From: an uncultured bacterium
Lineage (GTDB): Bacteria; Actinomycetota; Actinomycetes; S36-B12; CAIKAW01
Direction of reading: 5' to 3'
Length of the DNA stretch: 64,000 nucleotides
NCBI GenBank assembly: GCA_903825575.1
Contig: CAIKAW010000031.1
Coordinates: 3,469 to 67,468, forward strand
Part shown: positions 1 through 64,000 of the stretch, in pieces
Position numbering within the stretch: the first letter of the stretch is position 1
Layout of the letters: each line of letters opens with the position of its first letter
Position numbers and translations under genes: made by a program
The notes under the pieces: model-generated
Seen by the model: only the letters and a program-made list of their open reading frames with translations
Databases searched by the model: none
Told to the model about the DNA's origin: nothing

Positions 1-1425
1 GCGGCTGGAACGCTGGCCGGTGGCGAGGCTCAGCGAATCCGTTTGGCCACGCAAATCGGTTCCGGACTCGTCGGAGTTCTTTACGTGCTTGACGAACCGA
101 GTATTGGACTGCACCAACGTGATAACCACCGACTGATCGAAACATTGCTTAGATTGCGCGATTTGGGCAACACCTTGATTGTGGTCGAACACGATGAGGA
201 CACGATTCGTCAGGCGGACTGGGTGGTCGATATCGGCCCTGGCGCCGGTGAGCACGGTGGTCGTGTTGTCGTCTCCGGACCCGTTGCCGATCTGCTGAGC
301 AGTGATGAGTCCATCACTGGTCAGTATCTTTCCGGACGAAGGAAGATAGCGATCCCAGCAACGCGGCGCCCGCCAACTAAGGGTCGCAGTCTGGTGGTAG
401 CTGGGGCTTCCGAGCACAATCTGGCGAACGTCACTGTTGAATTCCCGCTTGGCTGTCTGGTCGCCGTAACTGGTGTGAGCGGCTCAGGTAAGTCGACGTT
501 AGTTAACGATGTGCTTTACGCGGCACTGGCGCGCGAGCTCAATGGCTCCAGACTTGTGCCTGGGCGCCACAAGCGAGTGAGCGGGATCGAGTTGCTCGAC
601 AAGGTCGTGCACGTCGATCAGAGCCCGATCGGGCGCACCCCGCGATCAAACGCAGCTACCTATACCGGAGTGTTTGACCATATTCGCCGCCTGTTCGCTG
701 AAACCCAAGAAGCGAAGATCCGCGGTTATCTCCCCGGACGTTTCTCGTTCAACGTTAAAGGTGGTCGCTGCGAGGCGTGTTCGGGCGATGGAACCTTGAA
801 GATCGAAATGAACTTCCTGCCCGATGTCTACGTTCCTTGTGAAGAGTGTCACGGTGCTCGTTACAACCGGGAAACGCTTGAGGTTCATTTCAAGGCAAAG
901 ACGATCGCTGAGGTGCTTGATATGCCGATCGAAGAGGCGGGGGAGTTCTTCGCTGCTATTCCGGCAATCTCGCGCCATCTGACCACCTTGGTAGATGTGG
1001 GCTTGGGATATGTCCGACTGGGTCAACCGGCTCCGACACTTTCCGGTGGCGAAGCCCAAAGAGTGAAGCTGAGCGCGGAATTGCAGAAACGATCGACCGG
1101 TCGGACTGTGTATGTCTTGGACGAGCCGACTACCGGATTGCACTTTGAAGACATAAGCAAATTGTTGGGGGTGCTTGGTCGGCTCGTAGATGCAGGCAAT
1201 TCGGTAATAGTCATCGAGCACAACCTCGATGTCATCAAAACAGCCGACTGGGTGATCGATCTGGGCCCTGAAGGTGGAGGCAAGGGCGGAAAGGTAGTAG
1301 CAACTGGCACGCCCGAACATGTCGCCACCATTGCCGCCAGCCATACAGGTAGGTTCCTCAAGCCATTGTTGGAACCAAGCAAGCCCCAAACGAAAACCGC
1401 TGCGCGCAAGCGTGCTGCGGGTTAG
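1..1425 (+). CDS. uvrA: Excinuclease ABC subunit A, C-terminal part (5' end upstream of window)
   Basis: Frame is open from nt 1 ([20 protein letters not shown] is an ABC signature). Zn-finger [14 protein letters not shown], second Walker [10 protein letters not shown], second signature [11 protein letters not shown]. Stop at 1423-1425. Confidence 0.95.
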
Positions 1426-1433
1426 GAGCCAGC

Positions 1434-1883
1434 ATGGAGTTCGGAACTGTTACGGGACAGGTTTCTCGGCGCACGGTCGTGCTGGGGTCCCTTAGCGCCG
1501 GGCTTTTGACCGCTTGCGGAAGTGGTGCTACCGCTAATCCGAGTTCTCCCGGCCCCGCTTCGGTGGCGGCCTCACAGGGCCCGGTGAGTCCAGGGCTGGT
1601 TCCGACTTCACAGGTGCCGCTCGGTGGAGGTGCAGTCGTGAGCGATGCCCAGGGAAACCCAGTGGTCGTGGTTCAACCTGCGGCAGGTCAGTACCTTGCG
1701 TACAGCGCCGTGTGCCCGCACGCCGGATGCCCGGTGAGCGAGGTTTCGCAGAACCAGATCATCTGTCCCTGCCACGGCAGCGTCTTTAGTTCCACTGACG
1801 GTTCAGTTCTGGGCGGGCCGGCGCCCTCCGGGTTGACGCCAATTCCGGTGAAGGTTAGTGGCGGAGAGGTTGTCGCGGGCTAA
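1434..1883 (+). CDS. Exported Rieske [2Fe-2S] domain lipoprotein
   Basis: N-terminus SRRTVVLGSLSAGLLTAC combines a twin-arginine motif with a lipobox Cys. A Ser/Pro-rich linker follows. C-terminal CPHAGC...CPCHGS is a Rieske motif. Confidence 0.8.
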   Translation: MEFGTVTGQVSRRTVVLGSLSAGLLTACGSGATANPSSPGPASVAASQGPVSPGLVPTSQVPLGGGAVVSDAQGNPVVVVQPAAGQYLAYSAVCPHAGCPVSEVSQNQIICPCHGSVFSSTDGSVLGGPAPSGLTPIPVKVSGGEVVAG

Positions 1884-1900
1884 GGCCTGCGTGCAAGAGT

Positions 1901-3853
1901 GTGCCGGTGGCAGAACTGAGTTATCGACCGGCACCAGGGGCAATACCGCAGGAGCCCGGGGTTTACCGATTCCGGGATGCTTCCGGCCGGATTCTGTACG
2001 TCGGCAAGGCCAAGAATCTGCGTTCGCGACTCACGTCATATTTTCAGGATCCATCAGGACTCCATGTCCGGACCCAAGCGATGCTTCAAGCTTCCGAATC
2101 AGTGGACTGGGTGGTCGTCGGCACCGAAATTGAAGCACTCCAGTTGGAGTACACCTGGATAAAGGAATACGAACCGCGCTTCAACGTCCGGTATCGCGAC
2201 GACAAGAGTTACCCCTACCTTGCCGTGACCATTGCTGAGCCCGTGCCGCGAGCGTTCGTGACCAGAGGAGACAAGCGCAGGGGGGTCCGTTACTTCGGTC
2301 CCTACCCCCAAGTGTGGGCAATTCGTGAGAGCTTGGACTTGCTGCTGCGGGTATTTCCGATTCGCACTTGTTCCGATGCGGTGTTCGGCAGGGCGAAACG
2401 AAGCGGACGTGCCTGCTTATTGGGCGACATCGGCAAATGTTCGGCTCCCTGTGTAGGACGCGTTACGTCGGCTGAGCACCGAACGATGGTTGAGGAATTC
2501 AGTCAGTTCCTCGCCGGTCGCCCAACCAATCAGATTCGTCGGTTGGAACAGGACATGGCCATGGCTGTCGCCGAACTCGACTATGAGCGTGCCGCCCGAC
2601 GTCGTGACGACCTAGTGGCCATTCGAAAGGTTCTGGAACGAACCACGGTGGTACTCAAGGATGACACTTTCGCGGATGTCGTGGCACTATTCGAAGACGA
2701 TCTAGAAGTTGCAGTGCAGGTCTTTCATGTCCGAGCCGGAGCGATACGTGGCCAGCGCGGTTTTGTCGTGGAGAAAGTGGTGGAACTCGACTCGGCTGAT
2801 CTGCTGGAAAGCCTACTAGTCCAAATGTACGCAGACCTAGCTCGGGCGTCGGGTACCTCGAGCGACCGATTGTCGGATCAAATCCCACGCGAAATTCTGG
2901 TCCAAACCTTGCCAGCAAATTCCGAGGTACTGGCGCTTTGGCTTGGCGAACGTGCAGGTCATCGCGTCGATGTACGAGTTCCTGTTCGGGGCGCGAAAGC
3001 GGCACTCATGGCTACGGTGACAGAGAACGCTCGCCAAGAATTAGCCCGGCACAAGATCGCTCGAACGGGGGATCTGACAAAGCGTGGGCAGGCCTTGGCG
3101 CAACTTCAATTGAACTTAGGGTTGGCGCAGGCGCCACTGCGTATTGAGTGCATCGATGTGTCGAATCTTCAGGGGACCGATGTGGTTGCGTCTTTGGTTG
3201 TTTTCGAGGATGGACTACCGCGCAAGTCCGAGTATCGACGATTCATCATCAAAGACGTCGTCGGCCAAGATGATGTGCGAAGTATCGCTGAAGTGGTGAC
3301 CCGCCGATTCCGGCCAGAAGCAGACGACCTTGCCGCGCCTAGCGGGGAATCCGCACGTCGCCCACCTCGTTTTGCCTACCAACCGCAACTTCTGGTGATC
3401 GATGGCGGCCGACCCCAGGTTGCAGCAGGGGCCGCCGCTTTGGCTCGGGTGGGCGCTGAAGCTGTGCCGGTAATCGGATTGGCCAAACGCATGGAAGAAG
3501 TGTGGTTACCCGGGTCGGATGTGCCGGTGATCATGTCTCGTAGCAGCGAGGGCTTGTACCTGCTGCAGCGGATTCGAGATGAGGCTCATCGCTTTGCGAT
3601 CGCCTTCCACCGGCAGCGGCGCAGCAACCGCATGGTCGCAAGTGCGCTCGATGACGTCCCTGGCTTAGGCCCAAAACGTCGAACCGCACTGTTGTCCCAT
3701 TTCGGTTCGGTCGCCGCCATCCGTTCGGCCACCGCAGACGAATTGGCTCACGTGCCAGGTGTCGGCCCTGCATTGGCTCAACAAATCATGCAGGTTTTGG
3801 TCGGTGAGCCGGGTGGTATCAACGTGTCCACCGGTGAGATCCTCGATCCATGA
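1901..3853 (+). CDS. uvrC: Excinuclease ABC subunit C
   Basis: GIY-YIG N-terminus (PGVYRFRDASGRILYVGKAKNLRSRL). UVR-like helix (LDYERAARRRDDL). C-terminal HhH pair (VPGLGPKRRTALL, VPGVGPALAQ). GTG start at 1901. Confidence 0.95.
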   Translation: MPVAELSYRPAPGAIPQEPGVYRFRDASGRILYVGKAKNLRSRLTSYFQDPSGLHVRTQAMLQASESVDWVVVGTEIEALQLEYTWIKEYEPRFNVRYRDDKSYPYLAVTIAEPVPRAFVTRGDKRRGVRYFGPYPQVWAIRESLDLLLRVFPIRTCSDAVFGRAKRSGRACLLGDIGKCSAPCVGRVTSAEHRTMVEEFSQFLAGRPTNQIRRLEQDMAMAVAELDYERAARRRDDLVAIRKVLERTTVVLKDDTFADVVALFEDDLEVAVQVFHVRAGAIRGQRGFVVEKVVELDSADLLESLLVQMYADLARASGTSSDRLSDQIPREILVQTLPANSEVLALWLGERAGHRVDVRVPVRGAKAALMATVTENARQELARHKIARTGDLTKRGQALAQLQLNLGLAQAPLRIECIDVSNLQGTDVVASLVVFEDGLPRKSEYRRFIIKDVVGQDDVRSIAEVVTRRFRPEADDLAAPSGESARRPPRFAYQPQLLVIDGGRPQVAAGAAALARVGAEAVPVIGLAKRMEEVWLPGSDVPVIMSRSSEGLYLLQRIRDEAHRFAIAFHRQRRSNRMVASALDDVPGLGPKRRTALLSHFGSVAAIRSATADELAHVPGVGPALAQQIMQVLVGEPGGINVSTGEILDP

Positions 3854-3875
3854 CGCTGAATTCCGGGATGTAACG

Positions 3876-4763
3876 ATGACTGAAGATGCACTGGCACCTG
3901 CTCCGAAGTCAAAGCTTGAGGTCACCCTCGTCACAGGTATGTCGGGGGCAGGACGCTCAACTGCGGCGCGGGTGCTTGAGGACCTGGGGTGGTTTGTCAT
4001 CGACAATCTGCTCCCACCGCTTCTTGGCGAAATGCTGACCTTGATTGAGTCCGAAGGGGAGGAGCTTCGGGTCGCGGTTGTCGTAGATGTTCGGAGCGGA
4101 TCGTTCTTTAGGTCCTTGCAGGAGGCAATCGGTCGGTTGCGTAGTGCAGATTACGATTTCCGGATCCTGTTCCTTGAGGCTGACGACCAAACTTTGGTGC
4201 GACGCTTCGAATCAAGTCGACGACCACATCCATTGCAGGGTTCCCGACTCCTTGACGGCGTTGAGGCCGAGCGAGCATTGCTTAGCGATCTTCGTGGCAA
4301 CGCTGACCTTGTGATCGACACTTCAACCTTGAATGTCCATGAACTGCGCCGAGCGGTTGAAGCCGCATTTCCCGACGAAGAAGCGGTCCGCCTTCGCGCA
4401 ACGGTGCTGTCGTTCGGTTTCAAATACGGGCTGCCCGTGGATGCGGACGTCGTGGCCGACGTTCGCTTCCTCCCGAATCCGTACTGGGACGCCGAACTTC
4501 GACCGCTAACGGGGTTGAACGCCGCGGTCAATGATTTCGTGATTGACAGCCCGCAAGCCCCGGAATTCCTTGCCCGCTATGCGGCCCTTCTCGACCTCAT
4601 GTCGGATGGGTACCTGCGCGAGGGCAAGCGATACGTCACGGTTGCGATTGGGTGTACCGGCGGAAAACATCGCAGCGTGGCAATGGCCGAGAACCTGGCT
4701 GCGCGTCTAGTTAAGTCCGGGGTTGAGACTTTGGTGGTCCACCGAGACCTTGGGCGCGAGTAG
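3876..4763 (+). CDS. rapZ: RNase adapter / nucleotide-binding protein RapZ (YvcJ family)
   Basis: Walker [10 protein letters not shown] near the N-terminus and the C-terminal [10 protein letters not shown] motif. ATG 3876 chosen because the longer ORF from 3759 overlaps the uvrC 3' end. Confidence 0.9.
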
Positions 4764-4824
4764 ACCTGCGGGGTCCAGCCGGGCAGGGCGAATCGGTGCT
4801 TGCGCCGCGTGGGAGGATCAGCCC

Positions 4825-5805
4825 ATGGCAATGACCGCGGCAATCAAGGACGAGCTGAGCCACCTTGAGATAACCAAGATTTGTTGCCGAAAGGCAGAGG
4901 TTTCGACCGTGCTGAGGTTCGCCGGCGGACTGCATTTGGTGGCCGGAAGAATAGTCGTGGAAGCCGAAGTGGATTCCGGTGCCGTTGCCAGGCGGCTGCG
5001 CAAGGACATTGCCGATGTTTACGGTCAGACGGCCGAGGTGGCCATGGTGCACGGAAACGGCTTGCGCAAGGGATCTCGCTATGTGGTTCGAGTCGTCGCA
5101 GAGGGCGATCGCTTGGCTCGTCAGACCGGCTTGGTAGATGCCAGTGGCCGCCCGGTCCGAGGCTTGCCGCCGGCTGTCGTCAGCGGGGCCGTTTGCGATG
5201 CCGAAGCGGCCTGGAGAGGCGCCTTTCTTGCCCACGGTTCGCTGACGGAACCTGGTCGGTCTTCGTCCCTAGAGATCACTGCCCCTGGCCCTGAGGCGGC
5301 CTTGGCTTTGGTTGGGGCTGCCCGACGGTTGGGGATCGCTGCTAAAGCCCGCGAAGTTCGCGGTGTGGATCGGGTGGTTATCCGGGACGGCGACGCCATC
5401 AGCGCACTACTGGCCCGATTGGGCGCGCATGAAGGCGTTATGGCCTGGGAGGACCGCAGGTTGCGGCGAGAAGTCCGGGCGACCGCAAATCGGTTGGCGA
5501 ACTTCGACGATGCGAATCTAAGGCGGTCGGCTCGAGCAGCGGTGGCTGCCGGCGCCCGCGTCGAGCGAGCGTTGCTGATCCTTGGATCGGAAGTTCCGGA
5601 TCACTTGGCCGAGGCGGGAAGACTTCGCATGGAACACCGGCAGGCAAGCCTGGAGGAATTGGGCACCATGGCTGATCCGCCGATGACAAAGGACGCGATT
5701 GCCGGTCGGGTGAGACGACTGTTGGCCTTGGCCGATAAGCGTGCTGAGGAACTGGGCATCCCGAACACTGAGGCTGGGCTTTCCCCGGATCTGCTCGGGT
5801 ACTAG
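4825..5805 (+). CDS. whiA: DNA-binding sporulation/cell-division regulator WhiA
   Basis: N-terminus [32 protein letters not shown] and a C-terminal HTH ([30 protein letters not shown]) are typical of WhiA. ATG 4825 is preceded by GGGAGGA. Confidence 0.9.
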
Positions 5806-5831
5806 GCATTGCCCAGTGCTGGGCGGAATGA

Positions 5832-6899
<1,068 letters not shown>

Positions 6900-6901
6900 C
6901 G

Positions 6902-8110
6902 ATGCTGACCCTCGACGACCTGGACGTCAGCGGACGTACCGTTCTGGTTCGATCTGACCTCAACGTTCCGTTGTCGACAGATCCATCAGGTCGCGTCTAC
7001 ATCACCGATGACGGCCGGATCCGCGCCAGCGTCGCGACGATAGCGCTCCTCGTGTCAAGAGGGGCAAGGGTGGTCGTTTGTGCCCACCTAGGACGTCCGA
7101 AAGGCGTGATTGACCCGGGTCTTTCACTGCGTCCAGTAGCCGCGCGTTTGGCGGAGCTCCTCGGCCAGCCGGTGGAGTTCGCAACGGACATCACCGGCCC
7201 ATTGGCGCGAGAAACGGTTGCGCAACTGGGTGATGGAAGCGTGCTGCTGCTTGAAAACCTACGCTTCGACGCCCGCGAGACCAGCAAGGATCCGGTCCAA
7301 CGCCAACAGCTTGCCGGTGAACTTGCGGCCTTAGCGGATTGCTATGTGGCTGATGGTTTCGGCGTTGTCCATAGGGAACAAGCAAGTGTCACCGATGTTG
7401 CTCGGCTCCTGCCGTCGGCTGCCGGCATTCTCGTTCTGGCCGAAATCAGAGCATTTGCTGCAGTCCTAGAGGATCCAGTTCGTCCATATGTGGTGGTTCT
7501 CGGTGGGGCGAAAGTCTCAGACAAACTCGCCGTGATCTCTAATCTGATGAAGTCGGTAGACGCCTTGTGCATCGGCGGGGGAATGTGCTTCACCTTCCTG
7601 GCGGCGCAGGGGCTATCGGTGGGCGCCTCGTTGCTTGAGGCCGACCAGATCGGTGCAGTGCAATCGATGCTGCAGGAAGCAACTGCCTCTGGTGTTCAAA
7701 TCGTTCTTCCCACCGATGTAGTTGTGGCGGATCGCTTCGCAGCCGATGCCGAACATCAGATCGTGCCGGTTGATTCAATTCCTGAGGGTTGGCTTGGGTT
7801 GGACATTGGCCCAGCGTCCGCAGCAGCATTTGCCGCAGTCGTGTCAGCCGCTCACACTGTTGTGTGGAACGGCCCAATGGGCGTGTTCGAATTCGAATCC
7901 TTCGCACAAGGGACGCGGGTAGTTGCCGAGGCCATGACTCGAGTCGCCGGCACCACCGTCGTTGGCGGCGGTGACTCGGCCGCCGCTATTCGATTGCTTG
8001 GGATCCCCGAATCTGGCTTCAGCCACATCAGTACCGGCGGAGGCGCCAGCCTCGAACTTCTTGAAGGCAAAGAATTGCCGGGCCTAAGCGTGTTAAGGGA
8101 GCGGCAGTGA
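6902..8110 (+). CDS. pgk: Phosphoglycerate kinase
   Basis: RSDLNVP N-terminal motif, C-terminal VGGGDSAAA and [13 protein letters not shown]; lies directly after gap. Confidence 0.97.
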
Positions 8111-8925
8111 GCAAAGCAACCCGAAGCCCCAAGTCTGGCGATCAGCGGCTGCCGCTTCTTGCTGGTAACTGGAAGATGAACTACCACCACCTAGAAGCAA
8201 TCGCGTTGGTCCAGAAACTGGCATTTGCGCTTCGACCGGATGATTTGGTGGCCGCTGAGGTTGTCGTAATCCCTCCGTATACCGACATAAGGTCTGTGCA
8301 AACCTTGATCGACGCAGACAAGCTCGCTTTGAAGTACGGCGCCCAAGATCTTTCAATGCATGATTCAGGGGCGTTCACCGGCGAAATCAGTGGTGCGATG
8401 CTGGCCAAACTTGGGGTTAGTTTTGTAATCGTCGGGCACAGCGAGCGCCGCCAATTTCACTACGAAGATGACGCCGTCGTGCAGGCGAAGACCGCGGCTG
8501 CACACCGGGTGGGTTTGACTCCAATCGTGTGTGTCGGTGAAGGGCTGGCGGTGCGCCAAGCGGGTGCTGCCGTGTCCCATGCTGTCGGGCAGCTACTCGC
8601 GGCGCTTTCCGGACTAACGCCAGAGCAGGTGGCCAAGACCGTCGTCGCCTATGAACCAATCTGGGCAATCGGCACCGGCGAAGTGGCGACTCCGGCAGAT
8701 GCTCAAGAGGTTTGTGGTGCCTTACGGACCGCAGTGGCCGAGCATTTCGATTCAGTGACGGCCGAAGCCGTTCGGATCCTCTACGGCGGTTCAGTTCGGG
8801 CCAGCAACATCGCGGCCATCATGGCGGAGGTGGACGTGGACGGTGCATTAGTGGGCGGCGCAAGCCTGGACGCCGATGAATTCGTCGCAATCTGCCGTTA
8901 CCGACTAATGTCAGCAGCAGAATGA
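8107..8925 (+). CDS. tpiA: Triosephosphate isomerase
   Basis: AGNWKMN, VGHSERR and [11 protein letters not shown] motifs. GTGA overlap with the pgk stop. Confidence 0.95.
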
Positions 8926-8974
8926 GGACCACCGGGCGCCACGTAGGCTGGAGCGCCCCCACCCAGGAGGAATC

Positions 8975-9208
8975 ATGATCGCGGCACTTGAAATAGTGCT
9001 TGCCCTGACGAGCGTGCTGCTGATCGTTCTCGTGCTGCTCCACCGTGGCAAGGGCGGCGGCTTGTCGGACTTGTTCGGCGGCGGTGTGAGTTCGTCACTC
9101 GGTGGGTCTTCGGTCGCGGAACGCAATCTAGACCGCATCACCATCGCACTTGGGCTGATCTGGGCCGCCACAATCGTTGGGCTCGGACTGTTGCTGAAGA
9201 ACCGCTGA
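8975..9208 (+). CDS. secG: Preprotein translocase subunit SecG
   Basis: 77-aa protein with two hydrophobic helices and the LLHRGKGGGLSDLFGG motif, in the conserved position after tpiA. Confidence 0.85.
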   Translation: MIAALEIVLALTSVLLIVLVLLHRGKGGGLSDLFGGGVSSSLGGSSVAERNLDRITIALGLIWAATIVGLGLLLKNR

Positions 9209-9235
9209 CGCGGTTCCAATTCGAAGGAGAACGTC

Positions 9236-9571
9236 GTGGGCAGTGGGAGCGCAATTCGTGGCAGCCGGGTGGGCGCCGGGCCGATGGGCGAGGCCGAACG
9301 TGGCGATGTTGCCGAGCGACTACACGTAACTTTCTACTGCGCCAAGGGTCACCAGACCAAACCCAGCTTCGCTGCGGACGCGCCGATTCCAGAAACTTGG
9401 GATTGCCCCAGATGTGGGCTACCGGCCAGTCAGGATGCGGACAATCCTCCGGCTGCTCCCAAGGTCGAGCCGTATAAGACCCACCTGGCCTATGTCAAGG
9501 AACGGCGCTCGGATGTTGACGGCGATGCCATCTTGACCGAAGCACTTGATCGGTACCGCGGCAAGTTCTGA
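9236..9571 (+). CDS. rbpA: RNA polymerase-binding protein RbpA
   Basis: 111 aa. N-terminal IRGSRVGAG, a CPRCG Zn-ribbon-like element, and a C-terminal sigma-interaction-like helix (KTHLAYVKERRSD..LTEALDRYR). Confidence 0.8.
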   Translation: MGSGSAIRGSRVGAGPMGEAERGDVAERLHVTFYCAKGHQTKPSFAADAPIPETWDCPRCGLPASQDADNPPAAPKVEPYKTHLAYVKERRSDVDGDAILTEALDRYRGKF

Positions 9572-9593
9572 CCGCATAGCGACGTAGTAGGGA

Positions 9594-10967
9594 TTAGTGG
9601 GCGCGACGTCTTCGGCCCGGTCGTGTTTTGATTCGGGTGCGAGATCGGTCGAGGTTCTCGGCGGGCGTAGCCGGGCCAAGGATCAATTGGACTCGTCCGC
9701 CGCCGCCAGCCGCCGCTGCCAACCGGAGTTGTCCGCCGGACGACTCTGCGGTGCGTCGGGCGATATCTAGTCCCAGACCCGTAGAGCCCCCAAGCGACTG
9801 GCCGCGACCGACAACGTCAGTGCTGGGAAACCCTGATCCGGTGTCGTCGACAGTTAGTGAGATCCAGCCGCTTCCGGCGGGCGTTAAACGAACGGCAAAA
9901 CCCGTTCCGTCAGGGGTGTGTTCGAACACATTCCCTAATAACGCGTCTAAGGCGTCACCTAAGTCGGCAGCATCGACGCGAACGGGCCAATGTCCTGTCG
10001 GGATGTCCACATGGACATATCGGCCTTGATCTTCAGCCAGAACCAACCAGAAGCCAACCCTTTCACGAGCAACCACGCCCGCGTCGCACAGCGGGAGTGC
10101 GCCCTCGCGAACTGGACGGCGGGCTTCTTGGATTACGGCATCGACCATCCGAGTCATTTGGTCAACGTCAGCCCCCAACCGTTCTCGCTCAAGGGGGTCA
10201 GTAAGTCCATCTGAGTCAAGCCGCAAGGCGGTGACGGGAGTGCGTAAGCGGTGAGCGAGGTCGGCGACTTGTTCGCGTTCACCGCGCAAGAGTTCACCGA
10301 TTCGGGCAGCCAATCGATTAAGCAGTTCCCCCACCTGCCGGATCTCTGGTGGTCCAGCAGGTGCCACATGGGTGGACAGGTCACCGGCTGCCAGTCCCTC
10401 AGCAGCGGCGGCTAGCGCCTTGATCGGAGTCAAGAAGGAGCGAGCAAGTTGGTAACCGACGAGCAAAGCAAGGAGCAGCAGGATCAAGCTCAGCCCGATC
10501 AGGGTGAACCGAGCTTTAGCAACTCCGCGAAGCAGGTAACTGTCGGGGATGAATACTCGAACTACTGCGTATGTCCCCCCCGACGTTGCACCAACTGGAT
10601 CAAGTAGTTCCCGGCCCCCTGTTACCGGCACGAACGCTGCCTGCGGGTGTCCGGCAGCGAATAACGCCCTGATCAACGCATCTGGAGGCGCGGGGACACC
10701 GGCCACTGAGTTCCCGCCACTTAGGAACACCGTCGCCGGATGAACGGCCCCAGCGTTGAAGACAGCAACCGTGGTGGCCAAAGATGTTGTACCGCCGCTA
10801 CCTGCATCCGCACCAAGAAGTGCGACTAGAGGCTGCACCTCAAGGGCAACTTGGTTCTGTGCCTTGTCGATAGCGAATTCGCCAACCAATATCCATAGCG
10901 GTACCAAGAATGCAAGTAGAACCAAGGTTGTGGCCGCTGTGATGGTGATCAGGATGCGCCGTGTCAT
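9594..10967 (-). CDS. Two-component sensor histidine kinase
   Basis: Two TM segments flank an extracytoplasmic domain, followed by HAMP. H-box LAHRLRTPVTAL, N box LGNVFEHT, G boxes DDTGSGF and GLGLDIARR. ATG 10967 forms an ATGA overlap with the regulator stop. Confidence 0.9.
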   Translation of the reverse strand: MTRRILITITAATTLVLLAFLVPLWILVGEFAIDKAQNQVALEVQPLVALLGADAGSGGTTSLATTVAVFNAGAVHPATVFLSGGNSVAGVPAPPDALIRALFAAGHPQAAFVPVTGGRELLDPVGATSGGTYAVVRVFIPDSYLLRGVAKARFTLIGLSLILLLLALLVGYQLARSFLTPIKALAAAAEGLAAGDLSTHVAPAGPPEIRQVGELLNRLAARIGELLRGEREQVADLAHRLRTPVTALRLDSDGLTDPLERERLGADVDQMTRMVDAVIQEARRPVREGALPLCDAGVVARERVGFWLVLAEDQGRYVHVDIPTGHWPVRVDAADLGDALDALLGNVFEHTPDGTGFAVRLTPAGSGWISLTVDDTGSGFPSTDVVGRGQSLGGSTGLGLDIARRTAESSGGQLRLAAAAGGGGRVQLILGPATPAENLDRSRTRIKTRPGRRRRAH

Positions 10968-11659
10968 GCGTGACTGCTTGCTCCTGGATCGATCAATTTC
11001 ACCCCAACGCCTCGAACGGTAACTAGGAATCTCGGCTCGCTGGCATTTTCCCCTAGCTTGCGCCGCAGCCAAGACAGGTGAACGTCGACTGTCTTGTCGG
11101 CTCCGCCGTACGGCAAACGCCACACCTCAGCAAGCAGTTCGCGCTTTGTAACTACTTGACCGGGCCGAGCGGCGAGGTAGGCCAACAGGTCAAACTCGCG
11201 CGGTGAAAGTTCGAGCGGCCTACCGTCAACAGATACGTCCCGCGACCGCGGGTCGATCAGAAGGCCCCCAATTTCCAAAACCTTGGGCGCATCCTCCGGC
11301 AAGGACCGACGCAGGACCGCGCGGATTCGGGCGTCCAGTTGAGCAGCGCTATATGGCTTCAGGACGTAATCATCGGCACCTGCATCAAGCGCGCGAACTA
11401 TTTGAGCGTCATCGTCGCGTGCGGTGGCGATAATGACTGGCACCTTGCTGACTGCCCGCAACATGCGTAGAAGTTCAACGCCGTCCAGGTCGGGCAATCC
11501 GAGGTCAAGAATCACCAGGTCGGGCTCAGAACTGACGGCCTCTTGCAACCCACTCATGGCATCAGGGGCGGACCGGACGACATGTCCTCGTTCGGTCAAA
11601 GCACGGATGACCGCACCTCGGATGCCGGGGTCGTCTTCGACTAAGAGCAGACTGGCCAT
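10964..11659 (-). CDS. OmpR/PhoB-family response regulator
   Basis: Receiver domain (LLLVEDDP, DLVILDLGLPDLDG) plus a winged-helix output domain (VDVHLSWLRRKL). Confidence 0.93.
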   Translation of the reverse strand: MASLLLVEDDPGIRGAVIRALTERGHVVRSAPDAMSGLQEAVSSEPDLVILDLGLPDLDGVELLRMLRAVSKVPVIIATARDDDAQIVRALDAGADDYVLKPYSAAQLDARIRAVLRRSLPEDAPKVLEIGGLLIDPRSRDVSVDGRPLELSPREFDLLAYLAARPGQVVTKRELLAEVWRLPYGGADKTVDVHLSWLRRKLGENASEPRFLVTVRGVGVKLIDPGASSHA

Positions 11660-11801
11660 GGGCTCACCGTAGACGTTTAGACCTTAGGTCCGAAGGCGAC
11701 CCGGCTCAGAATCCTTCGGTCGTACTTGCGACGGGGATACCGCAGGGCCTATTTAGCACTGGCTTAACCATTGGGCGGCGGCCAACTGGCACAATCGTCG
11801 T

Positions 11802-12428
11802 ATGTCGCGCAGATGGACCACGCCCGTTGTGTGGCTGGTGTTCACGGCTCTTGCGACAACGGTGGGCCTGGCGTCGGTGTCCGTGGTTCGTAAGGCGGTT
11901 GTTTCAACGTCAATGCAAGCCACCTCCGCGGAGCAGTTGCAGCAAACCCTTGGGTCTTCATCTCAGGCACCGACAGATCTTGCGCAACCGTCGAGTTCAC
12001 CAACGCCTTCGGCAACCGAATCACTTGCGCCGACTCCTGCTTCCTCCGGCTCAACGCACGGGGCTGGAGCCACTCCGGGAATTTCGGATCCAGGGTCGCA
12101 CGGAACATCTCAGCCGGGAATTCAGCCGTCGAAACCGCCGAAGAAGCCAACCCATGTTCCAACCTTGGCGGTCTTTACTCAGCCGTTCGAATTCGGAGTT
12201 GTTTCAGTCGTGTGTTTGCCGACTGGGGTGTCGCTAGGCGGCTCGGCTTCGGTGGTGGCTAACTTGCCCTATCGAGTTGGGGCCATCAGCAAGCGCAACG
12301 GGAAGCTGAAGATCGACTTCCTGCCGATCGGCGGTTCGGCACAGCCGCCGGTTCAGCTCGAGGTTTCGTGCAACCACGACAATGAACCCGAATGGCAAGT
12401 AGCTTGGGATCAACACGGTCTTGACTAA
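11802..12428 (+). CDS. Membrane-anchored/secreted protein of unknown function with a Ser/Pro-rich linker
   Basis: N-terminal hydrophobic helix (VVWLVFTALATTVGLASVSVV), about 80 aa of low-complexity S/P/T-rich sequence, then a C-terminal domain of about 90 aa. Divergent from the two-component operon. Confidence 0.5.
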   Translation: MSRRWTTPVVWLVFTALATTVGLASVSVVRKAVVSTSMQATSAEQLQQTLGSSSQAPTDLAQPSSSPTPSATESLAPTPASSGSTHGAGATPGISDPGSHGTSQPGIQPSKPPKKPTHVPTLAVFTQPFEFGVVSVVCLPTGVSLGGSASVVANLPYRVGAISKRNGKLKIDFLPIGGSAQPPVQLEVSCNHDNEPEWQVAWDQHGLD

Positions 12429-13351
12429 CTGGTAGGAGTAAGCGCACCCCGGGTTCGCAGCGATAGCGGGATACGGATGACAGCCACCCATAGGACAGAC
12501 GCACCGAGCACGTGAATCGCGACCAACGCTTCTGGGAGTCCGGTGAAATATTGGGTGAAACCGATAACAGCCTGTAGGACGATCATGAAGATCAATTCGA
12601 GTGAGACTCTCAGACACCGTCGTGGTGCTTTGCTTAAGACCAGAAGCACAGTCAGCGCGACCGCCAGGACGCATAGGACCATGACCAGATCGGCGTGGAT
12701 CCAGCTAAGCGTGCTGGGATTCAGGCGAAATCTGGGGGCGCTGGCGTCACCCGCGTGCGGTCCGCTACCGGTGACGACAGTTCCAACGGTTATAACCGCG
12801 GCAACTACCACGACTAGGACTTGCCCGAGCCGACGGATCCCGACCCCGACCGAGTAGGTCACGGGATTGTCCCCATCCTCAGCTGCACGTGCCAACAGCA
12901 CCAAAGTCCCGCCGACGACAACAACAGATAACAACAGATGAGCAGCGACGGCCGCCGGATTCAAGTGCGTGCGAACCGTAATCCCGCCGAGGACGGCCTG
13001 CGCGACTGTCCCGATAAAAGGGACGGTGGAAAGTGCAAGCAACTGCGGGCGAGCCGGCAGATCTGCCTGGACGAGCACCTTGCGATGCTTGATTCCCGCC
13101 CAAAGCGCGGCTAAGGCCAAGGCTACGAGGACGAAAGTGAGCATGCGGTTGCTGAATTCGATGTACTTGTGCCACGCCTGGGGTTGCTCAGGCACTGGGA
13201 CGTAAGAGCCCGGAAAACATTGCGGCCAGCTAGGACAACCCAAACCCGAACCAGTAAGCCGGACCAGCGAGCCGCTCAGGAATATCGCGAGTTGGGCAAC
13301 CAGATTGGCCAAGTAGATCCGACGGACGATTCGAGGCGCGACAGCAGACAT
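12425..13351 (-). CDS. ctaA: Heme A synthase (COX15/CtaA family)
   Basis: LVRLTGSGLGCPSWPQC N-terminal motif and eight predicted TM helices with conserved His residues. Confidence 0.85.
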   Translation of the reverse strand: MSAVAPRIVRRIYLANLVAQLAIFLSGSLVRLTGSGLGCPSWPQCFPGSYVPVPEQPQAWHKYIEFSNRMLTFVLVALALAALWAGIKHRKVLVQADLPARPQLLALSTVPFIGTVAQAVLGGITVRTHLNPAAVAAHLLLSVVVVGGTLVLLARAAEDGDNPVTYSVGVGIRRLGQVLVVVVAAVITVGTVVTGSGPHAGDASAPRFRLNPSTLSWIHADLVMVLCVLAVALTVLLVLSKAPRRCLRVSLELIFMIVLQAVIGFTQYFTGLPEALVAIHVLGASVLWVAVIRIPLSLRTRGALTPTS

Positions 13352-13391
13352 GACCTGATCGTAGTTGGAGTAGCGGGTTACGCGTCAGGGA

Positions 13392-14168
13392 CTAGTCCCA
13401 CTTGAAAGTACGCGCTGCAACGCCAACTCCGAGTAGTGCCCAAATGCCGAGAATCACCGCGCAGTGGCCAACACTTGCGGTGCCTGCCGATAAGCAGGCG
13501 CGAAGTCCGTCACCAAGTGCCCCGGATGGCAAATAGCTGGTGAGAGTAGCCAACTGATGGGGCAATTTCTCGGGCGGAAGTGCGGTACCACCCCCGAGCA
13601 GCAGCAGCACGAAGAGTGCGTTTGCAACCGCCAGGGTCGCCTCTGCCCTAAGCCACCCAGCCAGAGCGACTGCGAGGGCGCTGAAAGCCAAAGTGGCCAG
13701 CAGGATCAGTGCAAAAGCAGTCGGTAGCAATTGCAAGGTGCTCTGAGTTGGTTTCCAACCAAGGATTCCTGCCATCAGGCCGAGCAGAACTACTTGCACC
13801 CCTTCTACGATCAAGATTGAAGTCGCTTTGGCGGCGATCAGGATCGATCGGCGCAGCGGTGTAGTACCTAGCAACCGCAATGATCCCGATCGTCGGTCGA
13901 ATCCAACTGCGATGGCCGGACCGGTGAAGGCGCTCGACAGCACGGCCACAGCGAGGACGCCGGCTAGTGCGGTGGCAATGCGCGATGTAGTACCCATTTG
14001 GACAATGCTGGTCGAACCCAACCCACCGAGCAGCACTAGAGGAATGATCAAGGTAAGCAGAGCTTGTTCACCATTGCGCAGAACGAGCTTGAGTTCGAGT
14101 CCAGTTTGGGCCAGAAATGCAGACCAACTAGTAGCGGCGCCCGGTGCAGGGGATAGATCAAGGACCAT
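13392..14168 (-). CDS. ABC-2 type exporter permease
   Basis: Six hydrophobic segments of the ABC-2 type. ATG 14168 gives an 11-nt overlap with the upstream ATPase; the long ORF start 14252 is less likely. Confidence 0.8.
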   Translation of the reverse strand: MVLDLSPAPGAATSWSAFLAQTGLELKLVLRNGEQALLTLIIPLVLLGGLGSTSIVQMGTTSRIATALAGVLAVAVLSSAFTGPAIAVGFDRRSGSLRLLGTTPLRRSILIAAKATSILIVEGVQVVLLGLMAGILGWKPTQSTLQLLPTAFALILLATLAFSALAVALAGWLRAEATLAVANALFVLLLLGGGTALPPEKLPHQLATLTSYLPSGALGDGLRACLSAGTASVGHCAVILGIWALLGVGVAARTFKWD

Positions 14169-15171
14169 TTTCGGCTCCCACAAGTTGGTGGTAAACCTCG
14201 GCCAGAGTACGGGGTCCACTTGCAACATCGGTGATCGATAAGTCCAATTCACTGGCCCACCCGACGATTTCGACTAAGACCTGGGGAGCCGTTGATTCGG
14301 TGATGCGCAGACGGCCGTCGGAAGTCTGGTCTAGTTGCGTGGACGGGCCCAAGCGCCTCAGTAGGCGATCAAGTTCGGTGCGTAAGTCGACAAGTGGGTG
14401 CGTCAGGTTTGGGAGGCGGAAAGTGACTTGCGGTGCGTCTGGTCGGGTTAACTCGGCTAACGTCCCAGCCCGCCGCAATCTGCCTCCGACGAGGAGGACG
14501 ACATCCTCGGCCAAGTGCTCGGCTTCATCGAGCTGATGGGTGGTTAACACCACTGTGACGCCAGACTTGTGAAGCTGCTCTAGCAGCTGCCACATGGTCA
14601 CTCGGGCCTCCGGGTCTAGCCCGGCGCTCGGTTCGTCTAGGAAGGCCAGCTGGGGCCGTCCGACCAACGCCAAAGCCAAACTTAGGCGGGCCTTTTCGCC
14701 GCCGGACATTCGACGAACCGTAGTGCGACCCAAGTGGTGCAGCGACAGGGCCGCACATAGGTCTTTGACCGGTAGCGGCGTTCGATAGAGCCGAGCAAAG
14801 TGTGCGACCAGTTCGACAGCGTGGGCACCGGAATAGGCGCCCCCGCCTTGCAGCATGACACCCACGAGCGGCCGCAGCTTCGGGTCGCGTGGATCAAGGC
14901 CAAGGACCCGGACCTGGCCTCCCTGGATCTTGCGCAGGCCTTCGCAAACTTCCAAACTTGTGGTCTTGCCGGCCCCGTTCGGGCCGAGCACCACCGTGAA
15001 CCTGCCCCGCTGGATTTCTAGATCCAATCCCGTCACGGCCGCCCGCCCGCCGTACGACATGGTCAGATTTGAGATTTCAACGGCGGGGCCGGCTACCTCG
15101 CGCGCATCGACTGTCACGAGGAACGAGTCTAGGGGAGCCCCACCGGTTGCCGATCCAGTTAAATAGGTCAT
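14158..15171 (-). CDS. ABC transporter ATP-binding protein
   Basis: Walker A GPNGAGKTT, signature MSGGEKARLSLA, Walker B LAFLDEPSAGLD. ATG at 15171; an alternative TTG lies at 15186. Confidence 0.9.
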   Translation of the reverse strand: MTYLTGSATGGAPLDSFLVTVDAREVAGPAVEISNLTMSYGGRAAVTGLDLEIQRGRFTVVLGPNGAGKTTSLEVCEGLRKIQGGQVRVLGLDPRDPKLRPLVGVMLQGGGAYSGAHAVELVAHFARLYRTPLPVKDLCAALSLHHLGRTTVRRMSGGEKARLSLALALVGRPQLAFLDEPSAGLDPEARVTMWQLLEQLHKSGVTVVLTTHQLDEAEHLAEDVVLLVGGRLRRAGTLAELTRPDAPQVTFRLPNLTHPLVDLRTELDRLLRRLGPSTQLDQTSDGRLRITESTAPQVLVEIVGWASELDLSITDVASGPRTLAEVYHQLVGAENGP

Positions 15172-15180
15172 ACTGATGTT

Positions 15181-15855
15181 GTGCAAATCGAAATCGGGAC
15201 CGCAGCGCGAGTCGTGCGCTTGCTCCTTGAGGGAGGCCCAGCCACGGCGGCGTCCGTGGCTCGCTCGTTGGAGTTAACCCCAGCGGCGGTCCGCCGGCAT
15301 TTGGACGGTCTGGTTCTGAAGGGGTTTGCAACTTCCAGCGAGCGGGCCCCTTTTGGCCCCACTTTCCGCTCCGGACGTGGCCGACCAGCGCGGTTCTACG
15401 CCTTAACCGCGTCCGGTCGCGATGCTTTCGCGCAGTCCTACGATGACCTGGCGGTTGGGGCCTTACGCTATTTGGCCGAGGTTCAAGGCGAAGGTGCCGT
15501 ACTGGAATTCGCGAGGCGGCGAATTCACGGCAATGAAGCCCGCTACGACAGCATCATGACGCAGGATGGCCCGGCAGCTCGCGCCTTGCAACTGGTAGGC
15601 GCTCTCTCCGACGACGGCTTTGCGGCATCCATGCTCCCTGGTGGGCCGTCGGGTGCCGTTCAAGTTTGTCAGCACCACTGTCCAGTTGCACACGTTGCCG
15701 AGGAGTTCCCGCAGTTCTGTGAGGCCGAGCGTGAGTCATTTGAACGCTTGCTCGGAAGCCACGTGACAAGACTGGCAACAATCGCTAATGGGGACGGCGT
15801 TTGTACAACGCTTGTCACAGTCCCGCAACCCGCAACTAATTGGAGTTCGTCATGA
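15181..15855 (+). CDS. sufR: SUF-system transcriptional regulator SufR (winged HTH, Fe-S sensing)
   Basis: N-terminal wHTH ([22 protein letters not shown]). C-terminal Cys cluster [25 protein letters not shown] overlap into sufB. Start uncertain (GTG 15181, or GTG 15214). Confidence 0.8.
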
Positions 15856-17261
15856 CCACTGTCCAATCTGACGTTGACGCGCTGGCAAACTATGCGTTCG
15901 GCTGGCACGATTCGGATGCCGCCGGACAGTCTGCTCGACGCGGACTCAACGAGGATGTAGTTCGTGACATCTCGAGTCGTAAGAATGAGCCGGCCTGGAT
16001 GCTGGAGATGCGCCTAAAGGCGTTGCGGATGTTTGAACGTAAGCCCATGCCTTCGTGGGGCTCGGACCTGTCCGGAATCAACTTCGATTCCATCAAATAC
16101 TTCGTGAAATCGACTGAGGCGATGGCAGCCTCTTGGGAAGACCTTCCAGAGGACATTCGGATCACCTACGACCGGCTCGGAATCCCTGAAGCGGAGAAGC
16201 AGCGGCTCGTTTCCGGAGTGGCTGCCCAATACGAATCTGAAGTGGTGTACCACAAGATTCGCGAAGACCTTGCCGAACAGGGCGTGGTATTTCTTGACAC
16301 GGATAGTGGCCTGCGCGAGCACGAAGATACGTTCAAACAGTTCTTTGGTTCGGTGATTCCTTCCGGCGACAACAAGTTCTCGGCGCTCAATACCGCCGTG
16401 TGGTCGGGCGGCTCCTTCATCTATGTGCCCAAGGGCGTCCACGTTGAGATTCCGTTGCAGGCCTACTTCCGCATTAACACTGAGAACATGGGCCAGTTCG
16501 AGCGCACTTTGATCATCGTGGATGAAGGTGCCTACGTGCACTACGTCGAAGGTTGTACGGCCCCCATCTATTCGTCCGATTCGCTGCACAGTGCTGTGGT
16601 TGAAATCATCGTGCGAAAGGGTGCTCGGTGTCGTTACACGACCATTCAAAACTGGTCGACGAATGTCTATAACCTCGTCACAAAGCGAGCGGTTGCGCAT
16701 GAAGGCGCAACGATGGAGTGGGTCGACGGAAACCTTGGCTCCAAGGTGACTATGAAATACCCGGCCGTCTGGCTCATGGGCGAACACGCCAAGGGCGAGA
16801 CCCTGTCCATTGCCTTTGCAGGTCCCGGGCAGCACCAGGATGCCGGAGCCAAGATGGTGCACGCGGCCCCTAACACTTCTTCGTCGATCGTTTCGAAATC
16901 TGTGGCGCGCGGCGGGGGACGGTCCTCCTACCGGGGCTTGGTCCAAGTTCTTGAAGGGGCCGTTGGTGCTCGTTCAACTGTGCGTTGTGATGCCCTTCTA
17001 ATTGATGACATCAGCCGCAGCGACACTTACCCATACGTGGACGCCCGTGAGGATGATGTCTCACTCGGCCATGAGGCAACAGTTTCGCGAGTGAGTGAAG
17101 ATCAGCTCTTCTACTTGATGTCCCGAGGCCTGAGCGAAGATGAAGCCATGGCCATGATCGTTCGTGGCTTCGTCGAGCCAATCGCTCGAGAATTGCCGAT
17201 GGAGTACGCGCTGGAACTCAACCGGTTGATCGAGTTGCAGATGGAAGGTTCAGTCGGGTGA
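15852..17261 (+). CDS. sufB: Fe-S cluster assembly protein SufB
   Basis: 469-aa SufB family protein ([44 protein letters not shown]). No intein insertion. Confidence 0.95.
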
Positions 17262-18352
17262 CCCCAGTTGATACAACAGAATTGATTGCCCCTGAAGTTC
17301 TCCCCACCGGCCGCGAAGAAGCATGGCGTTTCACTCCGTTCGATCGACTGAACGGTTTGGTGAGTGCTGACACCAGCATTGCGGCCGCCCCGCCTTGGCA
17401 GGTTTCTGCGTCGGACGATGTCGAACTTGAATGGATCACGGGCCTAGGCGGCGCTCGTCCGTTGCCGGAAGGGGTCGATCTGGCCGCCCGCCGAGCCTGG
17501 GAGTTCGCGGGCGGTGCGCAGATCATTCGAATTCGGCAAAGTTTGCATGTTCCTGAGACCATCCAAGTAGTTTCGAACGGCGTCGGTGGTGTGGTGGCCA
17601 GCGAATTGCGCGTGATCGCCGAGCCCAACTCCAAAGCAGTGGTAGTCATTGAACACTTTGGCTTCGGTACTCACACAGACAATGTTGTCGTCGAAGTCGG
17701 AGCTGGTGCCGATTTGACCGTCGTATCCGTTCAGTCTTGGGATTCAACAGCTGTGCATTTGGCGACGCATTCGCTAACGCTCGCCCAAGGGTCGCATCTA
17801 AGGCATTGCGTAGTCACGCTTGGGGGCGATCTTGTCCGGATTGCACCTCACGTTCGTTTCACCGGACCGGGTGCCGAAGTTGAGCTCCTTGGGTTGTTCT
17901 TCGCGACCAATGGCCAACATCAGGAGCATCGCCTGCGCATTGAACACAGTGCACCACATTGCACCAGTGAAGTGGTGTACAAGGGGGCACTGCGCGGCAG
18001 CAAGACGCACACGGTTTGGATTGGTGATGTATTAATCCAACCTCAAGCTGTCGGTACGAAAACGTACGAATTGAATCGCAACTTGGTGCTCGGGGGAGGC
18101 GCCCGAGCCGATTCGGTGCCGAACTTGGAGATCCTCACAGGCGAAGTCGTTGGTGCTGGGCACGCCAGTGCCACTGGGCGGTTCGACGATGAACAGTTGT
18201 TCTATTTGCAATCGCGAGGGATCCCTTCTGCCGAAGCACGTCGATTGGTGGTTCGCGGGTTCTTCGCAGACTTGCTCGGTCGCCTCAACCTCCCTGACCT
18301 TGAGGATCGACTTCTTGCAACGCTTGATGCCGAACTCGAGACCGATTCATGA
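17258..18352 (+). CDS. sufD: Fe-S cluster assembly protein SufD
   Basis: SufB/D-fold paralog directly after sufB (4-nt overlap); C-terminal [12 protein letters not shown] motif. Confidence 0.9.
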
Positions 18353-18666
18353 CGTTCGTTGACGCCTGCAGATTTGGTGATCTCGAGGAACAGTTGCCGC
18401 TGAGGCTTGTCCTCGCGGACCTACCAATTGCCTTAGTTTTGACCGGCGGGCAACTTTTCGCGGTTGGCGATAAGTGTTCGCATGCCGATGTTTCACTCTC
18501 TGAGGGTGAAGTGTCCGGCTGCTTGATCGAATGCTGGTTGCATGGTTCGAGTTTTGATTTGCGTAGTGGCGAGCCGACCAGCCTGCCCGCTACGCAGCCC
18601 ATTCCTACTTACCAGGTACGTGTTGAGGGCATCGGGCCCGATGCTGTCGTCCAGATTGAAGTTTGA
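18349..18666 (+). CDS. Rieske-type [2Fe-2S] ferredoxin of the suf operon
   Basis: 105 aa with CSHADVSL...CLIECWLHGSSF (CxH...CxxH). Overlaps the sufD stop. Confidence 0.85.
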   Translation: MTFVDACRFGDLEEQLPLRLVLADLPIALVLTGGQLFAVGDKCSHADVSLSEGEVSGCLIECWLHGSSFDLRSGEPTSLPATQPIPTYQVRVEGIGPDAVVQIEV

Positions 18667-18675
18667 GGAGAGATT

Positions 18676-20746
<2,071 letters not shown>

Positions 20747-20747
<1 letters not shown>

Positions 20748-21205
20748 TGGAAGTTGATTCGCTGTATCAAGAGCTGATTCTTGATCACTACAAGCGGCCT
20801 CACGGCCGTGGCTTGCGGGAGCCCTTTGGCGCCGAAGTTCATCACGTCAACCCAACTTGCGGCGACGAGATCACACTGCGAGTTGACCTCTCGGATGACG
20901 ATGTAGTTCGAGATGTGTCCTACGACGGCCAAGGTTGCTCGATTTCGCAAGCGAGCGCCAGCATCTTGTACGAGCAAGTGGTTGGGCAATCGCGTAAGGA
21001 TGCCGAGGGCATCTTGGCCGCCTTCCTTGAATTGATGCACGGTCGAGGACAAGTTGAGCCCAACGAAGAGATCCTTGGCGATGCAATCGCGTTCGCTGGC
21101 GTCGCTAAATACCCGGCGCGAGTCAAATGCGCGCTGTTGTCCTGGTTGGCATGGGAGGATGCGGTGTTGCGCATCCGGGCAGAAAGGAATGGCTCCAATG
21201 GCTGA
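20747..21205 (+). CDS. sufU: Fe-S scaffold / sulfur acceptor SufU (IscU/NifU-like)
   Basis: LYQELILDHYKRPHG N-terminus. Conserved Cys contexts NPTCGD, GQGCSIS and VKCALL. 1-nt TGATG-type (TGA/ATG) junction with the sufS stop. Confidence 0.9.
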
Positions 21206-21524
21206 GGCCACTGCGGTAACGTCGGCGGCCGACGTAGAGGAAGCCATGCGTGACGTGGTGGATCCCGAACTCGGCATAAACGTAGTCGATCTTGGCTTGG
21301 TCTATGGGGTGCACGTCGACGACGCTAATGTCGCGACAGTCGACATGACTCTGACCTCGGCAGCATGCCCGCTGACAGATGTGATCGAAGACCAAACTCG
21401 AGCAGCGCTCGATGGGTTGGTAACAGACTTTCGAATCAACTGGGTGTGGATGCCGCCTTGGGGTCCGGACAAGATCACCGATGATGGTCGCGAGATGTTA
21501 CGTGCCCTTGGCTTCAACATCTAG
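21189..21524 (+). CDS. sufT: DUF59/SufT-like Fe-S assembly protein
   Basis: VVDPELGINVVDLGLVY and LTSAACPL motifs. ATG 21189 is preceded by GAAAGGA; it overlaps the sufU 3' end. Confidence 0.8.
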   Translation: MAPMAEATAVTSAADVEEAMRDVVDPELGINVVDLGLVYGVHVDDANVATVDMTLTSAACPLTDVIEDQTRAALDGLVTDFRINWVWMPPWGPDKITDDGREMLRALGFNI

Positions 21525-21526
21525 CG

Positions 21527-23125
21527 ATGATCTCTGCCTCGAATTTGGAACTTCGTGCCGGCGCTCGGCTGTTGCTTAGCGGGGCAACGTTTCGGGTTGG
21601 TCCCGGCGATCGGGTTGGTCTCGTTGGTCGGAACGGAGCCGGAAAGACAACGTTGACCCGCGTGCTGGCGGGCGAGACGCTGCCGGCCGCTGGCTCGGTC
21701 GCACGTTCTGGTGCGGTCGGATACCTTCCACAAGATCCGCGCACGGGTGACTTGAGCGAGCTCGCTCGTGATCGGATTCTTGATGCTCGCGGCTTGACTG
21801 ATGTCGTTCGCCGACTGCGCGATGCCGAGGTCCGCATGGGCTCAAGTGATGACGTGGCCCGCGAGCGGGCGATGCGCCGGTACAGCACGGCTCAAGCCGA
21901 ATTCGATGCCCAAGGCGGGTATGCGGCCGAGGCCGAGGCTGGGGCCATCGCATCCAGCCTTGGATTGCCAGATCGTGTTCTCGGACAACCAATTGGGACT
22001 CTTTCAGGTGGACAGCGCCGACGCGTGGAATTGGCCCGGATCTTGTTCTCTGGCGCCGAAACCTTGCTCCTCGATGAGCCGACGAACCACCTTGATGCCG
22101 ACTCAATCGTTTGGCTGCGCGAGTTCCTGCGTAACCATCGCGGTGGCTTGGTGATTATTTCCCACGATGTTGGCTTGCTTTCTGTGACCGTCAATCGCGT
22201 GCTGCACCTGGACGCCAACCGTGAAGTTATTGATATCTACAACATGACGTGGGCCAACTACCTTCAGCAAAGAGAGAACGACGAGCGCCGCCGGCGCCGG
22301 GAGCGCCTGAGTGCTGAAAAGCAGGCTTCGGCGCTGCAGGCCCAGGCGAATAAGATGCGCGCCAAGGCGACCAAGGCCAAGGCAGCCCAGAACATGGCGC
22401 GGCGGGCGGATCGCTTGCTCGCAGGCGTTGAGGGGGAGCGGCGGGCTGATCGAGTGGCGAAACTGCGCTTTCCTTCGCCAGCGCCTTGTGGCAAGACACC
22501 GCTCATGGCTACCGCGCTGTCGAAGTCATATGGGTCGCTAGAGATCTTCACGGATGTCGACCTAGCGATTGACCGCGGCTCTCGGGTCGTGATTTTGGGC
22601 CTGAACGGAGCAGGGAAGACGACTCTGCTTCGTGTCCTTGCTGGAGTGGACGAAGCAGACACTGGAGAAGTGCTGGCCGGCCACGGGTTACGGGTGGGGT
22701 ATTACGCGCAGGAGCATGAAACGTTGGACGCGAATGACAGCGTGCTTGCGGCGATGCAGGCCGCGGCGCCTGATATGCCAGAGATCGAACAGCGTCGAAT
22801 TCTGGGTTCGTTTCTATTCTCTGGGGATGTAGTCCTACAACAGGTGGCGACGCTATCCGGTGGTGAGAAGACTCGACTCGCCTTGGCGACTCTGGTTGTG
22901 TCAAGCGCGAATGTGCTGCTACTTGATGAGCCGACGAACAACCTCGATCCAGCCTCGCGCCAAGAAGTCCTCGGAGCCCTTAGGGGTTTCGAGGGGGCCG
23001 TAGTTCTCGTTACCCATGATGAAGGCGCAGTTACCGCCTTAGAGCCCGAACGCGTCCTGCTCCTGCCGGATGGGGTCGAGGACCTGTGGAATGAGTCGTA
23101 TTTGGATCTCGTGTCGCTTGCTTGA
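21527..23125 (+). CDS. ABC-F family ATPase (translation factor / EttA-like)
   Basis: Two ABC cassettes and no TM domain: GRNGAGKTT/LSGGQRRRVELA and GLNGAGKTT/LSGGEKTRLALA. They are joined by a charged linker (QQRENDERRRRRERLSAEKQ...). Confidence 0.9.
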   Translation: MISASNLELRAGARLLLSGATFRVGPGDRVGLVGRNGAGKTTLTRVLAGETLPAAGSVARSGAVGYLPQDPRTGDLSELARDRILDARGLTDVVRRLRDAEVRMGSSDDVARERAMRRYSTAQAEFDAQGGYAAEAEAGAIASSLGLPDRVLGQPIGTLSGGQRRRVELARILFSGAETLLLDEPTNHLDADSIVWLREFLRNHRGGLVIISHDVGLLSVTVNRVLHLDANREVIDIYNMTWANYLQQRENDERRRRRERLSAEKQASALQAQANKMRAKATKAKAAQNMARRADRLLAGVEGERRADRVAKLRFPSPAPCGKTPLMATALSKSYGSLEIFTDVDLAIDRGSRVVILGLNGAGKTTLLRVLAGVDEADTGEVLAGHGLRVGYYAQEHETLDANDSVLAAMQAAAPDMPEIEQRRILGSFLFSGDVVLQQVATLSGGEKTRLALATLVVSSANVLLLDEPTNNLDPASRQEVLGALRGFEGAVVLVTHDEGAVTALEPERVLLLPDGVEDLWNESYLDLVSLA

Positions 23126-23189
23126 TTATTCAAATAAATGAATCTGCCAGATTTGCATTTTTGATCAAGAATCACGTTGCATCATTGTT
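23126..23189. promoter_or_regulatory. AT-rich intergenic island (weak ABC-F terminator hairpin plus promoter for the small HTH gene)
   Basis: The sequence ttattcaaataaatgaatctgccagatttgcatttttgatcaagaatcacgttgcatcattg is markedly AT-rich for this genome. It holds an imperfect hairpin aaatgaatc..gatt(tg)cattt followed by a T-run, and TTGATC-like hexamers. Confidence 0.3.
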
Positions 23190-23228
23190 TTGCCGGTTGA
23201 TTTGACCGGGGAATCAGGTGGAGGCCAA

Positions 23229-23441
23229 GTGGAGAATCTCGGGAAGGGCCGCCGAGTTATCGGCGGCGAGCGCAAGAAGTTGCGGACTGAGCTGAAGAGA
23301 GAATACGCGGCTGGTCGCAGCATTCGTGATCTCGCTGCAGAAACCGGCCGCTCTTACGGCTTCGTCCACGGCGTCCTCTCGGAGTCGGGGGTCAAACTTC
23401 GTGGCCGGGGGGGTCCGACGCGGGGGAAGAAGAAGCGCTGA
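23229..23441 (+). CDS. Small helix-turn-helix protein, conserved actinobacterial type
   Basis: LKREYAAGRSIRDLAAETGRSYGFVHGVLSESGVKLRGRGG plus a basic tail. GTG 23229 lies behind GGTGGAGG; the alternative TTG at 23190 gives 83 aa. Confidence 0.7.
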   Translation: MENLGKGRRVIGGERKKLRTELKREYAAGRSIRDLAAETGRSYGFVHGVLSESGVKLRGRGGPTRGKKKR

Positions 23442-23453
23442 GCACGAGTTCAC

Positions 23454-23499
23454 CGATCGTCAGGACGTCGAGGGATCGTGACGTCCTGACGATCGTTTT
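23454..23499 (+). terminator. Perfect 16-bp stem / 10-nt loop hairpin followed by TTTT
   Basis: cgatcgtcaggacgtc (23454-23469) is the exact reverse complement of gacgtcctgacgatcg (23480-23495). A tttt run follows at 23496-23499. The stem starts 13 nt after the HTH gene stop. Confidence 0.6.
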
Positions 23500-23548
23500 A
23501 GCGGACGCCGGGACCCGAAACGCCCAGACACCAGAAGTCTGGGCCAGT

Positions 23549-24199
23549 TTGACCCGAATTGGCGACGAACTTGACCCGGACGTACGGGTGATCATCCTTC
23601 GGGCCGAAGGGCCGGTTTTCAGTTCCGGCCTGAACCTAGATTTTCTGGACGTCAATCAACCCGGCGGCCTGCATTCTCTTCTGGCGCAGGATGATGAACG
23701 CCTCGACGCCAGCATCGAAGTTTTTCAGAGAGCTTTCCGGTGGTGGCGTGAAGTGCCCGCCATCACAATCTGCGTCGTTGCCGGGCCGGCCGTAGGAGCC
23801 GGGTTCCAACTGGCATTGGCCACGGACCTTCGGGTCATAACCAGAGAGGCGCGTTTCGCCATGCGCGAAATTGCCCTTGGGCTGGTGCCAGACCTGGGCG
23901 GTACTGGTCGCCTGTTGGATTTGGTGGGGTACCCACGAGCTCTTGAGATTTGCGCCACCGGCCGCTGGGTCGATGCCGCTGAAGCTACCGCCCTGGGTAT
24001 CGCAGATCGCCACTGCGAGAGCAGGGACCTAGAGGAAACGCTTGAGAAGTTGGTGGCCTCCCTCCTAGAGCATGATCCCTTGGCCGTATCGGCGGTCAAA
24101 AAGCTCCTCAATTCGGTCGTCGCATCAGGTTCTGGTGGTTCATTCGCGGCTGAAAGACAGGCACAATTGTCTCGGCTCCGCAGCTTTGGGAAGGCTTGA
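23549..24199 (+). CDS. Enoyl-CoA hydratase/isomerase (crotonase) family protein; the annotated start is the first canonical codon and the N-terminus is probably longer
   Basis: Crotonase motifs GPVFSSGLNLDF and VAGPAVGAGFQLALATDLRV. The frame stays open upstream to about 23438 and there reads ..PIVRTSRDRDVLTIVLADAGTRNAQTPEVWASL, a typical crotonase N-terminus. That stretch contains no ATG, GTG or TTG. Confidence 0.75.
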   Translation: MTRIGDELDPDVRVIILRAEGPVFSSGLNLDFLDVNQPGGLHSLLAQDDERLDASIEVFQRAFRWWREVPAITICVVAGPAVGAGFQLALATDLRVITREARFAMREIALGLVPDLGGTGRLLDLVGYPRALEICATGRWVDAAEATALGIADRHCESRDLEETLEKLVASLLEHDPLAVSAVKKLLNSVVASGSGGSFAAERQAQLSRLRSFGKA

Positions 24200-24247
24200 G
24201 CCCGCCCGATTGTTTATGCGTGGTAGCCCTAGTCAGTTGGAGAATTA

Positions 24248-26119
24248 GTGTCGATGCACGGGAATTGGATGACCTTTCGGTCCTTCACGCATGACCAATC
24301 GGTCAAACAGCGACGAATCACGCGGGCGACGGTGTTGCGCGTGCTGGATTTTGCCAGACCCTATCGGCGGCTAATCGTCGTCTTCCTCATCACATTGATT
24401 GTTGATTCTTTGCTGGTAGTAGGTCAACCATTGCTGTTTCGCCGAATCTTCGATGTAGGAATCGCTCACCGTAATGCGGGAGTGGTAACCGTCAGCGCCA
24501 TTCTGGTCGGGGTAATTGCGGTCGTCAGTGGCCTCTTGGAACTCTTTGGTCGCTGGTACAGCTCGCGAATTGGTGAAGGCCTGATCTTCGACCTGCGCAC
24601 TGCGGTATTCGCACACGTCCAGCGTCAACCGATTGCGTTCTTCACAAGAACTCAAACCGGGGCCCTGGTGTCAAGGCTGAACAACGACGTGATCGGCGCG
24701 CAGCAGGCATTCACCTCAACACTTAGTGGCGTAGTTGGGAACCTGATCAGCCTGATTGTAGTTGTGACGACGATGCTCTTCTTGTCCTGGCAGATCACGT
24801 TGTCGGCGTTGGTGCTTGTTCCACTATTTGTTCTACCTGCCCGATTCATGGGTCGACGGATTCAGGCCCTTACTCGCGAGGGAATGGGTTTGAACGCTGA
24901 GATGAGCACTCAGATGACGGAGCGATTTAACGTCGCTGGCGCGCTCCTAGTAAAACTGTTCGGACGACCTCATGAGGAGGACGCATCGTTCGGTGCACGC
25001 GCAGGGCGAGTGCGCGACATTGGAATTCGGATAGCTGTGACCAACCGCGTGTTCTTCCTTGCTTTGACGCTGGTCGCATCTTTGGCTACCGCGATGGTGT
25101 ATGGAATTGGCGGGAACCTGGTGGTTTCAGAACAGCTAAGTGCGGGTACGTTACTCGCGTTGGCAGCTCTGTTAAGCCAGCTGTATGGCCCGCTGACAGC
25201 TCTGTCCAACGTCCGTGTCGACGTCATGACGGCAATCGTAAGCTTCGAGCGAGTCTTTGAGGTGCTCGATCTGCCGAGTCTTATTGAGGAAAGTCCTAAT
25301 GCCGTGGCGATACCGCGCGGCGGGCAGGCTATCGCTTTCGATGCCGTGTCTTTCCGTTATCCCAGTGCTGACCAAGTTTCGCTCGCGTCTTTGGAATCAG
25401 TCGCCCGTCCTGAATCTGGACCAAATGATGAAGTTCTACGGGGAGTCAGTTTCACCGCTGAACCGGGAGATCTCGTCGCCCTAGTGGGCCCGTCAGGCGC
25501 CGGGAAGACCACGATTACTTCGCTGGTTTCGCGTCTCTATGACGTGACCGGCGGTCAAGTTCGTCTCGGAGGGCGCGACATTCGAGAGTTAACTTTGAAG
25601 TCAGTACACGAAGTGGTTGGCGTCGTTACTCAGGATTCACATATGTTCCATGACACGATCCGGAACAACTTGCTCTACGCAAGACCCGAGGCTACTGACG
25701 TTGAGCTTCGGGCGGCTTGCACTGATGCCCAAATCATGGATCTTGTGGCCTCGTTGCCTGACGGGCTAGACACTGTTGTTGGTGATCGCGGGTATCGGCT
25801 CTCAGGCGGGGAGAAGCAACGATTTGCCTTGGCTCGGCTGCTGCTGAAGGCGCCTGACGTGGTGGTCCTAGACGAAGCTACGGCGCACCTTGATAGCGAG
25901 TCCGAGGCAGCCGTGCAGCGGGCGCTAGCAATTGCGTTGAAGGGCCGGACTTCGTTGGTCATCGCACACCGACTGTCCACCATCCGCCAAGCGGATAAGA
26001 TTTTGGTCATCGATGGTGGAGCGATTGTTGAATCAGGTACGCACGAGGAACTGCTCGCGCGCGGTCAACTCTATGCAGACCTATACCGGACGCAATTTAG
26101 CGAGGCGGAACAGTTCTGA
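24248..26119 (+). CDS. Fused permease/ATPase ABC exporter (MsbA/MdlB type)
   Basis: N-terminal six-helix TM domain. NBD with GPSGAGKTT, LSGGEKQRFALARLL and VVVLDEATAHLD. Confidence 0.9.
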   Translation: MSMHGNWMTFRSFTHDQSVKQRRITRATVLRVLDFARPYRRLIVVFLITLIVDSLLVVGQPLLFRRIFDVGIAHRNAGVVTVSAILVGVIAVVSGLLELFGRWYSSRIGEGLIFDLRTAVFAHVQRQPIAFFTRTQTGALVSRLNNDVIGAQQAFTSTLSGVVGNLISLIVVVTTMLFLSWQITLSALVLVPLFVLPARFMGRRIQALTREGMGLNAEMSTQMTERFNVAGALLVKLFGRPHEEDASFGARAGRVRDIGIRIAVTNRVFFLALTLVASLATAMVYGIGGNLVVSEQLSAGTLLALAALLSQLYGPLTALSNVRVDVMTAIVSFERVFEVLDLPSLIEESPNAVAIPRGGQAIAFDAVSFRYPSADQVSLASLESVARPESGPNDEVLRGVSFTAEPGDLVALVGPSGAGKTTITSLVSRLYDVTGGQVRLGGRDIRELTLKSVHEVVGVVTQDSHMFHDTIRNNLLYARPEATDVELRAACTDAQIMDLVASLPDGLDTVVGDRGYRLSGGEKQRFALARLLLKAPDVVVLDEATAHLDSESEAAVQRALAIALKGRTSLVIAHRLSTIRQADKILVIDGGAIVESGTHEELLARGQLYADLYRTQFSEAEQF

Positions 26120-26143
26120 CAGGGGAAGAACCTGACGGAAGTT

Positions 26144-26929
26144 CTACGGGGTACGAAGGAACCCACCATCTATTTGCAGCAGAGTCCCAGTCAAATACGA
26201 CGCGGCAGGCGATAAGACAAAAGTTGCCAAACGTGCAAATTCTTCTGGGTCTCCGTAACGGCCTAAAGGAATCGCGACTTCCTTTCGTTTGCGCACGAGA
26301 TCGGGATTTCCTCTGCTGGCATCGAGTTTCTCAACGCGTTCAGTGGCGAAATTTCCCGGGAGGAGCCCATTTATGCGGATTCCGCGTTCGCCCAACTCGT
26401 CGCCTAGGTCCTTCACGAGCATAGCCAAACCAGCACGCAGACCCGTGGAGAGCGAGAGTCCGGCAATCGGGGATCGCGCACTACTTGATAGCACCAGCGC
26501 AATCGCACCGCCAGTTCCCGATAATTCGCTGGGATCGCTGCCAATAGCGGAACTAGCTGCCCGGATAACTCGTAGGACGCCAAGGTAGGTCGACTGGAAA
26601 GCTTCCTGCCACGCGTCATCGGTTGCGGTTAGAACAGTGCCAGGGGGCGGGCCACCACCACTTATTAGAGCACCGTCCAGCCGTCCAAAAACCGCCACAG
26701 CCATCGCGACCAAGCGTTCGGCGACAGCCGGATCCCCAAGATCAGCCGCAAGTCCAAAGGCTACGGAGTTTCCTCCAAGCTCTTGGACGGCAGCATTCAC
26801 TCGCGTTTCATCGCGCGCCGCAATTAGGACCTTGGCCCCCTCGGCGACCAACGCACGAGCTCCGGCAAAGCCCAATCCTCGAGATCCGCCGGTTACCAGA
26901 TAGACGCGGTCTGTGAGTCCAAGGTCCAT
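26144..26929 (-). CDS. Short-chain dehydrogenase/reductase
   Basis: TGGSRGLGFAGA cofactor motif, Rossmann fold, 261 aa. Confidence 0.8.
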   Translation of the reverse strand: MDLGLTDRVYLVTGGSRGLGFAGARALVAEGAKVLIAARDETRVNAAVQELGGNSVAFGLAADLGDPAVAERLVAMAVAVFGRLDGALISGGGPPPGTVLTATDDAWQEAFQSTYLGVLRVIRAASSAIGSDPSELSGTGGAIALVLSSSARSPIAGLSLSTGLRAGLAMLVKDLGDELGERGIRINGLLPGNFATERVEKLDASRGNPDLVRKRKEVAIPLGRYGDPEEFARLATFVLSPAASYLTGTLLQIDGGFLRTP

Positions 26930-26962
26930 GAGCTCATCCTGCCCTATCGGTCTCGGCGTTGC

Positions 26963-27724
26963 TCAGGACTGCTTGGGTGATTCGGGCAGTTTTGCTTCCT
27001 TCATCGCCAGAAGGACAAAGCCGCCGATCGCTAGGAGAGCAAATAGCACCCATTCGACGGCGTAGGCCAAGTGCGGGCCGGCATCCAGTGCCGGCAGCGG
27101 GATCGGAGTAAGGCCCCCGAGGTCTGTTGGTTGGCTGACGGCCAGTTCCAGATAGGCAGCGAAGCCGGGGGTACCGGAAGGGGTCAGAGCTGCCACATCG
27201 ACGCTGAGTGTTTGGTCATGGGGCGTATCCGCGGGGATGGTGCCCCGAGCTAGTTCAGGGCTCCGTAGATGTCCTGTGAGGCTGACTTCGCCTGCGGGCG
27301 GCGGGGCAATTTGAGGGCTGGCTGACGGTCCGCCGCGGGCCGGTGTCCACCCTCGATTGACGACCAAGATTGCCCCGGAATCAAGTTTGAGCTCAGCCAG
27401 GACCCAGAAGCCATCAGCCATGTTTAGCGTGCGGCGACGCACGTATGGCCGTTCTACAGGCAGGTAGCGTCCCGAAACTGTCACATTGCGCCATTCCATC
27501 GATTTTGGCAGTGCTGCAGCATCACTGGGTTGGACGCGCGCCGAAAGCAGACTCAGGAGGGGGACTGTCGGCGCGCGTTGACTGTCCATCACGGCCGAAT
27601 TGAAGGCCGCCCGTTGTAGATGCCGGTGCCACTGCCATCTGGAAAGCAGGAGAAAAGCGGGCACGAGAATCAGAACGACAGCCGCCAGTCCAACCCAACG
27701 CCGCGTCAGAAGGAACCGATACAC
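26963..27724 (-). CDS. SURF1 family cytochrome oxidase assembly protein
   Basis: N-terminal TM followed by LSRWQWHR, a central VNRGW motif and a C-terminal TM with HLAYAVEWVLFAL. Confidence 0.85.
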   Translation of the reverse strand: MYRFLLTRRWVGLAAVVLILVPAFLLLSRWQWHRHLQRAAFNSAVMDSQRAPTVPLLSLLSARVQPSDAAALPKSMEWRNVTVSGRYLPVERPYVRRRTLNMADGFWVLAELKLDSGAILVVNRGWTPARGGPSASPQIAPPPAGEVSLTGHLRSPELARGTIPADTPHDQTLSVDVAALTPSGTPGFAAYLELAVSQPTDLGGLTPIPLPALDAGPHLAYAVEWVLFALLAIGGFVLLAMKEAKLPESPKQS

Positions 27725-27781
27725 GTGTGTGACCCTAACCTGCGAGGACCCCGTACTCTTAGCTAGGCAAAAGGAGGCTAG

Positions 27782-28768
27782 ATGCTTGTCGACGGATTCG
27801 GCAGAGTGGGGCGCGACTTGCGAGTCTCGCTCACCGATCGCTGCAATTTACGTTGCAGCTACTGCATGCCGGAGGCTGGTCTCACCTGGCTGCCGCAGCC
27901 TGGATTGCTAACTGATGCCGAAGTGGTTCGACTTGTTCGAATCGGCGTTGACTTGGGTATCCATTCGATTCGCTTTACCGGGGGAGAACCACTTCTGAGG
28001 CCGGGCTTGGTCGACATCATCAGCCAAACTGCCGCCCTACCAAATCGACCGCACTTAAGCATGACCACAAATGGGATTGGTCTGGCCTTAATGGCCCCCG
28101 ATTTGAAAGCAGCGGGATTGGATCGGGTCAACGTATCTCTTGACACCCTGTCGCCGGAAACCTTTAAGCAAATCTCCCATCGAGATCGTTTGGCCGATGT
28201 GCTGGCAGGCCTTGACGCTGCCGCAGCGGCTGGCCTGCTGCCCGTGAAGGTCAATGCGGTGCTTCTCCGCGGCGTAAATAGCGGCGAAGCCGGAGCGCTG
28301 CTGGATTACTGCATCAATCGCGGCTTTGATCTGCGCTTTATTGAGCAAATGCCACTGGATCCGCAACATGGCTGGAAGCGCGACGAGATGGTTACTGCCG
28401 ACGAGGTTCTTGAGTTGCTGCGAGCTGACCGACGAATCGAGCCTGATCCAAATGAACTCAGAGGTAGCGCGCCCGCGGAATTATTCCTAGTTGACGGTGG
28501 TCCGGCCAGAGTTGGGGTCATCGCATCGGTAACCCGTCCCTTCTGTGCGGACTGCGACCGAGTGCGCCTCACCGCAGATGGCGCAATTCGGACTTGCCTC
28601 TTCGCGCGCCATGAGACGGAGTTGCGCGACTTCATGCGTGCAGGCGGCGACGATGTCGGTCTAGCTGCCTTGTTCCGGCAGTCAATGCTCGGCAAGAAGC
28701 GCGGTCACGACATAGGTGATCCCGAGTTCGCCCAGCCAACTCGACCCATGTCAGCTATCGGCGGGTAA
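27782..28768 (+). CDS. moaA: GTP 3',8-cyclase MoaA (radical SAM)
   Basis: CNLRCSYC radical-SAM cluster motif, FTGGEPLLR, and a C-terminal second cluster CADCDRVRLTADG. Confidence 0.93.
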   Translation: MLVDGFGRVGRDLRVSLTDRCNLRCSYCMPEAGLTWLPQPGLLTDAEVVRLVRIGVDLGIHSIRFTGGEPLLRPGLVDIISQTAALPNRPHLSMTTNGIGLALMAPDLKAAGLDRVNVSLDTLSPETFKQISHRDRLADVLAGLDAAAAAGLLPVKVNAVLLRGVNSGEAGALLDYCINRGFDLRFIEQMPLDPQHGWKRDEMVTADEVLELLRADRRIEPDPNELRGSAPAELFLVDGGPARVGVIASVTRPFCADCDRVRLTADGAIRTCLFARHETELRDFMRAGGDDVGLAALFRQSMLGKKRGHDIGDPEFAQPTRPMSAIGG

Positions 28769-29062
28769 TCACTGGGTTCGGTTGTTTCCTTCGCGGAGGG
28801 AACGCAAGTCTGGCGACACTGGTCCCGGACCGGGTTCCTCACTTTCACGTCCAGCATTGGCGAATACAACTGCCAAATAGGGCAACACGACAGCTCCGAC
28901 GATCAAAGCCCAGCGCAGCCAGCCATGCGTGACAATTGCGGCAATAAAGCACCCGGTGCGAATCCCCATGGACCACAAATACCTGCGCGTGCGACCGTCG
29001 ATATCTTCACTGAGTGGCGGTCGAGCTTCGGTGATTCGGTGGATCACGTCGTCGTCTGGCAT
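28769..29062 (-). CDS. DUF3099-like small membrane protein
   Basis: 97 aa with two TM helices and the RTRRYLWSMGIRTGCF motif seen in actinobacterial DUF3099 proteins (from memory). Confidence 0.55.
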   Translation of the reverse strand: MPDDDVIHRITEARPPLSEDIDGRTRRYLWSMGIRTGCFIAAIVTHGWLRWALIVGAVVLPYLAVVFANAGRESEEPGPGPVSPDLRSLREGNNRTQ

Positions 29063-29152
29063 CTAGCCTCCCGGTACCAAGGTACTTCCACCTGAAGACG
29101 CTGATTCGCGAGGTGGCACGATGGGTCCCAACAGGAAACTATTGGAGGCATT

Positions 29153-29365
29153 GTGGCCGATCGCACCTACCGCGTGACCGAGATTGTCGGTACCTCATCC
29201 GAAGGGGTCGAAGCAGCCATCAGGAACGGGATTCACCGTGCTGGCAAGACACTGCGGCATCTGGATTGGTTCGAGGTAACCCAGATTCGCGGGCAGATTC
29301 AAGATGGCGAACTAGAGCACGTACAGGTCGGTATGAAGTTGGGATTTCGTCTAGAGGACGACTAG
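29153..29365 (+). CDS. Dodecin family flavin-binding protein
   Basis: 70 aa: YRVTEIVGTSSEGVEAAIRNGIHRAGKTLRHLDWFEV..IRGQI. GTG start behind TGGAGG. Confidence 0.8.
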   Translation: MADRTYRVTEIVGTSSEGVEAAIRNGIHRAGKTLRHLDWFEVTQIRGQIQDGELEHVQVGMKLGFRLEDD

Positions 29366-29375
29366 CTCCTGGCCG

Positions 29376-30773
29376 CTAGTTCGCCTGGCTGGGGGTACTG
29401 AAGTTGAATTCACTGACCGATAGAGCCGGTGTTCGCACGCGTGGGAAGTAATCGCCGAGTTCTCGCGGAAGCGTAAGAGTCGGTTCGGTGGCGTCGGTAA
29501 TTCGGGCCAATAGGCTTACTGGACTGTCATTGAATCGGAAGTTTCCCACCGAACCCACAACTTCACCGTCGCGTACCTGGTAGGCGCCGTCGCGCGTCAA
29601 GCCGGTAAGCAAAAGCTGCTGCGGATCAACGTCCCGGATGTACCACAGACAATTGAGCAAGATTGCGTTTTCGGTTCGGGAAATCAAGTCGGAAAGAGTG
29701 CCGTGCCCAGCCGCATCCGACAAGGTGACGTTGTCGATGAAAGGCGTTGTGGCAATACCACCGAGCTTGGCTGTATATCGGGTGGAGAGCAGCGCTTTGA
29801 GGTAGCCCTCGGACAACCATTCGGTCCGTTCGAGCGGTAAACCGTTATCGAAGACACTGCTCAGGGGACTGGAAGCTCCGGACACCACGAATGGAGTGCA
29901 GCCCAAAGCGGGATCGAATGGATCACTGGCTAGCGTCACCAAACGACTCGTAAGTTGCTCGCCAAGCCGGGTACCTCCGCCAGCGCTAGCGAACACGCTG
30001 CTGCCGTCGATCGCATCGCGAGCCCCAGCAGACCAGAGCAGGTTCACAAATAGGTCAGCCGTTGCGCTGGTACTTAGGATTGTTGGGTGCCGACCTGGTT
30101 TAAGGGCGATGGTTCGCAACTGCCATTGCAGCTGCTTGAGACATTCGGTTTCGGCCGCAGTCACGTCTATCTCTTGGAAGTTGCGGCCGGCTTGCCCTAC
30201 CCACGTTGAACGACCGCGGTCATGGCTTTTGGCTGTCATTTCGAACCTTGCTGACGGAATCGCATCCCGCAATCGAGTTCCGGTGGTCGTCGCCAGATAG
30301 GTGGTTGCAACGGAGAATTCCGCGTATCCGTAGTAGTCGACTCCCGATGCCGCGCCGCGCCGGAAGATCTCACCGAGCTTCGACGTGATCGCTGCGAACT
30401 CGATGGGGTCGGCCTTGACGGGGGCAGCTGACCAATCGACACAGCTGCTAACTGGTGGAAGGTCCATTGCGTCTTCAGCTGGCGCGGAACTTGTGGCAAT
30501 GGATTGCGCCGCCGACAAGAGCGAATCGAGGTCGGAGCGGCTGTGAACTATGCCAGATTGCGTTCCAAAGCCCAATCCGCCAGATACCGGCTCGATCGCC
30601 ACAACCGTCGTAGAAGTTGTCGAAGCGGTACCGTTAGTTGTCAAAGTGTTGCCAGCCCAGCGCAAGTTCACGGTGGATTCGACGGTCACGATTGCGACGA
30701 CGGCGCTGCCGACTCTTGGCCCGTTACCGGCGACGGCCCATTCAAGAATTTGCTGGGGACTGGGTCTGGTCAT
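29376..30773 (-). CDS. pmbA: TldD/PmbA family metalloprotease, PmbA-like subunit
   Basis: 465-aa paralog of the upstream TldD with a 4-nt overlap. C-terminal ...GNFRFN... motif region. Confidence 0.8.
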   Translation of the reverse strand: MTRPSPQQILEWAVAGNGPRVGSAVVAIVTVESTVNLRWAGNTLTTNGTASTTSTTVVAIEPVSGGLGFGTQSGIVHSRSDLDSLLSAAQSIATSSAPAEDAMDLPPVSSCVDWSAAPVKADPIEFAAITSKLGEIFRRGAASGVDYYGYAEFSVATTYLATTTGTRLRDAIPSARFEMTAKSHDRGRSTWVGQAGRNFQEIDVTAAETECLKQLQWQLRTIALKPGRHPTILSTSATADLFVNLLWSAGARDAIDGSSVFASAGGGTRLGEQLTSRLVTLASDPFDPALGCTPFVVSGASSPLSSVFDNGLPLERTEWLSEGYLKALLSTRYTAKLGGIATTPFIDNVTLSDAAGHGTLSDLISRTENAILLNCLWYIRDVDPQQLLLTGLTRDGAYQVRDGEVVGSVGNFRFNDSPVSLLARITDATEPTLTLPRELGDYFPRVRTPALSVSEFNFSTPSQAN

Positions 30774-32281
30774 GAACCGCTCTCCGACCGACTGTTAAGG
30801 ATGTTGATGCCTGCGAAGCGGGCTGCCGGACAGCCGTGGCTGACGGCCGCAACCTGTCCCGGTTGCCCCTTGCCACAGTTGAGCGCGCCACCTAGCTGAT
30901 ATGTCTGCGGCCCGCCAAGGACTTGCAGGCGATTCCAGAAGTCCAAGGTGTTCGACTGGTAAGCAACATCGCGGACTTGGCCGACTAGCCGGCCCGCACG
31001 GATTCGGTGAAAACGCTGCCCCGTGAACTGGAAGTTATAGCGCTGCATATCAATCGACCAGGAGCGATCACCAACGATGTAGATGCCATCTTCGACTCCC
31101 GAAATCAGATCGTCGAGGCTTGGACCCACCGGATCTGGGAGTAATGAGACATTGGCCATTCGTTGGATCGGGAAATGCGTTGGGGAGTCGGCGTAGGCGC
31201 AGCCATTGGAACGAACGCCGAACTGGTGGGCCATCGCGCGATCTAGCTGATAACCGACCAGCGTTCCATTCTTAACGATGTCCCACTCTTGGGCAGCGAC
31301 ACCTTCGTCATCGAATCCCACTGTGGCCAAGCCGAATCGAACATTGCGGTCGCCGACAATGTTCATCAGTGCAGATCCATATTGCAGCGTCCCGAGTTTG
31401 TCGGGGGTTGCGAACGAAGTTCCGGCATAGTTCGCTTCGTAGCCCAAAGCCCGATCTAGCTCCGTTGCATGACCGACAGATTCATGGATCGTTAACCACA
31501 GGTTGGTCGGATCGATGACGACGTCGTAGGTGCCGGCCTCAACGCTTGGAGCGCGCATCTTTTCTTGCAGGAGATCAGGAAGCTGTGCTAATTCTTCCTC
31601 AAAATCCCAACCGCGCAGGAGATACTCCCAGCCGCGTCCTACGGGCGGTGCCAGGGAACCCATCGAGTCGAACGCTCCGGAATCCTCAACAACGGTGGCG
31701 TCGATCTCGGGACCGAGCCGTACCCGCATTTGGGTGGTGCGAGTGCCGGATGAGTCTTCGTAGTGGCTCAGTTCACGGACGGCTCGCACAGAAGCTGTGG
31801 CGTGTTGGATCCCTCTGTCGAGCAGGGAGCCGGTCCAATGCAGCAGAAGTTCGGCCTTCTCGTGGGCAGGAATGGCGAAAGGGTCCACTTCGAAGTCCGA
31901 AACCCAATCCCCAACATGTACAGGCTCTGCTGCGAGTTCAACTCGGGTGATCGCCAAAGGCGCGGCTTGCCGTGCCAGTTCAACTGCCTGGCGACCTAAT
32001 CGTGCAGCAGCATCAACAGAGACTTCATCCCCTGCTGCAAAGCCCCAAACTCCGTCGACAAGGACCCGAACGGCCATGCCAGTCGTGCTCTGCTCGCCCT
32101 GATCTTCTAGATTCCGGTCCCGTACGCTCAGGTTCTGCTCATGGGATCGCCCGATCCGGACGTCGGCATGCTGGGCCCCGGCGTCGCTTGCAGCCCCGAG
32201 TCCGGCTGCGGCGGCGGCGCCCAAGGGCAGGGCTAGGAAGACGGGGTCAATTTCGGGCACCCAGTCAATGTAGTTGGTCAA
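30770..32281 (-). CDS. tldD: TldD family metalloprotease
   Basis: HESVGHATELD metal-binding motif and GxC-type C-terminal motifs (GALNCGKGQPGQ). Start set at in-frame TTG 32281 (alternative GTG 32260), because the 547-aa ORF start 32413 would overlap divergent fabG by 90 nt. Confidence 0.8.
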   Translation of the reverse strand: MTNYIDWVPEIDPVFLALPLGAAAAAGLGAASDAGAQHADVRIGRSHEQNLSVRDRNLEDQGEQSTTGMAVRVLVDGVWGFAAGDEVSVDAAARLGRQAVELARQAAPLAITRVELAAEPVHVGDWVSDFEVDPFAIPAHEKAELLLHWTGSLLDRGIQHATASVRAVRELSHYEDSSGTRTTQMRVRLGPEIDATVVEDSGAFDSMGSLAPPVGRGWEYLLRGWDFEEELAQLPDLLQEKMRAPSVEAGTYDVVIDPTNLWLTIHESVGHATELDRALGYEANYAGTSFATPDKLGTLQYGSALMNIVGDRNVRFGLATVGFDDEGVAAQEWDIVKNGTLVGYQLDRAMAHQFGVRSNGCAYADSPTHFPIQRMANVSLLPDPVGPSLDDLISGVEDGIYIVGDRSWSIDMQRYNFQFTGQRFHRIRAGRLVGQVRDVAYQSNTLDFWNRLQVLGGPQTYQLGGALNCGKGQPGQVAAVSHGCPAARFAGINILNSRSESGS

Positions 32282-32329
32282 TCGAAGCGGTAGCGTCCGA
32301 GGCCGGGTATTGGGAAACGGGAGGTGGTC

Positions 32330-33034
32330 ATGGACCGGGTGGTCTTCGTCACCGGGGGAAATCGCGGGATCGGCGCGGCGATTGCCGAAACATTTGTTGC
32401 TGCCGGCGATCACGTCGCGGTCACCACTCGCACCGGCAGCGGTCCTGCCGGAACCCTCGCTATCCCTTGCGACGTTACGGACTCTGCTGCCGTTGATCAG
32501 GCATTTGACCGCGTCGAAGCTGAATTCGGCCCTGTCTCGATCTGTGTTGCAAACGCTGGAATCACTCGCGACGGCTTGGCGATGCGCATGTCAGATGAGG
32601 ACTTCGACGCGGTGATAGACGCTAATCTGGTCGGATCATTTCGAGTTGCGCGACGAGCATCCCGTGGCATGGTTCGGGCCCGTGGTGGACGGATCATCTT
32701 CATTTCCAGCGTTGTTGGATTGCTCGGGTCCGCCGGTCAAGTTAACTACGCCGCGTCAAAGGCGGGTCTTGTTGGTCTAGCGCGATCCCTAGCCCGCGAA
32801 CTCGGGCCTAGAGGGATTACAGCCAATGTCGTGGCGCCCGGTTTTGTCGAAACCGACATGACAGCAACGCTTGACGAGACGCGACGAGCCGAGATCTTAA
32901 AGCAAGTTCCACTGGGTCGGTATGCGACCAGCGCCGAAGTGGCTGCGGTTGTTCAATTCCTCGCTTCGCCTGAGGCGGCATATGTCACGGGGGCAGTTAT
33001 CCCGGTTGACGGCGGTTTAGGAATGGGTCACTGA
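32330..33034 (+). CDS. fabG: 3-oxoacyl-ACP reductase (FabG/MabA-like)
   Basis: VTGGNRGIGAAIA, and catalytic S...YAASKAG. ATG 32330 lies 5 nt after GGGAGG. Directly precedes inhA as in mycobacteria. Confidence 0.9.
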   Translation: MDRVVFVTGGNRGIGAAIAETFVAAGDHVAVTTRTGSGPAGTLAIPCDVTDSAAVDQAFDRVEAEFGPVSICVANAGITRDGLAMRMSDEDFDAVIDANLVGSFRVARRASRGMVRARGGRIIFISSVVGLLGSAGQVNYAASKAGLVGLARSLARELGPRGITANVVAPGFVETDMTATLDETRRAEILKQVPLGRYATSAEVAAVVQFLASPEAAYVTGAVIPVDGGLGMGH

Positions 33035-33813
33035 TGGGAGCTGGAATGGGAATCCTGCAAGGTAAACGTCTGCTAATTACAGGCGTGCTGACAGATCAAT
33101 CGATCGCATACCACGTGGCGAAATTGGCGCAAGAACAAGGCGCTGAGGTGATCCTCACGTCTTTCGGTCGCGCGCTATCGATCACCACGCGCGTGGCAGC
33201 ACGACTGCCCGTGACTCCAACCATCATCGAGCTCGACGTGACAAATGATTCTCACCTAGCGGCGCTTGCAGCGAATGTCGGCGCCGTGTTCCCGAGTTTG
33301 GATGGCGTGCTGCATTCGATTGGCTACGCTCCTGAAGCCGCGTTGGGCGGCAACTTCCTAAATACCGCATGGCCCGATGTAGCGACCGCTATCCAGGTGT
33401 CTGCCTATTCATACAAATCCTTGGCCATGTCGGTTGAGTCGTTGTTGGCGCCTGGTGCCTGCGTGATCGGACTTGACTTTGATGCCGCGGTCGCCTGGCC
33501 AACCTACGATTGGATGGGGGTCGCGAAGGCGGCGCTCGAATCCACCAACCGTTACTTAGCCAAATACCTTGGGCCACGCGGGATCCGCGTGAATCTCATA
33601 GCAGCCGGACCGATCTGGACCACGGCGGCCCGAAGTATTCCCGGGTTCGATGCCTTCGACCCAATGTGGGACGAACGGGCACCGCTGGGCTGGGACCTTT
33701 CGGATCCGGATCCGGCAGCGCGAGGTTGTATAGCACTGTTCTCTGATTGGTTTCCCAGCACCACTGGCGAGATCATCCATGTCGATGGTGGCGTGCACGC
33801 GGTCGGAGGATGA
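33034..33813 (+). CDS. inhA: NADH-dependent enoyl-ACP reductase (FabI/InhA family)
   Basis: KRLLITGVLTDQSIAYHVA N-terminus; YDWMGVAKAALES (Tyr/Lys catalytic pair). 1-nt TGATG-type (TGA/ATG) junction with fabG. Confidence 0.9.
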   Translation: MGAGMGILQGKRLLITGVLTDQSIAYHVAKLAQEQGAEVILTSFGRALSITTRVAARLPVTPTIIELDVTNDSHLAALAANVGAVFPSLDGVLHSIGYAPEAALGGNFLNTAWPDVATAIQVSAYSYKSLAMSVESLLAPGACVIGLDFDAAVAWPTYDWMGVAKAALESTNRYLAKYLGPRGIRVNLIAAGPIWTTAARSIPGFDAFDPMWDERAPLGWDLSDPDPAARGCIALFSDWFPSTTGEIIHVDGGVHAVGG

Positions 33814-34310
33814 CCCAGCGCACACTGCTAGTCATGCGGCACGCCAAAGCCGCCTGGCCCGATGGTGTGTCCGACCTGAGACGGCCTCTCGCGCCGCGTG
33901 GGCGTGCCGATGCGGCTGTGGCGGCTGACTACCTAAGCAATGTTGTTCCTACCTGTCCCCGAGTGCTTGTCTCTCCGGCATTGCGCACCGAGGAGACTTG
34001 GTCGATCATTTCGCCCAGGCTTGGCCAGGTTTGGGTGCAGACGATCGAGGAAGGTTTGTATGAAGCAAGTGTGATTGACCTTTTCCAGGCTATTCGGGCT
34101 CAGGGTCCTGAATGCGAACAACTGTTGATCATTGGCCACAATCCAGGATGTGCGGAGCTGACTACCGCCCTGCAACTGGACGCGAAGCCCAGATCTTTCC
34201 CAACTTCGGCCATTGCCCAATTCACTTTCGATGGTGAGTGGTCGGAACTTGAACAGGCTGAATTGGTGTCCTTCGTGGTCCCCAGAGCGCTAAGAATCCT
34301 CGGCGATTGA
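33810..34310 (+). CDS. Histidine phosphatase family protein (SixA-like)
   Basis: LVMRHAKA phosphohistidine motif and IGHNPG. ATGA overlap with the inhA stop. Confidence 0.75.
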   Translation: MTQRTLLVMRHAKAAWPDGVSDLRRPLAPRGRADAAVAADYLSNVVPTCPRVLVSPALRTEETWSIISPRLGQVWVQTIEEGLYEASVIDLFQAIRAQGPECEQLLIIGHNPGCAELTTALQLDAKPRSFPTSAIAQFTFDGEWSELEQAELVSFVVPRALRILGD

Positions 34311-35477
34311 AGCTTCTTCAACTTCCTCGCGGGTGATCCCGAGAAGAAACAGAATGCTGTCCAGATACGGTTGAGTTACCGAGGTATCAGCAACATCTCG
34401 CAGGACTTCTTTGGCATTGAATGCCACTCCCAATCCGGCTAACGCAAGCATGTCGATGTCGTTGGCCCCATCGCCCACTGCGATTGTGCGGCTCAGCGGG
34501 ATACCTAGTTCATCCGCAAAGGCCTGGAGTACGGCTGCTTTTCCAGCCCGATCAATGACCGGCCCTCGCAATCTGCCGGTAAGACGGCCGTCTGCTACTT
34601 CTAGCCCATTGGCGGCAAAGTGAGTGATGCCAAGTTTGGCGGCGATAGGTCCAACGACTTCCAGGAAACCGCCACTTACCAAGCCGACGTGGTAGCCGAG
34701 TCGATGTAACGTGCGAACGAGCGTGAGCGCCCCTGCAGTTAGACGGATTTGGGACTGTACGTGGCTCAATATCTCGGCAGGTGCCCCCGACAATAAGGCG
34801 ACGCGTGCCTCGAGCGCAGTTCGGAAATCCATTTTTCCGGCCATAGCTGCCGCCGTTATTCGTTCCACTTGGGGTCGACAACCAGCCGCGTCGGCAAGCA
34901 GTTCGATAACCTCATCCTGAATGAAGGTCGAGTCGACATCCATCACCACAAGTAGTTGTCCGCGACGCCGAAGTCCGGCTCGTTGTACCGCTATATCGAT
35001 CCGATTGGCACTGGCCGTCAGGGCGAGGGATGTCCGAAGTCGATCAAGTTCAGACCCGCTAACTTCGAGTTCAATTGCGGTCACAGGATGGGACGCCACC
35101 CTCGTAATTGAATCGATGTTTCCGTCTTGTTCTGCGATGCAGACGGCAACAGCAGCGAAGGCATGCGGGCGCAGCGGGGCGCCGAGGATGGTCACCAAGA
35201 GCCGGCCACGGCGCCGGGGATCATCGACATCGACCCCCGGCGCGATGGAGACCTGCATGCCGAGCTGGTCAGCTACCCGATGGGCAGCCAGAGCCAGATC
35301 TCCGGCGATCACGGAAGCCAAGAGCACTCCCAGAATCAGTTGGCCCCTTATGACGACTTGTTCAACGTCGAGAACTTCGGCGCGTTGGGCTTCAATAGCC
35401 GTGAACAGCGCCGCCGTCACGCCCGGACGATCCGGGCCAGTAAGGGTGACCAGTAATGTCTCGCGGCTCTGTGTCAT
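34290..35477 (-). CDS. serB: Phosphoserine phosphatase SerB with N-terminal ACT-like domains
   Basis: HAD motifs VVMDVDSTFIQDEVIE (DxDST) and GDGANDIDML; two ACT-like repeats at the N-terminus. Confidence 0.88.
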   Translation of the reverse strand: MTQSRETLLVTLTGPDRPGVTAALFTAIEAQRAEVLDVEQVVIRGQLILGVLLASVIAGDLALAAHRVADQLGMQVSIAPGVDVDDPRRRGRLLVTILGAPLRPHAFAAVAVCIAEQDGNIDSITRVASHPVTAIELEVSGSELDRLRTSLALTASANRIDIAVQRAGLRRRGQLLVVMDVDSTFIQDEVIELLADAAGCRPQVERITAAAMAGKMDFRTALEARVALLSGAPAEILSHVQSQIRLTAGALTLVRTLHRLGYHVGLVSGGFLEVVGPIAAKLGITHFAANGLEVADGRLTGRLRGPVIDRAGKAAVLQAFADELGIPLSRTIAVGDGANDIDMLALAGLGVAFNAKEVLRDVADTSVTQPYLDSILFLLGITREEVEEASIAEDS

Positions 35478-36241
35478 TTTGGTTCAACCAATCGAGCGGC
35501 ACTGACACTGGAACACAGAGCATTGCGTGCGCTGAGCGCCAGTGCTTTTAGGGCAGCCGTTCGGTATCTAGCTTCAGAAGCGGTTAGGGCCGCGCCATCG
35601 TCGAGCTGAGCAATGTCAACGATTTGGAGAACTCGGGCCGCTGTGTGGATTAACTTCAGATTGCGCTCACCAAGATCGGCGGGGAACGACTGCGATCTCA
35701 GCCACCCGGATTCCAGTATTCTTTCAAAATCGGGGCGCATTCGGGCCAGGTCCAAGGTGTGCAGTTGCGCCGTGGTGTTTGCCAGCGCGTCCGTTAGGTC
35801 GGCTTCGGCTTCTCTAGTCGACTGACCGCCAGCAGGCGGGCGGACTCCGGCAGCAGCAAGCATTGGAGCTGCATACGGCAAAGCTGACCATCCAGCGTCG
35901 TTTGGCAGGAGTAATAAGTCGCACCCGATGGCGACCGCGGCGGCCTGAGCGGCAACTGCGGCAGCAATAATTTGGGGTTCGGCCGCAATGCCGCTTGGGT
36001 CCCCTGGCACAGGTAGCGCAAGTTGAAAACCTCGTACTCCCTTGCGCTGCAGCTCCCGAAGCCCTTGGAGTAGCTCTCGGTCCTCGCCGTCCGAGTCTCG
36101 GATTACCCGTGGCGGTGCAACCGCGTCAAGAAGGTCGTCGGCGGCGGCTTGGCCAGCGAGCCATGAGTTACCCCAAGCCACCAGCACAGCGGTACGGAAC
36201 ACGGCGTAAGCGTAGAGGCCAGCCAGTTCGCAGTTCTTCAA
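35474..36241 (-). CDS. Ala-rich conserved hypothetical protein, translationally coupled to serB
   Basis: 255-aa ORF with a 4-nt overlap onto the serB start. I recognise no motif. Confidence 0.5.
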   Translation of the reverse strand: MKNCELAGLYAYAVFRTAVLVAWGNSWLAGQAAADDLLDAVAPPRVIRDSDGEDRELLQGLRELQRKGVRGFQLALPVPGDPSGIAAEPQIIAAAVAAQAAAVAIGCDLLLLPNDAGWSALPYAAPMLAAAGVRPPAGGQSTREAEADLTDALANTTAQLHTLDLARMRPDFERILESGWLRSQSFPADLGERNLKLIHTAARVLQIVDIAQLDDGAALTASEARYRTAALKALALSARNALCSSVSAARLVEPK

Positions 36242-36263
36242 GGGATCTAGTTAGGGTCGTTAC

Positions 36264-37052
36264 ATGACCAACTCAGCCGTTCTCCGATTCACTGAGGTCG
36301 GGGTTGATCGTGGAGCCCGCGCGATTTTGGACGATATTTCGGTGTCCATCCGTGACGGCGAGCGCTGGATCATTCTCGGAGGGAACGGCGCCGGCAAGAC
36401 CACGTTGCTTCAATTAGCTGCCACTCAAATGCATCCCACTCGCGGCACGGTCGACATCCTCGGGAACAGACTCGGTCGGGTAGATGTGTTTTCGCTGCGT
36501 CCGGCGATCGGGCTCGCAAGCTCAGCGCTTGCGGCTCAACTCCCCAATGGCGAACGAGTCCTAGATGTCGTAATGACTGCGGCTTGGGCAGTAACTGGTA
36601 GATGGCGCGAAGACTATGAGGCGGCGGATATTGAGCGCGCGCACGCCCTTCTTCGTCAATTTGGAGTAGCTGAGTTCTCAGAGCGCAGATTCGGCACGTT
36701 GAGTGAAGGGGAGCGTAAGCGGGTACAGCTTTGTCGGGCTTTGATGAGCGATCCTGAACTTCTGTTGCTGGACGAACCGGCCGCTGGACTGGATCTGGGG
36801 GCCCGAGAAGACCTTGTGCGGCGACTTTCGCGATTGGCGGAGGATGCGACTGCACCAGTTACTGTTCTGGTTACGCACCACGTTGAAGAGATCCCACCCG
36901 GCTACACGCACGCATTGGCGCTTCGGAATGGGCGAATGGTGGCCGCTGGGGAATTGCCTGCAGTGGTGAACTCCGAGGTTCTCTCCGAATGCTTTGGCTT
37001 GCCCTTGCGCGTCGATTGGGCCAACGATCGCTGGTTCGCCACCGCCAGGTAA
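36264..37052 (+). CDS. Orphan ABC transporter ATP-binding protein
   Basis: Walker A GGNGAGKTT, signature LSEGERKRVQLCRAL, Walker B LLLLDEPAAGLD. No adjacent permease. Confidence 0.85.
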   Translation: MTNSAVLRFTEVGVDRGARAILDDISVSIRDGERWIILGGNGAGKTTLLQLAATQMHPTRGTVDILGNRLGRVDVFSLRPAIGLASSALAAQLPNGERVLDVVMTAAWAVTGRWREDYEAADIERAHALLRQFGVAEFSERRFGTLSEGERKRVQLCRALMSDPELLLLDEPAAGLDLGAREDLVRRLSRLAEDATAPVTVLVTHHVEEIPPGYTHALALRNGRMVAAGELPAVVNSEVLSECFGLPLRVDWANDRWFATAR

Positions 37053-37087
37053 GCCACTCGAGGGCGCGTCGGACCTATATTGGGTGC

Positions 37088-37498
37088 ATGGTCTGGTGGC
37101 TCTTGGCGGCATTCGCCCTTGGCGCGGCAGAGATGGCCGTCAGCGGCTTGGTCCTTGGCATGATCAGCGGCGGTGCGCTCGCTGCGACAGTGGCCGCCCT
37201 TCTGCATGGGGGGCTTCTTGTCGAGACCTTGGTCTTTACCTTTGTAAGTTTGGGTCTGTTGGTCTTCGTACGGCCTTTGGCGCGACGACACCTCGCTCGA
37301 GGACCTGGATTGGTTAGCGGCACGGCCGGTCTAGTCGGCGCTACGGCAGTGGTCATTTCAGACGTTGATTCGGTCAACGGACGAGTCAAACTCGGCGGGG
37401 AGATCTGGTCAGCCCGTTCGTATGACGAAACTGTTCATCCGGCTGGTACCAATGTGCAAGTGCTGAGCATCGATGGCGCGACGGCCATCGTTCTTTAG
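37088..37498 (+). CDS. NfeD family membrane protein
   Basis: Three N-terminal TM helices and a C-terminal OB-fold-like tail (GRVKLGGEIWSARS). Precedes an SPFH gene. ATG 37088 chosen because the long ORF overlaps the upstream gene. Confidence 0.8.
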   Translation: MVWWLLAAFALGAAEMAVSGLVLGMISGGALAATVAALLHGGLLVETLVFTFVSLGLLVFVRPLARRHLARGPGLVSGTAGLVGATAVVISDVDSVNGRVKLGGEIWSARSYDETVHPAGTNVQVLSIDGATAIVL

Positions 37499-37516
37499 TT
37501 CACGGGAGGAATAACT

Positions 37517-38419
37517 GTGGGACAACAGATCGTCGCTGCGGTGTCGGTGATCGTCGTGATTCTCGTCGGACTGACCCTGGTCCGCTCGGTGCGGATTGTG
37601 CCGCAGGCCAGGGCTGGAATCGTCGAGCGGTTAGGTCGATATCACCGAACGTTGGCCCCCGGACTTTCCCTGTTAGTGCCGGTTGCCGATCGCATGCGGC
37701 TGCTGATTGACCTACGGGAGCAAGTGGTTTCGTTTCCGCCGCAGCCAGTGATCACAGAGGATAACCTTGTCGTAAGCATCGACACTGTTATCTATTTCCA
37801 GGTCACTGATCCGAAATCAGCAACATATGAGATCGCCAATTACATTCAGGGTGTTGAGCAACTCACCGTTACAACCCTGCGCAACGTTGTGGGCGGAATG
37901 GATCTGGAAACAACGCTCACGTCCCGTGACCAGATCAATGGTCAACTCCGTGGCGCCCTAGACGAAACAACCGGACGCTGGGGAATCCGCGTAAACCGAG
38001 TGGAGATCAAAGCAATTGATCCACCCGTGAGCATCAAGGATTCCATGGAAAAGCAAATGAGGGCGGAGCGAGATAAGCGGGCTGTGATCCTAACCGCAGA
38101 GGGCGAGAAGCAAGCTGCGATTCTTACAGCAGAAGGCGAGAAGCAAGCGGCCGTGTTGAGAGCTGACGGCGAAGCGCAGGCGATGGTTTTGCGCGCCGAC
38201 GGGGAAGCTAAGGCGATAGCAACGGTCTTCGGTGCCGTGAAGGCTGCCGCTCCTGATGAGCGAGTGATGGCTTACCAGTACTTGCAACAGTTGCCGGCTA
38301 TTGCGAACGGTCAAGCCTCAAAGATTTGGGTGCTTCCGGCCGAACTCAGCGGGGTCATGGGTGGACTGGCTTCGGCATTTGGTTCACGTGACGATAGTGA
38401 TGGGACACCCAAGGCTTGA
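37517..38419 (+). CDS. SPFH/band-7 (stomatin-like) protein
   Basis: N-terminal TM, an SPFH core (IVPQARAGIVERLGRY...), and a coiled-coil AEGEKQAAIL repeat region. Confidence 0.9.
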   Translation: MGQQIVAAVSVIVVILVGLTLVRSVRIVPQARAGIVERLGRYHRTLAPGLSLLVPVADRMRLLIDLREQVVSFPPQPVITEDNLVVSIDTVIYFQVTDPKSATYEIANYIQGVEQLTVTTLRNVVGGMDLETTLTSRDQINGQLRGALDETTGRWGIRVNRVEIKAIDPPVSIKDSMEKQMRAERDKRAVILTAEGEKQAAILTAEGEKQAAVLRADGEAQAMVLRADGEAKAIATVFGAVKAAAPDERVMAYQYLQQLPAIANGQASKIWVLPAELSGVMGGLASAFGSRDDSDGTPKA

Positions 38420-39189
38420 ATGTTGGACCAAGTTTCACCCTGTCATCGGCGTGCATTGTTGCATTAGCAGGTGTCGTCGCGGGGACTATAAATGCGGTAG
38501 TTGGCTCTGGCACGCTGTTGAGTTACCCGGTGTTATTGGCTGTTGGTTTACCCGCGATCCCGGCCAACGCCACCAACACCGTTGGCTTGTTTTTTGGGTC
38601 GGTAAGCGCAACCGCCTCATACCGTTCCTTGCTTGCCGGGCGCTGGCACCGGCTGCGGTGGGGATTGGCGGCTGCCACAATTGGCGGCACTTGTGGGGCT
38701 TTGTTGGTCCTCAGCCTGCCGCCAAGGGTGTTTTCTGCGGTGATTCCGTGGCTAATCCTGTTTGCCGCGGGGTTAGTTGCAGTCCAGACCCACTTCACCC
38801 GATGGGTCCGCCGCCGGTGGCCTCAAGCACATGAGAACAGCGGCACTTTGGCAGTTGCCACACTGCCTACTGGTATCTATGGCGGCTATTTCGGGGCCGG
38901 ACAGGGAGTTATCCTGATGGCGCTGTTGGGGTTGACCTACGACTCTGATGTGCAACGAGCAAATGGAGCCAAGAATTTGCTCGCGGCGGCGGCAAATGGA
39001 GCGGCGGCCGTGGTATTCGCATTCAGCGGCCGGGTTAACTGGTGGGTTGCCCCGATCCTAGCGGTGGCTGCGGTTGTCGGGGGCCAAGTTGGCGGCCGGA
39101 CGGCTCGTCGCCTAAGTCCCGCGGTGCTGCGCGGCGTTGTCGTCTTCGTAGGTGTCATTGCAAGTATCTCGCTGCTGGTGAAGGCCTGA
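38416..39189 (+). CDS. TauE/SafE family anion exporter
   Basis: Eight hydrophobic helices with GSGTLLSYPVLL and GAGQGVILMALL motifs. Confidence 0.75.
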   Translation: MNVGPSFTLSSACIVALAGVVAGTINAVVGSGTLLSYPVLLAVGLPAIPANATNTVGLFFGSVSATASYRSLLAGRWHRLRWGLAAATIGGTCGALLVLSLPPRVFSAVIPWLILFAAGLVAVQTHFTRWVRRRWPQAHENSGTLAVATLPTGIYGGYFGAGQGVILMALLGLTYDSDVQRANGAKNLLAAAANGAAAVVFAFSGRVNWWVAPILAVAAVVGGQVGGRTARRLSPAVLRGVVVFVGVIASISLLVKA

Positions 39190-40002
39190 ATGACCCTGAT
39201 CCAAATTGACGATCCTGGTGACCCTCGCCTTGACAGATTTCTACGTTTAACTGACATGAAACTGCGAGCTGCGCGCGAACCTGTTGAAGGAATCTTCATA
39301 GCTGAGGGCCGATTGGTGATTGATCGTGCGCTTAAGGCCGGGCTTGAACCACTTGCTGCCGTAGCGACATCGAAATGGGCAGTTTCGGCGCAGGCAGAAT
39401 TGCCTGCGCCGGTCCCGATATATGAATTGGCGGAGTCAGATCTAAGAGAACTAACAGGGTTTCGGGTGCACCGAGGAGCTCTGGTGGCGTTCCGCCGTCC
39501 TGCGCAACTCGCCGTCAGCAGCTTGCTCTCCAGCGCGCGGCGCGTGGTGGTCCTTGAGGATCTTGTAGATCACACCAACGTTGGCACTATTGCGCGATCG
39601 GCAGCCGGGCTCGGGTTTGATGGCATGATTGTTTCGCCGTCTTGCGCGGATCCCCTTTACCGTAGAAGTGTTAAGACATCGATGGGCGCGGTGTTGTCAT
39701 TGCCGTGGTCACGGGCCACCGACTGGCCGGGGGACATCGCTGCTGCACGCGAAATCGGATTCAGTGTCGTCGCGCTGTCGCCGACAGGTGATGTCCCTCT
39801 CTCGGCTTTGTGTTTTACCCCCAGTGACCGAGTGGCACTTGTGCTTGGCACGGAAGGGGCGGGTCTTTCGTCAGCCGTCCAAACTCTGGCAACACATGTT
39901 GTTTCGATACCGATGGATGGCGGAGTCGATTCCCTGAACGTGGCCGTTGCGGCTGGAATCGCTTGTTATGCACTCAGGCAGCAACTAAGCGAAGCGAATT
40001 AG
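39190..40002 (+). CDS. TrmH/SpoU family RNA 2'-O-methyltransferase
   Basis: C-terminal SpoU motifs LVLGTEGAGLS and IPMDGGVDSLNVAVAAGIACY. Confidence 0.85.
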   Translation: MTLIQIDDPGDPRLDRFLRLTDMKLRAAREPVEGIFIAEGRLVIDRALKAGLEPLAAVATSKWAVSAQAELPAPVPIYELAESDLRELTGFRVHRGALVAFRRPAQLAVSSLLSSARRVVVLEDLVDHTNVGTIARSAAGLGFDGMIVSPSCADPLYRRSVKTSMGAVLSLPWSRATDWPGDIAAAREIGFSVVALSPTGDVPLSALCFTPSDRVALVLGTEGAGLSSAVQTLATHVVSIPMDGGVDSLNVAVAAGIACYALRQQLSEAN

Positions 40003-40881
40003 GCTCGCAACGCCAAACACAAGGCAGTAGATGGCAAAAGGCGTCAACGTACGAGTGCGAAGGAAGGCGATAAGAAACTTCGCCGCGGCAAACGCGGCCA
40101 GAAATGCAGCCAGGCTTCCGGCCAGAATCTGCGGTCGCAGTCCATCTCCTAGGGGGCCGAAAAGATCAGGCACTTTGTAGACGCCGGCGGCGAGGATTAC
40201 TGGGGTTGCCAAAAGGAAAGCGAAGCGGACTGCCTCTTCGTGGTTTAGGCCACGGAGAAGGCCAGCAATCATCGTGAGGCCGGAACGGCTCAATCCAGCG
40301 AAAAGTGCGCCACTCTGGATTAGTCCGATGAGGCCAGAGTCGCGCACTGAAACCGAGGCTGCAACGCGAATGTCTTGATCTGTCCCCGATTCGGTCCTTT
40401 CGACGTCGTGGTCAGCGCGCCTTCGGCGGAGTCGCTCTCCAGCAAGCAGCACCAGACCGTTCAGAGTCAAGAACGCTGCGGAGTAGAGGGGTTTGGCAAA
40501 GATAGTTCGGAAGGTGTGTTCGAAGAGTAAGCCCAGAAGGCCCGCTGGGATGCTTGCAATGATGATCAGCCAAGCAAGCCTTTCGTACGTTTCTTGGACT
40601 CGCCGGTGGCGAACCGAACTTACAAATCCCCGGACGATCCGCACCCAATCACGCCAAAAGATCACGAGTAGCGCAGTGGCTGTCGCCACGTGCAGTCCCA
40701 CGACCACAGCAAGATAGGGAGATTCCGTCGTCGATTGCGAAGCGGCGAGCTTCGCCCACGACCCACCGAGCCAGGCAGGAAGCAAAACTGAATGGCCCAA
40801 ACTTGAGATTGGGAACAGCTCCGTCACTCCTTGCAGTAATCCGATAACGATTGCCTGAAGGTAGGTCAAAGTGAAAGTCAT
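39985..40881 (-). CDS. uppP: Undecaprenyl-diphosphate phosphatase
   Basis: BacA/UppP motifs GLLQGVTELFPISSLGHS and GLSRSGLTMIAGLL. Confidence 0.92.
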   Translation of the reverse strand: MTFTLTYLQAIVIGLLQGVTELFPISSLGHSVLLPAWLGGSWAKLAASQSTTESPYLAVVVGLHVATATALLVIFWRDWVRIVRGFVSSVRHRRVQETYERLAWLIIIASIPAGLLGLLFEHTFRTIFAKPLYSAAFLTLNGLVLLAGERLRRRRADHDVERTESGTDQDIRVAASVSVRDSGLIGLIQSGALFAGLSRSGLTMIAGLLRGLNHEEAVRFAFLLATPVILAAGVYKVPDLFGPLGDGLRPQILAGSLAAFLAAFAAAKFLIAFLRTRTLTPFAIYCLVFGVASLIRFA

Positions 40882-40898
40882 GGAATCCTCAGTGATCC

Positions 40899-41507
40899 TT
40901 AGCCAAGGGCCTGATATGCCGCACGGCCCGCGCGAGCCAAGATAGCGGTCACGTATTTCTGGGTTTCAGGGTAGGGCGGAATCCCGTCGTGGCGGCGGAC
41001 CGCCGATGGGCCGGCGTTGTAGGCGGCGAGCATATTGCTCAGGTGGCTGCCGGAAACTCCCGACGTCTCGTGCAGCAGTTGGCAGTCATATTTAGCCGCC
41101 GAGAAGATTGCGTCGGCCGGATCGAACACGTCGATTGTGCCGTCATGATTTGCGTCTACCCCGAATGCCCGCCACGTCGAGGGTATGAATTGGGCGATTC
41201 CTTCAGCTCCAGCGGAGCTAACGGCCTTTGGGCGCCACCCGCTTTCTTGCGCGATCTGGGCACCGAGAATTGCGGGAGGAAGTCCTGGGCAGGTGGCCGC
41301 TGCAGCGATGACCATTGGCCGGTAGATTGCCGGAATCCGTTCTGCGGTGGAATTGCGATAGGCCAACCACCCCGCCGTGATTCCGCCTCCGGCCAACACG
41401 AGCAGTGCAACGACAAGGGCTAGGCGGCGGGTCACACGATCATTGTCCGGCATGAAAGCGTCGAACGTTCGGCCTAGGGGTGGATTAGGGCGTGACCTTG
41501 AATCCAT
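40899..41507 (-). CDS. Lytic transglycosylase (SLT domain) protein, membrane anchored
   Basis: N-terminal TM. SLT motifs QESGWRP, GAEGIAQFIPSTW and AYNAGPSAV. Start may instead be ATG 41453. Confidence 0.85.
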   Translation of the reverse strand: MDSRSRPNPPLGRTFDAFMPDNDRVTRRLALVVALLVLAGGGITAGWLAYRNSTAERIPAIYRPMVIAAAATCPGLPPAILGAQIAQESGWRPKAVSSAGAEGIAQFIPSTWRAFGVDANHDGTIDVFDPADAIFSAAKYDCQLLHETSGVSGSHLSNMLAAYNAGPSAVRRHDGIPPYPETQKYVTAILARAGRAAYQALG

Positions 41508-43329
41508 ACTTTGTGCCGAGCGCGGTCAGCGACAGCGGACCGGGAGGGCCCGGCGTATATCCGAGGCGAACGCGCCAAGCACTGAAGGCCTTCATCGTGA
41601 TGGGGCCGAATGATCCGTCAACCCCACTTGCAACAAGTAGATGTTCGGCCACAAGGCCACGTTGCACCTGGATGACATCGGTTTTCGCGGTGAATTGCCC
41701 ATCCGGCAAGCTCGGATCCCGGTTTGCCGCAGCCTGTACCCGGAGCAAAGACACGGCGGGAAGAACCGTGGGCTTGGCCGTAGGAGTGGCGGACGGTGTT
41801 GAGGTTGGCGTTGGTGAGGGGGTCGAAGTTGGCGCAGGTGCCGATATCGTCGCCCCCTGCGGGAGCCACCATGAAGAGCGAAGCCCATTGACGTTGTTGG
41901 GCCATGCGTATAGCGAACCAACAGTTCGAGGCGTCGTCTGAACCTGGGTGCAAGCCTTGGAGGTGCAAAAATCTAGCAATACAACTGAAGATCGGCCTCC
42001 CAGGTCCCCGTGCCCGTCTCGGCTTGCCACCTGGAGTCTGGTGAGCTTGCCAAGTGTCGGCCAACCTGCCTCGATCGCGCTGGCAGGCAGGATTGCGGTC
42101 CAAGCGTGGCTGCGTGATCCGGTAAGGCCGTCCCAAGGGTCCGGGGCCGCCGGTAGGTAAGGCTGTCCGCCTGATCGAGTGAAACCGCCGTTGGAGGCGC
42201 CGAACATGGCATTGATCGGCGCACCCTTATACGTGAGGATCTGAGCTGCTGTGGCGGCTACTGCCGCGTCGCTGGCGGCGTAGTAGCGACCTTGATCAGC
42301 TGCAGGACCGCTGCCAACCGTGCCGCTCGCAATGCCTGTGAATGCTTGACATTGGGTCGTGTCACAAATATCAAATGGTCGTCCTGCTGCCGCCCCATCA
42401 ACCCCGGACCTGGCTGCATATGTCCGAGCGGCGATGGCCTGAGCCTGTTGGGCTGCTGCGGGGGAGCCTGACCCAATCTCTTGGCCGACCACACCGCGAA
42501 CGTAGGTATCCATAGGGATGGTCAGGATGACAACTGTGTAGGCCAAAGTTGGGTGTTCGCGCATCACGGTTACTGAGCCGGGCTCGGTCGTGGTGCTTCC
42601 ATCGATATTTTCGACCCGTACGCCGGTTAGACCACGGACCACCGCGGCGCCAATGGTTTTCGGCAGCGCTGGCAGGAAGGACGTACCGGCCACCAAGGTG
42701 GGTCCCAGGGTCGATGTGGTCGTGGTGGTTGTGCCCGCGGCGACAGAAGCCATCTTGATGGTCGCACTGACCCATTTACTGGTTCGAGTGGCCAAACTTG
42801 AAAGAGTTAGTCGGCCGTCGGATAGGGCGGTTAGACGCCAGGCGACCGGCCCACTGGGTAAAGTCACGGCGATGCCGGTGAGATTGCCCATCCGCAACCC
42901 GGGGGTTGCGGTAACAGTTAGACATCCGCCGGCGGCCTGCAGCCATACGCGGAATGGCACGTCCGCGCGCTTGGTGAGGGAAGTTCCGGGGTAATAGTGG
43001 GCCAGAATTGCTGGGGCACCGATCCCAAGCCGGGCTGCTCCAACCGCCCCGATCTGACTCATCCCAATTGCGTGTCCGTAGGCCCGACCGTCAACGATGA
43101 ACGATCCGGTCGTAGGTCGAGTGAAAACCGCGGCCCCTTTGGCCGTCGGAGCCAACATCGGGGTTAGCACCGCAGCGGTAGCCCAGGCCGGCAGTCCCAC
43201 CCCCGCTAGGAGGGTGGCGGCTCCCAGAACGGAACCAAACAGGCGGACTCCTCGCCCTCCGGACCGGGCGTGCGCCCCTCGGGAAGTCCCTTGGGTCACA
43301 TTGCGTACCACGCGTCTCACTGGTTTCAC
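41485..43329 (-). CDS. SpoIID/LytB domain protein with a C-terminal peptidoglycan-binding domain
   Basis: Signal peptide; SpoIID core (YVRGVVGQEIG..AAQQAQAIAARTYA). A Pro/Thr linker precedes a PG_binding_1-like tail (VQRGLVAEHLL..VDGSFGPITMKAF). Confidence 0.85.
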   Translation of the reverse strand: MKPVRRVVRNVTQGTSRGAHARSGGRGVRLFGSVLGAATLLAGVGLPAWATAAVLTPMLAPTAKGAAVFTRPTTGSFIVDGRAYGHAIGMSQIGAVGAARLGIGAPAILAHYYPGTSLTKRADVPFRVWLQAAGGCLTVTATPGLRMGNLTGIAVTLPSGPVAWRLTALSDGRLTLSSLATRTSKWVSATIKMASVAAGTTTTTTSTLGPTLVAGTSFLPALPKTIGAAVVRGLTGVRVENIDGSTTTEPGSVTVMREHPTLAYTVVILTIPMDTYVRGVVGQEIGSGSPAAAQQAQAIAARTYAARSGVDGAAAGRPFDICDTTQCQAFTGIASGTVGSGPAADQGRYYAASDAAVAATAAQILTYKGAPINAMFGASNGGFTRSGGQPYLPAAPDPWDGLTGSRSHAWTAILPASAIEAGWPTLGKLTRLQVASRDGHGDLGGRSSVVLLDFCTSKACTQVQTTPRTVGSLYAWPNNVNGLRSSWWLPQGATISAPAPTSTPSPTPTSTPSATPTAKPTVLPAVSLLRVQAAANRDPSLPDGQFTAKTDVIQVQRGLVAEHLLVASGVDGSFGPITMKAFSAWRVRLGYTPGPPGPLSLTALGTKYGFKVTP

Positions 43330-43423
43330 TCTTTGTCTCTCGGCCAGTCGACCCGCCCGCTAAAGCCCAAATGCATGATCCATTGAGTCCAAGTGGGAGA
43401 ATTTCGGCGATTCGAGGAGTGAT

Positions 43424-43957
43424 TTGACCCACATTCAGACTCAAAGCACGTGGTTGAGCGATGAGGAACTCCGGTTGGCCCGCGAGCGCTTGCCGGTGGT
43501 CTATGTCGATGCGGTCCCGGTTCGGGTCGACGAACAGGGACGGATTACGGCTATCGGCCTGCTGCTACGGGCCCGGCCCGATGGCAGTATCAGCCGAGCC
43601 GTCGTTTCGGGGCGGGTTTGGTACGGCGAACGGATCCGCAGTGCATTGCTGCGTCACCTCGAGAAAGACCTCGGTCCGCTTGCGCTTCCCAAACTCCCGG
43701 TTACGGTGGCGCCGTTCACAATCGTCGAGTACTTCCCGGATCCGACGGTTTCAGGCTTCCATGATCCGAGGCAGCATGCCGTCGGTTTGGCGTACGTCGT
43801 CCCGATCGAAGGCGATTGCCGGCCTGCTCACGACGTCCTTGACTTGACCTGGCTAAGCCCAGCCGAAGCTACCAGCCCGGAGGTTCGCGCAGAGATGACC
43901 GGGGGTCAGGATCGATTGGTTGTCATGGCCCTGGCCTATACCGGGGAGTCGGTTTGA
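43424..43957 (+). CDS. NUDIX-fold (DUF4916-like) protein
   Basis: 177 aa: LPVVYVDAVPVRVDEQGRITAIGLLLR...VSGRVWYGERIRSALLRHLEKDLG. Family assignment is from memory only. Confidence 0.5.
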   Translation: MTHIQTQSTWLSDEELRLARERLPVVYVDAVPVRVDEQGRITAIGLLLRARPDGSISRAVVSGRVWYGERIRSALLRHLEKDLGPLALPKLPVTVAPFTIVEYFPDPTVSGFHDPRQHAVGLAYVVPIEGDCRPAHDVLDLTWLSPAEATSPEVRAEMTGGQDRLVVMALAYTGESV

Positions 43958-44586
43958 GCCATGTAATTCAGAACGTTCTGTCATTGCATGGGCTGCCTGT
44001 GTACGCCCTTGTATTTCTGTTTGTATTTGTAGAGGACGCCATTTTTGTCGGGTTTGTGGTGCCGGGGGAGACCGCAGCGGTACTTGGGGGGGTAACCGCC
44101 AGCCTGCATCACTCCAACTTGCCCGCTATGTTCGCCACGGTCGTGCTCGCGGCGATCATCGGAGACAGCGTCGGATACGAAGTAGGCCGCAAATTTGGCC
44201 CGACGCTGCTAAGGGCGCCGATCTTGGCCAAACACATGTCACGCCTGGACGCGGCCCGTGAGTTCCTTGCCCGACGAGGTGGGGCAGCAGTCTTCTTGGG
44301 ACGCTTTACAGCGTTCTTTCGGGCAGTAATTCCAGCGCTGTGTGGATTATCTGGAATGCGCTATGGGAAGTTCCTGCGTTGGAATGCGATAGGTGGGTTT
44401 TGCTGGGGTATTGCATTCGTGCTTGTTGGGTATCTGGCCGGGCATTCCTATGCGAAAGTTGAAAAGACTCTAGGACGCAGTTTTGCGCTAGTGGTTCTGG
44501 CGCTTGTAGTGGTGGGATTAATCGTTTGGCGTGTCAGAGAACACCGTCGGGAAGCAGAATCCCCCCCGGTCGAGCCACAAGTTTAA
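43954..44586 (+). CDS. DedA family inner-membrane protein
   Basis: FVEDAIFVGFVVPGETAAVLGG and FLGRFTAFFRAVIPALCG motifs. Confidence 0.88.
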   Translation: MSHVIQNVLSLHGLPVYALVFLFVFVEDAIFVGFVVPGETAAVLGGVTASLHHSNLPAMFATVVLAAIIGDSVGYEVGRKFGPTLLRAPILAKHMSRLDAAREFLARRGGAAVFLGRFTAFFRAVIPALCGLSGMRYGKFLRWNAIGGFCWGIAFVLVGYLAGHSYAKVEKTLGRSFALVVLALVVVGLIVWRVREHRREAESPPVEPQV

Positions 44587-44604
44587 GGCCAGTCATGCGT
44601 CGGT

Positions 44605-46257
44605 TCACTTATCCGCCAACAAAGTAAGGCCGTAAGCAACCGCCCACCGATGCCCTAGCTTGACTCCCACGTTGCCACGGCCAATCAAATGGTGAGGTAG
44701 AACGGCTCCAAGTGCGATTAGGAGCTCTTCATCACCGGCCGGTCCACCAACCAGGAGCAATTCGTTTGGATCAGCACCGTTAAGAGCGCGCACGACATTG
44801 ACACCAAGAATCTCGGCCTTCAGACGCAATCGAAGTACTCGCCATTCCGAGGGCGACAAGCGCCGGTGGAATGGTAGGAGCCCTGCAGGTCCGGCTACGG
44901 CCAGGGCCCCAACGAGGTCTGCGGGCGCCGCACTTGTTAAGAAGTCCCTTTGTCCATCTTCACCCACCAAGACATGAGGATTGGCTACCAGACTCGATGG
45001 TCCACGTTTAACCCAGTCTGCAGCCCCGTGAGGGATCCCCAGGACTGTTGCAACTGCCAGTGTCAGTAGCTCCCCGCCTCCCGCGCACGATACGGCTCCT
45101 ATCGTTCCAGCCATCGCATCAACGGTTCCGCCGCCAAGATCTATTACGGTAGTTCCAGATTCGGAGCCGGGGGTGCTCAGGGCGCCGGTCTGCCCTGCTA
45201 ATGATTCCGACCCCAACAAATGAACGGGGCGCGCAGTCAGATCGCCCACTAATTGGATCGGGTCAACGCTGTCTGGGGCGTTGGTAGACAGCGCGGCCAG
45301 GGCCAGACCGACTTCGTTCGGTCGGGCCCACACGCTGGATGCAGCCTCGCGCAGATTGATTCCGAAAAGGTCTGCCACTTCGGCGCTGGATCCTTCGACA
45401 GACCAGGCGCTTGCCCGATGTCGACCATCTCGGATCTGAGCTAACGCATCCAGGATTGGAAGCCGAAGCCGCCCGCCATCCAGATCGATCCAATCATTGG
45501 ACGAAACCGGATGCGTTGGTGAAGCGGTCGCGTTTCGAGCGACCAATATGGCCCGTTGTCCAGCGTTTTGATCGGCAAGTGCACCGGCGATCACTCGATC
45601 CGAAATTGCGAAATCGGTTGCGAGGCGGAAGGGGTCGGCAAGGCGTGAGACTACGTGGCCGATAGCCGCCACCTCGATTCCCACAAGATCGGCGGCGAGG
45701 GCGGCAGCTGCGTCGATCTCGTCGATGATCGGAATATCCCAGGCGCAGCGATTAGCCAAGAGCACGCCTTCATCTCCGGCGGTTGCAATGCCTTGGATAC
45801 TCAGACCAGCACCAGCCCATGCGTCCAAGATGGGCAGAATGTCTCGAAAGCCCATACCGCGCCTGGCAATGGCAATGATTGGGGTCGCTGACGCCGGCAT
45901 TGGTCCGCCCAGATCGATTGGTATGGCCAAGGCAAAACCGGGCCGGCCTGGGGTGGCGCTTCGATTCGACAAGATCTGAAATTGCCCAGTCGGTATTGGG
46001 GGATCAGGGATAAGCCGAACACCAGTCTCAACCGGTACTTGTCCAGTAATAACGACAAGGTCTGCGACTAAACCAGAATCGCGCTCAATTCGAGACAGCA
46101 ACCGAGCTGCATGTTGCCAGGCTCCGGCTGAACCTTTGCGACCTCGAGTTGGGGCCCGATCCCATGCCAATGGAGTCCAGCGCTCGGCTGTTCCTGCTCC
46201 GGCCAACACAATTTCGGTAGTCGAGTTGCCGACGTCGATTCCGGCGACGATGCTCAT
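44605..46257 (-). CDS. pduG: Diol/glycerol dehydratase reactivase, large (alpha) subunit homolog
   Basis: N-terminus MSIVAGIDVGNSTTEIVLA (compare PduG/DdrA MRYIAGIDIGNSSTEVALA). ATPase motifs VIDLGGGTVDA, GGGELLT, LLLVGGPAGDEEL and GRGNVGVKLGHRWAVAYGL. ATGA overlap with the small-subunit stop. Confidence 0.85.
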   Translation of the reverse strand: MSIVAGIDVGNSTTEIVLAGAGTAERWTPLAWDRAPTRGRKGSAGAWQHAARLLSRIERDSGLVADLVVITGQVPVETGVRLIPDPPIPTGQFQILSNRSATPGRPGFALAIPIDLGGPMPASATPIIAIARRGMGFRDILPILDAWAGAGLSIQGIATAGDEGVLLANRCAWDIPIIDEIDAAAALAADLVGIEVAAIGHVVSRLADPFRLATDFAISDRVIAGALADQNAGQRAILVARNATASPTHPVSSNDWIDLDGGRLRLPILDALAQIRDGRHRASAWSVEGSSAEVADLFGINLREAASSVWARPNEVGLALAALSTNAPDSVDPIQLVGDLTARPVHLLGSESLAGQTGALSTPGSESGTTVIDLGGGTVDAMAGTIGAVSCAGGGELLTLAVATVLGIPHGAADWVKRGPSSLVANPHVLVGEDGQRDFLTSAAPADLVGALAVAGPAGLLPFHRRLSPSEWRVLRLRLKAEILGVNVVRALNGADPNELLLVGGPAGDEELLIALGAVLPHHLIGRGNVGVKLGHRWAVAYGLTLLADK

Positions 46258-46634
46258 TCAGGCTTGGCCAGTCCACGACGCTGATAGGTGCGACTGGCTT
46301 CCCTGACTAATTCCGCCACCAACGGCGCGCCTCTGGAATCCAAACTGTCCGCCAATTCAAACAAGTTTGAGGCGGTCGAGCGGTACGGACGTAGCGCTTC
46401 ATAGATACCCATTACCTCTTCATCGGGGATGCTCGTTAGCTCCGCTGCGCGCAGGAGATTCTCCGACAGATTCGGATTGCCATGAGCTGCGGCAACGCTG
46501 GCCTGATGCCGAAGGGTGTTCGGATGGATCCGGACGTCATCGATCGAAACTTCTCCGCGTCGGACAGTATCAAGCGTCACTTCTGATAAGGGGCGCTCGG
46601 AATACCCATATGCGTCAACATTTCGTTCGCTCAT
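46254..46634 (-). CDS. pduE: B12-dependent diol/glycerol dehydratase small (gamma) subunit, lacking an N-terminal extension
   Basis: VRIHPNTLRHQASVAAAHG..LLRAAELTSIPDEEVMGIYEALRPYRST..ELADSL..LVREASRTYQRR aligns with the PduE/DhaB3 core. 126 aa. Confidence 0.88.
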   Translation of the reverse strand: MSERNVDAYGYSERPLSEVTLDTVRRGEVSIDDVRIHPNTLRHQASVAAAHGNPNLSENLLRAAELTSIPDEEVMGIYEALRPYRSTASNLFELADSLDSRGAPLVAELVREASRTYQRRGLAKPE

Positions 46635-48853
46635 ACCAGCTCCAAGGTCTCGGGAACATAAACGTTGCTACAACTACGCTCAATGGCCACTAGAGAGATG
46701 ACTTTGGTGTGGTAACGCGCCTCTATCGCTTCGTCACTGTAGGGATTGCGAGCCGGCTCAGGTGTGCTTCCCTTGGCATGACGGCCCGCATTTGTGCCCA
46801 ATAGTCGATACAACTCGCGAGTCACCGTCGGAGCGACGCTGTATAACTCGAGGTTAGCTAGCGGAGTCAAGTCGCGTCGATGAATGAGCGCAGTGCCTTT
46901 GGCCTGAAGTCCGATTGAGATTCCCGACCCAGACAGCTGTGCTGCAGTCAGTCCCAGGCGGCCCAGATCAATCGTGTCGTTCACCCGCACTATTCGACCT
47001 ATGCACCCTTCCTCCTCGAGGCCGGCAAGGAGTTCTTCAAGTACGTCGACTACAAGCAGTCCCGATAATGTTTGCCATACTTCTCGTCCGACTGCCGGCG
47101 ATACCCCGATAACCACATCACGAGGATCAGTACTCAGAGTGGCCGCACCAGTTGATCTAAGGCGATGACTGCTGTGCTGCTGTTGCTCGGCGCGGAGGTC
47201 TGCGACGGATCGTTCTTGTCGAATACCATCGATTTCCGCCTGGCGCGCTGGTGTTGGCACGTAACCCGTACCTGGTCCGGCGTAGTCATTGGGGTCCGTT
47301 ACCAGCGAGAGCACATTCCATTGCTCGTCAAAGATTGCCGCGGTATGCAGATAGTCGCCATGTACGCGCTGCTGCAACATCGTCAGCATTCGCCCCGCCT
47401 CTACCTCATATCCGCAGTCGGCTAGCGCGGTCACAACATCGAGCATCGTGATGCCAGAATCACGCACGATACGCGCAGCATTTAGGGGCGTCATGAGATC
47501 GGCTGCGGGAATGTCCTTGGAACCGGCCGCATCTATGGCTTGAGCTGCCCACTCGTCGCTGAAGTCACCGAGTCCCAGGTACCGGTAGACATCACGTACC
47601 GCCGAGACCGCCCGCTCCCGTAGCGATTCGAGGGCATTCATGTCTGTTGAGCGAAGACCACCATCGACCCCCCAATCCCGCTGCATGGCGAGGAAGTCGT
47701 CGATATCCTCCGAATTCCACTGACTCGGGCCGAACATGTTGTCGTAACGCTGGATCGAACCGAAGCCACTGCAGATGTAATCCGACCCCGCAATGAAGAT
47801 TGGATGCGTTCGAGAGGTCCGGCGGACGTCCGACTCAGACATCAAGGCGTCGTTTCCAGTACAGGCTTCAAGATTGCGAGCCATGACCATTAAGTTCTCG
47901 GCCATCAAGGAGCGCACTCCGCCGGGCACTGAACTGGCCACTGACGCAGAATCGATGCCTCCGTTCTGGACACCCTGCGCACCAATCGCACGTGCCAGCG
48001 AAACGCACCGCGCTTCAAGGTAGAACATCGAACGCTTCTCAGCCCCGCCCATCAAGGCTTCGGCGCCGCCACCGGAGGTGACCCGCATCTTGATTCCCCG
48101 CGATGCGTACGCCGAAGTCAGGAAGGCCTTGGACCATGGAGAATCGTCGCCGTCTACGAAAATCTGCTCGGTCCCGTAAAGCGAGACTGTTTCCGCGTAG
48201 GACACAAGTCCGCGCAGTCCCATCCACAATTCCAGGGCTTCTTCCACAGAACATTGAACTAGAACTCCGGCGGATCCAACTGCCGCGCCGATACTGACAG
48301 CGATCGCGTTGGAGGGGGCATCTCCGAGAACCGGTACGGTCGTCTCAATCTCGCGAAACCCAAACGCCGCTGCCGTTGCAGCATCTGCACTTAGCAAAAG
48401 CGGGTCATCGCTGCGATTAGTGACGTGGGCCTGATTGCTTGGTGTCCGGCGGGCTCGCATTTTCGTCATAGCGATGACCAATTCGGCCGGACGTAGCAAT
48501 GTGATGATCTCAGCCAACTTGGCCGGGGTCATGCCCGCTACAAGCCTAACAATCTCGCTGCGGGAAACATTTGGATCAATGAACATTCTCGCCGCGACAA
48601 GATTGTCAAGGGCCATTGCCTCAATGGCAACATCTAGATCGATTCCGTGGGCCGCAATAAAGGAGTCAATTGCATCGAACTCGGAAGCTGGTCGCGAGTC
48701 CAGCTCCGTGACTTGCCCCTCAGAAATGACTAGCGAAGGAATCGGGTCGTGGGGTGAGGCAAAGGCCACCAGACCTAAATCGACATCAGGGACTGCAAAG
48801 CCGTCAAGATTAACTCTCTGCTCATCCATGAATCGGATGCGACCGATTGTCAT
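46631..48853 (-). CDS. B12-dependent diol/glycerol dehydratase, large (alpha) and medium (beta) subunits fused in one 740-aa polypeptide
   Basis: Residues 1 to about 545 match PduC/DhaB1 (KMRARRTPSNQAHVTN, REIETTV, YAETVSLYGTE, GAQGVQNG, SESDVRRT, ICSGFG, DNMFGPS, GDYLHTAAI, DPNDYAGPGTGY). Residues about 579-740 match the PduD/DhaB2 core (VVIGVSPAVG, EEEGCIGRIVRV, LSGSGISIGLQAKGTALIHRRDL). A linker of about 33 aa (QERSVADLRAEQQQHSSHRLRSTGAATLSTDPR) joins them with no stop. Confidence 0.9.
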   Translation of the reverse strand: MTIGRIRFMDEQRVNLDGFAVPDVDLGLVAFASPHDPIPSLVISEGQVTELDSRPASEFDAIDSFIAAHGIDLDVAIEAMALDNLVAARMFIDPNVSRSEIVRLVAGMTPAKLAEIITLLRPAELVIAMTKMRARRTPSNQAHVTNRSDDPLLLSADAATAAAFGFREIETTVPVLGDAPSNAIAVSIGAAVGSAGVLVQCSVEEALELWMGLRGLVSYAETVSLYGTEQIFVDGDDSPWSKAFLTSAYASRGIKMRVTSGGGAEALMGGAEKRSMFYLEARCVSLARAIGAQGVQNGGIDSASVASSVPGGVRSLMAENLMVMARNLEACTGNDALMSESDVRRTSRTHPIFIAGSDYICSGFGSIQRYDNMFGPSQWNSEDIDDFLAMQRDWGVDGGLRSTDMNALESLRERAVSAVRDVYRYLGLGDFSDEWAAQAIDAAGSKDIPAADLMTPLNAARIVRDSGITMLDVVTALADCGYEVEAGRMLTMLQQRVHGDYLHTAAIFDEQWNVLSLVTDPNDYAGPGTGYVPTPARQAEIDGIRQERSVADLRAEQQQHSSHRLRSTGAATLSTDPRDVVIGVSPAVGREVWQTLSGLLVVDVLEELLAGLEEEGCIGRIVRVNDTIDLGRLGLTAAQLSGSGISIGLQAKGTALIHRRDLTPLANLELYSVAPTVTRELYRLLGTNAGRHAKGSTPEPARNPYSDEAIEARYHTKVISLVAIERSCSNVYVPETLELV

Positions 48854-49284
48854 GACGCGGATTCCTTCAGATAGACATCTAAACCGGCTTCAGCGGCAGC
48901 AAGATCTTGAGCGGCAGTGCCGCCGCTAACTCCGATGCCGCCGATTACGCGATTACCATCCCATAGCGGCAGACCACCAGCAAAGCAGATGTATCGGCCA
49001 CCAGCGGCCGCCGAAAGTCCAGCCAATTCGGCCCCCGGCGACGCAAGTTCAGTGAGTTCATGGGTCCCGGCGCGATGGGCCGTGGCTGTATAGGCCTTGT
49101 CTACGGCCAAGGTAGGGCCCGCGATTTCGGCGCCATCCATCCTCGAGAAGGCGACTAGATTGCCGCCTGCATCAACCACAGCTGCGGAGACCAACGCCTG
49201 ATTTGCCGCAGCGCTGGAAGTTGCTTCCCGAACCATTCGGCTCGCGAGTTCCAGATCTATTTCCCAGCGATTAACTCGTGGCAT
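48850..49284 (-). CDS. GlcG/HbpS-like (DUF336, PduO C-terminal-domain-like) protein
   Basis: 144 aa: AAVVDAGGNLVAFSRMDGA..TLAVDKAYTA..GGLPLWDGNRVIGGIGVSGGTAAQD. ATGA overlap with the dehydratase start. Confidence 0.8.
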   Translation of the reverse strand: MPRVNRWEIDLELASRMVREATSSAAANQALVSAAVVDAGGNLVAFSRMDGAEIAGPTLAVDKAYTATAHRAGTHELTELASPGAELAGLSAAAGGRYICFAGGLPLWDGNRVIGGIGVSGGTAAQDLAAAEAGLDVYLKESAS

Positions 49285-50330
49285 TAGCGGACTCCTTCAA
49301 GATAGGCGGCGGCTTGCCTTCGTAGCCGTTCGTGAACTCCGCCCATGGGCGCAACCCCGTGCAACAGGTGTTTGGGGAACTTCGCCACCATCGTGTAGAC
49401 GACATCAACCACGTTCGCAACGGGGGAGAGCACCGCTTGAGCAACTAGCTGGTAGCTGTCGAGCGTCGATAATCCAGTCAGTTCCGAAACCCAGTAGATC
49501 AACTGTTGTTGTGAGATTCGGAAGGCGTCTTCCAGCGGCTTGGTCGATCCGGTCGTCATGATGAAATCGTCGGATTCCAATTTTGGCCAAGGCGTTGCGA
49601 CTGCTTTGATGAGGTCGACGATCACTACCGAATCCATCGCCGTCTCAACGGCAACGCCGCAGGTTTCTCCTTCCCCCTGACGCGCATGACCGTCGCCAAA
49701 ACTGAACATTGCACCTTCGACATTCACTCCGAGATAACAGGTCGTGCCAGCCCGCATCTCAGGGGTGTCCATGTTTCCACCCCAATCCCCTGGGGCCAGA
49801 GATGAGCGAACCTCACCTAGGGCGGGCGCGACACCAACAGTTCCGTGCATCGGATCAAGCGGAAGCTCGGCGGTGTAATGAGTGTCCCGGGCCGAATAGT
49901 GGACCAAGCGGGCCGCCAAATCCAATTCGTAACGCCACGTGCGTTCTGCTAAAGCCGGATGCAGCAGGGCAGTTGTCGGGGTGGCAGTCAGGGCACCGAA
50001 CAAGGGAACAGTGCTGCTTACACCCCAGGCATACCTAGGTTCAATGCTGACGAAGTGCACGGCCAGTGTGTCTCCAGGCTCGGCGCCTTCGATGTAGAAC
50101 GGGCCAGTTTGGGGATTCAGTTGGCGCGGGTCACATACCTGACTCGCAAGGTCCGACTCTTGTCGAACTCGTCCCACGAAACAGTCGTGAGTCCAAGTGC
50201 GCAACAGGCTGCCAGGACGAAGGGATGCAACAGGGGCGGCGCCGCCAAACGTGAAGGTTAGTCCGGCCGGATCTGCATCAGCATCATGGTCAAAATCGAC
50301 AATTTGAGCCTGGTTCACGGATATCTCCAT
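49284..50330 (-). CDS. Acetamidase/formamidase family amidohydrolase
   Basis: FmdA/AmdA-type motifs: TGPFYIEGAEPGDTL, GGNMDTPEMRAGTTCYLGV, FSFGDGHARQGEGETCGVAVE. TAATG overlap with the DUF336 gene. Confidence 0.8.
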   Translation of the reverse strand: MEISVNQAQIVDFDHDADADPAGLTFTFGGAAPVASLRPGSLLRTWTHDCFVGRVRQESDLASQVCDPRQLNPQTGPFYIEGAEPGDTLAVHFVSIEPRYAWGVSSTVPLFGALTATPTTALLHPALAERTWRYELDLAARLVHYSARDTHYTAELPLDPMHGTVGVAPALGEVRSSLAPGDWGGNMDTPEMRAGTTCYLGVNVEGAMFSFGDGHARQGEGETCGVAVETAMDSVVIVDLIKAVATPWPKLESDDFIMTTGSTKPLEDAFRISQQQLIYWVSELTGLSTLDSYQLVAQAVLSPVANVVDVVYTMVAKFPKHLLHGVAPMGGVHERLRRQAAAYLEGVR

Positions 50331-50362
50331 CGGGTCGATCAGAGCCTAGCGGGAAATGAAAC

Positions 50363-50398
50363 GGCGGGGTGCGAGGACTAGTGCCCTCACACCCCGCC
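50363..50398 (-). terminator. GC-rich hairpin between the permease and the formamidase operon (terminator/attenuator or processing site)
   Basis: ggcggggtgcgaggac/tagt/gccctcacaccccgcc gives a 16-position stem with 2 mismatches. On the - strand it is followed by GTTTCATTTCCC. It lies 14 nt after the permease stop and 33 nt before the fmdA ATG. Confidence 0.5.
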
Positions 50399-50411
50399 GC
50401 CTACTGACAGT

Positions 50412-52034
50412 TCAGCGCTCGTGCGCTTCTTCAAGCACAGTACGTCCAATTGCCTTGTAGACCTCTGGCTGAGCAGAACGCAGCCACAGGGCGATCACCA
50501 GTCCGAAGATAAATGTCGCCAATGCAATGAACGGGATGAGCTTGTAGAACAAAGACCCTGATGCCGCTCCACCGGCGAATGCCAGGTTCGAGAACAACAG
50601 GTAGACCACGTAGAGCATTCCAAGACCGCCTAGGGCCGGAATGATTGCGGTGGTCCAGATGTCACCGTGGTGAACCTTCTTCACATGGAAGTACCAGATT
50701 ACTGACACCGAGGTCACCGACTGCACGATGAGGATCGCCATCGTGCCCAGAAGTGCCAACAGACCGTACTCGTAGATATAGCCACCCTGCAGAACATCGC
50801 TGCCATGTGGCGTTAAGACGTAAAAGCCGATTGTGAGCAGCAAGGTGATAACGCTCTGAACACCGGATGCGATGTGCGGCGACTTGTGCTTTCCGTGCGT
50901 GGCGCCGAGGTTGTTGTGCAACGCAGGGACCTCGCGGCCGATCGCGTACATGTACCGAGCGGCGGCATTATGGAAAGCCAATGCACAAGCAAATGATCCA
51001 GAGACGATAAGGAATACGTAGATGTACGTGACCCAGTGACCACCCAAGTTGGCCTGAGCTAGGTCGGTGAACATTCCGATCGAGTTGTTCGCTGCCTGGT
51101 CGATCGCGTGCTTGCTGCCATTGCCAGCGATGACCATCCATGAGACGAAGGTGTAGAACAGGCCCAAACCGATAACAGCGATTAGCGTCGCACGAGGAAC
51201 GATGTGCTTGGGGTTGCGCGATTCCTCCCCGTAAACAGCTGTGGTCTCGAAGCCAATCCAAGACCAGAATGCGAAGAACAGCCCGATGGCTGCGGCGCCG
51301 GCCACAAGTGGTGCGCCACCCATCTGGACTCCAAGACCGCCACCGGTTGGCAACGACTTAAATGCGTTTGCTGGGTTGATTGAAGAGAGCATCAGTCCAT
51401 CAGGACCGCCGCCCTTGAAGAGCACCGAGAAAGCCAGTGCAGTCAGCAGGATTACTTCGCAGACCAAGAAGAATCCGAGGACGGCCGCTGCGATGCTGAT
51501 GTCGTAGTAGCCAAAGACTGCCACGATCGCAATACCGACCACTGCAATAAGCAGCCAACTCACGTTCAGGTTGAACCACGTGATCAGTGCGTCATTCGCG
51601 AAGTACGCGAAGATGCCGATCAGTGATCCTTCAAAGACGATGTAGGCCATTGTGGCCAGTAGGCCAGTGGCCATTCCCCAGATCTGGCCGAGGCCCTGGC
51701 TGACGAAGCCGTAGAAGGCGCCAGCTGTTGTCACGTGCCTGGCCATGGCGACGAAGCCGATTGTGAACAACGTCAGCACGATAGTGGCGAGCGCGTAACC
51801 CGCAGGCGCGAAAACCCCATTGCCGTAGGCGACGGCAATGGGGACGTTGCCGGTCATGGCGGTGATAGGAGCGGCATTTGCCAGCGACATGAAGAGCACG
51901 CCAGCTAGCCCGATCGCTCCGACCTTGAGCTTGTTCGCGCTTTCTGCCCGGGGGACCGGGGCGTTCTCAAATTGCTCCGTATTGATGCCTGACACGGGAC
52001 CTCGCTTCATCTCTAGCGGATAGGACACAGCCAA
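50412..52034 (-). CDS. APC-superfamily amino acid/amine permease
   Basis: About 12-14 hydrophobic helices with APC-type N-terminal motifs (LKVGAIGLAGVLFMSLANAAPITAM). Start ambiguous (TTG 52034 or ATG 52010). Confidence 0.85.
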   Translation of the reverse strand: MAVSYPLEMKRGPVSGINTEQFENAPVPRAESANKLKVGAIGLAGVLFMSLANAAPITAMTGNVPIAVAYGNGVFAPAGYALATIVLTLFTIGFVAMARHVTTAGAFYGFVSQGLGQIWGMATGLLATMAYIVFEGSLIGIFAYFANDALITWFNLNVSWLLIAVVGIAIVAVFGYYDISIAAAVLGFFLVCEVILLTALAFSVLFKGGGPDGLMLSSINPANAFKSLPTGGGLGVQMGGAPLVAGAAAIGLFFAFWSWIGFETTAVYGEESRNPKHIVPRATLIAVIGLGLFYTFVSWMVIAGNGSKHAIDQAANNSIGMFTDLAQANLGGHWVTYIYVFLIVSGSFACALAFHNAAARYMYAIGREVPALHNNLGATHGKHKSPHIASGVQSVITLLLTIGFYVLTPHGSDVLQGGYIYEYGLLALLGTMAILIVQSVTSVSVIWYFHVKKVHHGDIWTTAIIPALGGLGMLYVVYLLFSNLAFAGGAASGSLFYKLIPFIALATFIFGLVIALWLRSAQPEVYKAIGRTVLEEAHER

Positions 52035-52168
52035 GCGATCTTCGGCTTGATCGGTGTTGAGGCATGTTCCCAGTGCCAGCCAACCGAATCAAGTACCTCG
52101 GGCAACCGAAAGGATTGGGTTTCTTGTCATGGTTGCCGCCCCGGATTGAGTTCAACCTATTGAAAACG

Positions 52169-52206
52169 GATATATCGGACAGGCTGCCGTACAGAATCCC
52201 TAGGGA
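52169..52206. promoter_or_regulatory. Two perfect palindromes in the divergent control region (GATATATC and TCCCTAGGGA)
   Basis: GATATATC at 52169-52176 is AT-rich and could also be a -10 element. TCCCTAGGGA is at 52197-52206. Both are exact self-complements by inspection. Confidence 0.35.
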
Positions 52207-52241
52207 ACCCGAACTGGGGGAACTTTTGACAACCAATTGCG

Positions 52242-52276
52242 TACCAAAGCCTTCCAATCGGTCTGGTGCTTTGGTA
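52242..52276. promoter_or_regulatory. Candidate operator: 9-bp perfect inverted repeat TACCAAAGC-N17-GCTTTGGTA overlapping the putative BMC-operon promoter
   Basis: Left arm 52242-52250, right arm 52268-52276. TTCCAA (52252-57) and TATGGT (52275-80) are spaced 17 nt apart and look like -35/-10 elements. GGAGG at 52299-52303 precedes the GTG at 52310. Confidence 0.4.
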
Positions 52277-52309
52277 TGGTGAAATTGTCCAGCCCAGCGG
52301 AGGTGCCGA

Positions 52310-53599
52310 GTGAGTCACGATTACGGATTCTTCTCGTTCGAGTCCAAGGACGAGGTGCTGGCCAAGTCCAAGGAATTCTGGAACCCAGGCAAGACACAGT
52401 TCTGGATTGACGAGGGCGTGCCGCTAGTGATCGACAGGCGCGAGGGCTACTTCATCTATGACATGTCCGGCAAGCGCCTGATCGATACCCACCTCAATGG
52501 CGGCACCTACAATCTCGGGCATCGGAATCCTGAAGTTGTTTCGGCTATCGAGTCCGCGATGACCCATTTTGACATTGGAAACCACCATTTTCCTTCCCTA
52601 GCGCGCACCGCTTTGGCCGAGGCCTTAATTGCTGGTGCACCCCCCGGGCTGACCAAGGTGGTCTACGGCTCAGGCGGTGGTGAAGCTATCGACATTGCGC
52701 TCAAGACAGCCAGACATGCCACCCAGAAGCGCAAAATCGTTTCGATTGTTAAGGCCTACCATGGCCACACTGGACTGGCAGTCGCTACCGGGGACGATCG
52801 TTTTTCTAAGCTATTCCTATCCGAGCAGCCGGATGACTTCCCACATGTGCCGTTCAATGACCTCGCGGCCATGGAAGAGGCCCTTGTGGGCCGCGATGTA
52901 GCAGCGGTGATCATGGAGACGATCCCAGCGACCTACGGCTTCCCTCTTCCGAACCCCGGATATCTAGAGGCGGTCAAGGCCATGTGTGAACGTTATGACG
53001 CGCTGTACATCGCCGACGAAGTCCAGACCGGACTTATGCGTACTGGCGAGTTGTGGGGGATCAGCAAGCACGGAATATCGCCCGACATCATGGTCACCGG
53101 TAAGGGGATTTCCGGAGGCATGTACCCGATCTCGGCCGTGCTCGTGAATGAAAAGGCAGCGGGCTGGCTCACTGAGGACGGTTTTGGGCACATCTCTACC
53201 TTCGGTGGCGCAGAAGTGGGTTGCATCGCCGCGTTGAAGAGCCTTGAGATTTGCAGTCGTCCTGAGACTCGTTCGATGGTGCACTACATCAGCGATTTGA
53301 TCGGTCGCGGAATGCGCTCAATTCAAGATCTCTACCCCGATTGGTTCGTGGGAATCCGCCAGAACGGCGTAATCCTTGGCTTGGAATTCGCCGACCCGCA
53401 GGGTGCCAAGTTCGTGATGCGGCGCCTTTACGAGCATGGGGTTTGGGCGATCTTCTCAACACTTGACCCGCGCGTGTTGCAATTCAAGCCCGGGCTGTTA
53501 CTTACTCCTGAGCTGTGCGAGGAGTTGCTAGATCGCGCCCAAGTCGCCATCGGGCTAGCCAGAGACGATGTCGCGCGCGCTGGAAGGAAGGCCAGCTGA
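52310..53599 (+). CDS. Class-III aminotransferase-fold PLP enzyme (candidate amino-alcohol O-phosphate phospho-lyase)
   Basis: Class-III motifs GGGEAIDIALK, ADEVQTGLMRTGELWG and PLP-lysine context MVTGKGISGG. First gene of the BMC operon. The phospho-lyase role is inferred by analogy to the RMM locus. Confidence 0.8.
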   Translation: MSHDYGFFSFESKDEVLAKSKEFWNPGKTQFWIDEGVPLVIDRREGYFIYDMSGKRLIDTHLNGGTYNLGHRNPEVVSAIESAMTHFDIGNHHFPSLARTALAEALIAGAPPGLTKVVYGSGGGEAIDIALKTARHATQKRKIVSIVKAYHGHTGLAVATGDDRFSKLFLSEQPDDFPHVPFNDLAAMEEALVGRDVAAVIMETIPATYGFPLPNPGYLEAVKAMCERYDALYIADEVQTGLMRTGELWGISKHGISPDIMVTGKGISGGMYPISAVLVNEKAAGWLTEDGFGHISTFGGAEVGCIAALKSLEICSRPETRSMVHYISDLIGRGMRSIQDLYPDWFVGIRQNGVILGLEFADPQGAKFVMRRLYEHGVWAIFSTLDPRVLQFKPGLLLTPELCEELLDRAQVAIGLARDDVARAGRKAS

Positions 53600-55140
53600 T
53601 GCCTGAACTGCTTGTTGAATCGGCCGGTGTTCCTAGGGCCCGGGCCATGGTGGCGCGCGCAGAATGGGCGGCGCGCACTTTTGCCACGTATGACAAACCG
53701 TCGGTAGACCGCATTGTGCGGGCCGCAGCCAAAGCCCTCGCAGATCACGCTGCTGAGTTCGCTAAGGCCGCCGTTGCCGAAACCGGGTTCGGCGTGGCCG
53801 ATCACAAGGCGCTTAAGAACCTGGCCTGTTCAACCGGCTTGGTCGATCATTACCGGGACCACGACTATGTGACTCCGCGAATAGATGTCGACGCCAAGAT
53901 TGTGGAAGTCCCGCGTCCTGCCGGTGTGATCTTCGCGTTAACCCCCTCGACGAATCCGGTCGCCACTACATCGTTCAAGATCCTGCTTGCCCTCATGACC
54001 CGTAGCGCAGTGATCGTGAGTCCGCATCCATTGGCTAAGGACGTTTGCTCTGCTGCCGCCAAGGTGATGGCCGAGGCGGCCTTAGCTGCCGGCGCCCCTG
54101 ACGGTGTCATCCAATGGGTTGCCGAACCTTCGATCCCACTCATCAACGCTTTGATGACAGATGAGCGAGTGGATGTGATCGTTGCCACTGGCGGAAGCGC
54201 AGTAGTTCGGTCCGCATATCGAAGTGGAAATCCGGCAATCGGAGTTGGGCCAGGGAATGTGCCTGTCCTTGTGGATCGAACGGCAGATATCCCAGCCGCA
54301 GCAGCACGCATCATTGAAAGTAAGAGTTTCGACAACTCGATTCTTTGCACGAACGAGAGCGTTGTAATTGTTGAATCAGCGGTTGCGGACAAGTTCGTTT
54401 CGGCCATGGTGCACGAGGGAGGTTTCCTACTCAACCCTGAGGACCGCGATCGAATCCGCGAACTGGTGTTCCCCGACGGGCATTTCGATATCCGATTCGT
54501 TGGCAAGGATGCAACTTGGATCGCGGCAGAGGCCGGGATCAGAGTCCCTGCGAACACGAAGGTCCTTATCGCGCCATTCGACCTAGCCGTACCCGAAGAA
54601 CCGCTGGCCCATGAAAAACTGTGTCCAGTACTTGGTTTGATCAAAGTTCCTACGGCGGCCCGCGGCATCGAGGTTGCGCGAGCGGTGCTGCGGATCACTG
54701 GTGCAGGCCATTCTGCGGCCATCCACTCACGAGATGCTCAAACCGTGCTGGCATTTGGCGCGGGCGTGCCCGTCTACCGAGTTTCGGTAAACGTCGGGAA
54801 CAGCTTGGGGAGCTCGGGCATCCATACGAACCTGGCTCCATCCATGACCATCGGAACCGGCTACGCCGGGCGATCATCCGTAGGCGAGAACCTTCAGCCA
54901 TCACATTTGATTCACTGGACAAGACTGGCCTACAACGCCGATGTGCGCGAAGTTCTCCCAGATTTCACGGGGCTATCACCATGGACTGCCGCAACGGGCA
55001 GCGTGCCGCCTTATCCGCAGGCGTCTAACTTGAGTACCGCAAATGTCGCACCACCGCGCGCCCAGGACGACGCCACTGAACTCCGCGAGGAGATTCGCCG
55101 GCTGATCGTCGAAGAGCTTCATCAGATAATCAAGGGCTGA
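53599..55140 (+). CDS. CoA-acylating aldehyde dehydrogenase (EutE/PduP class) with a C-terminal extension
   Basis: ALTPSTNPVATT, ATGGSAVVRSAY, GVGPGNVPVLVD and catalytic-Cys context FDNSILCTNES. ATG 53599 forms a 1-nt TGATG-type (TGA/ATG) junction with the upstream stop. Confidence 0.88.
   Translation: MPELLVESAGVPRARAMVARAEWAARTFATYDKPSVDRIVRAAAKALADHAAEFAKAAVAETGFGVADHKALKNLACSTGLVDHYRDHDYVTPRIDVDAKIVEVPRPAGVIFALTPSTNPVATTSFKILLALMTRSAVIVSPHPLAKDVCSAAAKVMAEAALAAGAPDGVIQWVAEPSIPLINALMTDERVDVIVATGGSAVVRSAYRSGNPAIGVGPGNVPVLVDRTADIPAAAARIIESKSFDNSILCTNESVVIVESAVADKFVSAMVHEGGFLLNPEDRDRIRELVFPDGHFDIRFVGKDATWIAAEAGIRVPANTKVLIAPFDLAVPEEPLAHEKLCPVLGLIKVPTAARGIEVARAVLRITGAGHSAAIHSRDAQTVLAFGAGVPVYRVSVNVGNSLGSSGIHTNLAPSMTIGTGYAGRSSVGENLQPSHLIHWTRLAYNADVREVLPDFTGLSPWTAATGSVPPYPQASNLSTANVAPPRAQDDATELREEIRRLIVEELHQIIKG
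55072..55137 (+). other. Putative C-terminal encapsulation peptide of the aldehyde dehydrogenase
   Basis: The last 22 aa, ATELREEIRRLIVEELHQIIKG, form an amphipathic helix pattern. They are separated from the catalytic core by a Pro-rich, low-complexity linker (SPWTAATGSVPPYPQASNLSTANVAPPRAQDD). Confidence 0.6.
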
Positions 55141-55143
55141 ATC

Positions 55144-55746
55144 GTGGCTGAACTGCGTTCCTTCATTTTCATCGATCAACTGCAGCCGCAGACGATGTGT
55201 TACCTCGGGACGTGGATCCGAGGGGCATTACCCAGATCGAACATGGCCGCCCAGATTATTGAGGTTGCACCCGGGCTTGATATTGAACCCTTGACCGATG
55301 TGGCACTTAAGCACGCTGAAGTGCAGGCGGGGATCTTGGTCGTGGAACGCCAGTTTGGGTATCTCGAGCTTCATGGGCCCACTGCTCAGGTGCGGGCGGC
55401 CGGAGCAGCTGCACTTGAGGCTTTAGGCGCCAATGAGACCGACGCATTGAAGCCTGAGATTCTAGCTTCGCGCATCATCACGATGATTGATTCGCAGCAT
55501 GCCTTCCTAATCAACCGGAACAAGGTTGGTTCGATGGCACTGCCAGGCGAATCCCTATTCGTTCTGGAAATGCAACCTGCGTCCTACGCCATTCTTGCCA
55601 CGAACGAGGCTGAGAAGGCCGCACGAATCAAGGTTGTCGACTATCGGATGATCGGTGCAACGGGCCGGGTGTACTTGACCGGCAAAGAGGCTGACGTCAG
55701 GCAAGCCGCGGAAGCGGCCGAAGTTGCCCTTCGGAACGCGCGATGA
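55144..55746 (+). CDS. Tandem BMC-domain shell protein (BMC-T class), paralog 1
   Basis: 200 aa made of two repeats with a BMC-domain pattern (..IIEVAPGLDIEPLTDVALKHAEV..LELHG.. and ..LEMQPASYAILATNEAEKAARIKVV..GRVYLTG..). Paralogous to 56802-57455. Confidence 0.8.
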   Translation: MAELRSFIFIDQLQPQTMCYLGTWIRGALPRSNMAAQIIEVAPGLDIEPLTDVALKHAEVQAGILVVERQFGYLELHGPTAQVRAAGAAALEALGANETDALKPEILASRIITMIDSQHAFLINRNKVGSMALPGESLFVLEMQPASYAILATNEAEKAARIKVVDYRMIGATGRVYLTGKEADVRQAAEAAEVALRNAR

Positions 55747-56201
55747 GTGGTGATTGGACGGGCAGTTCAGCCGACTTGCGGGCTTTGGTCCGTGAGGTAC
55801 TTCGTGACGCCGTACCGAAGAATGACGCGCAAGAGGTTCCGGCTACCGCACCTGCCCAAGTAACCGCTCCCGCAGTGGTGGAGCCGATCTCGATCCGTTC
55901 CGATGCGGACCTTGCAGCGTTCGTTCAACGGGTGCTGGATGCCGCGGCGGATCCAGGGACAGCTGCTGCTCTGCGCTCAGGCCGGGTTAAGTTTGTGCTT
56001 GCCGGCGCCGCTAGTCCGATGGAAGTGTCGACTCCGCGGGCTGCTGGATATCGAGTGGAGCGCGGTGCGGTAACCGAACGCCACGTGCGCGAGGCTGCCG
56101 AAGTCGGGACCACGTTGATTCTTGGCAGTCGGGCCGTGTTGACTCCTTTAGCAAAGGATCGTGCGCGTACTGCCGGAATCACGATTGAGAAGGAGAACTG
56201 A
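55743..56201 (+). CDS. BMC-associated protein of unknown function with an N-terminal encapsulation-peptide-like helix (possibly PduM-like)
   Basis: 152 aa. It begins SADLRALVREVLRDAV (amphipathic) followed by a Pro/Ala linker (PKNDAQEVPATAPAQVTAPAVVEP). A second helix, SDADLAAFVQRVLDAAAD, and the C-terminal AVTERHVREAAEVGTTLILGSRAVLTPLAKDRARTAGITIEKEN complete it. ATGA and TGATG overlaps join it to the flanking shell genes. Confidence 0.6.
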   Translation: MSGDWTGSSADLRALVREVLRDAVPKNDAQEVPATAPAQVTAPAVVEPISIRSDADLAAFVQRVLDAAADPGTAAALRSGRVKFVLAGAASPMEVSTPRAAGYRVERGAVTERHVREAAEVGTTLILGSRAVLTPLAKDRARTAGITIEKEN

Positions 56202-56449
56202 TGCTTCGCGCGAGAGTCGTAGGCAATGTATGGGCGTCTAAGCGCCTACCCGAAGTTCCTAACGGCGCATTCCTGGAAGTTGTAATTGAAGAAGGCGGCG
56301 CTCATCTGGTCGCCTTCGACGTCTTAGGCAGCGGGATTGGTGAAAGGGTCTTGGTAACAACTGGCTCCGTCGCCGCAGCTTGGTTCCCGGGCAACCCGCC
56401 GCCGATTGATGCGCTAATTATTGGCTCTATCGACGAAGTAGCGAACTGA
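56201..56449 (+). CDS. BMC vertex pentamer protein (BMC-P; EutN/CcmL family)
   Basis: 82 aa: MLRARVVGNVWASKRLPEVPNGAFLEV...GERVLVTTGSVAA...DALIIGSIDEV. RBS GAAGGAG lies upstream. Confidence 0.9.
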   Translation: MLRARVVGNVWASKRLPEVPNGAFLEVVIEEGGAHLVAFDVLGSGIGERVLVTTGSVAAAWFPGNPPPIDALIIGSIDEVAN

Positions 56450-56479
56450 CCGATACGCGGCGGTTCCGCGACCCAAACT

Positions 56480-56498
56480 CCGTGACAACAGGTCACGG
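56480..56498 (+). promoter_or_regulatory. Small perfect hairpin in the 68-nt gap preceding the BMC-H gene
   Basis: ccgtgac-aacag-gtcacgg (7-bp stem, 5-nt loop), about 10 nt upstream of the AAGGAGAAG RBS of the BMC-H gene. This is the only sizeable gap inside the shell cluster. Confidence 0.25.
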
Positions 56499-56517
56499 TG
56501 ATCGACAAGGAGAAGAC

Positions 56518-56805
56518 ATGTCGAACAATGCAATTGGATTGATCGAGACCAAGGGCTATGTTGCGGCACTTGCTGCGGCTGACGCGATGGTTAAGGCCGC
56601 CAACGTCACTATCGTTGGTCGCGACGAGGTTGGCGATGGCCTTGTAGCCATCACGATCGTTGGCGATGTTGGCGCAGTCAAGGCTGCCACTGAGGCTGGG
56701 GCCGAGACGGCTGGCTCGGTGGGCGAATTGGTATCCGTGCACGTGATCCCGCGTCCGCACCCTGAGCTTGCCAAGCACTTCAACGTATCCGGCGAAACCT
56801 CGTGA
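56518..56805 (+). CDS. BMC hexamer shell protein (BMC-H; PduA/EutM type)
   Basis: AIGLIETKGYVAALAAADAMVKAANV...GDGLVAITIVGDVGAVKAATEAG...SVHVIPRPH is a canonical single BMC domain. ATG 56518 lies behind AAGGAGAAG. Confidence 0.93.
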   Translation: MSNNAIGLIETKGYVAALAAADAMVKAANVTIVGRDEVGDGLVAITIVGDVGAVKAATEAGAETAGSVGELVSVHVIPRPHPELAKHFNVSGETS

Positions 56806-57455
56806 GCACGGTCCCGCCACCAGCGGGACCGGAGCTGCGCGTTTACCTGTTGGTATCAGATCTGCAGCGACAATTCGCTGCGTATCTGTCTACTCCGACG
56901 CGAGCTCGTGGCTATCCGCCGTTCGAGGGCCAGCATTCCCTCATCGTCGAAGTAGCCCCTGGGCTCGCTATCGAGCGGGTGATCGATTTGGCGCTGAAGT
57001 CCGTTCCGGGTATCGAGCCGGGGATCCTCTTCGTCGAACGGCAGTTCGGGGTGCTCGAATTGCATGGCACCGAACTTTCGGATGTCCTGGCAGCTGGGGA
57101 CGCCATCCTTGCTGGTTTGGCTGCCGAAGCTACGGATCAATTGCGGCCGCGCGTTCTGTACAGCGACGTGATTGAGAACATTACTGACCAGCACGCAGTA
57201 ATTATCAATCGCAATCGTCAAGCATCTATGGTCTTGCCTGGCGACACCTTGTTGGTTTACGAAGTGACACCCGCACTCTTCGCAGCCGTGGCAGCAAATG
57301 CGGCCGAGAAGGTTGCACCAGAGAACACTTTGGTCGACGTGCAGATGATTGGTGCGGCTGGACGGGTCTACATCAGCGGTACCACAGCGCAAGTGGAATT
57401 GGCTCGCGCCGAAATCACTCGCGTGCTCGAGGGGATAGCCGGCAGAGATCACTGA
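56802..57455 (+). CDS. Tandem BMC-domain shell protein (BMC-T class), paralog 2
   Basis: 217 aa with the same two-repeat architecture as 55144-55746 (LRVYLLVSDLQRQ.., IVEVAPGLAIERVIDLALKSV.., VYEVTPALFAAVAANAAEKVA.., GRVYISG). GTGA overlap with BMC-H. Confidence 0.8.
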   Translation: MSTVPPPAGPELRVYLLVSDLQRQFAAYLSTPTRARGYPPFEGQHSLIVEVAPGLAIERVIDLALKSVPGIEPGILFVERQFGVLELHGTELSDVLAAGDAILAGLAAEATDQLRPRVLYSDVIENITDQHAVIINRNRQASMVLPGDTLLVYEVTPALFAAVAANAAEKVAPENTLVDVQMIGAAGRVYISGTTAQVELARAEITRVLEGIAGRDH

Positions 57456-57469
57456 ATAGGGGTCATGAC

Positions 57470-58462
57470 GTGGTAATCAAGGTAGATGTCGGCGACGATC
57501 GGCTCGAGGCGTTCGCGCGGGCAGCTCTAACTCAATATGGCATCGGCCCCGATGCCACCCTGTCACTCCTAAATATCTCCGAGAACGCCACTTACCAGGT
57601 GGACGATCCTGCAAGTGGTAAGAGAACCGTCCTTCGGATCCACCGTCCCGGCTATCACTCGCGCGCTGCAATCGAGAGTGAATTGACATGGTTGAACACT
57701 CTGCGCGATAGCCAAGTGGTGCGTACCCCGGCCGTTCTGCCCGCGACCTCCGGCGACGGTGTGGTTCTAGCCGCAATCGCCGGAGGGGAAACTCGCCAAG
57801 CTGTGATGTTCGACTGGTGTCCTGGGATCGAACCTCCCGAAGATCGACTGGTCGAGGATTTTCACCAGTTGGGCCAGATCACAGCACGGCTGCATGAGCA
57901 GGCCAAACACTGGCGGCGACCTGCGAATTTCACCAGATTCACTTGGGATTTCGAAACTTCCTTGGGTGAGCATGGGCATTGGGGGAGTTGGCGAGACGGA
58001 ATGGGTGTGGGCCTGGAAGAGGCTGAGGTTCTCGGACGAGCCGCGAGCCTTATGGACCGCCGTTTGCAGGCTTTCGGCGCCGGGCCTGACAAGTTTGGAT
58101 TAATCCACGCAGATCTGAGATTGGCCAACCTCCTATTAGACGGCGATGACATCTACGTCATCGATTTCGATGACTGTGGATTCGGTTGGTTCCTGTACGA
58201 CCTCGGCTCCGCCGTCTCCTTTATCGAGCACTATCCGCAAATCCCCGAAATGGTGGCTTCGTGGTCTGAGGGCTACCGAACCGTCGCTCCGCTCAGCGCG
58301 GCGGATGAGCGGGAATTGCAGACATTCATAATGTTTCGGCGACTACTTCTGGTGTCGTGGATTGGCACTCACTCGGGAACGGATATTGCCGTAGCACTGG
58401 GCGAGGAGTACTCCGCCACAAGCTGCGTGTTAGCTGAACGGTACCTTTCAGAATTCTCGTGA
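57470..58462 (+). CDS. APH-family phosphotransferase (candidate amino-alcohol kinase)
   Basis: Kinase motifs GLIHADLRLANLLLDG (HxDxxxxN) and YVIDFDDCGFGW (DFD). Position matches the aminopropanol kinase of RMM-type loci. Confidence 0.8.
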   Translation: MVIKVDVGDDRLEAFARAALTQYGIGPDATLSLLNISENATYQVDDPASGKRTVLRIHRPGYHSRAAIESELTWLNTLRDSQVVRTPAVLPATSGDGVVLAAIAGGETRQAVMFDWCPGIEPPEDRLVEDFHQLGQITARLHEQAKHWRRPANFTRFTWDFETSLGEHGHWGSWRDGMGVGLEEAEVLGRAASLMDRRLQAFGAGPDKFGLIHADLRLANLLLDGDDIYVIDFDDCGFGWFLYDLGSAVSFIEHYPQIPEMVASWSEGYRTVAPLSAADERELQTFIMFRRLLLVSWIGTHSGTDIAVALGEEYSATSCVLAERYLSEFS

Positions 58463-58499
58463 CTCGGGGCGTCTGACCCCGACCGCTTCGGAGGCATTG

Positions 58500-59282
58500 A
58501 TGAACGCATTCTTGACTGGGTATTCGGTAATCGTGACCGGTGGCACCAAAGGGATCGGGAAGGGCATCGCCCGCAGTTTTGTAGAAGCCGGAGCCAATGT
58601 CCTGATCACAGGTCGCGATGAACTCAGCGCGAAGAGTGCTGTTGCGGACCTGATCGCAATTGGCCCTGGGTCAGCCTCCTACACGCTAGGCGATGTAGCG
58701 AAACGGGCAGATATGCAAGCAATGGTGAAAGTGGCCCTGGAACGCAACGGCCGCATCGATGTGCTCTGCGCCAATGCTGGCATCTTCCCCGATTCTCGGC
58801 TCGATGTAATGTCCGAGGACGACTGGGACTTGGTCTTCGATACAAACGTCAAGGGAAACTTCCTAGCTCTTCAATCGTGTCTGGCTGCCCTTACCGATTC
58901 GGGTCGAGGACGGGTTATCCTGACTTCGTCAATTACCGGTCCAATCACCGGGTTCCCCGGCTGGTCGCACTATGGGGCCAGCAAAGCGGCACAACTGGGC
59001 TTCATGCGAACGGCGGCCATTGAACTGGCTAGCCGAGCAATCACGGTTAACGCTGTCTTGCCAGGCAACATCGCAACTGAAGGCCTTGCCGATCTTGGCC
59101 CGGAATACCGCCGGTCGATGGAGGCAGCAATACCCGTTGGCCGATTGGGTGAGGTGGCCGATATCGGTGCAGCTGCTGTCTTCTTTGCGAGCCCGCAAGC
59201 GGCTTTTATCACCGGGCAGGCCCTTGCCGTAGACGGCGGCCAAACTCTGCCCGAATCATTGGCTGCTTTGGATAGTCAATGA
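58500..59282 (+). CDS. Short-chain dehydrogenase/reductase (candidate amino-alcohol/aminoketone dehydrogenase)
   Basis: VTGGTKGIGKGIA, NAGIF and S..YGASKAA catalytic motifs. ATG 58500 lies 5 nt after GGAGG. Confidence 0.8.
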   Translation: MNAFLTGYSVIVTGGTKGIGKGIARSFVEAGANVLITGRDELSAKSAVADLIAIGPGSASYTLGDVAKRADMQAMVKVALERNGRIDVLCANAGIFPDSRLDVMSEDDWDLVFDTNVKGNFLALQSCLAALTDSGRGRVILTSSITGPITGFPGWSHYGASKAAQLGFMRTAAIELASRAITVNAVLPGNIATEGLADLGPEYRRSMEAAIPVGRLGEVADIGAAAVFFASPQAAFITGQALAVDGGQTLPESLAALDSQ

Positions 59283-60082
59283 GCATGAGTGACCTGCCCA
59301 GCGCAATCGGCCCTACCGCTGAAGAAACGCGGTTGAAATTGGTCGAATTGATCGCAAATGGTTCGCTTAGTGCTGGTCAGCGACTTGGGTCGGAACGTGC
59401 TTTGGCGGCGACCCTTGGGGTAAGCCGATCCACCTTGCGTCAGGCGCTGGCAGTCCTGGAAGACTCAGATGCAGTCCGCCGCATTCCAGGCCGCGGTGGT
59501 GGCACTTTCGTTTCTGCCCAAAAGATCGAACGTGACCTCTCGCGCATTGTGGGCGTTCCGGCATACCTAAGAGACCAGGGGATTACCGCGGGCAGCCGCG
59601 TCATCAGTGCGGCCGTTCTAGCCGCTGATGATGAAACCGCTGCCGCGCTGGGCTTAGCATCTGACGCACTCGTCTACGACATCGTCCGCATCCGTCTTGC
59701 AGATGGGGCGCCAATATCACTCGAACGCGCTCGTTTCCCGGCCGATCGGTTCCCCGGACTGCTTGAACTTCCGTTAGGCGGATCTGTATATGAACTGCTT
59801 GAGCAGGAGTACTCGGTAACACCCCATGAAGCCTTGGAGCGCATCGAAGTGGTGCCAGCTGGCGCCGATGAGGGAAGCATTCTTGGCGTTCCTGCCGGAG
59901 CCCCTTTGCTTTCGGTAACTCGGACGACTGAAGACGCAGCCGGGGCAAGAATTGAGTTCTCACATGATCTGTTTCGAGCAGATCGCACGCGAATCGTAGT
60001 TCGCACCCCCGGACGAGCAGGGGTAACTGGATCAGCGCGTACGCGGGGAAACATAATCGAATTGCGCGCCAGTTCGCGTTAG
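59279..60082 (+). CDS. GntR-family transcriptional regulator, HutC subfamily (UTRA effector domain)
   Basis: wHTH SERALAATLGVSRSTLRQALAVLEDSDAVRRIPGRGGGTFV plus a C-terminal UTRA-like domain. ATGA overlap with the SDR stop; last gene of the + strand operon. Confidence 0.88.
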   Translation: MSMSDLPSAIGPTAEETRLKLVELIANGSLSAGQRLGSERALAATLGVSRSTLRQALAVLEDSDAVRRIPGRGGGTFVSAQKIERDLSRIVGVPAYLRDQGITAGSRVISAAVLAADDETAAALGLASDALVYDIVRIRLADGAPISLERARFPADRFPGLLELPLGGSVYELLEQEYSVTPHEALERIEVVPAGADEGSILGVPAGAPLLSVTRTTEDAAGARIEFSHDLFRADRTRIVVRTPGRAGVTGSARTRGNIIELRASSR

Positions 60083-60086
60083 GTTT

Positions 60087-61016
60087 CTAGAGATCGCAAT
60101 CGCGGCGTAGCAGTCCATTTGCATCCAACCGGATCGGCATCGAACCTGGCGCAAGCAGCGGTTCATCGTCGCAGAAGTTGAGAACCAAATCGCATTCGAC
60201 GGGGCGCAGAGGCAATTCGAAGGCGAGTACTTCGGCACCGCTATGGCGTGCCAGTTCGCCAATCTCAGTGACTAGCTCTTCGTCACTTGCGCCTACGATC
60301 AGAATTCGTGACCAGGCTAGGGATTTACCGGCTTCGGCCAAGGCTTCGCGGATTTGCTGAAGTAACTCACGACTTCGATTTCGCCTCGCCGCAGCTGCGG
60401 CTTCGATCACTGGAGTACTAACAATGGCGCGGGCTTGCCAACTTAATGCCGCTGCCAGTCCCGGACTCTTCGGGAAGAGATCGAGCAAGGGCAGAATTTC
60501 GGCCGCTGGGACCCGTAGGGCTGCACAAAGCCGACCTATTTCCCACTCTGCTGCCTCGCGGGTAGCGCTCAAGACCGCGGCAGCCATGCCGAGCATTTCT
60601 GCGATTTCAGGGGAACCCACCGGCGCAGGCGACGTTTGTCCTTCGCCGAGCAGAGCCATGGCCCGCCTTGTGCATTCTCGGGTACTTCCCCCGATTGCCG
60701 TAAAGCTTGCGTCGCCAGATTGAGCTGCGACGAAGATGTCAACACCGGGCTTCAGCCCGCGATTGACCAGGGCAGCGGTAACTTGGGAACTGGTTGCGCC
60801 CACGTACGGGGAGTTGGAAACCAAAATCAGTTCACCGATTTGCGCCTGTTCGACGGCCAATGCAGCGGCACCTTGAAAGCCGGAATAGTCCGGCACCCCA
60901 CGGCTGCTTATGGCTGTTTCGACATCAATATGCCGAATCCGCTGAACCCTGAGGTCAATCACGCGCCCGGATTGTTCAGTCGTCGCGCGCGGTTGATCTC
61001 GCGTGGAGCTGCTCAA
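60087..61016 (-). CDS. Hypothetical protein (309 aa), no confident family
   Basis: Long ORF with normal codon usage, convergent with the GntR gene across a 4-nt gap. Faint resemblance to central/C-terminal parts of NAD-dependent dehydrogenases, but no GxGxxG motif. Confidence 0.45.
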   Translation of the reverse strand: MSSSTRDQPRATTEQSGRVIDLRVQRIRHIDVETAISSRGVPDYSGFQGAAALAVEQAQIGELILVSNSPYVGATSSQVTAALVNRGLKPGVDIFVAAQSGDASFTAIGGSTRECTRRAMALLGEGQTSPAPVGSPEIAEMLGMAAAVLSATREAAEWEIGRLCAALRVPAAEILPLLDLFPKSPGLAAALSWQARAIVSTPVIEAAAAARRNRSRELLQQIREALAEAGKSLAWSRILIVGASDEELVTEIGELARHSGAEVLAFELPLRPVECDLVLNFCDDEPLLAPGSMPIRLDANGLLRRDCDL

Positions 61017-61134
61017 GGGTCCTCCTAGTCATCGCTGACTTGAGTATCCCTAGACAGCAACGGACCGCGACTTCATGAGCAGGCTGGGCTAGACCAAACG
61101 GGTGAACACAACTACATACTAGGGGTTCCAATCA

Positions 61135-61162
61135 CTGTATGCACATTATTGATTACATACAG
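61135..61162. promoter_or_regulatory. Inverted repeat CTGTATG-N14-CATACAG in an AT-rich intergenic segment
   Basis: Arms at 61135-61141 and 61156-61162 with an AT-rich centre (cacattattgatta). Located upstream (- strand) of the 309-aa ORF and downstream of etfA. Confidence 0.3.
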
Positions 61163-61170
61163 CAACGAAA

Positions 61171-62133
61171 CTAAATGCCGCGCGCCGTTCTCGTCGCCGC
61201 AACAAGGGCAGGCAAGATCTGGTGCAGATCACCGACGATGGCGTAGTCGGCTACGGCCATGATTGGTGAATCCGGGTCGGTATTTATAGCGACGATTGTT
61301 TTGCTGTTTCGACAGCCGGCCAGGTGTTGGGTCGCACCACTGATTCCGCAGGCGATATACAGATCTGGAGCCACCTTGGTTCCGGTTTGGCCCACCTGTT
61401 CGGCGTGCGGACGCCAGCCCGCACTAGTGACCACCCTGGAACAGCCAACGGTGCCCGCCAGCAGGTGGGCAAGCTCCTCGAGTGGCCCGAAGCCCTCCGC
61501 CCCAACGCCTCGTCCGCCGCTGACGATGACTTTTGCGTCCGCAAGGGACGTGCCGCCCTCTGATTCGGCGATTCTTGACCGGACTTGGCCCGCCAAGTCG
61601 GTATCGGTGAAGTTTGGGAAAAACTCGGTGACCAAGGCCGTCTGATTCATGGCGGCAGCTGGTGGTGCTAGGTGGCTGACAACGCTGCATATGGCAGGGG
61701 AGCCGTGTAATTCGGCCGATTCCATCAAGTTCCCCGCCCAGCGTGCCCGCACCACATGTGTCGGACTGCCCAGCGAGAGACTGGTGCATTCGGTAGCGAC
61801 TGGTAGGCCAAGGATTGCTCCTAGGTGCGCGAGGATTTCGTTGCCCCGCTGACTGCCGATGGCAATGACCGCTGTTGGAGCCAACGTACTCACAAGTTCG
61901 GCGGCAGCTCGACCGCAGGCGGCGGCAGAGTAGTCGTTTAGATCGGGAGCCGTCGCAAGGTAAACGTCGGTGAAACCGAATCTACCCAAGGTGTCGGCAA
62001 CTTCGCGCCCGGAGGCGCCCACCACTAACCCGACCAGCGGTGCTGAGGGATCGACCGAATTTGCAAACGTAATTGCCTGTAACGACAATTCGTCCAAGAC
62101 TCCACGATCCTGATCAACTATTACTAGCAACAT
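61171..62133 (-). CDS. etfA: Electron transfer flavoprotein alpha subunit
   Basis: C-terminal FAD-binding motifs (VVTSAGWRPHAEQVGQTGTKVAPDLYIACGISGATQHLAG, AINTDPDSPI). Confidence 0.92.
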   Translation of the reverse strand: MLLVIVDQDRGVLDELSLQAITFANSVDPSAPLVGLVVGASGREVADTLGRFGFTDVYLATAPDLNDYSAAACGRAAAELVSTLAPTAVIAIGSQRGNEILAHLGAILGLPVATECTSLSLGSPTHVVRARWAGNLMESAELHGSPAICSVVSHLAPPAAAMNQTALVTEFFPNFTDTDLAGQVRSRIAESEGGTSLADAKVIVSGGRGVGAEGFGPLEELAHLLAGTVGCSRVVTSAGWRPHAEQVGQTGTKVAPDLYIACGISGATQHLAGCRNSKTIVAINTDPDSPIMAVADYAIVGDLHQILPALVAATRTARGI

Positions 62134-62135
62134 AT

Positions 62136-62891
62136 TCAGATCACCCCGATCGAACGAAAGACATCAACAAGTGCGCTGATGCCTTCGGGGCCAGATCCAA
62201 GGATCTTCGTTTGCTTCCCCACGGACTCGGGCACGCTGACTGACTGCTTTGCTAACAACGAGAGCGGCCGAGTTGGGGTCGAACGGTGCACCGGCTTCTT
62301 CTTGGCTCGGATTCGACCAGGAACCGACGGATACCGAGGGATGGCAGCGCCGTCCTTGACTGTTGCAACTGCTGGCAGGGAAACCTCGAAGACTTCACGA
62401 ACGCTTCCGGCTGGCCGCTCGCCGACAAGGACGCCGTCGGAGACTTGCACGCCCTTGAGTCCCGAGAGGGTGGGGCGAGATAGAGCGTGCGCAACTCGTA
62501 TCCCGACCTGATTCCCGCTTGCGTCCGCCGACTCATTCCCAAAAAGGATTAAGTCAAACGACTTGCCGCTTTCAGCTATGGCATCGACGATGGCGCCGGC
62601 GGTAGCTTGGGCATCCCATTCCTCTCCATCGGTCACAAGCAGGATGCCTTCGTCGATGCCGACAGCCAGTGCGTCACGAATTTGCTCCTCAGCATCTTCA
62701 ACACCAAGGGAAAGAACCGTGGTGCTTCCGCCGTGTTGTTCGACCAAGCGCACGGCCACTTCTACCGCGCATTCTTCGTGCGGGCTCACGGTGAATCCGA
62801 GCCGGGACGTGTCAATATCGCGTCCATCGGCTGTGAGCGAGAATTTCGCTCCGCTCAGTGGTACCCGCTTGATGCAGACCAGGATCTCCAT
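62136..62891 (-). CDS. etfB: Electron transfer flavoprotein beta subunit
   Basis: MEILVCIKRVP.. N-terminus and ILFGNESADASGNQVG motif. ATGA overlap with the upstream dehydrogenase stop. Confidence 0.92.
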   Translation of the reverse strand: MEILVCIKRVPLSGAKFSLTADGRDIDTSRLGFTVSPHEECAVEVAVRLVEQHGGSTTVLSLGVEDAEEQIRDALAVGIDEGILLVTDGEEWDAQATAGAIVDAIAESGKSFDLILFGNESADASGNQVGIRVAHALSRPTLSGLKGVQVSDGVLVGERPAGSVREVFEVSLPAVATVKDGAAIPRYPSVPGRIRAKKKPVHRSTPTRPLSLLAKQSVSVPESVGKQTKILGSGPEGISALVDVFRSIGVI

Positions 62892-64000
62892 CAGGACATG
62901 ATCCTTAGGTTCTCGGGATCGAATAGCGGCTTTGCACCAACTCCGGCAACAGTCACGGGGTACTGCTCGCCAAGGAACTCCACAAGAAGTTCAGTGCCGA
63001 CCGTTGCGTACTCCGGGGGCAGGTAGGACATAAGTACGTGCTTGCCCAAGGAAGGAGCAGAACCGGCGGAAGTGGCGTAAGACCGACGTCCCTTTGCATC
63101 TTCGATAGGCCCACCGGCCTTCGTAAGAATCGGTTCCCGCCCAAGCATGTAGCGCTTCTGGCCAGACTTGGAGGCGTGGTCATCGACTGTCAGTGAGCAC
63201 AGGGTCGTAATCTGAACTTCATCACGCTGGCGAAGATGAGCTTCCTTGCCGACGAAGTCTGCTGCCTTGACCTTCGCGGTTGTCATACCGGCTTCGACTG
63301 CGTTGTAGTCGGTCTCCAACTCGTTTCCGAAGGCGCGGTAAGACTTCTCCAGGCGCCCGGTGGTGCCGTAGACGCCGATCCCAACCGGCAGCAGCCCATG
63401 CGGCGAGCCTGCTTCGCTGATGACGTCCCACAGCTTCGCGCCCTGTTCGATCGGCACGTATAGCTCCCACCCGAGATCTCCAACGTATGAGATTCGGGAG
63501 GCAAGCACCCGTAGGGAATCAACTTCGATGGTCCGGCAAGTGCCAAATGCAAAGCCGTCATGGGAGACATCGGCAGAGGTGACAGCCGACAAGATCTTGC
63601 GAGCGTTAGGACCCCAAATCCCGAGCGTTGTGTATTTCGACGTCAGGTCCACGATCTGCGCTGTTCCGTCTGCCGGGAGGCGGTCCCGGAACCACTTCTT
63701 GTCTGCCATTCCGTGTGCGCCACCGGTAACCACTCGGAATTGATCGTGGCCCAAACGCATAATCGTGAGGTCAGACTTGAAGCCTCCGCCATTTGCCAAA
63801 ACTGGGGTGTAAACGACTCGGCCCACAGCAACGTCCATCTGGCGAACCGCGACGCGCTGCACCGCCTCTAAGGCACCTGGGCCAATCACATCAAAGAGCG
63901 CAAATGCCGTTAGGTCGACCAGACCCGCCGTCTCACGCATTGCTAGATGCTCGGCATTGATAATCGGGTTCCACCAACGCGATTCCCACTCGGCAGTTCG
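62891..64000 (-). CDS. Dimethylglycine/sarcosine dehydrogenase-family protein, C-terminal aminomethyltransferase (GcvT-like) domain; 5' end beyond the window
   Basis: GcvT-fold motifs (GLVDLTAFALFDVIGPGA, YTPVLANGGGFKSDLTIMRL, GDLGWELYVP). The frame stays open upstream of M63940 to nt 64000 (..RTAEWESRWWNPIINAEHLA). Confidence 0.8.
   Translation of the reverse strand, partial: RTAEWESRWWNPIINAEHLAMRETAGLVDLTAFALFDVIGPGALEAVQRVAVRQMDVAVGRVVYTPVLANGGGFKSDLTIMRLGHDQFRVVTGGAHGMADKKWFRDRLPADGTAQIVDLTSKYTTLGIWGPNARKILSAVTSADVSHDGFAFGTCRTIEVDSLRVLASRISYVGDLGWELYVPIEQGAKLWDVISEAGSPHGLLPVGIGVYGTTGRLEKSYRAFGNELETDYNAVEAGMTTAKVKAADFVGKEAHLRQRDEVQITTLCSLTVDDHASKSGQKRYMLGREPILTKAGGPIEDAKGRRSYATSAGSAPSLGKHVLMSYLPPEYATVGTELLVEFLGEQYPVTVAGVGAKPLFDPENLRIMS

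Follow-up and report, generated by a model that had tools for sequence, protein, structure and literature searches.

A fused B12-dependent dehydratase with an altered substrate pocket accompanies an amino-alcohol microcompartment locus in an uncultured actinomycete

Introduction

Why does a B12-dependent dehydratase operon stand back to back with an operon for an amino-alcohol bacterial microcompartment (BMC)? We met this arrangement in a 64,000-nucleotide stretch of an uncultured actinomycete genome (contig CAIKAW010000031.1; hereafter the window). The + strand carries an amino-alcohol BMC operon of the RMM/AAUM kind (52310-60082), recognized by Pfam, NCBIfam and PDB matches. On the - strand (44605-52034), genes for a permease, an amidase-like protein and a DUF336 protein come first, and those for a fused B12 dehydratase, the matching small subunit and a reactivase alpha follow. 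We consider it probable that this is an aminoacetone/1-amino-2-propanol microcompartment locus in which the linked dehydratase provides a second aldehyde entry.

The shell operon

The open reading frames and coordinates of the original prediction were borne out on re-examination, and a Pfam profile check recovered Aminotran_3, Aldedh, BMC, EutN_CcmL, BMC-H, APH, adh_short and GntR with UTRA on the + strand. The first gene encodes a class-III aminotransferase-fold PLP enzyme (429 aa; 52310..53599; Aminotran_3, 1.6e-73), which reached the cut-off of no NCBIfam family and has a putrescine aminotransferase as its top PDB match (1.9e-57). It is followed by a CoA-acylating aldehyde dehydrogenase of the EutE/AdhE N-terminal type (513 aa; 53599..55140; Aldedh, 3.7e-28), which matches the NCBIfam acetaldehyde dehydrogenase (acetylating) at 1.5e-114, under the family cut-off. 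Its start codon was verified at 53599, as against the longest-ORF start at 53515. A Pro-rich linker leads to its C-terminal encapsulation peptide, ELREEIRRLIVEELHQIIKG, a motif kept in nearly all related loci.

Two tandem-domain shell proteins (BMC-T) are encoded. The first, of the double-stacking CcmP/CsoS1D type (200 aa; 55144..55746; PDB 5L39, 6.8e-98; Pfam BMC, 1e-10), is a close relative of M. smegmatis MSM0275. The second (217 aa; 56802..57455; NCBIfam CcmP-like, 1.9e-56) is closely related to MSM0271, a tandem-BMC protein of solved structure (5SUH, 6.7e-95), and had no Pfam match at default thresholds. Between them lie the pentameric vertex protein BMC-P (56201..56449; EutN_CcmL, 2.1e-17) and the hexameric BMC-H (56482..56805; BMC, 9.2e-26), whose likely true start is the ATG at 56518, read there together with a Shine-Dalgarno-like sequence.

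A conserved RMM-specific protein of 152 aa is also encoded here (55743..56201). Searches of Pfam, NCBIfam and PDB sequences returned zero matches for it, and its 1334 homologues are essentially all unnamed or 'hypothetical'. Its N terminus forms an amphipathic helix like an encapsulation peptide (LRALVREVLRDAV); a disordered linker follows, along with two small alpha/beta sub-domains. The motif at the N terminus is conserved and similar to LLRQIIEDVLRDM, the peptide of Salmonella PduD. Its AlphaFold model (mean pLDDT 75.7) found nothing in the PDB by Foldseek at E ≤ 0.001.

The operon continues with an APH-family kinase (57470..58462; APH, 5e-27), closely related to the solved M. smegmatis protein 6EF6 (2.3e-95), which we take to be the (S)-1-amino-2-propanol kinase and which the PDB names only 'Aminoglycoside phosphotransferase'. 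The next gene encodes a short-chain dehydrogenase (SDR; 58497..59282, likely true start ATG 58500; adh_short_C2, 6.8e-56) matching 3PK0, 6CI8 and 6CI9 at ~1e-87; the last two, 3-oxoacyl-ACP reductases by PDB name, are presumably the M. smegmatis 1-amino-2-propanol dehydrogenase. The final gene encodes a GntR/HutC-family regulator with a winged HTH and a UTRA effector domain (59279..60082; UTRA, 6.1e-37; GntR, 5.8e-15). Matches to solved M. smegmatis parts at E ~1e-87 to 1e-98 thus cover the kinase, the dehydrogenase and the two tandem shell proteins, a close kinship that upholds the predicted RMM assignment.

The predicted couplings were confirmed by direct reading of the junctions: TGATG joins the aminotransferase-fold and aldehyde dehydrogenase genes and the 152-aa and BMC-P genes, ATGA the first BMC-T and 152-aa genes and the SDR and GntR genes, and GTGA the BMC-H and second BMC-T genes.

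For RMM compartments, a conversion of aminoacetone to propionyl-CoA has been proposed (PMC8156839). The M. smegmatis kinase is reported to phosphorylate (S)-1-amino-2-propanol. In the pathway proposed here, the permease would import the amine, the SDR would interconvert aminoacetone and 1-amino-2-propanol, and the kinase would phosphorylate the latter. The aminotransferase-fold enzyme is the proposed 1-amino-2-propanol O-phosphate phospho-lyase and would release propionaldehyde, ammonia and phosphate, an activity that to our knowledge has never been demonstrated. The peptide-targeted aldehyde dehydrogenase would then trap the aldehyde as propionyl-CoA within a shell predicted to consist of one BMC-H, one BMC-P and two BMC-T proteins, where the 152-aa protein, which bears an encapsulation-type N-terminal helix, probably helps organize cargo.

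The dehydratase operon

On the - strand the profile check recovered AA_permease, FmdA_AmdA, HbpS-like/DUF336, Dehydratase_LU and MU in one protein, Dehydratase_SU and DDR. The APC-family amino acid/amine permease (50412..52034; AA_permease_2, 8.9e-21) diverges from the shell operon, and its place beside the aminotransferase-fold gene is kept in most related loci. It is followed by an FmdA_AmdA-family amidase-like protein (348 aa; 49284..50330; PF03069, 1.1e-23, partial match) that scored 56 bits against the NCBIfam formamidase, whose cut-off is 500; this gene was found only in the window's arrangement and a few other loci. Amide hydrolases recur near such dehydratases: the FmdA-like protein in the window, an isochorismatase-family protein in Pseudohalocynthiibacter (L089) and an Amidase in Bradyrhizobium (L088). 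The HbpS-like/DUF336 (GlcG-type) protein (144 aa; 48850..49284; PF03928, 3.8e-32) is encoded in most loci with the window's arrangement and in L051 and L052.

The fused large and medium (alpha-beta) subunits of a diol/glycerol-family B12-dependent dehydratase form one 740-aa protein (46631..48853; LU, 9.6e-224; MU, 2.5e-25), which exceeds the cut-off of NCBIfam NF011979 (814.7 against 788 bits). The small (gamma) subunit (126 aa; 46254..46634; Dehydratase_SU, 1.6e-35) and a reactivase alpha-like ATPase (550 aa; 44605..46257; DDR, 4.1e-35; DDR_swiveling, 2.7e-14) complete the set. No reactivase beta-subunit gene follows the alpha gene; a convergent VTT-domain gene begins 18 nt downstream. The - strand genes had been described as all overlapping by 1-4 nt, which holds from the FmdA-like gene down to the reactivase gene (TAATG, ATGA, ATGA and ATGA, read directly) but not for the permease, which is uncoupled and set apart by an 81-nt gap. 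Across both strands, the domain E-values and serial stop/start overlaps far exceed chance.

PduD and PduE carry terminal encapsulation extensions, whereas the dehydratase subunits in the window lack them. Alignment of the beta part begins at PddB residue 48 and at DhaB2 residue 13, which leaves the region of the PduD N-terminal encapsulation peptide absent. Residues 13-122 of the small subunit cover profile positions 21-131 of 133, making it a short form without the PduE-type N-terminal extension, and its homologues in related loci (109-143 aa) have no conserved extension either. The reactivase aligns with 2D0O_A (2e-33) from residue 2 to 546, without terminal extension. No encapsulation peptide or extension was found on the fused dehydratase, small subunit or reactivase in any arrangement. 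Packaging of the dehydratase in the shell is therefore unproven, and a shell would lose its purpose if the aldehyde were made in the cytosol.

The predicted 275-bp divergent control region was found at 52035-52309. Besides TTGACA (52226-52231), it contains two HutC/GntR-type half-sites, TCGGTCT (52258) and TTGGTAT (52271), as well as an inverted repeat, TACCAAAGC/GCTTTGGTA (52242-52250 and 52268-52276). In related loci TTTGGTCAGACCAAA, a perfect palindrome, is found at 47-95 bp upstream of the aminotransferase-fold gene. The GntR/HutC protein, as a repressor, may control the divergent promoters. Within the 81-nt gap, directly past the permease stop codon, lies a terminator-like 20-bp hairpin (50356..50403, -) followed by UUUCAUUU. 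The surrounding 96 nt (50325-50420) fold at -50.8 kcal/mol (z = -4.86; 0 of 200 shuffles as good). A comparable GC-rich hairpin follows the permease in 11 of 12 related same-arrangement loci whose gap is about 75 nt or longer (all but L004) and in none of the four with a gap below 45 nt. Since the hairpin is strong and no operator-like site was found at this gap, co-expression of the dehydratase is uncertain in the window's arrangement.

Conservation of the linkage

We took the 80 loci best matching the window's BMC-T and searched the 61 informative ones for a dehydratase within 10 kb. The adjacency, which the original prediction had proposed to count, is kept: a fused dehydratase is present in 53 loci, in three arrangements (divergent in 14, the window's own layout; co-directional behind GntR in 38; convergent in 1). 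As these loci are the window's closest relatives, the resulting 87% is not transferable to all RMM loci. In the commonest, co-directional arrangement the dehydratase is often translationally coupled to the final shell-operon gene: at least seven loci have an ATGA or GTGA overlap between the GntR stop and the dehydratase start, in several with GGAGG just 5', and in others the two are 11-30 nt apart. The dehydratase is absent from 8 of the 61 loci and is therefore dispensable for the compartment.

The substrate pocket

The window's dehydratase keeps the catalytic and Ca-binding residues; in the pocket, Asp301 and Ala336 replace Ser301 and Gln336. All 48 linked dehydratases share Q141, H143, E170, E221, Q296, D335, S362 and F374; every one has Asp at 301, and 47 have Ala at 336. 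Ser301 and Gln336 are instead found in Salmonella PduC and in the large subunit of Halomarina; these two residues adjoin the substrate C3 substituent (PMC7674605). With both changes in the C3 pocket, the substrate may therefore differ from plain 1,2-propanediol; an Asp beside the would-be methyl group is hard to rationalize and argues against plain propanediol.

In a provisional neighbour-joining tree, the sampled Asp301 sequences group as a single clade. Members lie inside APH, Aminotran_3 and SDR operons of Agrobacterium (L083), Starkeya/Ancylobacter (L087) and Bradyrhizobium (L088), all three lacking shell genes, and within an RMM-type shell operon in Pseudohalocynthiibacter (L089). Others lie beside Aminotran_3 (L093) or a fusion of a group-II PLP decarboxylase with an S58 peptidase (L092). 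Two fused Ser301 control dehydratases had no kinase, aminotransferase-fold or SDR neighbours. Residue 336 is Gln in L089, so that Asp301 alone is the common feature. The adjacent dehydratase and reactivase are thus not a chance neighbour: the Asp301 clade is co-inherited with kinase and aminotransferase-fold modules. Most likely the dehydratase would be a second aldehyde source for the same pathway, acting on a diol analogue of the amino alcohol.

The pocket also invites another reading, which we regard as unlikely: the dehydratase may be a step in one linear pathway, Asp301 binding the ammonium of an amine-bearing vicinal diol such as 3-amino-1,2-propanediol. The product would be 3-aminopropanal or, in a flipped binding mode, aminoacetone, to be passed to the SDR, kinase, aminotransferase-fold enzyme and aldehyde dehydrogenase; the aminoacetone route would explain the place of an aminoacetone reductase in the pathway. 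The invariant Asp301 and the reduced or varied residue 336 sit exactly at the C3 pocket, the clade is repeatedly found beside amine-handling PLP enzymes (L083, L087, L088, L092, L093), and amide hydrolases recur nearby (window, L088, L089). However, we know of no diol dehydratase that acts on amino-diols or makes a ketone from a terminal diol, and no natural source of amino-diol substrates was identified. The RMM loci lacking a dehydratase indicate that the core pathway can do without it, Gln336 in L089 leaves Asp301 alone in common, and the proposal draws on two residues and on gene neighbourhoods.

Discussion

A reading of the dehydratase operon as a self-standing cytosolic unit for diol or glycerol catabolism that merely adjoins the compartment locus, the conclusion of Sutter 2021, appears improbable. 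The opposite strand and the terminator-like hairpin ahead of it in the window, the lack of encapsulation peptides, the eight loci without it and the finding of Sutter 2021 that just 4 of 32 RMM2 loci have PDU enzymes would all fit. Yet 53 of 61 loci keep the adjacency, through three or more rearrangements, with translational coupling to the final shell-operon gene in many; the same clade occurs within three shell-less alphaproteobacterial kinase/aminotransferase-fold/SDR operons and one proteobacterial shell operon; and it travels without the phosphotransacylase, propionate kinase and alcohol dehydrogenase that are customary in diol pathways.

Very improbable is an extension of the second scenario of Ravcheev et al. 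2019, with lactaldehyde and 1,2-propanediol as intermediates (PMC6620236), in which the class-III enzyme, whose top database matches are genuine aminotransferases and which co-travels with SDR and dehydratase in many loci, would turn 1-amino-2-propanol into lactaldehyde, the SDR would reduce this to 1,2-propanediol and the dehydratase would supply propionaldehyde to the aldehyde dehydrogenase: it leaves roleless a conserved kinase closely related to the M. smegmatis enzyme reported to phosphorylate (S)-1-amino-2-propanol, needs a bifunctional SDR that Ravcheev et al. themselves called 'not very likely', and offers no onward route in loci without a dehydratase.

We thus return to the dehydratase as a second aldehyde entry into an RMM compartment, and to its place among known systems. 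The original prediction of a dual-input propionaldehyde organelle stays plausible, and conserved synteny strengthens the functional link, but the idea is not new, the dehydratase lacks an encapsulation peptide and its C3 pocket is altered. Nor is the combination novel, although its annotation stands: Axen et al. 2014 introduced RMM2 as the name for the RMM gene set with diol dehydratase genes on the opposite strand and had already put forward a bifunctional compartment, while preferring an independent unit adjoining the compartment locus. For the M. smegmatis type (RMM1/AAUM1, 140 loci), the text of the 2021 catalogue makes no mention of a dehydratase. Sutter 2021 judged the dehydratase unlikely to be important, a dismissal that the conserved linkage contradicts for this clade. 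The strong conservation of the linkage in this clade, together with an unusual Asp301 pocket, offers a new and testable lead.

Gene content of the locus

The forward-strand operon (52310-60082) encodes a class-III aminotransferase-fold enzyme, an acylating aldehyde dehydrogenase of the EutE/AdhE type (NCBIfam; corrected start 53599), a 200-aa BMC protein (BMC-T1), an RMM-conserved 152-aa protein without domain match (55743-56201), an EutN/CcmL pentamer protein (BMC-P), a BMC-H protein, a 217-aa protein recognised as a tandem BMC (BMC-T2) only via solved structures, an APH-family kinase, a short-chain dehydrogenase (SDR) and, at its end, a GntR/UTRA regulator. The reverse strand (44605-52034) carries an APC permease, an FmdA_AmdA-like protein (49284-50330), an HbpS-like/DUF336 protein, a 740-aa fusion of the dehydratase large and medium subunits and a 126-aa dehydratase small subunit (both within 46254-48853), and a reactivase alpha-like protein (44605-46257). 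The ORF map and Pfam scans thus bore out the gene list of the original prediction on both strands. The overlapping stop/start junctions it described could be read directly in the sequence, except that the permease is not coupled and lies 81 nt from the next gene.

In the ORF map, no beta-subunit ORF follows the reactivase alpha gene, and the actinobacterial loci encode an alpha-like reactivase alone; both subunits are encoded at the canonical Halomarina locus. The flanks (29-44 kb and 60-64 kb) consist of housekeeping genes and contain no genes for B12 or propionate metabolism. They include a TldD/PmbA metallopeptidase gene pair (29376-32413, reverse strand), downstream of which lie ordinary chromosomal genes (SerB-like, BacA, SpoU methylase, Band 7). 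On the other side, a 309-aa ORF without Pfam family (60087-61016, reverse strand) is convergent with the GntR gene, tail to tail, and beyond it lie genes for the alpha and probably the beta subunit of electron-transfer flavoprotein (61171-62891, reverse strand); neither the ORF nor the flavoprotein genes are conserved beside related loci. The source is an uncultured actinomycete. Its dehydratase is identical to copies on metagenome contigs, and the closest homologue of the 152-aa protein (97% identical) is labelled 'Actinomycetes bacterium'.

Compartment identity and proposed pathway

Four proteins of the window are close relatives of solved M. smegmatis RMM components. BMC-T1 matched MSM0275 (PDB 5L39, 6.8e-98), BMC-T2 matched MSM0271 (PDB 5SUH, 6.7e-95), the kinase matched PDB 6EF6, taken to be the M. 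smegmatis 1-amino-2-propanol kinase, over residues 15-328 (2.3e-95), and the SDR matched PDB 3PK0, 6CI8 and 6CI9 (each about 1e-87), which we take to be the M. smegmatis 1-amino-2-propanol dehydrogenase. The shell genes run in the order T1, unknown, P, H, T2, in line with the numbering from MSM0275 to MSM0271. By Pfam and PDB matches, the shell inventory is that of the catalogue definition of RMM1/AAUM1, with one BMC-H, one BMC-P and two different double-stacking BMC-T proteins. The layout agrees as well, with the aminotransferase-fold enzyme and acylating aldehyde dehydrogenase heading the shell operon, the GntR gene and a divergent permease, an order found in at least 60 related loci. With kinase, SDR and both BMC-T proteins matching M. 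smegmatis at 1e-87 to 1e-98, the assignment of the forward-strand gene set and order to the RMM type stands.

The RMM compartment has been proposed to turn aminoacetone into propionyl-CoA (PMC8156839), and cited titles indicate that the M. smegmatis kinase and dehydrogenase have been characterised. The aminotransferase-fold enzyme of the window has a class-III fold by sequence and matched no NCBIfam family at cut-off; its proposed role is that of a phospho-lyase giving propionaldehyde. Ethanolamine-phosphate and 5-phosphohydroxylysine phospho-lyases have the class-III aminotransferase fold, and the window kinase has a weak match to two NCBIfam models of kinase-aminotransferase fusions, PRK06148 and PRK06149, in the N-terminal part of these models. 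Mallette and Kimber reportedly worked on the aminoacetone utilisation microcompartment of M. smegmatis in 2017-2018. To our knowledge, only the kinase and dehydrogenase among the RMM/AAUM enzymes have been characterised and not the signature lyase, and we know of the phospho-lyase function of the aminotransferase-fold enzyme only as a proposal.

Conservation of the dehydratase linkage

Scanning species-representative genomes with the window BMC-T yielded at least 564 confirmed relatives. The best 80 loci were kept and searched by tblastn with all window proteins, and 61 of them had enough flanking sequence. The adjacency of dehydratase and RMM shell genes proved to be conserved, with a fused dehydratase in 53 of these 61 loci; since the 80 loci are those closest to the window, this proportion (87%) holds for this clade and not for all RMM loci. 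The dehydratase is divergent and lies behind the permease in 14 loci, as in the window, is co-directional and directly follows the GntR gene in 38, and is convergent after the GntR gene in one. Eight loci lack it, including those of Nocardioides, Pimelobacter, Spirillospora and Pseudonocardia.

In at least seven co-directional loci the stop codon of GntR and the start codon of the dehydratase overlap (ATGA or GTGA), several of them with GGAGG just upstream; other loci have gaps of 11-30 nt. Axen et al. (2014), with four genomes, had argued that dehydratase and shell genes cannot share a transcript, an argument that falls in view of these overlaps.

The locus most similar to the window (L001, CAMAWO010000068.1) belongs to a metagenome-assembled genome of a lake series labelled Bifidobacterium breve. 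Its gene content and 66-85% identity to the actinomycete locus of the window suggest a mis-labelled bin.

Regulatory features

The 81-nt gap between the permease and the next gene contains a 20-bp hairpin followed by UUUCAUUU, and a 96-nt stretch folds with -50.8 kcal/mol (z = -4.9). The hairpin (50356-50403, reverse strand) is GC-rich, has a U-rich tail and lies directly after the permease stop codon. Among related loci with the arrangement of the window, 12 have a gap of at least about 75 nt, and 11 of these (all but L004) carry a similar hairpin behind the permease; the four loci with gaps below 45 nt have none. Canonical U-runs occur in some of the related hairpins (loci L034 and L039). 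The hairpin may set the ratio of permease to dehydratase expression.

Close upstream of the aminotransferase-fold gene, the 275-bp divergent region contains a TTGACA, a pair of HutC-type half-sites and an inverted repeat. Many relatives carry a perfect palindrome, TTTGGTCAGACCAAA, at the corresponding place; the window has the half-sites only, and the exact palindrome was not found there with up to three mismatches allowed. Between the GntR and dehydratase genes, a GntR operator was found in none of 37 co-directional loci; this fits co-transcription in that arrangement but does not prove it. Co-expression of the dehydratase with the shell operon is likely in the co-directional relatives and uncertain in the window, whose dehydratase genes must owe their expression either to transcription through the hairpin or to an unrecognised promoter.

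An Rfam search at E ≤ 1 over 43000-61500 for a cobalamin riboswitch or another RNA element returned only a spurious miRNA match on the hairpin. A scan for sigma-70 promoters and terminators was uninformative, with fewer sites than in shuffled sequences.

Targeting signals and the 152-aa protein

At the C-terminus of the aldehyde dehydrogenase, a Pro-rich linker leads into ELREEIRRLIVEELHQIIKG, a tail that is kept in nearly all related loci. At the N-terminus of the 152-aa protein lies a conserved amphipathic helix (LRALVREVLRD) that is similar to the targeting peptide of Salmonella PduD, LLRQIIEDVLRDM. The AlphaFold model of the 152-aa protein (mean pLDDT 75.7) comprises this helix, a linker that is disordered and a pair of small alpha/beta sub-domains, with no significant match among solved structures. 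The protein has 1334 homologues, essentially all unnamed.

No encapsulation peptide of the PDU type was found on the dehydratase or the reactivase. The alignment of the beta part of the fusion begins at residue 48 in PddB and at residue 13 in DhaB2, which leaves only about 15-20 residues for the alpha-beta linker. The small subunit is of the short form (126 aa) without extension, and the reactivase aligns end to end with no extra terminus. With no targeting signal on dehydratase, small subunit or reactivase, encapsulation of the dehydratase thus receives no support from sequence.

Substrate pocket and phylogeny of the dehydratase

The window fusion was aligned to the Klebsiella glycerol dehydratase fusion structure, 47 related sequences, Salmonella PduC and the Halomarina large subunit. 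The tested Ca-binding and catalytic residues (Gln141, His143, Glu170, Glu221, Gln296, Asp335 and Ser362), as well as Phe374, are retained in the window and all 47 related sequences, and the fused dehydratase scores above the cut-off of NCBIfam NF011979. The substrate C3 pocket differs: the Salmonella and Halomarina enzymes have the canonical pair Ser301 and Gln336, whereas Asp occupies position 301 in the window and all 47 related sequences (48 of 48) and Ala occupies position 336 in 47 of the 48, the window among them. The C3 hydroxyl of the substrate points at Ser301 (PMC7674605), and the mutants S301A and Q336A (Yamanishi 2012; tabulated in PMC7674605) alter Km and inactivation behaviour.

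A search of the whole library revealed three pocket types, namely the canonical Ser/Gln pair, a Ser/Ala pair in fused actinobacterial enzymes, and Asp301 with a variable residue 336; outside the compared loci this tabulation is qualitative, many representative matches being frame-shifted fragments. All Asp301 sequences fall into one clade with actinobacterial and alphaproteobacterial branches in a neighbour-joining tree of the large-subunit region (31 sequences, midpoint-rooted, unbootstrapped). Members of this clade occur widely in Actinomycetota of soil and freshwater as well as in Alphaproteobacteria.

Genomic context of other Asp301 dehydratases

On Agrobacterium cucumeris pO132a (L083, 4811-15831), an operon encloses a fused Asp301 dehydratase and its small subunit together with a sugar-type ABC transporter (UgpC/MalK-like), SDRs, an APH-family phosphotransferase, a class-III aminotransferase-fold enzyme and a GntR regulator. 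Starkeya/Ancylobacter koreensis shows the same pattern with the same transporter type (L087, 6055-17003), and the order in Bradyrhizobium jicamae is APH, Aminotran_3, dehydratase, small subunit, SDR (L088, 6782-13480). None of these three loci contains shell genes, an aldehyde dehydrogenase or, within 10 kb, a reactivase. In Pseudohalocynthiibacter (L089), an RMM-type shell operon continues directly into an ABC transporter, an SDR, an APH kinase, an isochorismatase-family gene and an Asp301 dehydratase. As the aminotransferase-fold proteins of the alphaproteobacterial loci share only 27-28% identity with that of the window, and the kinases were not found by BLAST with the window kinase, these modules are analogous rather than orthologous to those of the window.

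At a further locus (L092, 10001-17147), in an apparently frame-shifted assembly, an Asp301/Thr336 dehydratase has as neighbours a group-II PLP decarboxylase and a fusion of small subunit and Peptidase_S58, an amine-related setting of another kind. The locus also holds a reactivase alpha gene and a 98-aa medium-subunit-like gene, possibly encoding a beta subunit. One more Asp301 locus has an Aminotran_3 gene 3 kb away. Two fused Ser301 control loci have none of these neighbours. Every informative Asp301 context in this small sample includes amine-handling PLP enzymes.

Varied amide/ester hydrolases also recur, with the FmdA-like protein in the window (49284-50330, reverse strand), the isochorismatase-family gene in Pseudohalocynthiibacter (9301-9972) and an Amidase in B. 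jicamae (5335-6852), a hint that the natural substrate could be supplied in amide form.

Possible roles of the dehydratase

The best-supported reading is a joint one, in which the compartment would run the pathway from aminoacetone/1-amino-2-propanol to acyl-CoA and the dehydratase would be integrated as a second aldehyde-forming enzyme. Kinase and lyase would convert R-CH(OH)-CH2-NH2 to R-CH2-CHO, and the B12 enzyme would convert R-CH(OH)-CH2-OH to R-CH2-CHO, by the simplest chemistry the same aldehyde as in the amino alcohol branch. The original prediction had tentatively interpreted the locus in similar terms; its annotation, the RMM identity and the link (53 of 61 loci) held up, while the arrangement turned out to be already published as RMM2 and no encapsulation signal emerged.

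A second reading, which we regard as possible though rather doubtful, makes the Asp301 fused dehydratase a specialised B12 enzyme that co-evolved with kinase/phospho-lyase modules, with or without a shell, and acts on an amine-bearing or non-canonical vicinal diol or amino alcohol, and not a stray propanediol dehydratase. The amine-bearing diol stays in play because of the Asp301 pocket and the amine-related neighbours; 3-aminopropanal or aminoacetone as dehydratase products would be speculation, and a literature search for amino-diol substrates brought up nothing new. That the dehydratase is an independent neighbour of the compartment locus is the least likely reading, though it keeps some probability for the arrangement of the window, with the eight loci that lack it and the missing encapsulation signal on one side and its conserved, often overlapping linkage on the other.

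RMM/AAUM compartment chemistry is so far only partly established, and if the dehydratase is a real component, current models of substrate range, adenosylcobalamin need and cargo targeting are incomplete and the latest catalogue dropped a true part. If it is an ordinary propanediol dehydratase, the locus would be a tidy confirmation of the 'bifunctional' suggestion of 2014. If the specialised-enzyme reading is true, the organelle would have two signature enzymes, overturning the 2021 view of an incidental dehydratase, and the fixed Ser-to-Asp change at a substrate-steering residue could reveal a new substrate class of B12 dehydratases. Three findings speak against the 2021 dismissal: the conserved and often operon-fused linkage, the clade-wide change from Ser301 to Asp and the shell-independent association with kinase and aminotransferase-fold genes.

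Comparison with known systems

Published catalogues of BMC loci contain a named type for this architecture. Axen et al. (2014) called loci RMM2 if they contain diol dehydratase genes and RMM1 if they do not, placed the dehydratase genes of RMM2 on the opposite strand and already suggested a bifunctional compartment. The window, an RMM gene set with diol dehydratase homologues on the opposite strand, has exactly this architecture. Both the combined architecture and the dual-function idea of the original prediction are therefore already in print, and their novelty lapses. The commonest related arrangement differs from RMM2 in this sense, the dehydratase gene lying behind the GntR gene in the same orientation, often so close that stop and start codons overlap. 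Sutter (2021) redefined RMM2/AAUM2 as a mostly proteobacterial type (Proteobacteria, Marinimicrobia) with a gene order unlike RMM1, listed Axen's RMM2 as RMM2/PDU2 and deemed the dehydratase unimportant, and current opinion leans against a link between dehydratase and compartment. The window does not appear to fit the redefined type, its closest relatives being Actinomycetota and its shell order resembling that of M. smegmatis.

Like the Salmonella PDU locus, the window combines a B12 dehydratase of the same family and its reactivase with an acylating aldehyde dehydrogenase and a BMC shell, and propionaldehyde is likely an intermediate common to both. Unlike PDU, it is without PduL, PduQ, PduW, PduO, PduS and PduH; Pfam detected no PduL phosphotransacylase or PduQ alcohol dehydrogenase domains in 41485-62133, in agreement with the earlier remark that the rest of the pdu toolkit is missing. 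Its alpha and beta subunits are fused, its pocket is Asp301/Ala336 and not Ser/Gln, its shell protein set differs, and its medium and small subunits are without the N-terminal targeting peptide of Salmonella PduD (MEINEKLLRQIIEDVLRDM).

With the RMM1/AAUM1 locus of M. smegmatis the window shares the aminotransferase-fold enzyme, acylating aldehyde dehydrogenase, APH kinase, SDR, GntR regulator and divergent permease. It adds the fused B12 dehydratase, its small subunit, the reactivase alpha, the DUF336 protein and the FmdA-like gene, and the hydrolases listed for RMM1 by Axen et al. (2014) were not seen in the window locus. An APH-type kinase adjoining a class-III aminotransferase-fold enzyme also recalls the known pairs of amino-alcohol kinase and ammoniophospho-lyase; in the window such a pair, with a predicted lyase activity, occurs together with shell genes and a B12 dehydratase.

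Follow-up and report, generated by a model that had tools for sequence, protein, structure and literature searches.

A naturally fused alpha-beta diol/glycerol dehydratase without encapsulation peptides, encoded beside the genes of a predicted RMM2-type microcompartment in an uncultured actinobacterium

In the Pdu system of diol dehydratases, the medium subunit PduD carries an N-terminal encapsulation peptide (EP) followed by a linker of 22-58 aa, and the small subunit PduE carries a predicted EP (PMC4594438). The PduE of microcompartment (BMC)-associated Mycobacterium has no such extension, as was noted in 2015 (PMC4594438). Natural fusions of the alpha (large) and beta (medium) subunits were reported in 2010 and 2016 from Mesorhizobium (loti), Mycobacterium (smegmatis) and Hyphomicrobium, with an active site said to be 'slightly different' from that of the split enzymes (Liu et al. 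2010 via PMC7674605; PMC4777399). The locus type RMM2 has been defined as an RMM core to which diol-dehydratase genes are added on the other strand (Axen et al. 2014, PMC4207490; Sutter et al. 2021, PMC8217296), and Axen et al. thought it more likely that the compartment makes no use of the dehydratase (PMC4207490). A fused dehydratase, an RMM2 locus and a gamma (small) subunit without an extension are thus all in the literature already, and we present here another example, found in a 64,000-nucleotide stretch of DNA from an uncultured actinobacterium (the window), together with a comparison across related loci that sharpens the question raised in 2014 of whether the RMM2 compartment uses the dehydratase.

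The minus-strand ORF at 46631..48853 is one uninterrupted 740-aa frame. Pfam places Dehydratase_LU (PF02286) at residues 4-550 (E 1e-223) and Dehydratase_MU (PF02288) at residues 586-698 (E 2.5e-25), and we delimit an alpha, TIM-barrel part (residues 1-550; 47204..48853, minus strand) and a beta core without C-terminal extension (residues 580-740; 46634..47116, minus strand). With the NCBIfam large-subunit model NF011979 the chain reaches 814.7 bits and so passes the family threshold of 788, and positions 23-194 of the 219 in the medium-subunit model correspond to residues 545-717. Both the medium and the small subunits score below the NCBIfam full-length cut-offs because they are short forms. 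Among PDB chains, the separate alpha chains 1dio_A and 1iwp_A match, as do the beta chains (1iwp_B residues 13-167 with query 563-718; 1dio_B residues 48-201 with query 565-719), and the engineered Klebsiella alpha-beta fusion chains (9vii and others) are collinear with query residues 8-718 (E 1e-196). These comparisons bear out the first-pass annotation, which had read the ORF as a single-frame fusion of a PduC/DhaB1-type and a PduD/DhaB2-type part; all the alpha motifs it quoted are in the chain, and the C-terminal part is of PduD type, matching both Dehydratase_MU and the PDB beta chains.

Two assemblies made independently of each other, ERZ27299960 and SRR7053571, contain the identical 740-aa protein, and a relative is encoded in 197 species genomes, mostly of uncultured freshwater-type Actinomycetota, Kineosporiaceae, Nocardioides and Streptosporangiaceae. 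The best 80 of these 197 relatives are 71-81% identical and align in one segment covering at least residues 4-726 of the query, and both Pfam domains were present in 120/120 of the best among 6639 homologues. A search of a representative library returned mostly fragments, too many for a count of fused against split forms, but it showed one split relative and several other fused lineages only 44-51% identical to the chain. The protein therefore has the large- and medium-subunit domains reproducibly in one frame, with a separate gamma subunit, as in a naturally fused alpha-beta form, and judged by sequence it is the alpha-beta chain of an adenosylcobalamin-type diol/glycerol dehydratase from a large natural fused family.

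The junction spans residues 532-579 (47117..47260, minus strand) and consists of the conserved motif RQAEIDGIRQERSVADLRAEQ (residues ~537-557), the counterpart of the alpha C-terminal tail, and ~18 variable aa (only ~residues 558-575) that stand where a short beta subunit of the glycerol-dehydratase type has its N-terminal head. The earlier description of a 33-aa polar linker (546-578) needs correcting, as the first part of that linker belongs to the conserved alpha-tail motif. From GY531 to DVV579 there are 48 aa, compared with 50 aa in the Klebsiella alpha tail plus beta head, so that no segment has been inserted; the alignment presents the fusion as a normal alpha C-terminal tail joined directly to a short beta head with nothing added. 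An AF2 model of the fused chain (39 close homologues) was poor (mean pLDDT 57.6, barrel region <50), and it served only for local confidence at the junction and was left out of fold searches for that reason; within it, residues 551-580 are ordered (pLDDT 78-94).

Downstream, with a start overlapping the fused gene by 4 nt, lies the gene of the short-form, 126-aa gamma subunit (46254..46634, minus strand). Its Dehydratase_SU (PF02287) match begins at position 21 of the Pfam model and its NF011972 match at position 58, from which it follows that gamma has no N-terminal extension; none was present in the window's gene or in any related locus examined. Likewise, the Pdu-type N-terminal EP and linker of the medium subunit are absent, the beta part starting at the equivalent of 1dio_B residue 48, so alignments and model positions agree with the earlier claim that neither the beta part nor gamma bears an EP-carrying N-terminal extension. 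The next gene (44605..46257, minus strand) encodes a 550-aa ATPase resembling the reactivase large subunit (DdrA/PduG), with the Pfam domains DDR and DDR_swiveling; it matches PDB 2d0o_A (E 2e-33) and reaches 150 bits with TIGR04491, well below the cut-off of 400. No conserved ORF for a reactivase small subunit (DdrB/PduH) followed the reactivase gene in 55 related loci, and the window holds no second beta-like reactivase domain. Upstream, an HbpS/GlcG-like (DUF336) protein is translationally coupled to the fused gene (48850..49284, minus strand), preceded by an acetamidase/formamidase-family protein (49284..50330, minus strand) conserved in most related loci and by an APC-family amino-acid permease (50412..52034, minus strand), the first gene of the operon, which Pfam, related loci and PMC4207490 identify as the RMM-core permease. 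The genes of this operon overlap by 1, 4, 4 and 4 nt, and a gap of 81 nt follows the permease.

A divergent intergenic region (52035..52309) separates the permease-dehydratase operon from the BMC operon; reading its sequence showed one perfect inverted repeat with arms of 9 bp (TACCAAAGC at 52242-52250 and GCTTTGGTA at 52268-52276). The BMC operon itself lies 3.5-11 kb upstream of the fused gene, all on the plus strand. It begins with a class-III aminotransferase-fold enzyme, the RMM signature enzyme (52310..53599), and an acylating aldehyde dehydrogenase (53599..55140; probable start ATG at 53599), followed, at 6.3-8.6 kb from the fused gene on its upstream side, by the shell genes, one each for BMC-H and BMC-P and two for BMC-T. 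These encode a BMC-T protein recognised by Pfam and orthologous to MSM0275 of M. smegmatis (55144..55746; PDB 5l39, E 1e-98 to 7e-98), a BMC-P (EutN/CcmL) vertex protein (56201..56449), a BMC-H protein (56482..56805) and a second BMC-T protein, an MSM0271 orthologue missed by Pfam (56802..57455; PDB 5suh, E 1e-95 to 7e-95). An APH-family kinase close to PDB 6ef6 (57470..58462; E 2e-95), a short-chain dehydrogenase (SDR; 58497..59282) and a GntR/UTRA (HutC-type) regulator (59279..60082) complete the operon. The RMM core is thus entire (permease, class-III aminotransferase, aldehyde dehydrogenase, BMC-H, BMC-P, BMC-T, APH kinase, SDR and GntR regulator), and the diol-dehydratase genes adjoin it on the opposite strand. 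The locus is therefore of the RMM2 type, an RMM (Rhodococcus/Mycobacterium-type) amino-alcohol cluster with diol-dehydratase genes, whose compartment is predicted from the genes.

Between the shell genes, at 55743..56201 (plus strand), lies the gene of a conserved 152-aa protein for which searches of Pfam, NCBIfam, PDB sequences and Foldseek returned no family. In it, an amphipathic N-terminal helix (residues 9-23) is connected through a disordered linker to a small alpha/beta domain. A second EP-like helix was considered and rejected, since AF2 places it within the folded domain, which leaves one candidate EP in this protein.

Within the locus, an EP of classical form was recognised on the aldehyde dehydrogenase alone, where ELREEIRRLIVEELHQIIKG (55078..55137, plus strand) follows a Pro-rich linker at the C-terminus. 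It is conserved in 41/41 related aldehyde dehydrogenases, has a helical hydrophobic moment of 0.55-0.58, and its profile gave a single match in the six-frame translated window, at its own site, with none in the dehydratase operon. No terminal extension or EP was found on any dehydratase subunit, the reactivase and the HbpS-like protein have no extensions, and a comparison of BMC-linked with shell-less loci revealed no BMC-specific extension on the aminotransferase-fold enzyme or the amidase-family protein. The first-pass annotation had posed the alternative of an enzyme that is not encapsulated or one that is targeted by another route; with no EP on any subunit, this is upheld as the correct question. 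Its premise, taken as established, was right as to the N-terminal EP of PduD, but the EP predicted for PduE fails on its own to target cargo (PMC4594438).

Shell genes near the fusion, which the annotation had proposed to survey, are present both in the window and in 42/47 related loci with enough flank, these loci representing several actinobacterial orders. In the 42 shell-linked loci the arrangement is divergent in 35, downstream in 3 and co-directional in 4, and in the co-directional loci the distance from the stop of the regulator gene to the fused gene that follows it is -1 to 95 nt. Linkage at this frequency and in three arrangements makes functional coupling to the shell likely. The argument from strand against an involvement of the dehydratase is weakened by some relatives that encode it co-directionally, immediately behind the regulator gene; considering also that in the window the RMM permease gene, on the strand of the dehydratase genes, is 81 nt away, which suggests co-transcription, a functional link is much likelier than that argument implied. 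Further, the dehydratase module occurs in loci with neither shell nor aldehyde dehydrogenase genes (L069, L080 Actinoplanes; L075), termini and junction unchanged, which means that it does not need a compartment. Even in shell-less loci it remains linked to aminotransferase, kinase and SDR genes.

Taken together, the observations are best explained, with a probability of roughly 0.6, by a fused dehydratase in an RMM2 locus that has no EP and takes part in a two-entry pathway, the location of the enzyme being weighed separately below. The fused chain and the short, separate gamma would assemble into the equivalent of the usual (alpha-beta-gamma)2 enzyme, which would take water from a vicinal diol and leave an aldehyde, in the simplest case propionaldehyde from 1,2-propanediol. 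The dehydratase genes appear translationally coupled with each other and with the HbpS-like and amidase-family genes, and they are probably co-transcribed from a promoter region shared with the shell operon, the permease gene lying 81 nt upstream on the same strand. The RMM amino-alcohol branch yields an aldehyde intermediate (on RMM biochemistry, see PMC6620236). The dehydratase aldehyde would be of the same kind and would be consumed by the EP-bearing acylating aldehyde dehydrogenase, so that both entries of the pathway may converge on one aldehyde. The fusion probably stabilises the loosely bound beta subunit, and it accompanies a reactivase with the large subunit only.

As to location, we put the chances at about even that the dehydratase is packed into the RMM compartment through peptide-free contacts, either cargo-cargo or cargo-shell. 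The missing EP is not decisive here, because the RMM aminotransferase-fold enzyme also shows no BMC-specific extension and PduC, which has no EP, can enter Pdu shells (PMC4594438); since no subunit has a targeting peptide, an enzyme inside the shell would imply that packaging can proceed independently of such peptides. The strongest competitor, to which we give somewhat less than even odds, is a cytoplasmic dehydratase that is only co-located and co-regulated with the RMM genes, its aldehyde being handled outside or diffusing in. An enzyme of this kind would account for the EP-less subunits, for the reactivase and HbpS-like protein without extensions, for the retention of the module in shell-less loci and for the finding that no sequence feature sets BMC-linked dehydratases apart from shell-less relatives, and it agrees with the preference of Axen et al. 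(PMC4207490) and with the extension-less PduE of Mycobacterium (PMC4594438). An encapsulated B12 enzyme is expected to need an adenosyltransferase and a cobalamin reductase, and genes for neither were found among the window ORFs scanned with Pfam, which also speaks for the cytoplasm. A merely neighbouring enzyme is harder to reconcile with shell linkage in 42/47 loci from several orders and in three gene orders, one of them with the dehydratase as the last part of the BMC operon, and with the fact that the only aldehyde dehydrogenase of the locus is EP-tagged; the release of a toxic aldehyde beside a compartment that confines it is, moreover, hard to rationalise.

Compatible with either location is a substrate other than 1,2-propanediol or glycerol, for example a vicinal diol with a cationic or hydrogen-bond-donating C3 such as 3-amino-1,2-propanediol. 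The Ca-ligand and catalytic residues Q141, H143, E170, E221, Q296, D335, S362 and F374 are conserved, the first seven being the same as in Klebsiella and showing no variation in alignment A1, and in this respect the active site is canonical, a point against a different substrate. The substrate pocket, however, has Asp301/Ala336 instead of the Ser301/Gln336 of characterised enzymes, in which Ser301 faces the C3-OH of glycerol and mutation of either residue alters glycerol kinetics and inactivation (PMC7674605). At both of these positions, which contact the substrate, the chain thus departs from all characterised enzymes, and the pair is invariant in alignment A1 and in all of the best 80 of the 197 relatives; the other fused clades of the representative library have D/T, S/A or S/Q. 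For this reason 1,2-propanediol is an assumption. A different substrate would explain the linkage to amino-alcohol genes, which holds for the aminotransferase, kinase and SDR genes even without a shell, as well as to the permease and the amidase-family gene. We nevertheless regard it as unlikely, since Klebsiella Q336A and S301A mutants still dehydrate 1,2-propanediol (PMC7674605) and no result here points to a candidate natural amino-diol. Equally doubtful in our estimate is a more elaborate form of the packaged reading, namely a bifunctional RMM2 metabolosome with an EP-less dehydratase recruited without a peptide, a reactivase free of a small subunit, and an Asp301/Ala336 pocket tuned to a different substrate or inactivation; recruitment might then be by the conserved MSM0274-like protein, with its single amphipathic helix at the N-terminus and its small domain, or by direct cargo-cargo contact.

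Very improbable is the earlier proposal that the junction helix SVADLRAEQQQ acts as an internal EP. The motif SVADLRAEQ is conserved, predicted to be helical (H550-558, in the poor AF2 model) and placed between two domains, but it contains only two large hydrophobic residues, and windows over it reach a hydrophobic moment of at most ~0.24, compared with 0.55-0.58 in the genuine EP, whose profile does not match it. It is equally conserved in shell-less loci (L069, L075, L080, L054 and L078) and, as it is not amphipathic either, we do not consider it a targeting peptide; its counterpart in the alignment is the normal C-terminal end of the alpha chain in Klebsiella glycerol dehydratase, and the known EPs sit at a terminus, with a disordered linker between them and the rest of the protein (PMC4594438). 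Finally, an assembly or frameshift artefact, in favour of which nothing was found, is ruled out by the identical ORF in two independent assemblies, by the 197 species genomes with a relative, the best 80 aligning in one segment over essentially the whole query, and by a junction motif kept at the protein level.

[quoted passage not shown] The genera of PMC4777399 have no reported reactivase genes, whereas here a gene resembling the reactivase alpha subunit follows gamma, and the natural-fusion papers (PMC7674605, PMC4777399) do not discuss a BMC context, in contrast to the RMM2 locus found here. RMM2 was described from Mycobacterium, and here it extends to uncultured freshwater-type Actinomycetota and other lineages; the opposite-strand dehydratase of the definition is seen in the window, whereas some relatives have it on the same strand. 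The PduCDE enzyme of Salmonella and Citrobacter belongs to the same family, with the same catalytic residues, and passes its aldehyde to an encapsulated acylating aldehyde dehydrogenase, as proposed here, but it consists of three separate chains, and the region preceding 1dio_B residue 48 (query 565) is missing from the fused chain. The Pdu-type shell, PduGH, PduO and PduS are features of Pdu that were not found among the scanned ORFs; of PduGH, PduL, PduO and PduS, the Pfam-scanned window ORFs yielded a PduG-like protein only, PduGH alone having been sought specifically. In the reactivases DdrAB and GdrAB (PDB 2d0o, 1nbw), the ATPase and swivelling domains are those recognisable in the window's protein, which differs in its length (550 aa against ~610), its divergent middle (residues ~243-344) and its lack of a small subunit. 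Klebsiella pneumoniae DhaB1-3 has a short beta and gamma without extensions, like the enzyme here, and is not encapsulated. In the engineered Klebsiella fusions (9vii, 9vij, 9vi2; PMC7674605), the alpha C-terminus was joined to the beta N-terminus with activity kept; the present fusion is natural, has no added linker, carries Asp301/Ala336, adjoins BMC genes and comes with a reactivase large subunit only. Such fusions and Q336A mutants were made for enzyme stability and slower inactivation by glycerol, and a naturally fused Ala336 enzyme with a one-subunit reactivase is in this regard a candidate for biotechnology.

The minus-strand ORF at 46631..48853 is uninterrupted over 740 codons, and its product joins the alpha (large) and beta (medium) subunits of a B12-dependent diol/glycerol dehydratase in one chain. 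The first-pass annotation had proposed such a fusion and was correct: according to Pfam, a complete Dehydratase_LU domain (residues 4-550, E 1e-223) is followed in the same frame by Dehydratase_MU (586-698, E 2.5e-25). The NCBIfam large-subunit model scores the chain at 814.7 bits against a curated cut-off of 788, while the medium-subunit model, from its position 23 on, aligns to residues 545-717. Among solved structures, engineered Klebsiella pneumoniae alpha-beta fusions (9vii and others) are collinear with residues 8-718 (E about 1e-196), the separate alpha chains 1dio_A and 1iwp_A align to residues 6-544, and the separate beta chains 1iwp_B (13-167) and 1dio_B (48-201) align to residues 563-718 and 565-719, respectively. 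All motifs previously listed for the protein were found, and the Ca ligands and catalytic residues are kept (Q141, H143, E170, E221, Q296, D335, S362 and F374). Relatives are encoded by 197 species-representative genomes, the best 80 of which align at 71-81% identity in one segment that spans nearly all of the query (residues 4-726 at least). The closest are from freshwater-type Actinomycetota MAGs (Lac Pavin, Nanopelagicales, Kineosporiaceae), followed by Nocardioides, Streptosporangiaceae and Actinoplanes, and the other parts of the window are typical of an actinobacterial chromosome (uvrC-rapZ-whiA-gap-pgk-tpiA, suf, ctaA). An assembly artefact as the source of the fusion is excluded by the identical 740-aa protein called in two independent assemblies, by the 197 genomes and by the presence of both domains in all of the top 120 of 6639 scored homologues, which NCBI routinely labels 'propanediol/glycerol family dehydratase large subunit'.

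When 80 fused relatives are aligned, the junction divides into a strongly conserved part (residues about 537-557, RQxEIDxIRQQRSVxDLRxEQ), which aligns to the ordinary tail at the C-terminus of Klebsiella alpha, and a variable part (about 558-575), which corresponds to the first ~25 residues of the short glycerol-dehydratase beta subunit; the beta core begins at DPRDVVIGVSPA. From GY531 to DVV579 there are 48 residues, compared with 50 in the Klebsiella alpha tail plus beta head, and the two subunits are therefore simply joined end to end, with no inserted segment. Relative to the beta subunit of Klebsiella oxytoca diol dehydratase, the part preceding residue 48 is missing, and it is in this beta region, absent from the fused chain, that PduD-type enzymes carry their encapsulation peptide (EP) and linker. 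Neither terminus of the fused chain is extended in the 80 relatives, with 0-9 variable residues ahead of IGRFRFMD and no C-terminal addition. The separate gamma (small) subunit (46254..46634) is likewise short at 126 aa, aligning to the Pfam model from position 21 on and to the long NCBIfam model from position 58 on, and no gamma extension was found in any related locus compared. An 829-aa fused dehydratase in the representative library (P0009, 44% identical) has a polar, His/Lys-rich N-terminal extension of ~50 aa, a highly charged junction and the canonical Ser301/Gln336 pair in the substrate pocket.

The locus is of the RMM2 type of Axen et al. (PMC4207490), an RMM-type bacterial microcompartment (BMC) locus with diol-dehydratase genes attached. 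Using tblastn with E. coli Eut shell proteins and then Pfam, we located BMC-H, BMC-P and BMC-domain genes at 55144-57455. The plus-strand BMC operon (52310-60082) opens with genes for a class-III aminotransferase-fold enzyme and for an acylating aldehyde dehydrogenase, followed in turn by those for a BMC-T protein orthologous to MSM0275 (5l39, E 7e-98), a 152-aa protein, BMC-P, BMC-H, a second BMC-T, an APH kinase (6ef6, E 2e-95), an SDR and a GntR regulator. The second BMC-T (217 aa, 56802-57455, plus strand) is an MSM0271 orthologue, matching the solved RMM shell protein 5suh (E 7e-95) and also CcmP/CsoS1D-type BMC-T proteins. A Pfam scan of it found no BMC domain; shell genes here would be undercounted by Pfam-only scans. 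On the minus strand, the RMM permease is the first gene of an operon that continues with an amidase-family gene, an HbpS/GlcG-like gene and the dehydratase genes, at gaps of 81, -1, -4, -4 and -4 nt. The translationally coupled second gene, of the acetamidase/formamidase family (49284-50330, minus strand), is kept in most related loci and missing from four in which both operons share a strand. The promoter region between the divergent operons holds a perfect 9-bp inverted repeat (TACCAAAGC ... GCTTTGGTA, 52242-52250 and 52268-52276, 17-nt spacer), a possible GntR operator common to both. The repeat begins 68 nt ahead of the aminotransferase start, and its nearer arm ends 33 nt short of that start.

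Directly after gamma and last in its operon lies a reactivase large-subunit-like gene (44605..46257, minus strand; 550 aa) with a divergent middle. No gene for the reactivase small subunit (DdrB/PduH) was found nearby, no conserved ORF follows the large-subunit gene in 55 loci, and the window holds no second beta-like domain. Organisms with the fused type were previously reported to be without any reactivase genes (PMC4777399). Conceivably, an enzyme whose beta domain is tethered can do without the small subunit of the reactivase.

The conserved 152-aa protein (55743-56201, plus strand), encoded between BMC-T and BMC-P, has an amphipathic helix near its N-terminus (residues 9-23, SADLRALVREVLRDA), followed by a disordered Pro/Ala-rich linker, whose length differs greatly between homologues, and by a small alpha/beta domain (AF2 pLDDT 72) with the motif GAVTERHV...AVLTPLARDRAR. 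Its 1333 homologues are all annotated as 'hypothetical', and searches of Pfam, NCBIfam, PDB and Foldseek returned no family or fold match. It is part of the RMM core and therefore not specific to the dehydratase. We regard it as a possible scaffold or adaptor protein of RMM compartments, and it would be the obvious candidate for an adaptor if cargo were piggy-backed.

The stretch SVADLRAEQQQ in the junction had been put forward as a possible internal amphipathic targeting peptide. The sole classical EP of the locus is at the C-terminus of the aldehyde dehydrogenase (55078-55137, plus strand), where a variable Pro-rich linker precedes ELREEIRRLIVEELHQIIKG (consensus ELR[DE]EIRRL[IV][IV]EEL..[IL][IV]KG); the EP is kept in 41/41 relatives, and its helical hydrophobic moment is 0.55-0.58. 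The moment is at most about 0.24 for windows of SVADLRAEQQQ and at most 0.41 for the entire junction. Searched against the six-frame window, the EP profile recovered its own site only (E 1e-12), the next best hit (0.35) lying elsewhere. Moreover, the junction motif is equally conserved in relatives from shell-less loci (L069 and L080 of Actinoplanes, L075, L054 and L078). The low moment, the missing profile match and this conservation indicate that the junction is not a targeting peptide, and neither the fused chain nor gamma has a sequence feature that distinguishes BMC-linked from shell-less relatives.

Among 80 related loci, 47 had flanking DNA sufficient to judge the presence of a shell, and RMM shell genes were found in 42 of these. 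The divergent layout of the window is shared by 35, the BMC operon is downstream in three, and four (Streptosporangiaceae and others) have both on the same strand, the dehydratase directly following the GntR gene at stop-to-start distances of -1, 5, 91 and 95 nt. Axen et al. leaned towards an RMM2 compartment that does not use the dehydratase, while allowing a bifunctional one (PMC4207490); the same-strand variant removes the 2014 argument from strand. In two Actinoplanes loci the whole set of shell genes is missing, together with the genes for the aldehyde dehydrogenase and the 152-aa protein, while permease, aminotransferase, kinase, SDR, GntR and the dehydratase module are kept; the pattern looks like a loss of the compartment module in one piece. 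Since aminotransferase and dehydratase are both kept there, the dehydratase behaves phyletically like the RMM signature enzyme, and comparison of BMC-linked and shell-less loci revealed no BMC-specific terminal extension on that aminotransferase either. The dehydratase is likely to be functionally coupled to the RMM compartment, with two routes leading to an aldehyde that one EP-tagged dehydrogenase would consume. We give a probability of about 50% to packaging of the dehydratase inside the compartment by a peptide-independent route; in Pdu systems, peptide-less PduC is able to reach shells and the predicted PduE peptide alone does not target cargo (PMC4594438). That the enzyme stays in the cytoplasm and is merely co-regulated with the compartment is quite possible, if at somewhat less than even odds. 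The fused dehydratases of four contigs labelled Gammaproteobacteria or 'marine bacterium' (L053, L054, L058, L075) share 74-76% identity with their actinobacterial counterparts and are accompanied by gamma and reactivase and in some cases by kinase, SDR and aminotransferase. No shell genes were found on these contigs, two of which are too short to judge, and they represent either horizontal transfer or mis-binned contigs.

Natural alpha-beta fusions have been described in Mesorhizobium loti and Mycobacterium smegmatis (Liu et al. 2010, as cited in PMC7674605) and in Hyphomicrobium (PMC4777399), the RMM2 type was retained by Sutter et al. 2021 (PMC8217296), and, according to Aussignargues et al. 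2015, BMC-associated PduE is extended at its N-terminus 'except for ... 4 Mycobacterium species' (PMC4594438). The fused architecture, the RMM2 locus type and the absence of the extension had thus each been described before. The fused chain and all of the best 80 of 197 relatives have Asp301 and Ala336 (minus-strand codons 47951-47953 and 47846-47848), and other fused lineages have D/T, S/A or S/Q. For the Klebsiella oxytoca enzyme, S301A and Q336A lowered the rate of inactivation by glycerol ~5-fold and ~14-fold, respectively (PMC7674605, Table 1). Judged from sequence, the Asp301/Ala336 pair may reflect resistance to inactivation or another substrate, in contrast to the Ser301 and Gln336 of characterised diol/glycerol dehydratases, in which both positions face substrate C3.

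Follow-up and report, generated by a model that had tools for sequence, protein, structure and literature searches.

A putative core-shell adaptor encoded among the shell genes of an RMM1/AAUM microcompartment locus

To our knowledge, the means by which the core of a microcompartment is fastened to its shell is known for few systems: CcmN and CsoS2 in carboxysomes, the N-terminus of PduB and PduM in the Pdu compartment, and EutQ in the Eut compartment. [quoted passage not shown] 2025, PMC12487888). Residues 9-41 (H1/H2) are needed for association with the shell, and their deletion parts the shell from the cargo, while H3/H4 bind the encapsulation peptides of the cargo. The partners reported for EutQ are EutM and EutL, and its catalytic activity maps to the cupin domain (PMC12487888). 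In the Pdu compartment, residues 1-23 of PduM function as a signal sequence for targeting to the core, and deletion of pduM results in a partial separation of core and shell, with some compartments being oversized (PMC12108088). PduM was stated in a 2025 paper to have no homologues outside Pdu. In Listeria, a protein of the TIGR02536 family is predicted by an independent structural interactome study to form a trimer that is stacked on the trimer of EutL, a BMC-T shell protein (PMC13181095).

For the RMM/AAUM organelle of mycobacteria and other Actinobacteria, the searchable literature gave no account of cargo recruitment. Two of its enzymes have reportedly been studied. Crystal structures of its shell proteins exist according to the catalogue of Sutter 2021, whose supplementary table lists msmeg_0271 and 0275 as Tdp, 0272 as H, 0273 as P, and 0276 as aldehyde dehydrogenase, with no row for 0274 (PMC8217296). 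A search of the literature for MSMEG_0274 and its neighbours found no data. The protein described here, X152, is the counterpart of MSMEG_0274 by gene order.

The locus and the X152 gene

The window, a stretch of 64,000 nucleotides from an uncultured bacterium, contains a cluster of genes for a class-III aminotransferase, an aldehyde dehydrogenase, one BMC-H, one BMC-P, two BMC-T(dp), an APH-type kinase, an SDR, and a GntR regulator, as assigned by Pfam and NCBIfam. As these loci have been defined (Axen 2014, PMC4207490; Sutter 2021, PMC8217296), the cluster is an RMM1/AAUM locus, and its gene order is the same as in at least 56 reference loci, Mycolicibacterium species included. The features surrounding X152 are:

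55078..55137, + strand: C-terminal encapsulation peptide of the aldehyde dehydrogenase, ELREEIRRLIVEELHQIIKG (from the translation)
55144..55746, + strand: upstream tandem-domain shell protein BMC-T, CcmP-like, double-stacking type (Pfam BMC; NCBIfam CcmP, E = 1e-63)
55743..56201, + strand: X152 coding sequence, 152 aa (open reading frame, homologous clusters, synteny)
56190..56195, + strand: Shine-Dalgarno sequence AAGGAG for BMC-P, within the last codons (E-K-E) of X152 (read from the sequence)
56201..56449, + strand: BMC-P vertex pentamer gene, directly downstream of X152 (EutN_CcmL, E = 2e-17)
56482..56805, + strand: BMC-H hexamer gene (Pfam BMC, E = 9e-26, domain from aa 17)
56802..57455, + strand: second BMC-T, CcmP-like (Pfam BMC; NCBIfam CcmP, E = 2e-56)

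The preliminary description of this DNA placed X152 among shell genes, and the Pfam and NCBIfam assignments bear this out, giving BMC-T, BMC-P, BMC-H, and BMC-T as its neighbours. The true start of the BMC-H gene is probably internal, close to MSNNAIG. The C-terminal motif of the aldehyde dehydrogenase, LREEIRRLvIEEL, is conserved across RMM loci and follows a variable linker.

X152 is joined to the genes on both of its sides. At its 5' end, the start codon ATG (55743-55745) runs into the stop codon TGA of the upstream tandem-BMC gene (55744-55746) as ATGA; at its 3' end, the stop codon TGA (56199-56201) and the start codon ATG of BMC-P (56201-56203) have one base in common, which makes TGATG. 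Both overlaps are as first reported. The upstream BMC-T is translationally coupled to X152. The 4-nt overlap with the upstream BMC-T is kept in 62 of 74 loci, and the overlap between the X152 stop and the BMC-P start (1 or 4 nt) in 68 of 80. An 85-aa open reading frame runs antisense at 55925-56182.

A sequence search (E ≤ 1e-3) retrieved 1334 protein clusters similar to X152, and members of the family range from 131 to 345 aa in length. The order BMC-T/X152/BMC-P/BMC-H/BMC-T is present in 80 of 80 genome loci, which were found through X152 itself. Among metagenome loci that were baited with BMC-P only, without use of X152, each of the 74 informative ones likewise has X152 as the gene directly before BMC-P. 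Every one of these 80 and 74 loci carries a homologue, and X152 is a core component of RMM1/AAUM loci.

Architecture of X152

According to the family alignment and to an AlphaFold2 model built with an alignment of 116 sequences, X152 consists of three conserved parts that are joined by variable, disordered linkers. The model has a helix at 9-23 and disorder at 24-43, followed by a folded unit (strand 45-49, helices 54-68 and 71-79, strand 82-86), disorder at 90-99, and a second folded unit (strand 103-110, helix 112-121, strand 125-133, helix 135-144, strand 148-150). About one third of the chain is predicted to be disordered, and the pTM of the model is 0.32, versus 0.76 for a model of PduM. 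The parts are:

55767..55814, + strand: N-terminal amphipathic helix, encapsulation-peptide-like, aa 9-24, DLRALVREVLRDAV (AlphaFold2 helix 9-23)
55815..55871, + strand: disordered linker 1, Pro/Ala-rich, aa 25-43 (pLDDT <50 for 24-43; large indels among homologues)
55872..56006, + strand: middle domain, aa 44-88, predicted beta-alpha-alpha-beta, including the second amphipathic helix, DADLAAFVQRVLDAAAD (AlphaFold2 strands 45-49 and 82-86, helices 54-68 and 71-79)
56007..56045, + strand: disordered linker 2, aa 89-101 (pLDDT <50 for 90-99; variable in the alignment)
56046..56198, + strand: C-terminal beta-alpha-beta-alpha-beta module, aa 102-152, putative shell-docking domain (AlphaFold2; profile comparisons)

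Two encapsulation-peptide-like helices had been claimed for X152, SADLRALVREVLRDAV (aa 9-24, nt 55767-55814) and SDADLAAFVQRVLDAAAD (aa 53-70, nt 55899-55952), and both peptides lie exactly at these positions. Typical encapsulation peptides are terminal amphipathic helices of about 15-20 aa that are accompanied by a variable linker, and helix 1 has this form. Its family consensus is LRaLVREVLRxxLP, and its hydrophobic moment of 0.80 is the highest in the protein. In alignments with the family profile, the N-terminal encapsulation peptides of PduD, PduP, PduE, EutC, and EutE fall into the same register. Re-alignment with hhalign also brings helix 1 onto the N-terminal residues of PduM. The Pro/Ala linker that had been noted behind the helix is disordered in the AlphaFold2 model. 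With the classical encapsulation peptides (PduD, PduP, EutC, EutE), helix 1 shares the L-x-x-L-V-x-x-V-L spacing and the poorly conserved linker that follows; it differs from them in being placed on a non-enzymatic protein, as is the case in PduM and PduB. In silico, helix 1 is thus encapsulation-peptide-like, with a putative role in targeting. Since an HMM of the N-terminal helix did not retrieve the C-terminal peptide of the aldehyde dehydrogenase, the pairing of these two peptides is proposed by analogy.

Helix 2 does not have the form of an encapsulation peptide, as it is not terminal but packed into a folded unit within the chain. The amphipathic segment at aa 53-70 is present as described, but it is not a free helix, as it lies inside the middle domain, the best-predicted folded unit of X152 (pLDDT 81-88). 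This domain is present in 74 of 74 genome-locus proteins, with L57, F60, G80, and F84 conserved, and is absent from a natural variant of 110 aa (L159) that consists of helix, linker, and C-terminal module only. Because helix 2 belongs to a folded domain that is missing in a natural variant, the notion of two encapsulation peptides is half right. The middle-domain helix is weakly similar to helix 1 (P = 1e-3). No known relative of the middle domain emerged from the comparisons run: its hhalign score against the middle of PduM is 7.5, versus 8.4 ± 1.6 for shuffles, and its HMM has no match in EutQ, although a two-helix domain of this kind might conceivably be an analogue of H3/H4. An internal duplication, which would make the middle domain a decayed copy of the C-terminal module, was considered and rejected (hhalign P = 0.31). 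The middle domain, the best-predicted part of X152, could carry its real function.

X152 has no enzyme signature, as there is no Pfam, PDB-sequence or significant fold match. Searches of Pfam with X152, the family consensus, and the 116 members found no real family; matches to AraC_N, PAH_ZNF598, IF-2, E3_binding, and GARP, each in at most six members and at E ≥ 8e-4, were taken as noise. PDB sequence searches with the single X152 sequence and with a three-family profile of the C-terminal module found nothing below E = 0.77, and Foldseek searches of the PDB with the X152 and PduM models found nothing at E ≤ 0.001; the best local likenesses, to IF2/eIF5B domain III and to LpxH, come from beta-alpha-beta pieces of a generic kind. 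The identity "LpxI C-terminal domain", which appears as the label of one UniRef homologue and as an NCBIfam LpxI match in one of the 116 members (E = 0.0036), is isolated and was likewise rejected.

The C-terminal module and its relatives

The C-terminus, which had been recognized as a domain of about 50 aa, is folded in the AlphaFold2 model from residue 103 on. It is characterized by the motif R-x-E-x-GAVTE...LVLG..AVLTPLArDRAR..G[IV].IEKE, in which R104, G108, E112, T134, and P135 are invariant and R142 is invariant or nearly so. When the family HMM is run against 36 Eut/Pdu proteins of E. coli, the EutQ N-terminus, the PduM C-terminus, and the EutT N-terminus rank first, the matches to single sequences being weak in absolute terms (8-11 bits). 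In profile-profile comparisons by hhalign, X152 110-148 aligns with EutQ 5-45 (Prob 88%, P = 3e-6) with a score of 29.0, versus 9.2 ± 1.8 for column shuffles, and none of 60 shuffles reach 29.0. Similarly, X152 121-150 aligns with PduM 132-161 (P = 2.5e-4) with a score of 28.9, versus 9.1 ± 1.6 for shuffles (0/60). These scores, obtained with shallow EutQ and PduM alignments of enterobacterial sequences only, are about 11 SD above the shuffled controls, a figure that overstates specific homology as column shuffling also removes secondary-structure periodicity. The family consensus further matches positions 5-46 of the EutQ model NF012001 (E = 0.042).

The best database match of X152 is TIGR02536 ("eut_hyp"), a family from ethanolamine-utilisation loci, in which the similarity (18.9 bits) is restricted to model positions 162-206 of 207. 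These positions are matched by 89 of the 116 family members (E ≤ 0.05; best 3.5e-4), and the family consensus matches the model with E = 4.6e-4. E. coli EutQ 1-51 matches the same positions of TIGR02536. A three-family profile of the module yielded 1319 matches in a representative library (E ≤ 1e-3). The best 150 of these are mostly the seed families together with frameshift or fusion artefacts (P0317, P0441, and P0442 are such artefacts), and P0421 alone was informative. This metagenomic tandem-module protein matches TIGR02536 (2.4e-10), EutQ (1.1e-7), and PduM (6.2e-6), as well as the X152-only module HMM (56 bits), and its gene adjoins a PduT-like shell gene; it appears to bridge the X152 module, TIGR02536, EutQ, and PduM. 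Because the profile-profile scores are so far above those of the shuffles, and because P0421 matches all three curated models, the C-terminal module of X152 is, by profile comparison, homologous to EutQ 5-45 and to the C-termini of PduM and TIGR02536. As a whole protein, X152 is below the membership cut-offs of the PduM, EutQ, and TIGR02536 families.

Like EutQ, X152 has, besides the module (X152 110-148, EutQ 5-45, the H1/H2 module), a linker that is flexible and a helical element directed at the cargo, and a bridging of shell and cargo is proposed for both. The module is N-terminal in EutQ, whereas it is C-terminal in X152; cargo peptides are bound via H3/H4 of EutQ, whereas X152 itself bears an encapsulation-peptide-like helix; and the C-terminal cupin/acetate-kinase domain of EutQ (PF06249) has no equivalent in X152 by Pfam. 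With TIGR02536, X152 shares the position of the module at the extreme C-terminus of a small, function-unassigned protein from a microcompartment locus. As compared via the family model, the two differ in that the module alone matches, at 18.9 bits versus a curated cut-off of 152.6.

The likeness to PduM that had been noted at the outset holds for the two ends of the protein and for the position of the gene, but not for the middle region. Both proteins are non-enzymatic, are about 150-165 aa long, and start with an amphipathic signal or encapsulation helix. At the same relative position, both end in a module of predicted beta-alpha-beta-alpha-beta structure with the motif ..LVL.R..v.T.LAR[DE].A...I.[IL]..[EQ][EN]-COOH. 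The pduM gene lies directly upstream of the BMC-P gene pduN in E. coli E24377A, as does X152 of its BMC-P gene in all the loci (80/80 and 74/74). There is, however, no collinear similarity over the whole proteins, as the significant segment is limited to 30 C-terminal residues, X152 121-150. Furthermore, X152 has two long disordered linkers where the PduM model is compact, it belongs to another locus type in another phylum, and it is preceded by a BMC-T gene rather than by PduL. The X152 protein of the window does not match the PduM models PF15953, TIGR04493, and NF011957 at E ≤ 1; among the 116 family members, three match NF011957 (best 6e-4), one TIGR04493 (1e-3), and two PF15953 (0.014), all far below the cut-offs.

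A motif of the form LTPxAxDxA..GI had also been likened to the N-terminus of EutT. The resemblance is seen, as the module can be aligned with ..G..i.L....rLTPsARe.. in residues 6-36 of E. coli EutT, and the EutT N-terminus itself weakly matches the EutQ model. The similarity is nevertheless marginal (3.3 bits, E ~0.08 in a set of 17 proteins), X152 has no adenosyltransferase domain, and the stronger and more informative match is EutQ 5-45. The EutT-type N-terminal extension is presumably Pfam PF12557 (Co_AT_N), for which X152 has no match at E ≤ 1-10.

A proposed role in joining core and shell

Since X152 combines an encapsulation-peptide-like helix and a PduM-like layout with a module that matches the shell-binding region of EutQ, the cargo-shell scaffold proposed at the outset is the best-supported reading of the protein. 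We consider it probable that X152 is a non-enzymatic structural adaptor that ties the core to the shell in the RMM1/AAUM microcompartment. It would then do in RMM compartments what PduM and the N-terminus of EutQ do in theirs, as a linker of shell and cargo. Translational coupling from BMC-T through X152 to BMC-P would lead to the production of X152 in a fixed proportion to the shell proteins. The C-terminal module of about 45 residues would dock on the luminal face of the shell, where its partner would most likely be a trimeric BMC-T and/or the BMC-H hexamer. The N-terminal helix, at the end of its long, flexible Pro/Ala linker, would insert into the cargo core and bundle there with further encapsulation peptides, chiefly the one at the C-terminus of the aldehyde dehydrogenase, such that X152 would join core and shell during assembly. 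The middle domain may be an accessory unit, possibly for oligomerisation or for an extra cargo contact, that at least one lineage lacks. The polarity of this arrangement, with one end assigned to the shell and the other to the core, is carried over from the homologues.

A different wiring, which we regard as unlikely, would make the module a self-targeting "encapsulation domain", as at the N-termini of EutQ and EutT, and leave the real job to the middle domain, which might oligomerise the cargo, bind the aminotransferase or nucleate the core; or else helix 1 would bind the shell and the module the cargo. In classical models, the encapsulation peptide is said to bind the shell. The module does occur on the EutQ cupin and the EutT adenosyltransferase, both of them enzymes in need of targeting, and the middle domain has the highest pLDDT, invariant residues of its own, and a place in all 74 genome-locus proteins. 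However, the natural variant that dispenses with the middle domain retains helix and module, the N-terminal peptide of PduM goes to the core and not to the shell (PMC12108088), and H1/H2 of EutQ goes to the shell (PMC12487888).

It is less likely still that X152 is a vertex or size factor and not a cargo tether; it would then act mainly on the BMC-P pentamer, by chaperoning it or by controlling how vertices are inserted and how large the compartments become. Such a role would be consistent with the position of X152, which is always directly upstream of BMC-P and translationally coupled to it, with the similar placement of pduM relative to pduN, and with the oversized compartments among those lacking pduM (PMC12108088). 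Yet X152 is equally coupled to the upstream BMC-T, and eutQ, which bears the best-matching module, is not adjacent to eutN. The partners of the related proteins also point away from the vertex, as those reported for EutQ are EutM and EutL (PMC12487888) and the TIGR02536 protein is predicted to sit on the EutL trimer (PMC13181095).

There is little to recommend a third possibility, in which X152 is a small ligand- or cofactor-handling or regulatory protein, and the module binds a nucleotide, CoA or a cobalamin-related ligand to aid cofactor recycling. RMM loci are otherwise devoid of obvious recycling enzymes, and the question of how RMM compartments recycle cofactors was raised by Axen 2014 (PMC4207490). 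EutT, a cobalamin adenosyltransferase, and EutQ, an acetate kinase, both bear the module, and the polar residues R104, E112, T134, and R142 are invariant or nearly so. Against this, H1/H2 of EutQ has a demonstrated structural role while catalysis maps to the cupin (PMC12487888), X152 matches no nucleotide-binding family or fold, and the LpxI label and single member match are isolated. Finally, although long spurious open reading frames are common on other frames of the window (the 85-aa antisense frame being an example), the reading of X152 as a chance open reading frame in G+C-rich DNA between two shell genes is already refuted by conservation: the 1334 homologous clusters have three conserved blocks and in-frame variable linkers, the position is constant across 154 independent loci, the start and stop coupling is kept across loci, and the AlphaFold2 structure of the conserved blocks is confident.

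The adaptor reading of X152 may extend to other organelles. We tentatively suggest, with clearly less assurance than for X152 itself, that the module of about 45 residues is a general shell-docking domain of catabolic microcompartments, which would be present in X152, in the C-termini of PduM and TIGR02536, in the N-terminus of EutQ and probably that of EutT, and in tandem-module proteins such as P0421. This domain would attach to trimeric BMC-T tiles on their luminal side, perhaps in the form of a trimer. PduM, eut_hyp, and X152 might then be divergent forms of one ancestral "M-type" adaptor, composed of an encapsulation helix, a linker, and a docking module, and encoded beside the vertex gene. 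If true, RMM, PDU, EUT1, and Gram-positive EUT2 organelles would have one common principle of core-shell coupling, and it would be explained how Gram-positive Eut compartments cope with an EutQ that is without the first helices. Sequence comparison connects X152 with PduM and with that part of EutQ whose binding to the shell was mapped by experiment, and the gene in the position of MSMEG_0274 gains a concrete, testable role. Should the module be a portable shell-docking tag, it would be useful in engineering the loading of cargo, and would help to predict linkers in the many microcompartment types that are without an assigned function.

The X152 gene and its locus

X152, the 152-aa ORF studied here, lies in a locus of the RMM1/AAUM type (Axen 2014, Sutter 2021), where the surrounding genes encode a class-III aminotransferase, an aldehyde dehydrogenase (AldDH), an APH-family kinase, an SDR and a GntR regulator. 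By gene order, X152 corresponds to MSMEG_0274, the sole gene of the smegmatis cluster without an entry in the family table of the Sutter 2021 catalogue.

Features of the locus and of the adjoining cluster
55144-55746, CcmP-like tandem BMC-T (shell trimer), upstream of X152
55743-56201, +, X152 ORF, 152 aa
56190-56195, AAGGAG ribosome-binding site (Shine-Dalgarno) of BMC-P, within the last X152 codons
56201-56449, EutN/CcmL pentamer (BMC-P, vertex)
56482-56805, BMC-H (shell hexamer)
56802-57455, second CcmP-like BMC-T
44605-46257, -, reactivase
46254-46634, -, small diol dehydratase subunit
46631-48853, -, fused large and medium diol dehydratase subunit, 740 aa
48850-49284, -, HbpS-like/PduO-C-type protein

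The preliminary description had X152 overlapping both neighbours, and the bases bear this out: its ATG (55743-55745) overlaps the TGA (55744-55746) that ends the gene before it, and the last base of its TGA (56199-56201) is the first of the downstream ATG. The two peptides quoted there lie where it had placed them, and Pfam/NCBIfam assignments agree with its identification of the neighbouring shell genes. The BMC-P Shine-Dalgarno overlaps the codons of a conserved C-terminal E-K-E (56190-56201), so that the near-invariant ..IEKE[RN] ending of X152 may be under a double constraint, as protein and as mRNA. The ATG at 53596 (MPELLVE...), which overlaps the stop of the aminotransferase gene (53596-53599), is the probable AldDH start, and the coupled-translation pattern would then span aminotransferase, AldDH, BMC-T, X152 and BMC-P. 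The mechanical BMC-H ORF has a GTG start 12 codons ahead of MSNNAIG and enters its BMC domain at aa 17; an internal ATG near 56518 is the more probable start.

A B12-dependent diol dehydratase cluster adjoins the locus divergently (44605-49284, -). Such an arrangement is RMM2 (Axen 2014), found in only 4 genomes (Sutter 2021). Fusion leaves the medium subunit without a free N-terminus that could carry a PduD-type encapsulation peptide (EP).

X152 is a real, conserved gene. Within a 5.8-billion-protein collection it is matched by 1334 clusters (E<=1e-3), mostly from Actinobacteria, which are all named "hypothetical" and among which no Pfam domain was found. Its position is fixed: the order aminotransferase, AldDH, BMC-T, X152, BMC-P, BMC-H, BMC-T, kinase, SDR, GntR is identical, strand included, in 80/80 best genome loci, as far as each contig reaches. 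Circularity was avoided by baiting metagenomes with BMC-P alone and counting the 74 loci in which 200 nt or more of upstream sequence is available; 73 of these have a tblastn-detectable X152 homologue directly upstream of BMC-P, and the exception, L159, has a shorter, 110-aa version. The overlap with the upstream BMC-T is 4 nt in 62/74 loci and that with BMC-P is 1 or 4 nt in 68/80, indicating that translational coupling of X152 to the shell genes is itself conserved.

Anatomy of X152

Alignments and an AlphaFold2 model (116 sequences, mean pLDDT 70, pTM 0.32) agree on five segments, in a family that ranges from 131 to 345 aa.

Segments of X152 (E, strand; H, helix)
1, helix aa 9-23, consensus LRaLVREVLRxxLP
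2, Pro/Ala linker, predicted disordered, length highly variable
3, middle unit, E45-49/H54-68/H71-79/E82-86, highest confidence (pLDDT 81-88), invariant L57, F60, G80, F84
4, second linker, disordered
5, C-terminal unit (the module), E103-110/H112-121/E125-133/H135-144/E148-150, invariant R104, G108, E112, T134, P135

Segment 1 has the largest hydrophobic moment in X152. When the family HMM was searched against 36 E. coli Eut/Pdu proteins from annotated genomes, its positions 1-30 fell in register with residues 3-27 of PduE, PduD, PduP, EutC and EutE, each of which is known to carry an encapsulation or signal helix at its N-terminus. The single scores are low, as 15-residue helices would lead one to expect, and the alignment supports, short of proof, an EP-like helix. 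The obvious candidate partner for co-aggregation is the C-terminal peptide of the RMM AldDH, LREEIRRLvIEEL, which every inspected locus conserves behind a linker of variable length; the X152 helix HMM did not select this peptide.

A second encapsulation-like helix, proposed in the preliminary description, corresponds to H54-68. It does resemble the first (P=1e-3 across 14 columns when the profiles are compared), but it is internal and packed within the middle unit, and the whole unit is missing from L159. The L159 protein (metagenome Ga0315900_10006724, 3648-3980) is a natural minimal version in which a linker joins an extended N-terminal helix (ALREIIREVVREVIREVVVEEM) to the module; it scores 10.8 bits for the helix, 43.7 bits for the module and -0.6 bits for the middle.

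In the homologues P0360, P0423, P0311 and P0039 the linkers exceed 100 residues and are rich in Pro/Ala/Gly, with internal repeats in some (P0360 has APGNALAAP twice). As these linkers expand, all three conserved blocks are preserved, which suggests that tether length is little constrained, or tuned by lineage.

Relatives of the C-terminal module

Searches of X152 against Pfam, PDB (by sequence) and PDB (by Foldseek) gave no significant match. In NCBIfam, positions 162-206 of TIGR02536 (the last 45 of 207), an uncharacterised "ethanolamine utilisation protein" family, match X152 at E=9e-4, a weak but very consistent match (89/116 family members). The module HMM ranked the EutQ N-terminus (6-46), the PduM C-terminus (133-158) and the EutT N-terminus (16-36) as the top three of the 36 E. 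coli proteins. Profile-profile comparison aligned X152 110-148 with EutQ 5-45 (Prob 88%, P=3e-6; EutQ N-terminal alignment) and X152 121-150 with PduM 132-161 (P=2.5e-4; PduM alignment). The raw scores were 29.0 for EutQ and 28.9 for PduM; the column-shuffled controls, 60 per comparison, gave 9.2±1.8 and 9.1±1.6, and not one approached the real score. The PduM AlphaFold2 model (pLDDT 88.7) has the same beta-alpha-beta-alpha-beta arrangement at its C-terminus.

The E. coli EutQ N-terminus also matches the module positions of TIGR02536 (E=1.4e-3), and a three-family module profile finds 1319 proteins at E<=1e-3 among 1.84 billion representatives. One of these, P0421, a 161-aa protein from metagenome 3300008001 (L083, 535-1020, on a contig of only 1 kb), lies just downstream of a PduT-like tandem-BMC shell gene. 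It combines an N-terminal helix of EP type with two module copies, which flank a second amphipathic helix; it matches TIGR02536 (2.4e-10), EutQ (1.1e-7) and PduM/TIGR04493 (6.2e-6) at once, and scores 56 bits against an HMM built from X152 sequences alone. This chain of matches makes common ancestry of the module across X152, EutQ, PduM and TIGR02536 credible.

E. coli EutQ residues 6-51 weakly match positions 2-47 of the EutA (reactivase) model NF007991 (E=0.007), which hints at the same N-terminal module on some EutA proteins. P0317, P0441 and P0442, which carry the module, are artefacts in which read-through or frameshifts have joined adjacent genes (X152 C-terminus with BMC-P, EutP with EutQ, EutQ N-terminus with EutD), so that domain-architecture counts for the module taken from raw protein collections would mislead.

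A putative link between cargo and shell

In EutQ, H1/H2 (residues 9-41) mediate association with the shell (EutM, EutL), the encapsulation peptides of EutC and EutE are bound by H3/H4, and without either part shell and cargo separate; in Gram-positive bacteria, EutQ is missing its first three helices (Yang et al., PMC12487888). PduM 1-23 is a core-directed signal sequence, and loss of PduM or of this signal causes partial separation of core and shell (mSphere 2025, PMC12108088). A Listeria TIGR02536 protein is predicted to be a trimer stacked on the EutL trimer (2026 structural-interactome atlas, PMC13181095).

X152 would work like PduM and the EutQ N-terminus, and pduM likewise lies directly upstream of pduN, as X152 does of BMC-P, yet X152 falls outside both families by their own criteria. 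It failed every curated cut-off of the PduM, EutQ and TIGR02536 families, it lacks the cupin domain of EutQ, and its middle unit shows no similarity to the PduM body (7.5 against 8.4±1.6 for shuffles). The best description of X152 is a family of its own, unnamed, that has one module and an overall design in common with PduM and the EutQ N-terminus.

On balance, we favour X152 as a non-enzymatic adaptor linking cargo core and shell in the RMM1/AAUM compartment. The module would dock on the shell, its most likely partner being BMC-H or a trimer of BMC-T; the BMC-T whose gene precedes X152 and is translationally coupled to it makes an attractive candidate. Held on a long flexible linker, the N-terminal helix would join the cargo core by helix-helix association with the AldDH peptide, and the middle unit would be accessory, perhaps for oligomerisation. 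The binding roles were demonstrated by others for the homologues only; that X152 acts likewise, with this polarity and partner, we infer. The same parts wired differently are an unlikely arrangement, and an action on BMC-P as a factor for vertices or size, as adjacency to that gene might suggest, is less likely still. A ligand or cofactor role seems very improbable, and a spurious ORF is hardly conceivable for a gene so conserved.

The RMM1/AAUM locus type was already known and the gene is present in databases as "hypothetical"; no paper discussing it was found in the literature searched. The computational assignment of X152 as a putative shell-cargo linker, together with one module joining PduM, EutQ-N, TIGR02536 and X152, appears new relative to the accessible literature. 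For specialists this is useful rather than astonishing, and cargo recruitment in RMM compartments becomes directly testable.
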